DNA from: Puniceicoccales bacterium
GTDB taxonomy: Bacteria; Verrucomicrobiota; Verrucomicrobiia; Opitutales; JAIRLG01
Assembly: GCA_031288595.1 (NCBI GenBank)
Contig: JAITRB010000018.1
Location: 1 to 32,000, forward strand
Length of the DNA: 32,000 nt
Reading direction: 5' to 3'
Shown here: positions 1 to 32,000 of the stretch, piece after piece
Numbering within the stretch: position 1 is the stretch's first letter
Layout: each line of letters opens with the position of its first letter
Notes under the pieces: model-generated
What the model was told of the DNA's origin: nothing
The model's database searches: none
The model's input: only the letters and a program-made list of their open reading frames with translations
Position numbers and translations under genes: made by a program

Positions 1-128
1 TCTTTCCTCCAGAAACAGCGCTGTTAAAGAGATTTTTTGTCCGCTCTACAACGATAATTTCCACTCATTGGTCCTTGACCTCTCTCTGGAGCTCTCTACC
101 TTCTGGCCCCAGAGGCTTCGGCAAGCTT

Positions 129-410
129 ATGGAGGGTTTTGATATCGACAAGCTGGCGCAGCTGGCGCGCATTGACTTCAGCGAAAAAGAACGGGCGTGT
201 TTTCCCCAGCAGTTCCAGGTCATTCTAGGCTACTACGAGAAGCTGCAGTTGCTGGATGTCGAAGGTGTCGAACCGACGGCCCATGCACTACCTGTCCACA
301 ATGTCTGGCGGGAAGATGTCCCCATAACTCCTTTTCCTCCCGAGGAGGCCCTGCGCAATGCGCCGGTCCAGCGCCAGCAGCAGCTCGTCGTCCCCAGGGT
401 GCTGGATTGA
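129..410 (+). CDS. gatC: Asp/Glu-tRNA(Asn/Gln) amidotransferase subunit C
   Basis: The ORF 75..410 contains MEGFDIDKLAQLARIDFSEKE...VEPTAHALP..NVWREDV, typical of GatC. ATG at 129 is the first in-frame ATG and gives the usual ~93 aa. gatA lies downstream. Confidence 0.85.
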   Translation: MEGFDIDKLAQLARIDFSEKERACFPQQFQVILGYYEKLQLLDVEGVEPTAHALPVHNVWREDVPITPFPPEEALRNAPVQRQQQLVVPRVLD

Positions 411-487
411 GCCCTCTGCCATGCCAGTGCATATTTTCAGCTTCGGATCACCCTTTCGGCTGTATTTGTCCCATGAAAAATGGCCGG

Positions 488-575
488 GGACTGCCTTTGT
501 GCCGAAGCCCCCGAAGGGGGCTTCGGCAAGGCCCGCCGCAGGCGGGCTGCTTCCTTTGGAAGCCAAAGGCAGTCC
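488..575. repeat. Cloverleaf palindromic intergenic repeat, copy A (arm order long-GC-short)
   Basis: Read directly: outer stem ggactgcctttg/caaaggcagtcc. It encloses tgccgaagccccc-gaag-ggggcttcggca, gcccgcc-gca-ggcgggc and gcttcc-ttt-ggaagc. Confidence 0.85.
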
Positions 576-585
576 CAGAAATACG

Positions 586-658
586 CCGACCGCTTTCCCC
601 ATCTTTCATGGGAAGGCCCGCGCAGCGGGGGATTCCTCCGGAAGCCAAAGACAGCCGG
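586..658. repeat. Cloverleaf repeat, copy B (degenerate, tandem to A)
   Basis: It keeps gcccgc-gca-gcgggg, gattcc-tcc-ggaagc and the 3' outer half caaagacagccgg. The 5' outer half (ccgaccgcttt) is eroded and the long arm is reduced to cccat-ctttc-atggg. Confidence 0.6.
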
Positions 659-710
659 AAGCACACAAGGGCCTCCTCCCTCTCTTCCCTATTCCCACCT
701 TATTTCTTCG

Positions 711-2174
711 ATGAGATCCCAGATCCATCTCTTCAGTGCGAGCGAGCTTTCCCGGCTCCTTCGGGAGAGGAAAATTTCTTCCGAAGAACTCACACGGGCT
801 TTCATTGAGCGGACGGAACAGACGGAGGAGAGGATCCAGGCCTTTATCTCCTACGACGCGGAATACACCCTCACTCAGGCAAGGCTCTCGGACCGGCGCC
901 GCTCAGAGGGGAAAATCCATGGGCCCCTCGATGGCATTCCCGTCAGCATCAAGGATATCATCGCTGAGAAGGATCAACCCCTGACCTGTGGTAGCCGATT
1001 CATGGAGCAGTTCTGCAGTCCCTACGACGCGACGGTGATCCAAAAACTTCGCGGCCAAGGAGCCGTCCTCTGGGGTCGCTTGAACCTCGATGAGTTCGCC
1101 ATGGGCTCGTCGACGGAACATTCCGCCTTCCATGTTACCCATAATCCCTGGAATCCAGACTGTGTCCCAGGGGGCAGCAGTGGCGGCTGTGCAGCGGCGG
1201 CGGCGGCGCGGCAGACCCCTCTCGCTTTGGGCTCCGACACCGGCGGCTCGATCCGGCAACCAGCGGCCCTCTGCGGGGTCTGCGGACTGAAACCGACCTA
1301 TGGCCGTGTCAGCCGCTATGGGCTGAGCGCTTTTGCGAGCTCGCTGGATCAAATCGGCCCTATCGGGCGAACGGTAGAAGACATAGCATTGCTCCTGCAG
1401 GCCATTGCCGGCCATGACGAGTACGACTCGACCAGTTTGCGGGAAGAAGTTCCGGACTACCTCTTGGCTCTTCGGGAAAAATGTTCTCCCAAACGCATCG
1501 GCATTCCCAGGGAATATTTTGCCGAAGGTCTGGATGCCGAGGTGCGCGACAGCATCGAATCGGCCATCGAGTTCTATCGCTCTCAGGGGCACGAGATCAT
1601 CGAGCTCAGCCTACCCCATATGGATTACGCCATACCGGTCTACTACGTGGTGGCCACAGCCGAAGCGGCATCCAACCTAGCCCGTTTCGACGGGATCCGC
1701 TACACTCATCGCAGTGCCCATCACGATGCCATCGATATCTATTTCCGCTCGCGCAGCGAGGGATTCGGCCCCGAGGTCAAGCGGCGCATCATGCTCGGCA
1801 CCTACGTGCTCAGCAGTGGCTACTACGATGCCCAATACCTTCGGGCCCAGAAGGTCAGAACCCTGATCCGGCAGGACTTTCTCGAGGCTTTTAAGTCTGT
1901 GGATTTCCTGCTCACACCGACGAGCCCCACCACGGCCTTCAAAATGGGGGATAGATCGGCCAATCCCCTGGCGATGTACCTCAGTGACATCTATACCGTT
2001 TCGGCCAATCTGGCCGGTATTCCGGCCATTTCCATCCCCTGCGGATTTTCCACCAAAAATCTGCCGATCGGACTTCAAATCCTGGGCCCCCTTTTTTCCG
2101 AAGGGAAGCTCTTGCAGATGGCCTACGCCTTCGAGTCAGAGCACGATTTTTCTTCCCGCGAAGCTCCGCTCTGA
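711..2174 (+). CDS. gatA: Glutamyl-tRNA(Gln) amidotransferase subunit A
   Basis: Amidase signature region GGSSGGCAAAAAA...LGSDTGGSIRQPAA, with full-length similarity to GatA. ATG at 711 (MRSQIHLFSASEL) is chosen because the upstream part of ORF 480..2174 only translates repeat copies A and B. Confidence 0.93.
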   Translation: MRSQIHLFSASELSRLLRERKISSEELTRAFIERTEQTEERIQAFISYDAEYTLTQARLSDRRRSEGKIHGPLDGIPVSIKDIIAEKDQPLTCGSRFMEQFCSPYDATVIQKLRGQGAVLWGRLNLDEFAMGSSTEHSAFHVTHNPWNPDCVPGGSSGGCAAAAAARQTPLALGSDTGGSIRQPAALCGVCGLKPTYGRVSRYGLSAFASSLDQIGPIGRTVEDIALLLQAIAGHDEYDSTSLREEVPDYLLALREKCSPKRIGIPREYFAEGLDAEVRDSIESAIEFYRSQGHEIIELSLPHMDYAIPVYYVVATAEAASNLARFDGIRYTHRSAHHDAIDIYFRSRSEGFGPEVKRRIMLGTYVLSSGYYDAQYLRAQKVRTLIRQDFLEAFKSVDFLLTPTSPTTAFKMGDRSANPLAMYLSDIYTVSANLAGIPAISIPCGFSTKNLPIGLQILGPLFSEGKLLQMAYAFESEHDFSSREAPL

Positions 2175-2204
2175 TCTCAGGGTACCTGGAGCAATTGCCT
2201 CTTG

Positions 2205-2289
2205 CGCCGTCTTTGCAGGGATGAAAATAAACAATTTTCATCCCTGATGCCCGCTCCGCGGGCGATCTCTCCGAGATCCAAAGACGGCG
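2205..2289. repeat. Cloverleaf repeat, copy M (long-GC-short)
   Basis: Outer stem cgccgtctttg/caaagacggcg. Arms: cagggatgaaaat-aaaca-attttcatccctg, gcccgc-tcc-gcgggc, gatctc-tcc-gagatc. Confidence 0.85.
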
Positions 2290-2388
2290 AACTCGGACAC
2301 GAGCCCTTCCATCCCTCCTTCAAAAGGAGAAATTTAAAAGAACTCTGCTATCGCCAGAGGGCACGGGCCTTTTTCCCTAAAAGGGCGC

Positions 2389-3489
2389 ATGGATAGGCCT
2401 CCATCGGAGACAAAAGGGCAGGTGCTCGTCGCCATGTCCGGGGGCGTGGATAGTTCCGTGGCAGCCCTACTTCTACGGCAACAGGGCAGGGAAATTCTGG
2501 GTGCCTACATGCGCACCTGGCACAACGAGGATCAGCGGCAGCCGCTCGGCCACTGCCCCTGGGAGGAGGATCTACAGCAGGCCCGGAGCGTCGCCGAGAC
2601 CCTCCAAATCCCCTTTTCTGTCGTCAACATGATCGATCGCTACCGCCGATGGGTCGTAACGCCCCTCGTCGAGGGCTACCGGAATGGTCTGACCCCAAAT
2701 CCGGATATCCTCTGCAACCGACATATCAAATTCGGCTTCCTGGCCGACTACGCTCGAGAACTGGGCTATGCCGGTCTCGCTACCGGACACTACTGCCAAA
2801 AACGGACCCATGCCGATGCTTCCTGTGATCTGTTCGAAGGGGTCGATCCGAACAAGGATCAATCCTACTTCCTGGCCTATATCTCCCAATCCCAGCTGCA
2901 GTTCGCACAATTTCCAGTCGGCCATTTGAAAAAGCCCGACGTGCGCGCGCTGGCTGCAGAGGCGAATCTCCGCAATGCGGCGCGAAAGGATAGCCAGGGG
3001 ATCTGTTTCCTGGGCAAAGTCAAGATTCGGGATTTTCTGTCCCACTATATTCCCGACTCGCCCGGGCCCATCGTCGACCCTGAAGGACATATCCTGGGAG
3101 AGCACCGCGGACTCCATCAGTTCACCCTCGGGCAGCGCCACGGCATCCGCCTCCCGTCAAACCGAGATCACGAGCACTATGTCGTCGTGGCCAAGAATAG
3201 GGAAAAGAATCATCTCGTCGTGGCTCTGGAAGGCTCGGCCTCCGCGTTTCTCTTCCGCCGGAGATTCACCCTGCACCAGCTCCACTTCATCCACAAACGG
3301 ATAGAAAAGCCCTGCTGGCTCCTGGGTAAGCCGCGCCATCGGGATCCCTCGCAGAGCCTCTACTTCGAGCCTCTCGGCCCCAACAGCGCCGTCGTCGAAT
3401 TCCAAAACCCTCCGCGCGCCCTTGCCAGCGGACAGGTCCTCGCCCTCTACGATGAAAAATGCCTCCTAGGCGGAGGGATCTACGTTTAA
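2389..3489 (+). CDS. mnmA: tRNA 2-thiouridine(34) synthase MnmA
   Basis: N-terminal PP-loop VAMSGGVDSSVAA, then NPDILCN, DQSYFL and GICF motifs typical of MnmA/TrmU. 366 aa. Confidence 0.93.
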   Translation: MDRPPSETKGQVLVAMSGGVDSSVAALLLRQQGREILGAYMRTWHNEDQRQPLGHCPWEEDLQQARSVAETLQIPFSVVNMIDRYRRWVVTPLVEGYRNGLTPNPDILCNRHIKFGFLADYARELGYAGLATGHYCQKRTHADASCDLFEGVDPNKDQSYFLAYISQSQLQFAQFPVGHLKKPDVRALAAEANLRNAARKDSQGICFLGKVKIRDFLSHYIPDSPGPIVDPEGHILGEHRGLHQFTLGQRHGIRLPSNRDHEHYVVVAKNREKNHLVVALEGSASAFLFRRRFTLHQLHFIHKRIEKPCWLLGKPRHRDPSQSLYFEPLGPNSAVVEFQNPPRALASGQVLALYDEKCLLGGGIYV

Positions 3490-3845
3490 AAACGGACCAC
3501 AAAAGAGGCTCTTAAAACTAAACAAACAAATTCCGCTGAGAGAAAGCCTAATTATAAATATAAATTGCTTAAGAGAGGGCCCAAGATCACTTTCTAAGCC
3601 ATTTGTTCCTGAGTGGATATAGGCGATAAATTCTCAGGTTCCGGTATTTGAATTTACGACACTGCCCCTCATATACCAGTACAGCTCAAGCATCCACGTC
3701 CCAGTGACCCAAGTCTGCTTATAGGGATCCCAAATCTGATCTCCGTTGACCCGAACTCCGCCATCACGGAGTTCGCCTTCCCCGTTCTCTCGACGTTTGT
3801 GAAAGCATCGATGGGTTAAGCGTCTTCGTATCATCAGAGATGGCC

Positions 3846-4540
3846 TCATCTCCATCTCTGCCCTTGCCACTTGCTAGTATTTCCCCTTGCAATACCATCG
3901 CCTCCAGCGCCACTAATGGCAATTGCTGGAGTTGAACCGATGGCAGCTAGCCAGCCGAGGATCCGATATGGGCTCCCCCTGGATTCAGGAGCTTATCCAT
4001 CGTCGATCGAAACACTCCACGTGGCCATTGAAAAAGGAGATAAATCCCCCTCATCACCCTAGATATCCGTAGCAACATCCCACTTTCCGGAAGCAATGGT
4101 CCAGGCCATAGGTATAGGCGATCGGGTTCACTTCGGGAGACGCATCAGCATCTGGGTTCACTCCTGCTAGGGGCACGGCACTGACATGGAGCCAGGCGGC
4201 ACCCGTAGGCATGCCTCCGCCAGCATCGATGAGCACTTTAGGGACTTTGCCTCCTGCCATCTTTCCCCAACAGGCATCATCATTCCACAGAGAGACAGCC
4301 GCTTCATTGAGAACGCCCGCTCGAGCGAGTACCCTTGTCCAAGGATAAGCCACTATACCGTATCCACTCTCACTCCTGGACCTAGGGTCCCTGTCTCGCC
4401 GGAGAATCCGCTGCGATAATCGATAAATGCCAGCGCGATCTGCCGCATGTTGCTCGCTCCGCGCGCACGGTGGAAGTCCGAAGCCCCCCTTGTAGCAAGG
4501 GAATGAGGATGGCCGTAAGGATCGCGATGATCACGGGCAT
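3846..4540 (-). pseudogene. Decayed paralog of the adjacent prepilin-type (pseudopilin-like) gene
   Basis: Minus-strand pieces in three frames align with the intact neighbour. MPVIIAILTAILIPL lacks the GFTLxE cleavage motif. The other pieces are SNMRQIALAFIDYRSGF.., AYPWTRVLARAGVLNEAAVSLWNDD...NPIAYTYGLD, SGKWDVATDI-stop-GDEGGFISFFNGHVECFD, and a Gly/Ala-rich tail. There are at least two frameshifts and one in-frame TAG. Confidence 0.7.
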
Positions 4541-4553
4541 CCCCTCACTTCCC

Positions 4554-5231
4554 TCAACGTGAAGCCGCACTCTGCGTCGCGACTGGAGCGCTTCCCCCAG
4601 TAACGGTAGCCGCATCAATGGGACTCGTGACAGCAGACCCATCTGGGGCAACAAGTTTGCTTGCCGTGGTTTCAAACCATTCCACATGGCCATCGAGAAA
4701 AGCGACAAAGCCACCCGCATCCCCATAAACACCCTTAGAGGCATCCCAGTTTCCGGTTTCCAAATCCAACCCACGAGTCCAAGCGATCGGCGTCGTCGTG
4801 GCTGGGGCATTGGGATCCACACCAACCAACATCACCACGCTGGGGCCTGGATCAGTCCAATATCCATTGGAGGGCCAGCCGCTGCCGTTTTTGACAAATT
4901 TCGGAATATCCGTTTTCCCCTTCAACAGCGGATCATCCGTCCAGAAGTACACATTTGCCTCGTTGAGCACATTGGCCTTAGCCAACTCCAAGGCCCAATC
5001 GTAGTGCGATACTACCCTCGTAGGCATCGTCCGTTGATCCCCAAATGTATTGCTGTAATTCATATACGCCACCGCCAGTTGCCGCATGCTGTTCGAACCT
5101 CGCGTACGACGGGCGCTGTCGATCGCCTTTCGTACCGACGGAACAAGAATGGCCGAAAGGATAGCGATGATCGCGATCACCACCATTAACTCCATCAGTG
5201 TGAAGCCTTGTCCCCCAGATTTCTTCTCCAT
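4554..5231 (-). CDS. Prepilin-type N-terminal cleavage/methylation domain protein (type II secretion pseudopilin-like)
   Basis: MEKKSGGQ-GFTLMELMVVIAIIAILSAILVP is a class-III signal / N-methylation motif. The C-terminal GGFVAFLDGHVEWF motif is common in PVC-group pilin-like families. ATG at 5231 is preceded by ggagaggtg; the track start at 5240 is a GTG. Confidence 0.85.
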   Translation of the reverse strand: MEKKSGGQGFTLMELMVVIAIIAILSAILVPSVRKAIDSARRTRGSNSMRQLAVAYMNYSNTFGDQRTMPTRVVSHYDWALELAKANVLNEANVYFWTDDPLLKGKTDIPKFVKNGSGWPSNGYWTDPGPSVVMLVGVDPNAPATTTPIAWTRGLDLETGNWDASKGVYGDAGGFVAFLDGHVEWFETTASKLVAPDGSAVTSPIDAATVTGGSAPVATQSAASR

Positions 5232-5331
5232 AATACCCACCTCTCCAAATTCTGTAAAATCTATCAGCCCCGGTACGGGGCTGTTCTTTTCTAGTGTAGA
5301 GAATTGAATTTAACGAATATTCATACCGGCG

Positions 5332-6603
5332 TCAATATTTTAATGGGAAATTTCGACAGAATTCCCATACTTCGGCGCGAATGGCCTTGGGCAAATCATC
5401 GTCATTCGGTGCAGAGAGGATCCGTTCGATCCATGCAGCGATCAGCTTCATCTCCGCTTCCCGCATCCCACGGGTCGTCACGGCCGGAGTGCCCAGGCGC
5501 AGCCCGCTTGCCTGAAAGGGATTACGCGTCTCTCTCGGCACCGTATTGGCGTTGACCGTGATGCCGGCCGCTTCCAGGGCCGTCGCCGCCGCTCGGCCGC
5601 TCAAGTTCGGAGACGTCGGTCGCAGATCCAAGAGCAAGAGGTGATTCTCGGTACCGGAACCGACGAGGTACAGACCCAGCCGCTGCAATTCTCCGGCTAA
5701 AGCTCGGGCATTGGCCAAAATCTGCCGCTGGTAGTCCCCGAACTCCGGCCGCAAGGCCTCGCCGAAGCAGACTGCCTTCCCCGCGATGACATGCATCAGA
5801 GGCCCACCCTGATTGCCAGGGAAAACCGATGCGTCGATCGCCCGGGCCCATTTCTCCCGACACAGAATCATCCCGCCGCGAGGACCGCGCAGGGTCTTGT
5901 GCGTCGTCGTCGTGACGAAATCCGCATGGGGAATCGGAGAGGGGTGCAGTCCAGCCACGACCAGTCCGGCGATATGGGCGATGTCGGCCAGCAGCAGTGC
6001 CCCAGACGCCTGTGCGATCTCCCCGACCCTCTGGAAATCGATGGTCCTGGGATAGGCCGAGGCGCCGATGGTGATCAATCGCGGTCGCTCGCGGGTGGCG
6101 ATTTCTCCCAGAGCCTGGTAATCGATGGCACCGGTCTGCGGGTCGATGTCATAATGGGAAACCTGATAGAGCATGCCGCTGAGATTTTTGGGATGCCCAT
6201 GGGTCAGATGTCCCCCATTTTCGAGGGAAAGGCTCAGAATCCGGTCACCTGGCCTCAGCACTGCCGTGTAGACCGCGAGGTTCGCCTGGGTCCCCGAGTG
6301 CGGCTGGACATTGGCATGTTCCGCGCCGAAGAGCCGACGGGCACGCCCTATGGCCAGGGCCTCGATCCCATCCACGCATTCGCAGCCGCCATAATAGCGC
6401 CGCTGGGGATAGCCCTCGGCGTATTTGTTGGTCAAAATGCTGCCGACAGTTTCCAATATCGCTGGCGAGGTGAAATTTTCCGAGGCGATCAGCTCGATGC
6501 CCTCGTTCTGCCGGTGCCACTCTCGATGGATCCAGGTGGCCACTTCGGGATCCTGCCGCTCCAGAGAAGAGAGATTCATCATGGATCCCTGAGCATGGGC
6601 CAT
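5332..6603 (-). CDS. glyA: Serine hydroxymethyltransferase
   Basis: [23 protein letters not shown] and [14 protein letters not shown] (PLP lysine region). 423 aa. The start could instead be the internal MMNLSS (6582/6579). Confidence 0.95.
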
Positions 6604-6678
6604 CCACTGGCATCGGCAAATGAATTCTCTCCATCGATTCGGGAAATCGACAGCGGCTATTGCTACGGGTTTTGGTGT

Positions 6679-6776
6679 GCGCTGTCCTTTGGCTCCCGAA
6701 GGGAGCGCCCGCGCAGCGGGCCCCAGCGGAGAAAATCAAAGGGGCCCTTTGATTTTCTCCGCTGCAAAGACAGCGC
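6679..6776. repeat. Cloverleaf repeat, copy C (short-GC-long)
   Basis: Outer stem gcgctgtcctttg/caaagacagcgc (one bulged c). Arms: gctccc-gaa-gggagc, gcccgc-gca-gcgggc, cagcggagaaaatcaaagg-ggc-cctttgattttctccgctg. Confidence 0.85.
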
Positions 6777-6849
6777 CCCAAACACACAACACTCTCACTC
6801 CTCTCCCTCAGGACTTGTCGAACGGCTGCTATACTTATAACTCTCTTCC

Positions 6850-8226
6850 GTGATTCCATCAGCCAATGACAGTTCCTCCACCTGGGATACGGAAAAAATC
6901 TACAGCATTTCCTTCCTGACAGAGCAAATACAAGGCCTTCTGGACTCCCATATCCCCATGCTCTGGATCGGCGGCGAAGTCTCCAACTTCCGGCAGCAGA
7001 GCTCAGGCCATCTCTACTTCAGCCTCCAGGACGAGCGGAGCCAGATCGCCTGCGTTCTCTTCCGCGGCGATGCCCTGCAGCTCCGCTTCCCATTGGAAAA
7101 CGGAAAATCTATTATCTGCTACGGCAGCCTGGAGATCTATGCCCCGCGGGGTCAGTATCAGTGGATTGTACGCCACGTATTACCCTGCGGTACGGGGCAG
7201 CGGGATGCGGAATTCCAAAAACTCAAGGAGCGTTGCCGGAACGAAGGACTCTTCGATGCCGAGCGCAAGCGGCCGATCCCCCTCACGGCCTGTCCCATCG
7301 CTCTGCTCAGCTCCCCGACCGGTGCCGCACTGCAGGATTTTCTCCAAATCCTGCGCCGGAAGAACTGGCGAGGTGAGATCATCTTCTTCCCCTGCCGAGT
7401 GCAGGGCGATGAATCCGTCCAGGACTTTCTCCATAGTCTCTATCTGGCCCAGCAGTCTCCGGCTGAACTCATCGTCCTGGCCAGAGGCGGTGGCAGTGCT
7501 GAAGATCTTTGGGCCTTCAACTCCGAGGCTATCGTTAGAAAAATAGCTGATTGTTCCAAACCCATCATCTCCGCCATCGGTCATGAGACCGATTTCACTT
7601 TGGTCGACTTCGTAGCAGACCTGCGTGCCGAAACCCCCTCCGCCGCAGCGGAAATCATCGCGACGAATTATCAAAACGCCCGACAGCATTGGCGAGATTT
7701 AGAAGAACGGTTGACAGGAATTCTCGAAGAATACAAGCTCCGACAGCGGCAGCACTGGCAGTTTTTGCGACAACGCCTACAGCACGTCTCTCCCGAGCGG
7801 CTGATCGAGCACCGGCAGCACCAGCTCCAGCAGACCTCCCACCGATTTTTAGAAACCGCCCGCTTTACTCTCGCATCCAAAAGAGAAGGATTCCTGAGCC
7901 TTCAGCGGCGCTGGGAGAGCTATGACATCGGACGTAATCTCCGCAGCGGGTTTTTGATCGCCGAAAATTTTCAGGGAAAAATCCTCCGCCACCGTCATGA
8001 TGTCCCTCTGGGCAGTGAGCTGATCCTCCATTTCCAGGATGGCCCGCTGCAAGTTAGCAGCAGTGCCCCCTCGATAAGCTACCTCTCATCAGGGATAAGT
8101 AGTATGGATCAGATTCAAAGTCCTTCTCCCAGTCCTGGTGGTGGGGGAGCGATTCGAACGCTCGAAGGGGAAACCCCGACAGATTTACAGTCTGCACCCT
8201 TTAGCCTCTTGGATACCCCACCATGA
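6850..8226 (+). CDS. xseA: Exodeoxyribonuclease VII large subunit
   Basis: N-terminal OB-fold region (GEVSNFRQQSSGHLYFSLQDE), GGGSAEDLWAFN, ISAIGHETDFTL and ETPSAAAE motifs, then a coiled coil. GTG start at 6850. The last ~55 codons lie beyond the conserved C-terminus and overlap tRNA-Tyr antisense. Confidence 0.88.
   Translation: MIPSANDSSSTWDTEKIYSISFLTEQIQGLLDSHIPMLWIGGEVSNFRQQSSGHLYFSLQDERSQIACVLFRGDALQLRFPLENGKSIICYGSLEIYAPRGQYQWIVRHVLPCGTGQRDAEFQKLKERCRNEGLFDAERKRPIPLTACPIALLSSPTGAALQDFLQILRRKNWRGEIIFFPCRVQGDESVQDFLHSLYLAQQSPAELIVLARGGGSAEDLWAFNSEAIVRKIADCSKPIISAIGHETDFTLVDFVADLRAETPSAAAEIIATNYQNARQHWRDLEERLTGILEEYKLRQRQHWQFLRQRLQHVSPERLIEHRQHQLQQTSHRFLETARFTLASKREGFLSLQRRWESYDIGRNLRSGFLIAENFQGKILRHRHDVPLGSELILHFQDGPLQVSSSAPSISYLSSGISSMDQIQSPSPSPGGGGAIRTLEGETPTDLQSAPFSLLDTPP
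8136..8222 (-). tRNA. tRNA-Tyr (anticodon GTA), class II with long variable arm, CCA encoded
   Basis: The reverse complement reads ggtgggg-ta-tcca-agaggctaaa-gggt-g-cagac-tgtaaat-ctgtc-ggggtttccccttc-gagcg-ttcgaat-cgctc-ccccacc-a-cca. By memory of the E. coli sequence it is nearly collinear with E. coli tRNA-Tyr. Confidence 0.95.
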
Positions 8227-8365
8227 CCGGAATTTTTCTGAAGCTAGAGGCCCGTTGAGGCTTAGCAAGATAATTTTGTTCCATGGCCAGCTATGAGCTG
8301 CAGATGGGCGACCGAGTATCGTTGGGGAGGAGCGAAATTGCGAGAGGAGCAGGGCGGTGCTTGTG

Positions 8366-8461
8366 TTGCCGGCTTTGGCAGAGGAAGGCAGGGGCGCTGC
8401 CCCTGCCCTCCTCTGTGGCCCGCGTCGCGGGCCTGATTCCGCAGGAATCCAAAGCCGGCAA
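8366..8461. repeat. Cloverleaf repeat, copy D (long-GC-short)
   Basis: Outer stem ttgccggctttg/caaagccggcaa. Arms: cagaggaaggcagggg-cgct-gcccctgccctcctctg (1 mismatch), ggcccgc-gtc-gcgggcc, gattcc-gca-ggaatc. Confidence 0.85.
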
Positions 8462-8725
8462 ACGACAAAAATCCTCCCTATTTTTCCAATGAAAGAAAGC
8501 TCCACGAAACACCCAATTTCCCCATAAAGCCCCAGAAGACCAAAGGGTGTAAACCCCTACTCTTGCTATGGGGAGCTCGTTATCCCGTAAGTCCCAATAT
8601 CTACCCCAGGATAACACGATTAAAGCGAGCATATACGAAGGTGTATATTACCCCTCTCCATATGAGGCAGCCTGCGCAATTGTAGAGATGCCATGGGCAG
8701 AAGATAGATACCTCTGGATACGGAA

Positions 8726-9889
8726 TTACCTGACATACACTCGCCGGACTCGGGAAGGAATCGAGCAGAGGCACTCGCGGATGATGCGCTGCGACCAGCG
8801 GCAGAACTCGTTGAGCGTGATCTCATCCTCTCCGTCACGTCCGATCCAGGTCACGCGGTCGCCCACTCGAATGGGCATTCTGGCCCCTGTGATATCGAGG
8901 AGGGTCTGATCCATCGCCACCCGACCCAGGACTCTGAATCGCTGTCCGTGAATGAGCGCTTCGGCCACATTGGAAGCATGGGTCGAAATCCCATCGGCAT
9001 AACCGGCACTTAAAAGCGCGATATGGGTTGGTCGATGGGTCATCGCCATCGCGTCGTAGCCAATCGGGACTCCAGCCGGGAGCATTTTAACAAGACTGAC
9101 CCGGCTATAGAAGCTCAGAACCGGTTCTAGGGAGAGCGAACGGATGAAGGGCAGCTGGCACTCCGGCCCCACGCCGTACTGCAATGCGCCGATGCGAACG
9201 GCATTGCAGGGAGAATTTTCCCAGGTCCCCGGCAGCGAAAAGCTAGCACTCTCGTGAATCCAAAGTTCCGGAGACAGGGGGCCACAAGCCTTCTTATAGC
9301 GTTCCAGCCAATGGCCAAAGCGTCGGCGCTGGAGCTCGGTATAGGCCTGATTCGAACAGGCACAGGAAAAATGCGTCGCGATACCCGTGATGCGGAGCCA
9401 AGGGTCTCTGCCAAAGGCCCTAAGGGCCTCTTCCACCGCATCCCCGTACCAGAACCCGACCCGACCCATGCCTGTATCCACCTTCAGATGGACGGAAATC
9501 GCCTTTCCCCGCTCTTGCGCGTAGAGCCGCAGATGCCGCAGTTCTTCCAAACTCGACATGAAGGGCGTCAGCTGGTATTCGAATAAAAATGGAACTTCCT
9601 CCGGCAACACCGGGCTCAGAATGAGCACCGGAAGGCTTTTATCCTGCTCGCGAATGCGAATGGCCTCCTGCACATTGGCCACTCCGAAGGCATCGATGCC
9701 AAGCTGCAGCATCCGCGAAACAACAGCCGATAGGCCATGGCCATAGGCATCGGCCTTTACCACTGCGATGTAATGCGCGCAATCCGGGAGATGCTGACGG
9801 ATATGCTTAATATTGAGCTCTAGGAGCCCGAGGTCGATTTCAGCCCAGGCCCGAAGGGCGCGCGTATCGGTTGGCGTTGAAAAGAGCAT
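8726..9889 (-). CDS. alr: Alanine racemase
   Basis: The PLP-lysine motif VVKADAYGHG near the N-terminus, and the overall 387 aa Alr architecture. Confidence 0.92.
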   Translation of the reverse strand: MLFSTPTDTRALRAWAEIDLGLLELNIKHIRQHLPDCAHYIAVVKADAYGHGLSAVVSRMLQLGIDAFGVANVQEAIRIREQDKSLPVLILSPVLPEEVPFLFEYQLTPFMSSLEELRHLRLYAQERGKAISVHLKVDTGMGRVGFWYGDAVEEALRAFGRDPWLRITGIATHFSCACSNQAYTELQRRRFGHWLERYKKACGPLSPELWIHESASFSLPGTWENSPCNAVRIGALQYGVGPECQLPFIRSLSLEPVLSFYSRVSLVKMLPAGVPIGYDAMAMTHRPTHIALLSAGYADGISTHASNVAEALIHGQRFRVLGRVAMDQTLLDITGARMPIRVGDRVTWIGRDGEDEITLNEFCRWSQRIIRECLCSIPSRVRRVYVR

Positions 9890-10063
9890 GACTGAGGCTC
9901 AGCTATCTGGTCGCGTAATAGCGAAAGCGGAAGGAAGGACTGTCAAAAGCAAAAAATGTAAGAGGCAGAGGAAAAGTTTGGAAATTTGGAAGCTCCTTAT
10001 CTCTAGCCCTGTACTCCGCTCGGCCTATCCCCAGCCCAGGGATCCCGGGTTGGGAGGGTGGTG

Positions 10064-10154
10064 GGCTGGCTTTACAAGAGACAAATGGCAGAAGGCCATT
10101 TGCCTCTTGCCGCCCGCGCAGCGGGCCCGATGCCGAAGGCATCAAAAGCCAGCC
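10064..10154. repeat. Cloverleaf repeat, copy E (long-GC-short)
   Basis: Outer stem ggctggcttt/aaagccagcc. Arms: caagagacaaatggc-agaag-gccatttgcctcttg (1 mismatch), gcccgc-gca-gcgggc, gatgcc-gaa-ggcatc. Confidence 0.85.
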
Positions 10155-10319
10155 AGCAGAGAAATTCCCCAATTAGGCTATTGAGATAAAAGAACAACTG
10201 TTCCCAGCGAATACAGCAGGAGAAGCCTTTCTATTTCCCGAAGCGCCGAAAAGGGCAGCGTCAAAATGCTCAACCACAGCAAGTTCTCCTTGTCCAAAAC
10301 TAACTCCTCCAGTCCTTAC

Positions 10320-10397
10320 TGGGGTGGCTAACCGGATTCGAACCGGTGACCCTCGGAACCACAATCCGATGCTCTAACCAGCTGAGCTACAGCCACC
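10320..10397 (-). tRNA. tRNA-His (anticodon GTG) with encoded G-1 and CCA
   Basis: The reverse complement reads g-gtggctg-ta-gctc-agctggtta-gagc-a-tcgga-ttgtggt-tccga-gggtc-accgg-ttcgaat-ccggt-tagccac-c-cca. The extra 5' G paired with the discriminator C is the tRNA-His hallmark. Confidence 0.95.
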
Positions 10398-10472
10398 AAC
10401 CCCAGTCCAGGCAATCGCTTGCTGGGCTTTTGTCAAGTGAGCTTCCGGAAGCCGCTTCGGCAGGTAAAACGG

Positions 10473-11642
10473 ATGATTTCCCTCGCCGATGGGAGAACAA
10501 GTCCTTTTCTGCCGAGCGTGAGGGTCATTCAGTCATACGTCTTGCGGGAAGGCCTTCTCCACAGCTCGCTTTCGGTTGCCCTCTTTGCCCTCGTCCTCCT
10601 CTCGGGCAACGCCATTCGGGATGTACTCGAACTGCTCGCCGATGGGAAGATCAGCCTTTTTTGCAGCCTGAAATTCCTCTGCATTTTAAGCCCTTCTCTC
10701 ATTTCCTACGCGCTACCCCTGGGCATTCTCACCGGCACCCTATGGACACTGGGTAAAATGGCCTCTCGGAACGAAATCCTTCTGATAAAAAGCGCCGGCA
10801 TCAGCCTCTTCCAAATCCTATCGCCCCTAATTCTCATCGCTCTGGGAGCGATGCTTCTCTCGCTCTTCATCAACTTCGAGTATGCGCCGAAGTCCATCGC
10901 CGGTTACCGGCGCTCGTTGCGAGAAATGGTCCGCGAGGACCCATTGCGCTATTTCCGTCCCGCGACCTTTGTGAGGGAATTCCCAGGTTATATCCTCTTT
11001 GCTCAGCGCCGCCAGGAGTCCTGCCTGGAGGATTTCCATGTCTGGGAGCTCGATTCCCAGGGACGGACGATGGCCACTGCCCAGGCGGAATCGGCCGAAG
11101 TGAGCTACGACCCTAATCAGGACACTTTGCTCTTGAGTCTCCACAGGGGGAGCGCCGAGAAGCGGCCCGATGATGCACCGGAGAATATCGTGGAGCGATC
11201 GACCCCGACCCTTTTTTTCAAGTGCATGGATCTGCAATTGCCCCTAGGAAATCTCCTGGCCCATTGCGGTCCGGGCCAGGTGAGGCTCAAACACATGAGT
11301 TTGGGCGAGCTTTTACGGGCGAGGCGAGAGGCCATTCAGCGGGGCGATTTCGCGGGGCGTGTGGCGATTCAGCTGCAGATTCAAAAGCAAATCGTCATGG
11401 CCCTCGCCACGCTCTCGATGGTCTTGCTGGGCGCACCCCTCGCCATGAAATCCGCCCATGCTGAGATCTTCATCCATCTCTTCCTGGCCATTCTATTGGC
11501 CATGGGCTTTTATTTCTCGGTCATCGCCATTTCCTGGCTGGAAGATTTCCCGCACTGGCGGCCAGACCTCCTTCTCTGGATTCCTAACCTCCTCCTGCAA
11601 GTCCTCGGCTTCATCCTCTTCAGGAGAACGGCGAGGCATTGA
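10473..11642 (+). CDS. LptF/LptG-family (YjgP/YjgQ) LPS export permease
   Basis: N-terminal IQSYVLREGL...LSGNAIRDV.. pattern, multiple TM segments flanking a large periplasmic domain, and ~390 aa. The start is uncertain; ATG 10473 is chosen and the ORF opens at 10419. Confidence 0.75.
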   Translation: MISLADGRTSPFLPSVRVIQSYVLREGLLHSSLSVALFALVLLSGNAIRDVLELLADGKISLFCSLKFLCILSPSLISYALPLGILTGTLWTLGKMASRNEILLIKSAGISLFQILSPLILIALGAMLLSLFINFEYAPKSIAGYRRSLREMVREDPLRYFRPATFVREFPGYILFAQRRQESCLEDFHVWELDSQGRTMATAQAESAEVSYDPNQDTLLLSLHRGSAEKRPDDAPENIVERSTPTLFFKCMDLQLPLGNLLAHCGPGQVRLKHMSLGELLRARREAIQRGDFAGRVAIQLQIQKQIVMALATLSMVLLGAPLAMKSAHAEIFIHLFLAILLAMGFYFSVIAISWLEDFPHWRPDLLLWIPNLLLQVLGFILFRRTARH

Positions 11643-11771
11643 GGACTGCGATGAGGAGGAGTGGCAAGGGAAAAGGCAAACCTTGCCCAATTCCAGCTGA
11701 AGGCTTGGGGCGAAGAGAGGGAATTTGGGCGAAAGATCGGGAAAGATCGGTTGTCGGAAGTGGTCATTTTC

Positions 11772-11858
11772 TTCGCTGTCTTTGGATCCCGAAGGGATCG
11801 CTCGCGAAGCGAGCCCCAGGATGAAAAGCTTGCTTTTCATCCTGGCAAAGACAGCGAA
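11772..11858. repeat. Cloverleaf repeat, copy F (short-GC-long)
   Basis: Outer stem ttcgctgtctttg/caaagacagcgaa. Arms: gatccc-gaa-gggatc, gctcgc-gaa-gcgagc, ccaggatgaaaagc..gcttttcatcctgg. Confidence 0.85.
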
Positions 11859-11959
11859 CATAGCGAAGGACGCAATCCCCCCAACACTAGGAACCAAGCG
11901 AAAAATACCTAAAAACTTCCTCTGCCAGAAGGAGAAAAGGAGGGATTTCCCCGAAAACA

Positions 11960-12634
11960 TCACGCCGAGGCTTTCGGAGAGAAGCCTTGGGCCAGCGCGC
12001 CTGGGGATGCTCTCTGCGTCGCCGTCTCCCGGAACGCCGAGGCTTCCGCCGTATGCTGTTTCTCCAGGGTATCGTCGACAGAGGATTGCCAGAGCAGGTC
12101 ACGGGCCTTGACATTTTCAGGATCGTGGCCCAGGACAAAATTGGCCATTTCAACGGCTTCGGAAAAATGCCCACAGCCCAGATAAGCCTCGCCCAGACGG
12201 ATGAGGTCCGACAGCTTTCTCCTCTGGCCATCGATGTTTTCGATGCAGAAAATGGCCGTCTGGAAATATTCGAGCTGAATGGCCAGGCGGCTCATGAGGC
12301 GCCATACCGCATCCCCCTTCAGCGATATATCCAAGAGGGAATCCAGCAGAACCAGGCATTCCTTTCTCTTTTCCCTCAGCTGCAGCGAGAGGAAGGCCAG
12401 TTTTATCCAGGTCCCCAAAAATAGCCCCAGCTTCTGGCCCCATGTCTTCCGGATGGCTCCACTCCTTCGCAGGTGCAACAGCAGCTGCCGTGCTTCCACG
12501 TAATCCGGATTGCGCCGTAGAAGTTCCTGGCAGAGAAAAACCGCATAGGAATTATCCCGACCCGATGCGCTCAGATCCTTCGCCCGTTCGTACAGGGCCT
12601 GTTCTTCCCGATTGCTCAATAAAAACTGATCCAT
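11960..12634 (-). CDS. Hypothetical TPR-like helical repeat protein
   Basis: All-helical repeat-like sequence (LLRRNPDYVEARQLL, GEAYLGCGHFSEAVEMANFVLGHDPENVKARDLL). ATG 12634 lies 30 nt after the glmM stop, which suggests co-transcription. No specific family recognised. Confidence 0.55.
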   Translation of the reverse strand: MDQFLLSNREEQALYERAKDLSASGRDNSYAVFLCQELLRRNPDYVEARQLLLHLRRSGAIRKTWGQKLGLFLGTWIKLAFLSLQLREKRKECLVLLDSLLDISLKGDAVWRLMSRLAIQLEYFQTAIFCIENIDGQRRKLSDLIRLGEAYLGCGHFSEAVEMANFVLGHDPENVKARDLLWQSSVDDTLEKQHTAEASAFRETATQRASPGALAQGFSPKASA

Positions 12635-12663
12635 ATACAATCCGCCAGTCCATTCCCCTAAAT

Positions 12664-14019
12664 CTAAACAAATTCCAGGTATTTGGCGACCCATTCTTTC
12701 AATGCCGCCATCGTCGCCTCCACGGCATCGTTTTCGGCTGCTTCCACGAGGAGGCGGATCTGGGGCTCCGTTCCCGAATAGCGCACGAAAATGCGTCCCT
12801 CGCAGCCCATGTTCTCTTCCAGTCGACGACAGCCCTCCTGAAATCCGGCCAGTGCAGCCAGAGGGGGTTTGGCCGCCACCGGAAGGCTGCAGATTTTTTG
12901 CGGAAAGAGCAGGATTTCTTCCCGTAGTTCCCGGAAGGGGCGCCGTGTTCTCGACAGGAGGGAGAGAAGCAAGATGGCCGTCAGCATTCCATCGCCACCG
13001 GGGGCCAGGTCGCGGAAAATGATATGGCCCGAGGCCTCACCGCCCAAGCGGGCTCCTGAGACCAACATCCTCTTCCAAACCGGGGCATCTCCGACATCGG
13101 AGCGCAGAACCTCTATCCCCTTCCGTCTCAGGGAATGGTCCAGCCCGGTATTGCTCATGACTGTCGCGACGCAGCGATGATGCGCCAGCTTTCCCCGATA
13201 TTCTAAGTCCAGAGCGAAAATGCCCAGCAATTGGTCGCCGGGCACGCGCACTCCGTCCCCGTCACAGACCACGCAGCGGTCACCATCGCCATCGAAGGCA
13301 ATGCCCAAATCCGCTCCGGATTTCAGGACTTGTTCTGCCAGAAATTCCACGTGCTCACTGCCCACGCCGGCATTGATGTTATGCCCATCCGCCTCCCGGG
13401 CGACGCAGAGGACATCGGTTCCTGGAGAGGAAAAGACCTCTGAGACGAAATCGCTCGTCGCGCCGTGGGCCGCATCGATGAGCAGGCACTTCAGAGGAAG
13501 CTGCCCAGGCCAATGCCTCCTCAGCCATGTGATATAGCTGTCGGCAAAGGACGAGTTCCTCAAATTCGGCCCTGAAGCCCCTGCATCCTTCGATGCCAGA
13601 GGCTCTTTGGAAGAATGGGTTCCCATTTCATCCAGCCGCCTCTCGATGCCGGCCAGCTCCGTATCCGGCAATTTCTGGGCCTCGGGGCCCAGGAGCTTGA
13701 AACCGTTATCCGTGGCCGGATTGTGGGAGGCGGTGATCATGACACCCAAATCCGCTCCCAAGCTCGTCACGGCCATCGCCAGGGCCGGTGTCGGAAGGAT
13801 GCCCAAATCCACAATGGACAGATGCTTCCCGAGCCCACGGACGAATGCCTCCGCGAGATTTTTTCCCGAAAAGCGGGTATCGCGGCCCAGCAGCAGGGTT
13901 TTGCCTCCTCTTTCCCCCAAATATCCCGCTAGGGCCAACCCCAAATGATGGGCCCCTTCCTCAGTCACCGGGAACTGACCATAGGTCCCGCGGATGCCAT
14001 CTGTACCGAAATAACGCAT
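12664..14019 (-). CDS. glmM: Phosphoglucosamine mutase
   Basis: MRYFGTDGIRG start, active-site loop ITASHNPATDNGFK, metal-binding loop FDGDGDR, and GEASGH. ATG 14019 is 15 nt after the mraY stop; the ORF extends to 14073. Confidence 0.92.
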   Translation of the reverse strand: MRYFGTDGIRGTYGQFPVTEEGAHHLGLALAGYLGERGGKTLLLGRDTRFSGKNLAEAFVRGLGKHLSIVDLGILPTPALAMAVTSLGADLGVMITASHNPATDNGFKLLGPEAQKLPDTELAGIERRLDEMGTHSSKEPLASKDAGASGPNLRNSSFADSYITWLRRHWPGQLPLKCLLIDAAHGATSDFVSEVFSSPGTDVLCVAREADGHNINAGVGSEHVEFLAEQVLKSGADLGIAFDGDGDRCVVCDGDGVRVPGDQLLGIFALDLEYRGKLAHHRCVATVMSNTGLDHSLRRKGIEVLRSDVGDAPVWKRMLVSGARLGGEASGHIIFRDLAPGGDGMLTAILLLSLLSRTRRPFRELREEILLFPQKICSLPVAAKPPLAALAGFQEGCRRLEENMGCEGRIFVRYSGTEPQIRLLVEAAENDAVEATMAALKEWVAKYLEFV

Positions 14020-14033
14020 CGTCCCAAAGTATT

Positions 14034-15140
14034 CTATCGCAGCTTGAGCGTTGCTAGACCCAGCAACAGGCACAGGAAGGATACGATCCAGAAACGCACC
14101 ACCAGTTTGGGTTCCGGAATGCCGGATAGTTCAAAGTGATGGTGCAGCGGGGCCATTCTCAAGACCCGCCGGCCTCCCCGCCAGCGAAAGGAAGCCACCT
14201 GTAAGATCACGGATAGGGTCTCGGCGACGAACACCGCCCCCACCAGCACCAGCAAAAAGGGCTGTTTCACCAGAAAGGCGATCGTTCCCACAAGCCCTCC
14301 TATGGCCAGCGAGCCCGTGTCGCCCATGAAGATTTCCGCCGGATGGGCGTTGTACCAGAGGAAGACCAGACAGGCACCGGCCAGTGCTGCACACAGGACG
14401 GCCAGTTCGCCGCTGCCGGACACGGGACTCAGGTGGAGGTAGCTCGCCACCAGGGCATTGCCCGTGAGGTAGGCCATGAGGGTGAAGAAGAGGATCGTCA
14501 TCAGCGCACAGCCCGTAGCCAAACCATCGATGCCATCCGTAAGGTTGATCGCATTGCTCGTCCCCGACAGCACGCAGAAGAAAAAGAGACCCACCAGCCA
14601 ACCGGGAAGATCTGAAAGGAGCGGGTGTTTGAAAAAGGGGAAACAGAGCTCGGCATAGGATTGCCGCCATTCCGGTGAATGCGCCCATAGGACGGCCAGC
14701 ACAAGCGCCGTCAGCAATCCCTGGATGGCCATCTTCAGCCACCAGGGAAGCCCATGGCTGCTTCGGTGGGAAATTTTGAGAAAATCGTCGCCGAAGCCCA
14801 GCAGGGTCAGCGCCACATAGACCAGCAGCGACAGACCCACCAAGGTATTCCAGCGCACCCAGAGGAAGGCACTGCTGAGCGTGGAGAAGAAGATGAGCAA
14901 CCCGCCCATCGTCGGTGTGTGCTCCTTGGCCGCATGCAGCTCGGCCAGGCGATGGACCTCCCGAGCCGTTCGCTGGGCCTGCTCCATCCCCCGGCAGCAC
15001 AGGTAGCGCCGCATCGGCCCGGCGATGAGGAAGCCGATGATGACTGATGTGAATAGGGCCATCAGCATGCGGAAACTGAGGTAGCGGAAGAGGCGCAAAG
15101 GCCCCCAGTGAGGCTCCAGTTTGTAGAGCGCTTGCAGCAT
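14034..15140 (-). CDS. mraY: Phospho-N-acetylmuramoyl-pentapeptide transferase
   Basis: Polytopic membrane protein with the MraY motifs TPTMGG, GFGDDFLK, NAINLTDGIDGLA and PLHHHFE. 368 aa. Confidence 0.94.
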   Translation of the reverse strand: MLQALYKLEPHWGPLRLFRYLSFRMLMALFTSVIIGFLIAGPMRRYLCCRGMEQAQRTAREVHRLAELHAAKEHTPTMGGLLIFFSTLSSAFLWVRWNTLVGLSLLVYVALTLLGFGDDFLKISHRSSHGLPWWLKMAIQGLLTALVLAVLWAHSPEWRQSYAELCFPFFKHPLLSDLPGWLVGLFFFCVLSGTSNAINLTDGIDGLATGCALMTILFFTLMAYLTGNALVASYLHLSPVSGSGELAVLCAALAGACLVFLWYNAHPAEIFMGDTGSLAIGGLVGTIAFLVKQPFLLVLVGAVFVAETLSVILQVASFRWRGGRRVLRMAPLHHHFELSGIPEPKLVVRFWIVSFLCLLLGLATLKLR

Positions 15141-15233
15141 GGGAATCGACTAGCAAGAACGCTAGGCAAAGAGAAGCTCCTCTTCAAGAGGATTCCATCG
15201 CCTTCTTCTCCAGTGCTGGAGCCTTAGTTTCAA

Positions 15234-15323
15234 CGCCTTAGGAGCCCGAAGGGCTCCTGTCCGCTCTGCGGACGGCGCTGGGGAAAAATAAAAAGCTTTT
15301 TATTTTTCCCCAGCGCCAAGGCG
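15234..15323. repeat. Cloverleaf repeat, copy G (short-GC-long; GCCTTG subfamily)
   Basis: Outer stem cgcctt(a)gg/ccaaggcg. Arms: gagccc-gaa-gggctc, gtccgc-tct-gcggac, cgctggggaaaaataaaaagc..gctttttatttttccccagcg. Confidence 0.8.
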
Positions 15324-15445
15324 GCGAAGCAAACCGGCCATGCCCCCAATTCCCCTTCACTCGCCGAACAACTCCCACAGGATATAAACTTGGATACAGA
15401 CCGTTTTTCATTGCCCATCTTACCCCATCCCCTTAGGACTAGGGC

Positions 15446-16240
15446 GTGCTTCGCTCACTCCAGTTCCTCGCCAGCAGCAGCCAGGGAAATGCTGCCGTTC
15501 TCAGCACCGACCAAAGCCGCATCCTCATCGATGCCGGACTTTCCGGAAAGCAAATCCTACAGCATCTGGCCTATTACTCCCTGCATATTCAGGACATCGA
15601 CGCCGTATTCCTGAGCCACGAGCACAGTGACCATACCCAGGGCATCCGTGGACTCGCCTCTTTCCGGCACCTTCAGTTCTTCGCCAACCACGCCACGAAG
15701 CATGCGCTACAGGCAAAGCACGACTACGCCATCCACTGGCAGAACTTTGACACCGGGGACTCCTTCGTATTTCGCGACATCGCGGTCACGACCCATGCCA
15801 TTCCCCATGACGCGGAAGATCCTATTGCCTATACCTTCAGCTCCACCGCCGAACAGGAACAGCGCCTCAGCTGGATGACCGACCTGGGCTATATTTCCCC
15901 AAGTCTCAACTCCCTCATTCGGGACACCCGAGTGCTCGTGCTGGAGGCCAATTTCGATCCCGGGCTCCTGGAGAGCGACCTGTCCCGTCCCTGGTCACTC
16001 AAGCAGCGCATCCGCGGGCGCCATGGGCACCTCTCCAACACAGCGGCGCTGAACGGACTCTGTGAACAAGTGCCCACCAGGGCCCAAAAGGTATTTTTGG
16101 CCCATCTGAGCCGCGACTGCAATGATCCCAAGATCCTAATCGGGCTCATCGCTGAGGCGAGAAAGCAGCACCCGCTGCTCCCTCCCGATATCGAGCCCAT
16201 CGCTCCCGGCAGCGCCCTGGGCATTCAGTATCTCTTCTGA
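15446..16240 (+). CDS. MBL-fold metallo-hydrolase (YycJ/PhnP-like)
   Basis: SSSQGNAAVL..ILIDAG, then LSHEHSDH (HxHxDH zinc motif) and a later HGHLSN. 264 aa, GTG start. Confidence 0.85.
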   Translation: MLRSLQFLASSSQGNAAVLSTDQSRILIDAGLSGKQILQHLAYYSLHIQDIDAVFLSHEHSDHTQGIRGLASFRHLQFFANHATKHALQAKHDYAIHWQNFDTGDSFVFRDIAVTTHAIPHDAEDPIAYTFSSTAEQEQRLSWMTDLGYISPSLNSLIRDTRVLVLEANFDPGLLESDLSRPWSLKQRIRGRHGHLSNTAALNGLCEQVPTRAQKVFLAHLSRDCNDPKILIGLIAEARKQHPLLPPDIEPIAPGSALGIQYLF

Positions 16241-16309
16241 GCTCAATCGGCAAGTTTCGTTGGCAAACTGTGCTCGCACTGAACCTTGTCGCCGATTGAA
16301 GCGTCTGAA

Positions 16310-16406
16310 GGCCGCCTTGAGAGCCCTTCGGGCTCTGGCCTGCTCCGCAGGCTGCGCTTGAGGAAAGCTAAAGGCCTTTTAGCTTTCCTCAAGCGCCAAG
16401 GCGGCC
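16310..16406. repeat. Cloverleaf repeat, copy H (short-GC-long; GCCTTG subfamily)
   Basis: Outer stem ggccgccttg/ccaaggcggcc. Arms: gagccc-ttc-gggctc, gcctgc-tcc-gcaggc, cgcttgaggaaagctaaaagg-cc-ttttagctttcctcaagcg. Confidence 0.85.
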
Positions 16407-16545
16407 CACGGAAACCCTAGTCCCCAAAATTCCCAGTACCTGAACAGTCGTCGATGAACTCCCCCAAAGCCTCCCCACCCTCATGAACCCTTTCCGAAGG
16501 ACAGCCTCGACAAGGATCTAAACCCATCTAAGCTAAGGGATTCCT

Positions 16546-16902
16546 ATGTTTCTGGAGCGCTTCGTCTGGCGGCCCCTGCGTTACTCCCTGGACGGTCTCG
16601 CCTATCTCCTCCAAGAGCGGGCCTTTCGGGAAGAGCTTTTGGTCGGAGGCATTTTATGGGGCATTTCCTTCCAGCGCATCGGCTACTGTACTCCGCAGGC
16701 TCTGCTGACGCTCGCCTGGGGACTCGTCCTGCTGACGGAAGCATTGAATTCGGCCATCGAAAGCCTCGTCAACCTCCTTTCGCCCCGGAAACATTCTCTG
16801 GCCAAGAGGGCTAAGGACATCGGCAGCGCAGCTGTTTTCATCGCCGTTCTCAGCGGACTCGGCATCTTCGCCTTCTGCCTGAATATTCCAGTCCATGGAT
16901 GA
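16546..16902 (+). CDS. dgkA: Diacylglycerol kinase (DgkA family)
   Basis: 118 aa with three TM segments. REEL.., TEALNSAIESLV and AKDIGSAAV motifs are typical of DgkA. Confidence 0.85.
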   Translation: MFLERFVWRPLRYSLDGLAYLLQERAFREELLVGGILWGISFQRIGYCTPQALLTLAWGLVLLTEALNSAIESLVNLLSPRKHSLAKRAKDIGSAAVFIAVLSGLGIFAFCLNIPVHG

Positions 16903-17647
16903 AAAGGTCCACTTTCTCCTCACGCTTCAGGAGTACGAGCAGCGGCAGAGCCGGATCGACCTGAAGGTACCCGAGCGGCACCGCCATCAGCTGGAGGAGA
17001 AGAAACATGACCTGCAGGAAGAGCTCGCCCAGGCACGGCAGGAATTGCTCCGGGGGCAGCGGCAGATTACGGGGAACGAACGGGAACTCAAGGAATGGGA
17101 GGAAGAGCTCCATCAATGCCTGGGCCAGCAGGTTCTCAGCAAAAAACCGGAGGCCTTTCGGGCGCTGGGAGACAAAATCGCCCAGCTGCGGGAAAAAATT
17201 TCCCAGAGCGAAGATTCCATTCTGCAAGAGCTGGAGGCTCAAGAGGAGAAAGGACAAGCGTTCGTCCGACTCGAAGAGGAAATCTGGGAGCAAATAGCCT
17301 CGTTGGAGCAGGAGATGGTGACCCAAGGGACGCTTTTGGCCGAATCGGAACAGGCCCTTCGGGTTTTGGAGGAGAAGATAAAGACCTTTCGCGAAACCAT
17401 CGTCGAACCGGAATACCTGAATCTCTACGATCAGGTCAGGGCTCGAGGTGTCGCTTTCCCCTGGGTTACGGCCATCGTCGAGCATCGCTGCCAGGGCTGC
17501 CACATCCGTCTATCGCCGGAACAGGATGTATTTTTTCGTCAAAATCCCTGCGGGCATTCCTTCTGCGAGCAGTGCGGACGGCTCCTCTACCGGCCAAATG
17601 TCCGAGCAGGGATGGAAGACGGAGAAGCGGAAACCGGTTCGGACTAA
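16895..17647 (+). CDS. Coiled-coil protein with C-terminal C4 zinc ribbon (COG1579/DUF164-like)
   Basis: A long heptad-rich Glu/Gln/Leu region, then CQGCHIRLS...CGHSFCEQCGRLL. It overlaps the dgkA stop by 8 nt (ATGGATGA), implying translational coupling. Confidence 0.72.
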   Translation: MDEKVHFLLTLQEYEQRQSRIDLKVPERHRHQLEEKKHDLQEELAQARQELLRGQRQITGNERELKEWEEELHQCLGQQVLSKKPEAFRALGDKIAQLREKISQSEDSILQELEAQEEKGQAFVRLEEEIWEQIASLEQEMVTQGTLLAESEQALRVLEEKIKTFRETIVEPEYLNLYDQVRARGVAFPWVTAIVEHRCQGCHIRLSPEQDVFFRQNPCGHSFCEQCGRLLYRPNVRAGMEDGEAETGSD

Positions 17648-17697
17648 ATTTTCCCTCTTCTTTCCCGCCCTTTAAAGTGGATTCGGCATTCTCTTCA

Positions 17698-17781
17698 CTG
17701 GCTTTGTAAGAGGGGAAGGGAAGACTTCCTTCCCCTCTTAAGGCCCGCTTCGCGGGCGATTCCTCCGGAATCCAAAGCCAG
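17698..17781. repeat. Cloverleaf repeat, copy I (long-GC-short)
   Basis: Outer stem ctggctttg/caaagccag. Arms: taagaggggaaggg-aaga-cttccttcccctctta (bulged), ggcccgc-ttc-gcgggc, gattcc-tcc-ggaatc. Confidence 0.85.
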
Positions 17782-17898
17782 CGAAGACCCACCGAGAGCC
17801 AATACCGGAGCCTTCTGTTCTCATCGACCCACTCCGAGTTCCTGAACGACAAATGGCGTTGCCATGAGGGGCATTTTCCCTTTGCAAAAATACGCGTC

Positions 17899-19260
17899 AT
17901 GTTCCAGCACCTGCCAGGGTTTCGCGATTTCTATCCCCAAGATTGTCGCATTCGCCACCATTTGTTCCGGGAAATGCGCTTCTGCGCCGAGCAATTCGGC
18001 TTCGAAGAATACGACGCTCCCGTCCTAGAACCCCTGGAGCTCTTCACCACCAAATCCGGAGAGGAAATCGAACAGCAGCTCTTCGGCTTCAGCGACCGCG
18101 GCGGACGGGCTGTCGCACTGCGCCCCGAGATGACGCCCTCCCTCGTCCGAATGGTTGGCGCCAAAATCTCTTCGCTGAAAAAGCCTATCCGCTGGTTCTC
18201 CATCGCCGAGCAGTTCCGCTACGAACGGCCCCAAAAGGGCCGACTGCGCTCTTTTTTTCAGCTCAATGCCGACATTTTGGGCGAGGAATCCATCGCCGCC
18301 GAGGCGGAAATCATCGCCCTGGGCATCCACACCTTGCAAAAATTGGGACTGATCCACGAAGACTTCCACGTGCGACTCAGCGACCGGCAGCTCTGGGCGC
18401 TGTTCCTGAAAGCCAATGGCCTGCCTCCGGAGCTCATACCGCCTGTTCTCGGCATCATCGACAAGATGGGGCGGGAAAGGTCACCGACCTCCCCCGCCCA
18501 TTTGGCGGTCTTAGCTCCCGAGATCTCATCGGGAGCCTGGGAAGAACTATTCCAGAGAATCGGCCAGTTTCGTTCCTTGCAGGATGCCTCAAAGCTCTCG
18601 ATGTTCCTGCAGGGTCAGGCCGTTGATCCTTACCTTCGCTCCGCCATCGGACAGCGTCTGGAAGAGCTGGAGTTGCTGCTGTCGCGATTGGAGATCATGG
18701 GCTACCGCGCCTTCATCACCCTGGACTTCAGCATCGTCCGCGGACTGGCCTACTACACTGGTTTTATCTTCGAATTTTTCGAACGACAGGACGGTACTCA
18801 AGAGAACCCTACGAGGGCCCTGGCCGGTGGCGGGCATTATGACGAGCTCTTTCAGAAATTCGGCTACTCCCCTCTTCCAGCCGTCGGTCTAGCCATAGGC
18901 GACGTCCCACTGCTGGAGCTTTTGAGTAAAAAAGAAAAACTGCCCCCCGTTGCCTTCACGCGGGACATCTCGCTTCTCTTCGATTCTCTAGAAGGAGAAT
19001 CCTCCGCCCTCAGCGATGCCACTGCGCTGCGCCGGATGGGCTATGCCATCACCTACACACTGCAAAAGGGGAAGACGATTTCGAGGCAATTGAAGCAGAT
19101 GGAGCCTGGGAACGCGACTTGGATTTGCCTCTATGAGGCAGAACTTCTCCTGGAGCAGAAGGTAGTCCTGCGCCATTTCGCAAATCGCGAAGAGCGGATC
19201 CTCCCAAGGGAAAACCTCCTGAGATTCCTCTCCGAAAATTTTCCTAAAAGAGTTTCCTAA
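17899..19260 (+). CDS. hisS: Histidine--tRNA ligase
   Basis: Class II aaRS motifs: GFRDFYP, LRPEMTPS, and FRYERPQKGRLRSFFQ (motif 2 / HisA region), then GGGHYDEL and a C-terminal anticodon-binding domain. 453 aa. Confidence 0.9.
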   Translation: MFQHLPGFRDFYPQDCRIRHHLFREMRFCAEQFGFEEYDAPVLEPLELFTTKSGEEIEQQLFGFSDRGGRAVALRPEMTPSLVRMVGAKISSLKKPIRWFSIAEQFRYERPQKGRLRSFFQLNADILGEESIAAEAEIIALGIHTLQKLGLIHEDFHVRLSDRQLWALFLKANGLPPELIPPVLGIIDKMGRERSPTSPAHLAVLAPEISSGAWEELFQRIGQFRSLQDASKLSMFLQGQAVDPYLRSAIGQRLEELELLLSRLEIMGYRAFITLDFSIVRGLAYYTGFIFEFFERQDGTQENPTRALAGGGHYDELFQKFGYSPLPAVGLAIGDVPLLELLSKKEKLPPVAFTRDISLLFDSLEGESSALSDATALRRMGYAITYTLQKGKTISRQLKQMEPGNATWICLYEAELLLEQKVVLRHFANREERILPRENLLRFLSENFPKRVS

Positions 19261-19266
19261 ATCCCG

Positions 19267-19626
19267 ATGGATTCTTTAGCGTCTTCTCCGCCTGAACCTT
19301 TGCCCTGTGATGCCGATTGCTTCTGGGAGCAGCTCAAGACCGTCCTCGATCCGGATGTGAATGTCAATGTGGTCGACCTGGGCCTGATCTACGGCATCAG
19401 TGTCGAGCCGTGCTCTGCTGAAGGGGAACATTCCCATCGCGTCTCCGTGCAGATGACGCTCACTTCTCCCACCTGTCCTCTGGGCGATTACCTCCTTACG
19501 GAGGTGAAGCAGTGCATCGAAAATCATCCCGCGGTCAAGGAGGTCCAGGTCGAGCTCGTCTGGGAACCGCCATGGCATAAGGACATGATCACCGAAGCCG
19601 GACGGATGGAACTGGGTTGGCTATGA
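19267..19626 (+). CDS. DUF59/MIP18-family metal-sulfur cluster assembly factor (SufT/PaaD-like)
   Basis: L..V.DPDVNVNVVDLGLIY...VQMTLTSPTCPLGDYL is the canonical DUF59 core. 119 aa. Confidence 0.8.
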   Translation: MDSLASSPPEPLPCDADCFWEQLKTVLDPDVNVNVVDLGLIYGISVEPCSAEGEHSHRVSVQMTLTSPTCPLGDYLLTEVKQCIENHPAVKEVQVELVWEPPWHKDMITEAGRMELGWL

Positions 19627-19726
19627 ATTTTCCCCAATCGCCACTTCCCAACCATCCCTTTCTTATTTTCTCGGCGCATCATTTTACCTTGAGAAATTTC
19701 GGCAGTTTCCTCTATGAGCGTTATCT

Positions 19727-19800
19727 TGCCCGATGGTGTAACGGTAGCACAACGGATTCTGGATCCGTTTGTCTAGGTTCGAATCCTAGTCGGGCAGCCA
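19727..19800 (+). tRNA. tRNA-Gln (anticodon CTG), CCA encoded
   Basis: tgcccga-tg-gtgt-aacggta-gcac-a-acgga-ttctgga-tccgt-ttgt-ctagg-ttcgaat-cctag-tcgggca-g-cca. Confidence 0.93.
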
Positions 19801-20109
19801 GTTTTTGAAGCAGAGCTTCGGGTCGCGCTATAATGATAGCTGAGACACTGAGCAGCATACGGAGATCATAAACTAAGGCATTCATTACCAGAAAAACCCC
19901 TCTGCGATATGGGCCTATCCCTATGCAAATAGGATCCCTAGGAAAGAGATCCGGCGCCGCCAGACTCATTCCCGAACTGCTTGAGCTGCAGGGATGAAGA
20001 GACAGCGAGGTGCTGTGCTACCTATATGGCAGATCGAAAGCGATTGGCTACTTGAACCGCCTGGAAAATGGGCGAAGGAACGGAGTGAACCTGAGGCGCA
20101 TTCGTCCCA

Positions 20110-20221
20110 GGCGCGATGGCCTCTTTGCAAAGCAAAGGGGTGGCTTCCGCTCCGCAGGAGCGGAAGCCACTCGTGGAGAGGAGGCGCCAGCCGGCGCCTC
20201 CTCTCCACAGGCCATCGCGCC
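20110..20221. repeat. Divergent large cloverleaf palindrome, copy J
   Basis: 13-bp outer stem ggcgcgatggcct/aggccatcgcgcc. It encloses ctttgc-aaa-gcaaag, gtggcttccgctcc-gca-ggagcggaagccac and gtggagaggaggcgcc-agcc-ggcgcctcctctccac. Confidence 0.75.
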
Positions 20222-20263
20222 GACAATTGTTCAAGGAAATTCCCATCGAGCCAGGTCCCATGA

Positions 20264-21001
20264 CTACCACGAGCTCATGGTATTCGTAAACAGACACGTG
20301 ATATCGAAATACTTGATCAAACCCACTCCACCGGGGTCGATACTCATGTTGAGTTGCCACATCTTGACACCGGATACAATCGCATGCCGGATGGCGTCAC
20401 GGATGACCTTATTCTTCTCCGTCGGTTTCGGAATCTGAAAAATCGGTGCATCGTAGATGAAACACGTGAGCATGGCGGCGCTCTCATGAGCCTTTAGAGC
20501 ATCGCTCAGGTCCATGACATGCCGGATGAAGCGCTCGAAGTAGGACGCAGCCCGTTCCTGCAACGGCACACCGTCGAGGAGCCACGGCATGTACATCAGC
20601 GGCGTTTTGACTTCGACATAGGTGTCCTCAATTTTGAAATCCAATTTGGAATGGCCGACCCTTTGTTCCCTCAGGATTTTATGACCATTGGCCGCAATCC
20701 CATCAAGCGCTCCACTGCGAAAGAAATGCTCGACATAGCGGTTGACGGCGTTCTGGTTGATGCCCATCCAGGATTCGGCATCATCGAGAGAAATCGCCTC
20801 GACCGTATAGGCAGTTTTCCTCGTCGCATCCGTGGATGGCGATAGAAGACAGGGTAATCCTTCCAAAGAGATGTTCCCGATTTTCCCGGTACTGGGACAA
20901 TGGCAGGTGAAGAGCTCATCCCCCTTTTTTACCTGCATGATGAAGCGGTTGGGACGGCCGACAATCCTTCCCCTCTCTAGAGGAAGCTCAAATCGATACA
21001 T
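20264..21001 (-). CDS. sfsA: SfsA-family (sugar fermentation stimulation / PD-(D/E)xK-like) protein
   Basis: GRIVGRPNRFIMQV...LFTCHCPSTGKIG matches the SfsA N-terminus (R.NRF....HCPNTG), followed by SKLDF...YVEVK. The ORF opens at 21088; ATG 21001 gives the usual spacing before the NRF motif. Confidence 0.78.
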   Translation of the reverse strand: MYRFELPLERGRIVGRPNRFIMQVKKGDELFTCHCPSTGKIGNISLEGLPCLLSPSTDATRKTAYTVEAISLDDAESWMGINQNAVNRYVEHFFRSGALDGIAANGHKILREQRVGHSKLDFKIEDTYVEVKTPLMYMPWLLDGVPLQERAASYFERFIRHVMDLSDALKAHESAAMLTCFIYDAPIFQIPKPTEKNKVIRDAIRHAIVSGVKMWQLNMSIDPGGVGLIKYFDITCLFTNTMSSW

Positions 21002-21345
21002 CTCCTGATACCTCTCCACGTAAAGACCGCCTGCCCGGAAAATCATCTTAGCTCCTTCATTTTCCAGGCACTCCACCTCGGAATCCAATGGGGCATATTT
21101 CGCTCATACTGTAGCTAATCCTCGCCAAAGCAAGCCCCCTTCTCTCCCAAGACCCTTGACGAAGGTCCCAGTATGACCAGTATCTGAAAGAGGATTAGGC
21201 AGTTCATGAGAGCTTTACGGCGTTGTCTGAAATCCCAACTCCATCAACTGCAATATGGTCTTACGGGACTTGTCCGAGCTACGGCAGTTGCTGAGCAGCT
21301 TCCTCCTCCGAATGAATCGAGAGCTGCAGATGCCCGTATGAAAGC

Positions 21346-21588
21346 TGTCATGTGGCGAACAGCTGCGTTCGCTGTCTCGCCCGCATCGCGCTTCAAGTAC
21401 TTTCGTGGCTCATCCTCGACGGGATGACGATCCATCTCGATACCGCACTATGCGATTGTCTTTGCGATATTCTCAGAAATTTCCCAGGATCACTCTGTCT
21501 CATCTCCCATGACAAAACATTTATTCGATCCCTAGGGATCGAACATATATGGCGTATCGAGGATAAGAAACTCATTGGTCAGGATTAA
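21346..21588 (+). pseudogene. Relic of an ABC-F-type ATPase (signature-to-Walker-B/D-loop segment only)
   Basis: ESCHVANSCVRCLARIALQVLSWLILDGMTIHLD...FPGSLCLISHDKTFIRSLGIEHIWRIEDKKL is collinear with LSGG.R.R.ALARAL....LLLLDEPTNHLD....YPG.LL.ISHDR.FL......I..IE..KL. However, LSGG and DEPT are mutated and there is no Walker A or N-terminal domain. Confidence 0.45.
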
Positions 21589-21620
21589 AAATTTCCCCCA
21601 TTATTTTCGCATATCTTTTT

Positions 21621-22265
21621 ATGAAGATGAATCTCCATTACCGCAGCATTCGCTATTTCTTTTCCATTGCCTTTCGAGAACTTTGGGGCGGAGAGGTCTA
21701 TGGGCAGGAAAACATTCCGCCCGCGGGAGCCTGCCTCATCGCCGCCAACCATGCCAGTTTTCTCGATCCGCCCTTCGTCGCCGCCGTCTGTCCGCAGCGA
21801 GAGATCTTCTACTTCGCGCGTCAAACATTATTCAGGCCCGGCTTCTGGCACTTCATCCTCTCGCGGATCAATACGATTCCCGTCGACCGCGATGGGGACT
21901 CCGACTTGAAAGCCATTCGGCGGGTTCTGAAGCTGCTCCGCGAGGATCAGGGTGTGACGATTTTCCCCGAGGGAACCCGTACGCCGGATGGATATTTCCA
22001 GAAGGCTCAGGCCGGTGTCGGTTTTTTGGCCTGTCGGAGTGCCGTTCCGGTCGTTCCCATCCGCCTCTTCGGTACCTACGCCATCTGGAATCGCCACCAC
22101 ACCGCCCCCGACTTTCACCGTCGGGCCCAGCTCGTCATCGGCTTACCGATTCTCCCCTCTCTCTACGACCCGGGCCCCACGCATCCCCAACGCTATCAGG
22201 AAAGCGCCCGACGCATCCTGGGCGCTATCCGACAGCTGTCGCTCCCCCATCTCCGGCGGTGGTGA
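21621..22265 (+). CDS. plsC: 1-acyl-sn-glycerol-3-phosphate acyltransferase
   Basis: Acyltransferase blocks AANHASFLDP (HX4D), TIPVDR and IFPEGTRT. 214 aa. Confidence 0.88.
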   Translation: MKMNLHYRSIRYFFSIAFRELWGGEVYGQENIPPAGACLIAANHASFLDPPFVAAVCPQREIFYFARQTLFRPGFWHFILSRINTIPVDRDGDSDLKAIRRVLKLLREDQGVTIFPEGTRTPDGYFQKAQAGVGFLACRSAVPVVPIRLFGTYAIWNRHHTAPDFHRRAQLVIGLPILPSLYDPGPTHPQRYQESARRILGAIRQLSLPHLRRW

Positions 22266-22315
22266 GCCTGGATCGTGAGTCGGTGCCGAATTCCAGCGAT
22301 TTCACGGGCCTCTGC

Positions 22316-22408
22316 TTGGCTGGCTTTGCCTACCGGAAAGGCCTTCGGCCTTTCCGGTAGGCGGCCCGCTTCGCGGGCCCGATTTCTCCGAAATCGAAAG
22401 CCAGCCAA
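22316..22408. repeat. Cloverleaf repeat, copy K (long-GC-short)
   Basis: Outer stem ttggctggctttg/cgaaagccagccaa. Arms: cctaccggaaaggcc-ttcg-ggcctttccggtagg, ggcccgc-ttc-gcgggcc, gatttc-tcc-gaaatc. Confidence 0.88.
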
Positions 22409-22759
22409 CAGAATACCCTCACTTCTCCGGCAATCAAACCGGAGAAAAACTCACCTGAGAAAACCCTCAGGCGTTTTTGCTCCCTCCATTTGCCGTTGAC
22501 TCACCGTGGAATGTCCCAAAACCCTTTCCCGTGGAAACCTGTGATGGAGACCTGCGGCCCACGTCATTCCATCGGGAATTTTTCGAAAAAATCTCTCTGA
22601 AATCGAAGTGGATAGGGCCTGCTCTTGGGCTACTGGGGGCTTGTGCTGGCCCGGGCGATGCAGGTCAAGCGGAAGATCGATTCCGACGGCTATCCTCCCT
22701 TGGAGCAAGTTCGGGGATTTCTAAGCCAATTCTCCCACGGAAGACGTCACTTCTTCTCT

Positions 22760-23983
22760 ATGTCAAATTCCGGGACTGAGGAACTTTCCCTCTCTGAGCG
22801 CTCCCGTCTGACCCTTCGCTACGACACCCTCCGGCAGGCCTTCCAGGGTATTCTAGAGGCCGGTTTCAAAACCTATATCCTGCTCATCGCCATACGGGTC
22901 TTCCACATGGGTGCCTGGGAAAAATCCCTCCTCTCTTCCGCCGGTTTCGCCGGCCTGCTCTGTGCCCCTCTGGTCATGAAAGGGATGGCCCGTACCTCCT
23001 GGACGAGCATGCAGATCACTGCGCTCTACTTCTTCCTCGTCGCCGCCTGCTTCCTCATCGCTTCCCTAACTCAAGACGCGGGCCTTTACCTCGTCCTTCT
23101 CGTCGCCGCCCGATTCATCTACAAGCAGCAGATCCCCCTCATGATCGACGTCTACAGCCATAACTACGCGGCGGACGAGCGCGGTTCCAAACTGGGATTT
23201 TCCATGTTCTTCCTGGCGACGGTCAGCGTTTTCTTCTCCCTCCTGGCCGGCCAATGGCTCGACCGGCACTTGGACGCCTACCGCTGGATCCTCGTCCTCA
23301 TCGCCCTCTCTGCCCTCGGTAGCGCCCTCAGCTTTCTTAAAATTCCCTCCCGAAGGATCCCGAGCAGCTCAGGCCACCGCTGGGCCAACCTCAGCCTGCT
23401 CTGGAAGGACAAGCTCTTCACCGCCATCGTTCTCATCTGGGCCCTGGAGGGCATAGCCAACCAGATGACTATTCCCCTGCGGGTCGAGTACATCGCCCAC
23501 GAGCGCTACGGGCTCAATTTCTCCAATCACTGGGTCACCCTTCTGAGCTGCGTCATACCCTCCATCTTTCGCATCCTCGGCTCCCCGCTGTGGGGCTACC
23601 TCTTCGACCGCCTTTCCCTCGTTCAGATGAAGCTGTGGATCAATAGCCTGCTCCTCCTGGGAACCCTGGCCTACTTCTTCTCCTCGTCCCTGCTCGGCAT
23701 CCTCATCGGCTCCTGCTTCATCGGCATGGCCCATGGCGGCGGAGTCATCGCCTGGAGCCTCTGGGTCACGAAAATCGTTCCGGAAGAGTCCTGCTGCGAT
23801 TACCTCAGCCTCAGCGCAGCGGAATTCGGCTTGCGCAGCTTCATCTCCCCCTTCATCGGCTATGCCCTGCTGGAAGGGACGCAATCCTTGCCCTGCGTCG
23901 TCGCTATCGCCGTGCTCCTGATTTCCCTATCCTCGCTCGGATTTTGGCTCATCCGCCATCATGAGCGCTTGCGCCCCTCCTAA
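22760..23983 (+). CDS. MFS-type transporter
   Basis: About 12 hydrophobic segments with no soluble domain. The start is uncertain; ATG 22760 is chosen and the ORF opens at 22625. Confidence 0.72.
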   Translation: MSNSGTEELSLSERSRLTLRYDTLRQAFQGILEAGFKTYILLIAIRVFHMGAWEKSLLSSAGFAGLLCAPLVMKGMARTSWTSMQITALYFFLVAACFLIASLTQDAGLYLVLLVAARFIYKQQIPLMIDVYSHNYAADERGSKLGFSMFFLATVSVFFSLLAGQWLDRHLDAYRWILVLIALSALGSALSFLKIPSRRIPSSSGHRWANLSLLWKDKLFTAIVLIWALEGIANQMTIPLRVEYIAHERYGLNFSNHWVTLLSCVIPSIFRILGSPLWGYLFDRLSLVQMKLWINSLLLLGTLAYFFSSSLLGILIGSCFIGMAHGGGVIAWSLWVTKIVPEESCCDYLSLSAAEFGLRSFISPFIGYALLEGTQSLPCVVAIAVLLISLSSLGFWLIRHHERLRPS

Positions 23984-24022
23984 AATCTCTCCAGAATCGG
24001 GTCTAGATATCCTGGGGATTTT

Positions 24023-26509
24023 ATGAAAATCGACCTGAAATGGTTGAAACGCCACGTGGACATTCCGGTTTCCGCCGCGGAGCTGCTTGAGATTTTCCCG
24101 AAGCTCGGGATGGAGGTGGAGGCGAGCCACATCCGCGGCATGGAGTTCCAGCCCACCCTGGTCGTGGGCGAAATCATCGACATTGCGGCCCATCCCCAAG
24201 CCGATCGCCTGCAGGTCTGTCAGGTCAGGGTCGACGAAGGAAAGCCAAGGACCATCGTCTGTGGGGCGAAGAATTTCAAACGGGGAGACCGCGTGCCAGT
24301 CGCCCTGCCCGGTACCCTCCTGCCGGAAGGCTTCAAGATCGAGGCCCGCGAACTTCGCGGCATCCGCTCGGAAGGCATGATGTGCAGCGCTCGAGAACTG
24401 GGTATTTCCGATGAGCACGAAGGGCTTCTCATCTTGTCGGGGAATCCCAGCATTGGGACAGCCATCCAAGAGCTCTTCTCTTTGGAAGAGGCCGGTTTTG
24501 AAATCGAGACGACGGCGAATCGCGGCGAGCTCCTGAGCCACCTGGGAGTGGCCCGAGACTTGGCCGCGTTTTTTAGAAAGCCGCTGCGGGAAGAGGCCTT
24601 TCCGATCCCCATAGCTCCCTACCCCTCGGCATTGGCGGGTGGCCTTAAGCAAGAACTCATCCTTCAATCGGAAGAAGCGCCCTACTACTGCCTCTTCGAA
24701 ATCCGCGATCTTCGGGTGTGCGAAAGTCCGGACTGGCTTCAGCAGGACCTGAAGGCCATCGGCCTCAGGCCGATCAATAACGTCGTCGACCTCACGAACT
24801 GGATCCTCTTCGACTCCGGCCAGCCACTCCACGCCTTCGATGCCGATGTAGTGTGGGGCAATAGCCTCTATGTCCGGCCGTCTTGGGAGGGAGAGACTAT
24901 CCAGACCCTCGACGGACAGCAACGCTCGCTCGAGAAAGGGGTACTCGTCATCGCCGATGAGGACTCTGCTCTGTCCATTGCCGGCATCATGGGCGGAACA
25001 TCCTCAGCCATCCGGCCAGATACCTGCCACATTTTCCTCGAAAGTGCCTACTTTCGTCCTGCCAGCATCCGGCGTAGCAGCAAATGGCTCGGCCTGCGCA
25101 GCGACAGTTCCTACCGCTTCGAGCGCGACATCGACCCGGGCCGGACACTCGCAGCTGGCCAATGGGCCGCGCGGATGATCCTGCAGGTTTGCGGCGGAAC
25201 GCTGGTGGGCTGCCGCGTTTCGGGTCGGCCTCCACGGGAGAGGCGGGTCATCGAACTCACGCCTTCATGGGTGGCGGAGCGCTGTGGCTGCCCCATTGCT
25301 CTCGAGAGCGTGGCTGAAAATTTAAAAGCGCTCGGCTATGGGGTCGATCAGGCCCAGCTGCCCTGGAAGGTGGAAGTGCCCAGCTGTCGCGCCGATGTGC
25401 AGCGCCCCATCGACCTAGTCGAGGAATTTTTGAGAATCTACGGCAATGAAAGGATTCCCCTCTCAGCACCTTCAACCCCCGTCTACCATCGGGAAGACAC
25501 AGCGGCGGCCATCTATTTCCGCGAAGTGGCCGATTATCTCTGCCACCGCGGTGCCGTCGAGGCTTGCCACTCCTCCTTCCGCTCCGAAGCGGAAGCAGGC
25601 TTTGGGGAGAAAAATTTCCAAATGCTCCGAATCGAAAATCCCAGTGTGGAGAATCAAAGCCACCTGCGCCTCAGCCTCATTCCCGGACTGCTGGATACGC
25701 TGTCCTACAACCTGCAGAGCGGCCATGAAGTCCCGGAGCTCTTCGAGAACGGACATGTCTTCATCCCTCACGAGGGAAAATTATGGGAAGTCTACTCGAC
25801 GGCCTATATTCAAGCACTCGGTTTCCAGCGGCGGCACTGGGAGAAGCTCCCAGCTCCTGGGCTGATGAGACTCAAGGCTATGGCTCTATCGATGGCCTCC
25901 ATCGCCCAGATCTCGGAAGAGATTCTCCTGGGAAAAGGAGCAGAGCCGAGCGGCTTGTGGCAGGAGGAGAACAGCTGGCACTGCGGAAACCTCCTGGAGA
26001 AGCACTACCGTATTCAGCTCGGCATCCTCAACCCGGCTGGCTGTTCCCGGGAATTGCCCTATCCCGTCGCCGCTGTGGAGATCTGCCTCCTGCCACAGCA
26101 CTTTGAGAAGACAAGTCGCGTCGAGCCGCGCTTCCGCCCCTTCAGCCTCTATCCCAGAGCTTCGCGGGACTTGGCCCTCATGCTGGACCGCTCCCTGCCG
26201 GCCGAAACCGTGCGCCGGGAGGTTTTGCGGCTGGCCAGGCGCGCGGCTGGGCGGCACTTCGAGGTCCAAGAGGTGGAGATATTCGATATCCACGAAGGAG
26301 AAAATCTCCCTGCGGGGAAGAAAAGCCTCGCGCTAGCCATCGATTTCTATTCCGAGCAGCGCACGCTCCGAGAATCGGAGGTGCAACACGCCTTCGAGCT
26401 GCTCCAACGCTTCATCCTTCGGGAAACTCCCTACGAAATTCGCTGCGATAGGGAACACGAAAGCTCCCTGCAGATGAAAGCGATCCCTCATGAAGATGGA
26501 GGGAGATAG
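24023..26509 (+). CDS. pheT: Phenylalanine--tRNA ligase beta subunit
   Basis: N-terminal MKIDLKWLKRHV, a tRNA-binding OB domain (HPQADRLQVCQVRV...CGAKN), B3/4 and B5 domains, and a C-terminal FDX-ACB domain. 828 aa. Confidence 0.94.
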   Translation: MKIDLKWLKRHVDIPVSAAELLEIFPKLGMEVEASHIRGMEFQPTLVVGEIIDIAAHPQADRLQVCQVRVDEGKPRTIVCGAKNFKRGDRVPVALPGTLLPEGFKIEARELRGIRSEGMMCSARELGISDEHEGLLILSGNPSIGTAIQELFSLEEAGFEIETTANRGELLSHLGVARDLAAFFRKPLREEAFPIPIAPYPSALAGGLKQELILQSEEAPYYCLFEIRDLRVCESPDWLQQDLKAIGLRPINNVVDLTNWILFDSGQPLHAFDADVVWGNSLYVRPSWEGETIQTLDGQQRSLEKGVLVIADEDSALSIAGIMGGTSSAIRPDTCHIFLESAYFRPASIRRSSKWLGLRSDSSYRFERDIDPGRTLAAGQWAARMILQVCGGTLVGCRVSGRPPRERRVIELTPSWVAERCGCPIALESVAENLKALGYGVDQAQLPWKVEVPSCRADVQRPIDLVEEFLRIYGNERIPLSAPSTPVYHREDTAAAIYFREVADYLCHRGAVEACHSSFRSEAEAGFGEKNFQMLRIENPSVENQSHLRLSLIPGLLDTLSYNLQSGHEVPELFENGHVFIPHEGKLWEVYSTAYIQALGFQRRHWEKLPAPGLMRLKAMALSMASIAQISEEILLGKGAEPSGLWQEENSWHCGNLLEKHYRIQLGILNPAGCSRELPYPVAAVEICLLPQHFEKTSRVEPRFRPFSLYPRASRDLALMLDRSLPAETVRREVLRLARRAAGRHFEVQEVEIFDIHEGENLPAGKKSLALAIDFYSEQRTLRESEVQHAFELLQRFILRETPYEIRCDREHESSLQMKAIPHEDGGR

Positions 26510-27788
26510 CATGGGGGCGATGGAGGAGCACTCCTGTCAACGGACGGCCTGGTTCGTATGGTTGGCTGCCGTCACCTTTTACGGCTATGAGTTCTTCGTG
26601 CGCGTCGCCCCGGGCAGCATGTTCCAGGAGATGCAGCGGAGCTACGGGGTCACGGCGGGGCTTTTCGGGTTCGCTTCTGGTACCTACTACTATATCTATG
26701 CCCCTATCCAAATCATCGCCGGTGCATTTTTCGACCGCTTCGGCGGGAGAAAGGTACTCCTGCCGGCCAGCCTCTGCGTGGCGCTCGGCTGCGCCTGCGT
26801 CCTGCTACCCCTACCCTCTCTGGGCCTCTTTGCCCTGGGGAGATTGCTCATGGGCCTGGGTTCCGGCTTTGGCTTCATCGGGGTCATGTATCTGGCCACC
26901 GTATGCTTTTCCAAGAGAAAGCTGTCCCTCATCTCCGGCCTGACCACCGCTATAGGATTCCTGGGCGCCATTCTGACCCTGCAGTACATCCCCCGGCTCG
27001 TCGAACGCATCGGCTGGCAGTCCTGTTGGTTCGGCGCCAGCATTTTCGGCCTGCTGTCGGCTGCCCTTCTGGGTATCGCCATCCCTCGCTCGCCTCGCCC
27101 CAAAACTGAGCAGCAGGACTCCCATTTCCAAGAAGAAGGGCCTTCTTTTCTCACGGGGCTCTGGCAGGTGCTGAAAAACCCCCAGACCTGGGTCATCGGT
27201 GGCATCGCCGGCGTGCTCTACGCCACACCGACTGTCTTCGGCGACCTGTGGGGGAATGCTTATTTTCGGAACGTAGCCCAGGCATCCAACGAAAGTGCCG
27301 GCCAGAGCGTGGCCATGCTCTACCTCGGCTGGTTTCTCGGGGCCCCGTTCTTCGGCTGGCTCTCGGACAGAACGCGGAAGAAAAAGATACTTCTCCAGGT
27401 CGCGACTCTGCTCTGCGGCCTGCTGCTGTGTCTCTTCCTCTATGGCGATGCTTCCCTAAATACCCTGCGGATTTGGCTCCTGCTCATCGGCTTTTTCGGA
27501 ACGCCCGAGGTCGCCTGCTTCACGGCCTCCATCGAAAACAATCCGAGCCATGCCAGTGGCAGTGCGGTAGCGGTGGTCAATATGATCGTAATGCTCCTAG
27601 GGGGACTCACCCAGCCCCTTGTGGGATGGATCGTCGAGATCCTGTCCTCCTCCGGCATCGGGCAGAACACCGGGACGGCCGGCATCCACGAGCTCCGCCT
27701 CGCCCTCGGTCTCCTGCCCCTTCTCAGTTTCCTCGGATTCATCCTGTGCTTTTTCTACGACGAGAAGACCGAGGAGCAGCATCCGTAG
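26490..27788 (+). CDS. MFS transporter
   Basis: 12-TM pattern with the MFS loop motif FFDRFGGRKVLL between TM2 and TM3. The first ATG overlaps the pheT 3' end by 20 nt; alternative starts are at 26511 and 26520. Confidence 0.82.
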   Translation: MKMEGDSMGAMEEHSCQRTAWFVWLAAVTFYGYEFFVRVAPGSMFQEMQRSYGVTAGLFGFASGTYYYIYAPIQIIAGAFFDRFGGRKVLLPASLCVALGCACVLLPLPSLGLFALGRLLMGLGSGFGFIGVMYLATVCFSKRKLSLISGLTTAIGFLGAILTLQYIPRLVERIGWQSCWFGASIFGLLSAALLGIAIPRSPRPKTEQQDSHFQEEGPSFLTGLWQVLKNPQTWVIGGIAGVLYATPTVFGDLWGNAYFRNVAQASNESAGQSVAMLYLGWFLGAPFFGWLSDRTRKKKILLQVATLLCGLLLCLFLYGDASLNTLRIWLLLIGFFGTPEVACFTASIENNPSHASGSAVAVVNMIVMLLGGLTQPLVGWIVEILSSSGIGQNTGTAGIHELRLALGLLPLLSFLGFILCFFYDEKTEEQHP

Positions 27789-27849
27789 GAAGCTTTCGAT
27801 TGCCAGATGGAGAATGAGCCCTATCCTCCTCTCTGAGAACTAAGGGAAG

Positions 27850-28191
27850 ATGGGAACAGTTCGAAATTCCAAGCTCTTCGCGGCGCTTCTGGCCAGCCTC
27901 CTCTGTCTACCCAGTCTCGAAGGAACAGCCCGCCCATACCGATCCTCACCACCGCCCCCTGCGTCGAGCAACGACTTTTTTCGAAAATACTCCTGCCGCT
28001 ACACCCCTTTCGACCCTTCCACGGCCCGACCGGCTCCGGCTCGATTCCGCAACAACACGGCCACTGCTCATCCCCTTCCCCCGGCCAATTCGAAGCCCTT
28101 GAAGCTGCAGCGGATCAACCCTTCCTCCTCACGGCCCTCCCAGAGGCCCGGCCAACCCGTCCCTAGCTTGTCCGCCGGAATGGCCCCCTAG
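27850..28191 (+). CDS. Hypothetical small secreted Pro/Ser-rich protein
   Basis: ATG preceded by aagggaag, with a signal-peptide-like N-terminus MGTVRNSKLFAALLASLLCLPSLEG. The rest is low-complexity and no homolog is recognised. Confidence 0.4.
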   Translation: MGTVRNSKLFAALLASLLCLPSLEGTARPYRSSPPPPASSNDFFRKYSCRYTPFDPSTARPAPARFRNNTATAHPLPPANSKPLKLQRINPSSSRPSQRPGQPVPSLSAGMAP

Positions 28192-28199
28192 GCCTTCTG

Positions 28200-28295
28200 C
28201 CGCTGTCTTTGGATTCCGCAGGAATCCGCCCGCTACGCGGGCCGCAAGGGGCGAAAAAGAAAAGAATTTTTTTTCGCCCCTTGCAAAGACAGCGG
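28200..28295. repeat. Cloverleaf repeat, copy L (short-GC-long)
   Basis: Outer stem ccgctgtctttg/caaagacagcgg. Arms: gattcc-gca-ggaatc, gcccgc-tac-gcgggc, caaggggcgaaaaa-gaaaagaattt-tttttcgccccttg. Confidence 0.88.
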
Positions 28296-28412
28296 TCCCG
28301 ACGAAGCGATTCCTGTCCCATCCCAGTGATAGAATCCCCCTCATCGACAGAAAATAGAGCTTTCCGTCCCGGACGGATACTTTTAGGCTGAATTTTTCCC
28401 ATTCCCATCGCC

Positions 28413-30233
28413 ATGCCTCAGATCCACCTCCTGCCCCTTCACCTAGCGAACCAGATTGCGGCTGGAGAAGTGATCGAGCGACCGGCTGCCATCGTCAAAG
28501 AACTGCTCGAGAACAGCCTCGATGCCCAGGCCGACCGGATCACCATCCGCTATCAAAGGGGAGGCAAGACCTTCCTCTCGGTCGAGGACAACGGCACGGG
28601 CATGAGCGCCGAGGATGCTTCGTTGGCCTTTCAGCGCCACGCCACCAGCAAGCTATCCGACATCCAGGAACTGGAACAGCTCCGCAGCTTCGGCTTTCGG
28701 GGCGAGGCCCTTCCCTCCATTGCCAGCGTCGCCCGAGTTCTGCTCCAGACTAAGGACGATGGCAGCTCCCACGGCACGGAAATTCTCTACCACAACGGCC
28801 AATGTCTCCACACCAAGGCCTGCGGGCGTACCCGGGGCAGCAGTCTGACGGTCACCGACCTCTTCGCCGATGTGCCAGCCCGTCGGCGCTTCCTCAAGGG
28901 CGATACCGTCGAGGCCTGGCATATCCAGCAGGTGGCACTGGCCTCTGCCCTGGTACAGCCACAGGTGCACCTCGAGCTCTTCGATGGCCATCGACCCGTC
29001 CTCAGTTCTCCGGCCCAGGTGCTCTGGACGCAGCGCTGCGCCGCTCTCTTCGAGCCTGCCTTTGCTGAGGAACTTTTCGACCTGGCCGAAGAAGAGGACG
29101 GAGTCAAGCTTCAGGGCGCTCTTCTGAAGCCTGGGAACAGCCGTTTCAGGCCCAGGATGCTCTGGACATTCGTCAACCGGCGCTGGGTCGTCAGCCGCTT
29201 CCTGCAATCCCTTCTAGTCGAGGCCTACCACGAGCTTTTGCCGGTAGGGCGCCATCCCGTCGCCTTCCTCGACATTGGTCTCGATCCATCCCTCGTCGAC
29301 ATCAATGTCCATCCCCAGAAAAAGGAAATCCGCTTCCGCCACGAGCGTTCCCTGCGCGCGACTCTCGGCCAATTACTGAGCCGAGCACTCCCCAAATCCA
29401 GACCCTTCCTCGAGAGCATCCCTTTTCGCGAAAAAGCCCAGGGAATCACAGCCGCATCGGTGGATTACAATGGCCACAATGCAGGCCCGTCCTCCTCTTC
29501 CAATACCCGGGACGGTGGCCGCACAGCGCCAGCGCCGAGCTATTCTATCAGCGATATCCCGAGCTCTCCGACTCCGGCGCTGCGGGAGTCCCAGCTGCCC
29601 TTCCGGATAAACGCGGCCTATACCCAGCAGATCGAGTGGCCACACCGGGACATTTCTCTCCCTCGGGAGGACGCGCTGGCCAGCCGATGGAGATTCATCG
29701 GGACGCTCCGATCGACTTATGCCATTTTCGAATCCTCCGGTGGGCTGATGCTTCTCCATTACCGGACGGCTCAGGAGCGCATTCTCTACGAAGAACTGGA
29801 GGGAAAGACCAACGAAGCTCCTTCCCTCCAGAAGCTGCTCCTTCCCCTGGTTTTGCCGGCCATGCCTGACCAGGATAAAACCCAGCGCCACTTTTCCCTA
29901 CTGCGGGAGCATGGCTGGGAATGCCGACTCAATGACCTGGGGGGCTGCACGGTCGAGGCGATTCCATCCGGCCTCGATCACGACAGAGCCGTCATCTATG
30001 CCCAATCTCTCTGGAATTCGGAAGATGACGATCTATCGGCTCCAGACAGGTACGAGCGCAGCCTCTGCCGCTACTATCCCCACGCCCCGCTCTCCGAAGC
30101 AACGGCCCCTCAAATCGAAGAGCAGCTGGCGCGCCTGCTCTCCTGCCGGCAGCCACTCCTGTCGCCCGACGGGAGAGCGACCTATTACGAAATCCCGTTT
30201 CGGGAAATCGAGAGACGCTTTTCGCTTGTGTAA
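28413..30233 (+). CDS. mutL: DNA mismatch repair protein MutL
   Basis: GHKL ATPase N-terminus: IAAGEVIERPAAIVKELLENSLDA, VEDNGTGM, TSKL and GFRGEAL. 606 aa, with a C-terminal dimerisation domain. Confidence 0.94.
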   Translation: MPQIHLLPLHLANQIAAGEVIERPAAIVKELLENSLDAQADRITIRYQRGGKTFLSVEDNGTGMSAEDASLAFQRHATSKLSDIQELEQLRSFGFRGEALPSIASVARVLLQTKDDGSSHGTEILYHNGQCLHTKACGRTRGSSLTVTDLFADVPARRRFLKGDTVEAWHIQQVALASALVQPQVHLELFDGHRPVLSSPAQVLWTQRCAALFEPAFAEELFDLAEEEDGVKLQGALLKPGNSRFRPRMLWTFVNRRWVVSRFLQSLLVEAYHELLPVGRHPVAFLDIGLDPSLVDINVHPQKKEIRFRHERSLRATLGQLLSRALPKSRPFLESIPFREKAQGITAASVDYNGHNAGPSSSSNTRDGGRTAPAPSYSISDIPSSPTPALRESQLPFRINAAYTQQIEWPHRDISLPREDALASRWRFIGTLRSTYAIFESSGGLMLLHYRTAQERILYEELEGKTNEAPSLQKLLLPLVLPAMPDQDKTQRHFSLLREHGWECRLNDLGGCTVEAIPSGLDHDRAVIYAQSLWNSEDDDLSAPDRYERSLCRYYPHAPLSEATAPQIEEQLARLLSCRQPLLSPDGRATYYEIPFREIERRFSLV

Positions 30234-30298
30234 AGATCTTCCGAAACGGAAAGAAGCTTTTCAACGGGTCATTTTTCCCTTCTCTCGGCCGAACGCTC

Positions 30299-32000
30299 AT
30301 GAGTTTCCCGAGCCATTCAGCCAGTGTCCTTCTCGGCGAAAAGGGAGCACAGCTCCGCTCTGGCCAGAGTTTCTTTTCAAAACCCTGGAGTCATTCCTGG
30401 GCCTCGCCTCTCCAGCTGACCTTGGCCCTTCTCGTCATCTCCCTCCTCTTTACCTTCATCTGCTTCTGGGGAAGGAAACCGCTAGACTTTCGATTCTTGC
30501 CAGGGCAGAAGATCCAGGCCTCCGTCGTTGCCCAGGTGCCCTTTTCCTACATCAGCAGTGCCGAGACAAAGCGCCTAATCGCCGAGAAGCGCAGCCAATT
30601 GGTGCCCATCTATAAAATCGACCTGGAGCCCTTTGAGACCTTCAACCGAGATCTCTGGGAATTGAGCGCCTTACTCGACACGATCGAGGAACAGGCGCAT
30701 GGTGTGGGAAAGGAAGCCCTTCCGATACAGCACTCCATTGAGAACTTCAACCGCCAGCATTCCCTCAAGGTCGACTGGATGGATATCTCCATCCTCCTCA
30801 AGGCATTGGGCCCCGGCGAACGCGCCCAGATCTTTAAGGAAGTACTGATCTTTCTTCGAGAAATGGCCAGCGACGGTATCTTTGCCGATCATAAGCAGGA
30901 TTTTTCTTCCCATGTCTTTTCCAAAACCTCCGAAGTGACTTCCCCAAAGCAATTCCAGAACAGCAACGTGCGTTCTATGGAAAGTGCCCTGCGCAACCTG
31001 CGCATCCATCTGCTCTCCATGGACCTGGAACAGGATACGCTGCAGGCCCTGTTTCGCCTCATGAAATTCGGAGTTCGGTCCAATCTCCTCTTCGATACGG
31101 CCGCCAATGAGGAGAGATTCCAGCAGGTGCTCGCATCCACTCCTAAAGTGCGCAAACACGTCAGCCGGGGCAGCACCCTGATCTCCGAGGGGGTGCGCAT
31201 TTCCAACGAGGACTACGAAAAGCTCAGTGCCTATCACAAGGCACTGCACCTCGACGAACAGAAGCAATCGTGGTATCACGACCAGAGCTTTCAGGATTTT
31301 ATCAAAACCCTTATCCTCCTATCCTTCACCTTCCTCACCCTCTTTTCCCTAAATCCCTCTCTTCGGGAATCGAAAAAGGACTTCCTCCTGCTGCTCACGG
31401 CCATGATTCTCAATCTTCTACTGATCCGGCTTCTCCTCCAGGTAAGTGAATTTTCCTTCTTGCAGGGGAACAGCGCGGTCCTCCATGCCCTCTTCCAAGT
31501 GACTCCCTTCAGTCTTGGAGCGATGCTGCTGATGATTTTCCGTCAGATTCCCAGCGCGCTCTGCTGTAGCGTTTCCACTTCTCTGTTCTATACCTTCATG
31601 GTGAGCAAAGGACTCCCCTTCTTCCTCCTCTTCCTAGCCTCGTCCTTCAGCGCCCTATTATTATGCCACGCGGCCCATCTGCGCTCGCAGGTCTTGCGGG
31701 CCGGATTCATATCGGGCCTTCTCTTCGCCATAGGGATGTTCTTTTTCGAATCCTCTACAGAGGCCTCCTCTCCCTCCTGGATGGAAGCACTAACCCCCAC
31801 CATTTCCGGTTTCCTGTCCGCTCTGCTGGCCCTGGGAATTCTGCCGTTTCTGGAATGGATTTTCCAGTACACCAGCGACCTCAAGCTATTTGAACTTCAG
31901 GACTACAACCATCCGCTGATGCAGCGCTTCCTGGCCACAGCGCCCGGGAGCTATCACCACAGCCTCACCGTTTCCAACATCGCCGAGCAGGCTGCCCTGG
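30299..32000 (+). CDS. 7TM-HD (PgpH-like) HDIG-domain membrane phosphohydrolase, 5' part (runs off the window)
   Basis: Not in the ORF track because it has no stop in the window. I translated frame 2 from ATG 30299 by hand and spot-checked codon phase at ~10 points, finding no stop. It has an N-terminal TM segment, a ~300 aa extracytoplasmic domain and a 7-TM block, and the window ends in APGSYHHSLTVSNIAEQAAL (start of the HD domain). Confidence 0.8.
   Translation, partial: MSFPSHSASVLLGEKGAQLRSGQSFFSKPWSHSWASPLQLTLALLVISLLFTFICFWGRKPLDFRFLPGQKIQASVVAQVPFSYISSAETKRLIAEKRSQLVPIYKIDLEPFETFNRDLWELSALLDTIEEQAHGVGKEALPIQHSIENFNRQHSLKVDWMDISILLKALGPGERAQIFKEVLIFLREMASDGIFADHKQDFSSHVFSKTSEVTSPKQFQNSNVRSMESALRNLRIHLLSMDLEQDTLQALFRLMKFGVRSNLLFDTAANEERFQQVLASTPKVRKHVSRGSTLISEGVRISNEDYEKLSAYHKALHLDEQKQSWYHDQSFQDFIKTLILLSFTFLTLFSLNPSLRESKKDFLLLLTAMILNLLLIRLLLQVSEFSFLQGNSAVLHALFQVTPFSLGAMLLMIFRQIPSALCCSVSTSLFYTFMVSKGLPFFLLFLASSFSALLLCHAAHLRSQVLRAGFISGLLFAIGMFFFESSTEASSPSWMEALTPTISGFLSALLALGILPFLEWIFQYTSDLKLFELQDYNHPLMQRFLATAPGSYHHSLTVSNIAEQAAL

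Follow-up and report, generated by a model that had tools for sequence, protein, structure and literature searches.

Candidate mobile palindromic DNA repeats with a four-way-junction fold in the intergenic DNA of uncultured Puniceicoccales

The dense intergenic elements analysed here appear to belong to a high-copy, non-autonomous superfamily of palindromic DNA repeats of the REP/REPIN/MITE kind, with a four-way-junction fold. We put the probability of this reading at roughly 60%. The analysis covered a 32,000-nt stretch of a Puniceicoccales genome (hereafter the window) and loci from related genomes; the bacterium is probably host-associated.

Elements of the window and their fold

The preliminary description listed 13 intergenic elements, and folding together with a covariance model (CM) indicated that all 13 coordinates mark real features. 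The count of 13 independent copies was too high, as the site at 586–658 belongs to a composite element at 455–659. RNA folding yielded an outer stem with a long, a GC and a short hairpin at 12 of the 13 sites, namely the 11 canonical elements and a single member of a second subfamily. The z-scores of these 12 elements ranged from -7.2 to -15.5 (200 dinucleotide shuffles each), and no shuffle folded equally well. The same four-way fold was obtained under DNA parameters on both strands, with equal energy. A conserved-core sequence pattern matched 8 copies in the window, compared with 0.00 expected. The CM, built from 97 copies, was used to scan the window with filters off. It matched the 11 canonical copies at E 1e-14 to 1e-19, in addition to 20110–20221 (E 4e-5) and 586–658 (E 6e-4), and zero matches were found in the whole 32 kb beyond the 13 sites.

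The element unit measured about 85–110 bp, in which an inverted-repeat outer stem of 10–20 bp encloses three hairpins; this stem forms the terminal inverted repeats and was 96.9% paired. About 95% of the loops were C-NNN-G triloops, with GTA among many triloop sequences (10/125). The short-hairpin consensus proposed earlier, GATTCC, does occur, as one of at least five variants (with GATCCC, GAGCCC, GCTCCC and GATGCC) whose covariation was perfect. The strong covariation bore out a conserved four-way-junction family. The features of the window were as follows.

455–659, + strand: composite host element, older and partly decayed (folding, CM)
487–576, + strand: younger canonical copy, outer stem GGGACTGCCTTTG, inside the apex of the long hairpin of the host element
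2205–2289, + strand: canonical copy, co-directional gatA to mnmA spacer (CM E 9.6e-15)
6679–6776, - strand: canonical copy, divergent glyA/xseA promoter spacer (z -8.7, CM E 2.2e-15)
8136–8222, - strand: tRNA-Tyr, called by ARAGORN only (sub-threshold tRNA-Sec match in Rfam); adjoins 8366–8461
8366–8461, + strand: canonical copy between the tRNA-Tyr/xseA end and the alr end (z -8.3, CM E 2.1e-16)
10064–10154, + strand: canonical copy between the alr start and tRNA-His (z -8.2, CM E 8.9e-15)
10320–10396 and 19727–19800: the other true tRNAs
11772–11858, - strand: canonical copy, convergent lptF/G and TPR spacer (z -8.8, CM E 6.2e-15)
15234–15323, - strand: canonical copy, divergent mraY-like/MBL spacer (z -8.9, CM E 1.5e-16)
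16310–16406, - strand: canonical copy, MBL to dgk spacer (z -9.1, CM E 2.4e-17)
17698–17781, + strand: canonical copy upstream of hisS (z -7.2, CM E 5.8e-16)
20110–20221, - strand: member of the second subfamily, E (z -15.5, CM E 3.7e-5)
22316–22408, + strand: canonical copy, subfamily B, outer stem GCTGGCTTT, acyltransferase to MFS spacer (z -12.1, CM E 3e-17)
28200–28295, - strand: canonical copy upstream of mutL, 9 nt past the stop of ORF 27850–28191 (z -9.1); the best CM match (88.3 bits, E 7.6e-19)

For 2205–2289, z was -9.1 with RNA parameters and -9.3/-10.9 with DNA parameters on the two strands. The host element at 455–659 has the outer stem TTCGGCTGT/ACAGCCGGAA and the long-hairpin arms TCCCATGAAAAATGG/CCATCTTTCATGGGA, and its GC hairpin (615–629) and short hairpin (630–645) contain one mismatch each. 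Positions 453–660 folded into a nested structure (-120.8 kcal/mol), and removal of the insert restored the four-way junction. The site 586–658, which had been taken for a degenerate copy, gave a z of +0.3 alone and is actually the 3' part of this older element. The inserted copy at 487–576 (z -8.5; CM 69.1 bits, E 2.5e-14) has sister copies in the related genome bin38 (L043:1477, L097:377, L064:854 and L057:3853). The element at 20110–20221, described earlier as a divergent copy, is real and represents a separate subfamily also present in related genomes, with relatives located at L035:71, L061:4055 and L065:4279. Its outer stem (GCGATGGCC, GGCGCGATGGCC) encloses three hairpins (36, 35 and 15 nt long), and the 15-nt third hairpin is CTTTGC-NNN-GCAAAG. 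In agreement with the gene map, all spacers longer than 200 bp were occupied except 3490–4553 and, within the bounds determined here, 21089–21620.

Distribution, nested insertions and maintenance in place

The elements were not confined to the window: four related Puniceicoccales MAGs contained them at a density of about 1 per 3 kb, and their density was lower in two further relatives. All CM matches at E<=1e-3 (100 loci) were Puniceicoccales loci, and none was found in about 50 control loci from other phyla, though those contain the same primary-sequence pattern. A structure-only scan detected 113 elements in 349 kb versus 2 weak ones in 384 kb. The known range of the superfamily is one clade of uncultured Puniceicoccales. 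Within it, we distinguished at least 6–7 subfamilies (A–G) with unrelated sequences and a common architecture, and near-identical copies were present at unrelated loci within one genome. Moreover, two nested insertions were located at hairpin apices (window 455–659 and L057 3835–4031). As judged from sequence, the nested insertions and subfamily radiations show that the elements have been mobile.

No target-site duplication was evident at the two nested insertions, whose boundaries are ambiguous by a few bases, and no clean empty site could be defined, the contrasts between filled and empty sites being confined to spacers too diverged to align. Repeats longer than 300 bp were absent within each partially sampled MAG, as was any IS-length repeat with matching ends. 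A tblastn search with IS200 and RAYT probes, a weak test that reached a small fraction of each genome (about 380 kb in all), gave no match below E 0.7. Separately, at L058 1600–1745 the apical loop of a palindrome contained an unrelated insert of 53 nt.

The copies were also followed between orthologous spacers. Orthologs were 78–94% identical between the window and bin38 and 72–79% between the window and bin136, while four-fold degenerate sites in the same genome pairs were 72–74% and about 40% identical, respectively. Fifteen pairs had changed on both sides between orthologs and were still Watson–Crick pairs, and change amounted to 31% in loops and about 8% in stem nucleotides. The copy at 6679–6776, centred between glyA and xseA (76 and 74 nt from their start codons), is matched by identically placed and oriented copies in bin38 (L043:4983) and bin136 (L001:1796). 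The copy at 8366–8461 has a bin136 ortholog (L017:7011) with 79% identity. The one at 11772–11858 carries a rare GCTCGC/GCGAGC hairpin variant that is common to its orthologs in bin38 (94%) and bin136 (78%), and in the latter the closing pair of the short hairpin has changed from G-C to A-T. Comparison of 16310–16406 with the same-site bin38 copy revealed 5 double changes with pairing preserved, and 17698–17781 was 92% identical to its bin38 ortholog within a spacer whose flanks were unalignable. The bin38 ortholog of 15234–15323 (93% identity) contains a second element inserted at its short-hairpin triloop. The copy at 10064–10154 was missing from the orthologous bin136 spacer, which is shorter (about 146 nt), and in the acyltransferase to MFS spacer of bin136 the resident element belongs to a different subfamily and is oppositely oriented (L091:4596). 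Since conservation is much higher in orthologous copies than at synonymous sites, the structure is maintained in place; these comparisons showed that inserted copies persist intact well beyond the lifetime of neutral sequence. Part of this conservation could stem from gene conversion between copies or from hot-spot re-insertion rather than from selection.

An unlikely alternative is that the elements are host-selected DNA architectural elements, in which the junction, a cruciform or Holliday-junction mimic extruded under negative supercoiling, would be bound or processed by a junction-specific or nucleoid protein or would absorb supercoils between transcription units. The cell would retain it in nearly all spacers for this use, and mobility would only have brought the copies there. 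The near-saturation of window spacers longer than 200 bp is consistent with this, as are the conserved positions where four-fold sites are saturated and the elements are still fully paired, the strict Watson–Crick pairing on both strands, and the copies between divergent promoters, in spacers that are unlikely to be transcribed. In addition, the sole interrupted host copy (455–659) is the decaying one. However, copies are missing from several spacers (including the two empty ones in the window), the few or no copies in more distant relatives indicate that the lineage can do without the element, and an appearance of selection could arise from palindrome-templated correction or gene conversion.

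Base pairing and transcriptional context

In the alignment of copies, 91.4% of cells were paired, compared with 73.4% in shuffles, and changes on both sides were observed at 38 of the 42 pairs. G.U was almost absent from the outer, GC and short helices, and G.T (46) versus A.C (34) mismatches revealed no strong strand asymmetry. The 3' flank was A-rich and the 5' flank T-rich; no U-tract was found in the 3' flanks, the consensus being A-rich on both strands, and terminator-like sites occurred at chance frequency (22 vs 21.7). Based on gene calls that were crude ORF calls in the related loci, the elements occupied 19/46 divergent (41%), 23/40 convergent (57%) and 48/151 co-directional spacers, and their orientation relative to transcription was unbiased (27:33). 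The strict Watson–Crick pairing, folding on both strands, lack of orientation bias and U-tract, and occupied divergent spacers point to a palindrome that acts as DNA, and not to a terminator or an RNA gene. At the level of the alignment, the constraint was thus shown to act on the Watson–Crick complementarity of the DNA and not on an RNA from one strand. Among the roles suggested in the preliminary description, a non-autonomous mobile element and a DNA cruciform or protein-binding site fit this pattern, the nested insertions, the subfamily radiation and the absence of a context bias. A structured RNA module (terminator, stabiliser or insulator) is disfavoured as a general explanation, and the intrinsic terminator was rejected on the A-rich 3' flank, the orientation ratio and the occupied divergent spacers.

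It is quite improbable that the elements act in cis at the RNA level, as a branched structure in 3' or intergenic UTRs that would block 3'-5' exonucleases, or would terminate or insulate transcription in a genome with few canonical terminators, with palindromy letting it work both ways. Ten of 12 window copies follow one or more genes or tRNAs, occupancy was highest in convergent spacers, and E. coli REP/BIME elements stabilise upstream mRNA. Because canonical terminator-like sites occurred at chance, another 3'-end signal may be needed. The transcribed strand contained 15 G.U versus 8 A.C, and this excess, together with the richer convergent spacers, may reflect a minor RNA-level contribution. 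Besides the flanks and the orientation, the evidence against an RNA role includes two window copies centred between divergent start codons, the near absence of G.U in well-aligned helices, a feature not usually seen in RNAs under selection, and the prevalence of triloops rather than RNA-typical tetraloops. No Rfam family matched, and in the present sample divergent-spacer copies appeared as well maintained as those in 3' UTRs.

A multicopy small-RNA, retron-like or tRNA-like gene family is largely refuted: the topology recalls retron ncRNAs and loosely a cloverleaf (the outer stem would be a1/a2 or acceptor-like, the two short hairpins msr-like and the long variable hairpin msd-like), but the neighbours are housekeeping genes with no adjacent reverse transcriptase or other partner gene, retron, tRNA and other Rfam families gave no match at E<=1, tRNA models and ARAGORN found only the three true tRNAs, the strands are equivalent with no conserved promoter-like flank, and copies number hundreds per genome instead of a single locus.

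Relation to known repeats and a possible mechanism

No named family fitted the elements, in line with the preliminary description: in Rfam cmscan, at both the gathering threshold and E<=1, nothing explained them, and only chance miRNA-model matches on single hairpins were obtained. A REP/BIME unit is an imperfect GC-rich palindrome of 20–40 nt, whereas here the whole 85–110-nt junction repeats and covaries, and only the 15–19-nt GCCCGC-NNN-GCGGGC arm is REP-like. The conserved GTAG or CGTC tetranucleotide beside the REP palindrome (PMC3733652) was absent from the consensus of the 97 copies. A REPIN consists of two inverted copies of one REP around a spacer and forms one long hairpin; in contrast, the stable ground state here is a four-way junction with three different hairpins, in which the GC and short hairpins differ in sequence and are neighbours on a single side of the junction, and the outer arms have no internal palindrome. 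Previously, the elements were described as unlike REP-type repeats, which was overstated. Like the REPIN and REP/BIME systems with RAYT (TnpA-REP, HUH Y1) of Pseudomonas and E. coli, they are high-copy, extragenic palindromes of about 100 nt with a predicted fold as ssDNA or RNA (PMC3116915, PMC3479197). Compensatory changes, random extragenic placement and RAYT association have been reported for REPINs, and a branched 'clover' fold has been discussed (PMC3116915). The covarying pairs, the density and the near-random extragenic placement, with all spacer types occupied, agree with REPIN behaviour, as do several sequence families per genome and the decay of disrupted copies or singlets. The differences are the host, a member of Verrucomicrobiota rather than Proteobacteria, the well-populated divergent spacers, and the lack, in the 380 kb searched, of a RAYT gene, which REPs typically flank.

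The elements also resemble MITEs (Neisseria Correia, ERIC and Rickettsia palindromic elements) in being short, non-coding, dispersed and predicted to fold, with terminal inverted repeats and with copies that are present in one genome and absent from a related one. In MITEs the TIR tips are conserved, the target site is directly duplicated and a parent IS can be recognised. In the present elements, the pairs at the outer end of the stem covary from lineage to lineage and the 380 kb yielded no parent IS, and we know of no MITE counterpart of the internal three-hairpin junction. IS1397 and ISKpn1 insert in BIME palindromic units, and IS110-family elements in REPs. The new DNA at palindrome apical loops (455–659 and the L057 and L058 loci) resembles such targeting, which involves autonomous IS, whereas the nested DNA here is another copy of the repeat. 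This loop pattern could reflect survivorship, since only loop insertions spare the structure. Further parallels are the Allomyces mitochondrial double-hairpin elements and the mobile GC clusters. Fungal mitochondrial GC clusters (PMC4478555) are likewise small, GC-rich, multi-hairpin, intergenic, mobile and non-coding, with structure kept over sequence; unlike the present elements, both are organellar, form two hairpins in place of a closed four-way junction, and are unrelated in sequence.

Given the inverted-repeat stem and its three hairpins, either DNA strand, or a transcript of either, folds into the same four-way junction. The repeat has spread to about 1 copy per 2.5–3 kb of intergenic DNA and has split into several unrelated-sequence subfamilies, and a new copy can insert at the apical loop of a hairpin already in place, so that nested elements arise. 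On the preferred reading of a mobile palindromic repeat, a trans-acting, structure-reading enzyme would recognise the folded single-stranded or cruciform DNA, the likeliest candidate being an HUH/Y1 transposase (RAYT or IS200-like) that would use single-stranded DNA at replication forks as its substrate. Copies may be maintained by host-level selection for a DNA-structural role, through a junction- or cruciform-binding protein or through supercoil handling, a role proposed for BIMEs. One palindrome arm might also template correction of the other, alone or together with selection. Transcript effects, such as 3'-end protection or insulation, would be secondary.

It is conceivable, though doubtful, that an undescribed system has the four-way junction as such for its functional unit, either a new class of single-stranded DNA transposition whose enzyme reads a branched junction instead of a simple hairpin, or host-maintained, Holliday-junction-like DNA punctuation between transcription units. 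If an enzyme does read the branched junction, this would explain the same architecture across sequence-unrelated subfamilies. Returning to the preferred reading of a mobile repeat superfamily, what is new here behaves like an unusually branched relative of the bacterial REP/REPIN/MITE mobile palindromes.

Elements and genes of the window

We extracted and folded the 13 stretches listed in the preliminary description, and 12 of them gave one common MFE shape, in which a closing stem of 6-13 bp held three simple hairpins with 0-2 unpaired bases between them. The fold energies (-54 to -103 kcal/mol) lay 7 to 15 SD under those of dinucleotide shuffles, none of which was as low. Folding with DNA parameters gave mirror-image structures on opposite strands, with energies within 0.6 kcal/mol. 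A core sequence pattern (short hairpin, GC hairpin and CTTT) matched 8 copies in the window, with 0.00 expected. The window was also searched, with filters off, using R1, a covariance model of 97 copies from four genomes. The 11 canonical copies were recovered at E 1e-14 to 1e-19, 20110-20221 at E 4e-5 and 586-658 at E 6e-4, with no further match. Since R1 returned only the listed sites, the list was complete and its positions were right. The elements made up about 3.9% of the window. An Rfam search at the gathering threshold and at E<=1 found no family for them, which supports the preliminary view that no named family fits.

Two of the listed sites needed another description. The stretch 586-658, taken as a separate degenerate copy, did not fold alone (z +0.3). 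Folding of 453-660 indicated that it is really the 3' part of an older host element, which carries copy 487-576 in the apex of its long hairpin and has one mismatch in each of its two small hairpins. The stretch 20110-20221 had been listed as a divergent member of the main family; it is instead part of a separate subfamily of four-way junctions, which also occurs in related genomes. The GATTCC consensus of the short hairpin proved to be one of at least five variants, which covary perfectly.

Host element of the composite
About 455-659, outer stem TTCGGCTGT/ACAGCCGGAA
Long-hairpin arms TCCCATGAAAAATGG/CCATCTTTCATGGGA

The gene map was based on Pfam for proteins and on Rfam and ARAGORN for tRNAs.

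Genes of the window
First part: gatC, gatA, mnmA, prepilin-type protein, glyA, xseA, tRNA-Tyr, alr, tRNA-His, lptF/G
Middle: TPR protein, phosphoglucomutase-family protein, GT4/MraY-like transferase, MBL hydrolase, dgk, hisS
End: Fe-S assembly protein, tRNA-Gln, sfsA, acyltransferase, two MFS transporters, pheT, mutL, 7TM-HD receptor

On this map no copy lay within a credible CDS, and each spacer above 200 bp had a copy, bar 3490-4553 and 21089-21620, in agreement with what had been noticed from the sequence. These two long element-free spacers had a GC of 0.53 and 0.48, respectively, vs 0.57. The stretch 3934-4576 was 74% identical to sequence beside the prepilin-type (N_methyl) gene in the related Puniceicoccales MAG Pcl387_bin38 (bin38), and may be a decayed paralogue. 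The longest gatA ORF (480-2174) reads through the composite element from its start at 480; its Amidase domain starts only at residue 103 (about nt 786), which places the true start downstream of 659. ORF 8291-8632 (minus strand), which has no Pfam hit, crosses copy 8366-8461. The repeats generate spurious N-terminal ORF extensions.

Several other features were observed along the window. ARAGORN placed a tRNA-Tyr (GTA) with a long variable arm at 8136-8222 (minus strand), where Rfam gave only a sub-threshold tRNA-Sec match. It overlaps the final 90 nt of ORF 6850-8226 (xseA), so the xseA stop or the ORF call is doubtful. The 140-nt tRNA-Tyr stretch was 92% identical to the related MAG Pcl387_bin136 (bin136), vs about 69% across the remaining xseA. 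The hairpin CAGCCCCGGTACGGGGCTG at 5265-5283, with T-rich tails on both strands, was the sole convincing conventional bidirectional terminator-like site in the first 20 kb and sits in the repeat-free 92-bp spacer between glyA and the prepilin-type gene.

Subfamilies and distribution

The anatomy was surveyed on 125 copies, which were sorted into subfamilies by the outer stem. Subfamilies D-G had no sequence in common with A-C and an identical architecture.

Subfamilies of four-way-junction elements
A: outer stem GCTGTCTTTG
B: outer stem GCTGGCTTT
C: outer stem GGTTTGCCGCCTTT; long hairpin conserved, with slight asymmetry, one bulged base and a GGGA loop
D: outer stem GGGGCCCCGGGAC; three short hairpins, about 76 nt
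E: outer stem GGCGATGGCC
F: outer stem CGCGCGACGGCC
G: singleton

About 95% of the small-hairpin loops were 3 nt long and C-G closed. Read in the order long-GC-short, GNA loops (GAA, GCA, GGA, GTA) outnumbered their complements (TNC) 111:66, a count uncorrected for relatedness. The outer stem ran 4-5 bp past the conserved core, and these pairs varied by lineage and remained complementary. Because they follow element lineages, their origin from a pre-existing host hairpin was rejected as a general rule. Past the outer pairs, pairing fell to background; on both strands the 5' flank was rich in T and the 3' flank rich in A.

Some subfamilies showed additional features. The subfamily-C long hairpin, ATGCAAAGC-GGGA-GCTTTCAT with one bulged base, was flipped with respect to the remaining element in some copies of the related loci (L037 2662-2767 and L027 596-691), which suggests hairpin inversion. 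A conserved non-palindromic extension of about 25 nt, CAAACCCGCCnGTCGAnCGGAGACG, followed the 3' outer arm in subfamily C (e.g., L011 3896-3996, L054 5742-5850 and L075 104-211); the subfamily-C unit is therefore asymmetric beyond the junction. Subfamily-B copies in bin38 lay within a repeat of about 210 nt with flanks ATTTGACGAC/GTCGTCAAAT, in which the left flank TTTATTTGACGACGCTTTC was conserved and GTCGTCAAAT stood further right in some copies. This repeat points to a composite unit of greater length or to a promoter-like motif associated with it; as the basis of the elements a larger unit of this length was rejected, since it is absent from the window. The 76-nt subfamily-D junction lay within a repeat of about 215 nt with 84-94% identity between loci.

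Longer repeats holding a junction
Subfamily B, about 210 nt (bin38): L080 7050-7260; L102 3987-4198; L092 3769-3957; L097 7095-7300; L065 2002-2214
Subfamily D, about 215 nt: L024 1044-1256; L024 3546-3760; L065 4412-4628; L070 3264-3460

Scanning one genome per GTDB species for the sequence pattern gave at least 104 matching stretches. About half of the stretches listed were from the Puniceicoccales MAGs bin38, bin136 and Ct408_bin121, of each of which 10-15% was sampled, and the remaining listed stretches were single matches in GC-rich genomes of other phyla. We also used a structure-only scanner, which called for an outer stem and exactly three simple hairpins, with unpaired positions limited to 16 nt, a first looser version having been over-permissive in GC-rich genomes. 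It detected one element per 3.1 kb in the Puniceicoccales loci (113 in 349 kb), as against only 2 weak elements in 384 kb of other loci. All R1 matches at E<=1e-3 were in Puniceicoccales loci. On contigs of distant relatives, reached via HisS homologues, copies were found at 54% and 59% HisS identity (L228/L229 and L233), and none in 37 kb of relatives at 48-50%. At least 120 matches were listed in a metagenome pattern scan, all of them chance single matches with no true junction, and a small viral collection gave 3 chance matches. The Puniceicoccales-only matches and the distant relatives therefore indicated that the family belongs to one clade and is not confined to the window.

One relative without elements (L230, HisS 48% identical) encodes a TLC-type ATP/ADP translocase at 281-1804. 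Such translocases are a hallmark of intracellular energy parasites, and this one may point to life in association with a host in this Puniceicoccales group.

Persistence, mobility and covariation

Nested insertions were observed in the window, where copy 487-576 sits in the long-hairpin apex of its host, and in the bin38 ortholog of copy 15234, which has a second element at its short-hairpin triloop in the same orientation. In bin38, foreign DNA occupied a hairpin tip for a third time, as a 53-nt non-palindromic insert at the long-hairpin apex of an otherwise canonical element (L058 1600-1745). Near-identical copies occupied unrelated loci within one genome. A copy downstream of mnmA was found only in bin38 (L043:1477), the short alr-tRNA-His spacer of bin136 had no copy, and the acyltransferase-MFS spacer of bin136 had one of another subfamily in the opposite orientation. 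No target-site duplication or clean empty site was definable at the compared sites; for 10064-10154 (vs bin136) and L043:1477, the spacers were too diverged to align. A search for HUH transposases with IS200 and RAYT probes, a weak test over about 380 kb, gave no match. Most likely, a trans-acting enzyme that reads structure would act on the folded single strand, and insertion would prefer exposed loops.

Downstream of mnmA in bin38, four tandem copies of a unit of about 27 nt, GGGATTTACGCCTAGATTTTAGGTGAA, were also present (L043 1260-1400) and were absent from the orthologous spacer of the window.

The window was syntenic with bin38 and bin136; in bin136, about 2.8 kb of additional DNA separated sfsA from the acyltransferase gene. 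Copies with matching position and orientation were shared by the window and bin136 in the glyA-xseA, xseA-alr and lptG-TPR spacers. Copies shared with bin38 lay in glyA-xseA, lptG-TPR and four more spacers, the bin38 sequence not covering xseA-alr. That the three lptG-TPR copies are truly orthologous is supported by a rare GCTCGC/GCGAGC variant common to all of them; in the bin136 copy, the closing pair of the short hairpin had changed from G-C to A-T.

Identity of orthologous elements and of four-fold degenerate sites in glyA and the phosphoglucomutase gene
Window vs bin38: elements 78-94%; four-fold sites 72-74%
Window vs bin136: elements 72-79%; four-fold sites about 40%

Among the orthologs, 15 pairs had changed on both sides and were still Watson-Crick, with 14 one-sided mismatches and 4 G.T pairs, and change affected 31% of unpaired positions vs about 8% of paired nucleotides. 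Given element identity above that of four-fold sites and the two-sided changes, the copies are maintained in place; selection would account for this, or else templated correction between the arms together with gene conversion. The identity of the conserved modules may partly reflect the family consensus. Sustained maintenance in place is also what speaks for a DNA-structural role at the level of the host, which we regard as an unlikely but serious primary explanation beside the structure-reading enzyme.

Covariation was measured on the 97-sequence alignment. Standard pairs filled 91.4% of cells vs 73.4% in shuffles, both sides had changed in 38 of 42 pairs, and the covariation score was 0.399 vs 0.131 for shuffled alignments and at most 0.13 with slid partners. 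The short hairpin was 99.3% paired, and three pair types occurred at two of its positions. G.U was scarce in the outer, GC and short helices, with 0-4 such pairs among the 97 in each column, and over all copies G.T mismatches (46) were about as frequent as A.C mismatches (34). Since G.U is nearly absent and the G.T and A.C counts are alike, the alignment points to the pairing pattern of a DNA palindrome, unlike that of an RNA under selection on a single strand. The elements may act as RNA in a secondary function; as the primary explanation it is improbable, more so than the host-level role.

Genomic context and significance

Neighbour orientation was examined in the related loci on ORF-based gene calls, with the elements masked as ORF barriers. 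At least one copy was present in 23 of 40 convergent spacers, in 19 of 46 divergent ones and in 48 of 151 co-directional ones, a modest enrichment of the convergent class, and orientation relative to transcription was 27:33. In the window, copies 6679 and 15234 lay midway between divergent start codons, and terminator-like sites were at chance level. Therefore, among the roles proposed in the preliminary description, that of a terminator or 3'-UTR stabiliser is unlikely as a general one. The terminator reading was rejected on orientation, on context and on the flanks, whose T-rich 5' and A-rich 3' sides are the reverse of a terminator. Readings as tRNA-like or retron-like elements were rejected by Rfam, ARAGORN and Pfam gene neighbours.

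Bacterial intergenic palindromes (REP, BIME, REPIN and MITE) are usually simple hairpins, and it is debated what is selected in them and which agent selects it. In a literature search for cloverleaf or four-way bacterial repeats, only REPIN papers proved relevant. REPINs are extragenic, occur in many copies and in several families per genome, show compensatory changes, and decay when disrupted (PMC3116915). The elements resemble them in all of these habits and differ in their ground-state fold and in missing REP tags. This combination argues for placing the elements beside REP, REPIN and MITE, as what would be a new variant of this kind outside any named family.

The elements extend dense REP-like repeats to Verrucomicrobiota. 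In practical terms, such repeats fragment metagenome assemblies of the organisms that carry them and spawn spurious ORF extensions, such as that of ORF 480-2174. The conserved object is the closed four-way-junction shape, kept by at least six to seven sequence-unrelated subfamilies while synonymous sites saturate. The family offers a clean natural setting in which to test for DNA enzymes that read structure and to tell selfish spread from host use.

Follow-up and report, generated by a model that had tools for sequence, protein, structure and literature searches.

Short palindromic repeats between bacterial genes include the REP, BIME and REPIN elements, whose copies run to hundreds and which belong with RAYT (IS200/IS605-like Y1) transposases. 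REPs are single imperfect palindromes of 20-40 nt carrying a GTAG or CGTC tag, and the system is thought to act as single-stranded DNA (ssDNA) hairpins. REPs occasionally lie inside repair genes (PMC3733652). Bacterial MITEs (Correia, ERIC/IRU, RUP, BOX, QMITE; reviewed in PMC10969869) are small, non-coding, multi-copy elements with terminal inverted repeats and stable predicted folds, and show subfamilies, nested copies and presence/absence polymorphism. Rickettsia palindromic elements (RPEs) are palindromic repeats that can lie in frame within a protein-coding gene and add a peptide, and integron attC sites, read as folded ssDNA, hold a variable self-complementary middle between conserved paired ends.

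The repeat described here, from a 32,000-nt stretch of a Puniceicoccales bacterium (the window), is new and restricted to its lineage, and is a relative of the selfish REP/MITE-type repeats of bacteria. With REPs it shares numerous short palindromic copies placed between genes in either orientation, a conserved hairpin, the lack of target-site duplications, the likeness to ssDNA hairpins and an occurrence inside a repair gene. Unlike REPs, it is 90-105 nt long with four helices, has no GTAG tag, shows CGTC only in the GCCGTC outer-stem variant and lacks the inverted-dimer organisation of REPINs. No RAYT was matched, nor was a transposase or other partner protein identified: a tblastn search of 210 kb, which represents a minor fraction of the genomes and thus makes the test weak, gave no hit at E<0.7 for approximate sequences of IS608 TnpA and E. 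coli RAYT. The MITE features listed above all recur, with a 13-bp outer stem as the terminal repeats, whereas target-site duplications are absent, the composition is GC-rich rather than AT-rich, the fold is a branched junction with a sequence-free arm, and resident copies are upheld by compensatory change instead of decaying. As with RPEs, one copy adds a peptide (40 residues, in the MutL of a relative), but this is a single intragenic case, without sequence relationship and in another host phylum. The attC likeness stops at the R/L core sites (GTTRRRY), which are missing; the conserved ends are CTTTG/CAAAG, two extra conserved hairpins are present, and the copies, scattered in both orientations between housekeeping genes, form no one-way cassette array.

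Architecture and distribution of the repeat

Each copy combines a 13-bp outer stem, two 6-bp triloop hairpins (HP1 and HP2) and a long arm of 10-26 bp (median 17) in a four-way junction. The outer stem (NN-GCNGNCTTTG pairing with CAAAGNCNGC-NN) forms terminal inverted repeats whose CTTTG/CAAAG core is conserved while the outer positions covary. The composition of the long arms shifts from GC-rich at the base to AT-rich at the tip, and about 4.6% of their positions are non-Watson-Crick. The triloops are closed by C-G in 136 of 136 cases and read GNA or its complement TNC in 76%; c(GNA)g is the classic minihairpin motif of very high stability in DNA. Folded as single strands, the 11 intact window copies all adopt the same junction (DNA-parameter z -7.9 to -13.0; none of 200 shuffles as good), which 71 of 78 copies reach overall.

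Eleven intact copies and one interrupted copy, all non-coding and distributed over both strands, occupy positions 458-28296. They include the copies reported by the first-pass annotation, with every stem variant it listed, and two more beyond its range (487-576 and 458-656):

458..656, minus strand, interrupted host copy: direct reading and nhmmer core hit, CM 28.3 bits for 584-661; the segment 656-596 carries the outer 5' half, HP1, HP2 and the 5' half of the arm, the segment 483-458 the arm's 3' half CCATTTTTCATGGG and a degenerate outer 3' half ACAAATACAGCC
487..576, minus strand, intact copy c1, nested within the long-arm loop of 458-656: CM 76.2 bits, DNA fold z -10.2; subfamily GGCTGCC / GCTTCC / GCCCGCC / arm GCCGAAGCCCCC
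2203..2291, minus strand, intact copy c3, between gatA and mnmA and antisense to both: CM 87.3 bits, fold z -10.4
6678..6777, plus strand, intact copy c4, in the divergent region glyA(-)/xseA(+): CM 91.1 bits, fold z -10.1
8365..8462, minus strand, intact copy c5, between alr(-) and tRNA-Tyr(-): CM 77.8 bits, fold z -10.0; ortholog L002:7005-7104, related-arm paralog within L015 mutL
10062..10156, minus strand, intact copy c6, between tRNA-His(-) and alr(-): CM 82.7 bits, fold z -7.9
11772..11858, plus strand, intact copy c7, rare HP2 variant GCTCGC/GCGAGC: CM 84 bits, fold z -10.4
15229..15328, plus strand, intact copy c8, intergenic between divergent genes: CM 87.8 bits, fold z -9.8
16308..16408, plus strand, intact copy c9, HP2 variant GCCTGC/GCAGGC: CM 89.1 bits, fold z -10.1
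17694..17785, minus strand, intact copy c10, upstream of hisS and antisense: CM 92.6 bits, fold z -8.2
22316..22408, minus strand, intact copy c11, CTTTC junction and HP1 GATTTC: CM 88.8 bits, fold z -13.0
28199..28296, plus strand, intact copy c12, upstream of mutL: CM 102 bits, fold z -10.6; ortholog L015:232-338
29019..29023, plus strand, empty site in mutL (CCAG gtgct CTGG), filled in the relative L015

The 210 kb of clade sequence covered contain 82 copies, or roughly one every 2.6 kb. This high copy number goes with extragenic placement and no orientation bias; relative to neighbouring genes, copies are sense in 8 cases, antisense in 8, divergent in 7 and convergent in 6. Outside the window, a scan of 185,579 species genomes matched the family in only three Puniceicoccales MAGs, and none was found in the metagenome collection searched. 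Among the Rfam 15 covariance models only tRNAs exceeded gathering scores; the sub-threshold hits over the elements were to generic miRNA-hairpin models.

Covariation, constraint and inheritance of the long arm

The covariation of all four helices that had been read from the window is borne out in the larger sample. RNAalifold recovered 34 pairs from the window copies alone, with double-sided changes in 24. In an alignment of 82 copies (A3), 98.3% of cells are paired, compared to 74.3% with shuffled 3' partners and 43-51% when the structures are slid by 1-3 columns; both sides change in 29 of the 34 pairs, and none of 500 shuffles matched the observed values. Orthologous copies showed 27 double changes where about 3.3 were expected, so that double-sided changes occur at about eight times the independence prediction (11 vs. 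1.4; 16 vs. 1.85).

Stems of orthologous copies vary 4-5 times less than unpaired sites (close pairs 7.9% vs. 32%, distant pairs 10% vs. 47.5%). Element identity between orthologs is 0.68-0.92, whereas their 80-nt flanks mostly lie at 0.41-0.65 (one at 0.76), with unrelated sequence at 0.50; the c10 ortholog (L011:6926-7024), for example, is 91% identical between flanks at random level. Resident copies are thus islands of conservation, which argues for selection on the secondary structure, one of the two explanations that the first-pass annotation had offered. Individual loci show how the pairing is kept. The HP1 of c3 differs from its ortholog (L029:27-128) by a compensated T-A to C-G change, the c9 ortholog (L011:5221-5331) has compensated changes in HP2 and arm, and the c4 ortholog (L001:1790-1890) shows six compensated pairs together with a flip of the HP1 loop from GAA to TTC. 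Copy c7 has orthologs at L011:146-238 and L002:3563-3657; its rare HP2 and the arm core GATGAAAA are kept in all three, and the first HP1 pair reads G-C, A.C and A-T across the three genomes. Comparison of the same locus among relatives revealed paired changes, but also uncompensated intermediates: single-sided changes (A.C, C.T and G.T states) occurred in 14 of 229 pairs in close orthologs, and mismatches remain at 44 of 965 arm positions.

The long arm had been described as unique in every copy, with no sequence shared. This is true of the window, whose 11 arms are mutually different, and fails at the scale of the family. An arm at least 85% identical was found at an unlinked locus with unrelated flanks for 21 of 71 parsed copies, and for 15 of 41 copies in the best-sampled relative; the arm of c1 recurs at L022:6767, L011:3854 and L029:1793. 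Identical or near-identical arms between unrelated flanks indicate that arms travel with the element. Orthologous loci, in turn, hold recognisably the same arm over about 30% genome divergence. In 70-85% of copies at each position, a purine in the 5' half of the arm faces a pyrimidine in the 3' half (consensus CAGGGGAAAA...TTTTCCCCTG), a shared pattern by which we regard the arms as diverged homologues and not as unrelated sequences. Discrete arm subfamilies, which had been considered as a counter-case to uniqueness, do exist, but they are many rather than few. The half-arms gave no matches to neighbouring DNA, a comparison that had also been suggested. We conclude that a subfamily passes on its long arm and that ordinary compensatory changes preserve the pairing.

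Mobility and alternative origins

Two sites differ in occupancy between the window and relatives. In L015, a 125-nt element-containing insert (1183-1307) occupies the mutL position that is empty in the window; by BLASTP, it adds 40 residues in frame, and the MutL domains are kept in both proteins. This is the one clear intragenic insertion, seven other ORF overlaps being start-codon artefacts that lie upstream of the first domain. In L011, a second element (3855-3947) is inserted within the HP1 loop of the c8 ortholog and splits it, whereas c8 of the window has no insert. Insertion into hairpin loops is also seen in the nesting of c1 in the arm loop of another copy, an arrangement found again in L029. 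No excess of 2-5-nt direct repeats was found at any boundary offset of 66 copies, and no target-site duplication is evident at the two recently filled sites. We conclude that the element is currently or formerly mobile, although the two sites could instead represent precise losses in the window lineage and not gains in the relative. With the fold, the covariation, the inheritance of arms by subfamily, the presence/absence polymorphism and the constraint on resident copies all observed, the probable explanation appears to us to be a family of structured DNA repeats, specific to the lineage, that are mobile but non-autonomous and behave like REP/MITE-type elements.

That the copies are instead RNA structures serving the host (3'-end protective or terminator-like structures, or small RNAs), repeated through recruitment and not selfish spread, seems unlikely. 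It would agree with the compensatory changes in the conservation islands of resident copies, with the short distance from stop codon to element in several copies (c12 8 nt, c3 29 nt) and with the somewhat higher frequency of G.T than of A.C in the arms; the latter difference (19 vs. 10) is not significant, yet a strand-specific role as RNA or ssDNA is possible on its account. Against it, copies are oriented at random to the flanking genes (8 sense and 8 antisense), 7 copies occupy divergent promoter regions, wobble use is strand-symmetric (G.U counts of 34 vs. 27), no Rfam model matches, the 3-nt GNA/TNC loops differ from the tetraloops typical of selected RNA hairpins, and insertion polymorphism and nesting indicate mobility. 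An intrinsic (Rho-independent) terminator was rejected, given those divergent copies, the lack of a U-tract 3' of the structure and a terminator signal not above shuffles (22 terminator-like sites vs. 21.7 expected, none of them long arms). Random orientation, strand-symmetric pairing and C-G-closed triloops together give the appearance of a DNA-level hairpin element and not of an RNA gene or terminator, and we infer that the element folds as DNA.

That one half-arm is written from the other (by snap-back or template-switch synthesis or by hairpin-directed repair), giving each copy a freshly paired arm, had been put forward as the second explanation and is considerably more doubtful. Template switching is documented as a source of new and repaired hairpins and of inverted loops, and its quasipalindrome footprints (perfect stems, multi-base compensated changes, inverted loops; PMC8794818) are present here: stems are almost entirely Watson-Crick, the c9 and c3 orthologs show adjacent multi-base compensated changes, and triloops that are exact reverse complements occur on identical stems, once between orthologs (GAA vs. 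TTC). However, exact-complement loop pairs show no excess over the loop-pool prediction, arms are unchanged between unlinked copies and persist at orthologous loci rather than being remade per copy, uncompensated changes are common at short divergence, and unbiased copying would not slow the stems. Such a mechanism is thus unneeded and for the most part unsupported. With inherited arms and purifying constraint on the stems, template switching, a process and not an element family, is at most a contributor; the loop flips suggest that it may occasionally repair or flip a hairpin. Very improbable is an origin of the long arm by capture of target DNA, in which the conserved parts would have inserted around a hairpin already present at the locus, such as a terminator, to give locus-specific arms. 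New copies do enter hairpin loops and the window arms do differ from each other, but identical arms stand at unlinked loci, half-arms have no other match nearby, and the empty mutL site has no arm-like hairpin. Moreover, the arm is internal, flanked by HP2 on one side and the outer 3' half on the other, so capture would need two coordinated insertions. The idea is largely refuted.

Proposed mode of spread and significance

For the mobile DNA repeat that we favour, we propose that a trans-acting enzyme or binding protein reads the junction-proximal CTTTG/CAAAG and the GATNCC and GCCCGC hairpins, which would explain the conservation of these sequences. The long arm would need only to form a stable helix, with pairing as its sole constraint, and would drift by compensatory substitution, mainly transitions, with purines retained on the 5' side. 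Spread would copy the whole unit including the arm and thereby give rise to subfamilies with a common arm. Entry of new copies into hairpin loops without target-site duplication would fit an ssDNA hairpin-recognising enzyme, possibly of the HUH/Y1 type.

Purely selfish elements are expected to decay after insertion; resident orthologs keep their structure over about 30% divergence, which points to a benefit or constraint at the locus beyond the selfish model. It is conceivable, though unlikely, that the four-way junction is the functional unit of an undescribed system. This could be hairpin-loop-targeting transposition without target-site duplication on a branched ssDNA-junction substrate, or else junction or cruciform sites domesticated across the genome at fixed intergenic positions, under host-level selection and served by a lineage-specific reader protein; one arm would be free in sequence, not in pairing.

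An uncultured Verrucomicrobiota lineage thus gains a well-defined repeat family of unusual branched architecture, which is able to interrupt or lengthen genes, mutL being an example. Annotation of these genomes can draw on the covariance model, which also serves to flag assembly breaks and spurious ORF extensions caused by the repeat. The orthologous copies, with the G-C, A.C, A-T series as one example, are a clean natural case of compensatory evolution at non-coding loci. The family may flag a mobilisation route that targets hairpin loops, and its conserved residents amid randomised flanks turn into a testable question whether REP-like repeats are merely selfish or maintained by the host.

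Copies of the repeat and their fold

Three routes (a scan for two neighboring 6-bp hairpins with perfect stems, a repeat search and a profile of the core) led to one family, of which 11 intact copies and one interrupted copy lie in the window. The window itself is a housekeeping chromosomal stretch (about 57% GC) with gatA, mnmA, glyA, xseA, alr, lptF/G, hisS, pheT and mutL as well as tRNA-Tyr, tRNA-His and tRNA-Gln. The first-pass annotation placed the family at 2205-28295, where it is indeed present, but two copies (487-576 and 458-656) fall outside that range.

Copies of the repeat in the window (position, strand, description)
487-576, minus, intact
2203-2291, minus, intact
6678-6777, plus, intact
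8365-8462, minus, intact
10062-10156, minus, intact (c6)
11772-11858, plus, intact (c7)
15229-15328, plus, intact (c8)
16308-16408, plus, intact
17694-17785, minus, intact
22316-22408, minus, intact
28199-28296, plus, intact
458-656, minus, interrupted twelfth copy, split because the 487-576 copy occupies its long-arm loop

From 5' to 3', the element consists of an outer stem, hairpin 1 (HP1; 6 bp, GATNCC type), hairpin 2 (HP2; 6 bp, mostly GCCCGC), a spacer of 0-3 nt and a long arm of 10-26 bp (median 17). The long arms have a GC-rich base and an AT-rich tip and lack a U-tract. The 13-bp outer stem pairs NN-GCNGNCTTTG with CAAAGNCNGC-NN; covariation extends to its two outermost pairs (86% and 82% Watson-Crick, versus 34-37% in shuffles), and base pairing ends past them. 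Complementarity between the flanks runs out after 2-3 bp, and therefore insertion into long pre-existing palindromes is not general. All window copies adopt a four-way junction when folded as single-stranded DNA (z -7.9 to -13.0), a fold found in 71 of 78 copies from all sources.

In most copies, the roughly 5-8 nt outside the 13-bp outer stem are unpaired, T-rich on the 5' side and A/G-rich on the 3' side (e.g., window 11762-11771 and 11859-11870), and could belong to the mobile unit or reflect a preferred target. A larger, very GC-rich variant (0.73-0.80), in which the second hairpin or arm is expanded and G-rich runs occur (GGGTGGGTGGGG / CCCACCCACCC), was also observed, with low model scores (49-60 bits).

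Larger GC-rich variants (locus of a related Puniceicoccales MAG:position)
L024:2610-2737
L024:6848-6973
L003:6106-6228
L005:355-500
L027:2840

Two further structured stretches were observed in the window. At 8136-8222 (minus strand), ARAGORN calls a tRNA-Tyr (GTA), and the Rfam tRNA model is silent at gathering, with a sub-threshold tRNA-Sec match (34.5 bits). The mechanical xseA ORF (6850-8226) overruns this tRNA, which is 91% identical to the related locus L001, the neighboring genes being only about 70% identical. At 5265-5283, between a pilin-like ORF (4554-5240, minus) and glyA (5332-6603, minus), a GC-rich hairpin that has a perfect 8-bp stem and T-runs on either strand looks like a conventional bidirectional terminator with no relation to the repeat family.

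When one genome from each of 185,579 species was scanned for the exact pattern, the element appeared in only three Puniceicoccales (Verrucomicrobiota) MAGs: JAITKE, which shares synteny with the window at 82-87% nucleotide identity, JAITIW, syntenic at about 70% identity, and JAIRRP. With a covariance model trained on the window copies, 82 copies were identified in 210 kb, or about one per 2.6 kb. The strict pattern yielded no element in a metagenome collection. A relaxed two-gap pattern yielded 86 stretches there, which are chance matches, as the covariance model rejected all but one weak match of 29 bits. Rfam, at gathering and permissive thresholds, contained no family for the element and returned just tRNAs and chance miRNA-hairpin matches, and a literature search on cloverleaf-type repeats gave nothing relevant.

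Covariation and the origin of the pairing

The central claim of the first-pass annotation, that all four helices covary, is borne out by RNAalifold, by an alignment of 82 copies and by orthologous pairs. RNAalifold on the window copies alone gave 34 pairs, 24 of them changed on both sides. In the 82-copy alignment, which was fitted to the structure and contains many cells shared by subfamily descent, pairing reaches 98.3% of cells (versus 74.3% with reshuffled 3' partners and 43-51% with slid structures) and 29 of 34 pairs show double-sided change; none of 500 shuffles matched the observed values. Because of this fitting and inheritance, changes were also counted between orthologous copies, which are free of subfamily inheritance.

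Changes between orthologous copies (pairs; single-sided; double-sided; doubles expected under independence; sites changed)
Window versus JAITKE orthologs: 229; 14; 11 (8 Watson-Crick to Watson-Crick); 1.4; stem 7.9%, unpaired 32%
More distant orthologous pairs: 185; 5; 16 (14 Watson-Crick to Watson-Crick); 1.85; stem 10%, unpaired 47.5%

Single-sided changes are common at short divergence, while double-sided changes predominate at long divergence. Intermediates are visible as well (at c7, three genomes have G-C, A.C and A-T as the first HP1 pair), and together this is the pattern expected of ordinary compensatory evolution. Orthologous copies retain identities of 0.74-0.92 (JAITKE) and 0.68-0.73 (JAITIW); most of their 80-nt flanks fall at 0.41-0.65 and one at 0.76 (unrelated sequence, 0.50). 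Therefore, the resident copies are constrained.

The pairing had been attributed either to selection on secondary structure or to a mechanism copying one half-arm from the other. Selection is supported by the conservation of copies over flanks and by stem sites changing more slowly than unpaired sites. An unbiased process copying one arm from the other cannot be the whole story, because it would leave stem substitution unslowed. Template switching (PMC8794818) may contribute to the pairing: triloops occur as exact complements on identical stems (GAA versus TTC in one orthologous pair), and some orthologs carry adjacent multi-base compensated changes, although complement loop pairs are no commoner than the loop pool predicts. 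We conclude that the structure and its covariation are real and strong.

Inheritance of the long arm and mobility of the element

The long arm had been described as unique in every copy. This holds for the 11 window arms, which all differ, but not for the wider family, in which arms are shared and define subfamilies. Contrary to the uniqueness proposed, arms fall into multi-locus subfamilies: for 21 of 71 copies, in a small sample, an unlinked locus has an arm of 85% identity or more (15 of 41 copies in JAITKE).

Arm subfamilies (arm; loci)
CAAGCCACAAACC...GGTTTGTGGCTTG; L021:3448, L023:6701, L023:5302
GCCGAAGCCCCC; window 574, L022:6767, L011:3854, L029:1793; own outer-stem, HP1 and HP2 variants travel along
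GCGCTAAGGAAAAATGAAAGC; six loci

Copies that share an arm have unrelated flanks, and orthologous loci retain their arms (at the c7 locus, the rare HP2 GCTCGC and the arm core GATGAAAA are found in three genomes). A comparison with all available DNA matched each half-arm only to itself, its own complement and related copies; half-arms were therefore not copied from neighboring sequence, and the search suggested in the first-pass annotation found no donor. Purines occupy the 5' side in 70-85% of copies at every arm position. Descent from a common ancestor near CAGGGGAAAA by transition-type compensation, in which A-T passes through G.T to G-C, would leave this bias. Subfamily inheritance together with slow compensatory drift explains the "hypervariable, unique" arm.

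At the mutL site, JAITKE carries a 125-nt copy-containing insert (L015:1183-1307) versus 5 nt in the window (29019-29023), between CCAG and CTGG. The net difference of 120 nt is in-frame and adds 40 residues to JAITKE MutL between the ATPase and transducer domains. Additionally, a copy of the GCCGAAGCCCCC subfamily sits in the HP1 loop of the JAITKE ortholog of c8, and the copy nested in the arm loop of another is common to the window and JAITKE. A hairpin loop is the target in all three cases, and no target-site duplications were found. Instead of reflecting gains in JAITKE, both filled/empty sites could in principle have arisen by precise loss from the window lineage.

The JAITKE mutL insert holds an element copy and a solo outer-stem fragment, and window mutL has no insert. 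Solo duplicated outer-stem 3' ends (e.g., CCAAAGCCGGC, AAAGACAGCCCCA, CTTGCAAAGACAGCGA) lie a few to tens of nt past complete copies and may be remnants of abortive or partial events.

Solo outer-stem 3' ends
L015:1183-1207
L005, downstream of the 311 (minus) copy
L023, downstream of the 5302 (minus) copy

Copy c6 (10062-10156) lacks a counterpart in the syntenic JAITIW interval (window 9824-10320 versus L002:5378-5524, about 146 nt), which is a further presence/absence difference between species. A tblastn search of the 210 kb for Y1 transposases, a weak test with approximate query sequences, gave no match.

Probable action as DNA, known families and gene annotation

We favor an element that acts as DNA rather than RNA. 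Its orientation relative to neighboring genes is random (8 sense, 8 antisense, 7 divergent, 6 convergent), and wobble pairs are equal whichever strand is folded (34 versus 27). Ungapped arms contain 19 G.T and 10 A.C (not significant). G.T pairs with G on the 5' side at first seemed in excess, but this vanished when both strands were folded alike. C-G closes each of the 136 triloops, of which 76% have the sequence GNA or its complement TNC; c(GNA)g, as in GCGAAGC, is a classic very stable DNA minihairpin, whereas tetraloops are preferred in selected RNA hairpins. Terminator-like sites were not enriched.

The element fits best among bacterial structured interspersed repeats, as a new variant restricted to its lineage. 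Like REP/BIME, MITE-type and IS200/IS605-type hairpin elements, it is intergenic, present in high copy number, defined by its structure and free of target-site duplications. However, it is not the single tagged 20-40-nt palindrome that defines a REP (PMC3733652), nor does it have the target-site duplications needed for a classical MITE (PMC10969869). The mutL insertion has parallels in the RPEs of Rickettsia and in REPs reported from within repair genes (PMC3733652, PMC10969869). The likeness to attC sites extends only to a variable paired middle flanked by conserved paired ends.

By mechanical ORF calling, 27 copies appeared to be intragenic, of which mutL is the sole confirmed case. When seven long element-bearing ORFs were compared with Pfam, five had a family and two had none; in all five, the element lies upstream of the first domain, and we therefore regard them as start-codon extension artefacts. 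The repeats are free of stop codons in some frames, so that mechanical ORFs stretch upstream through them (e.g., window 480-2174, where gatA appears about 100 codons too long). In these genomes, stop-free repeats probably cause mis-annotated starts.
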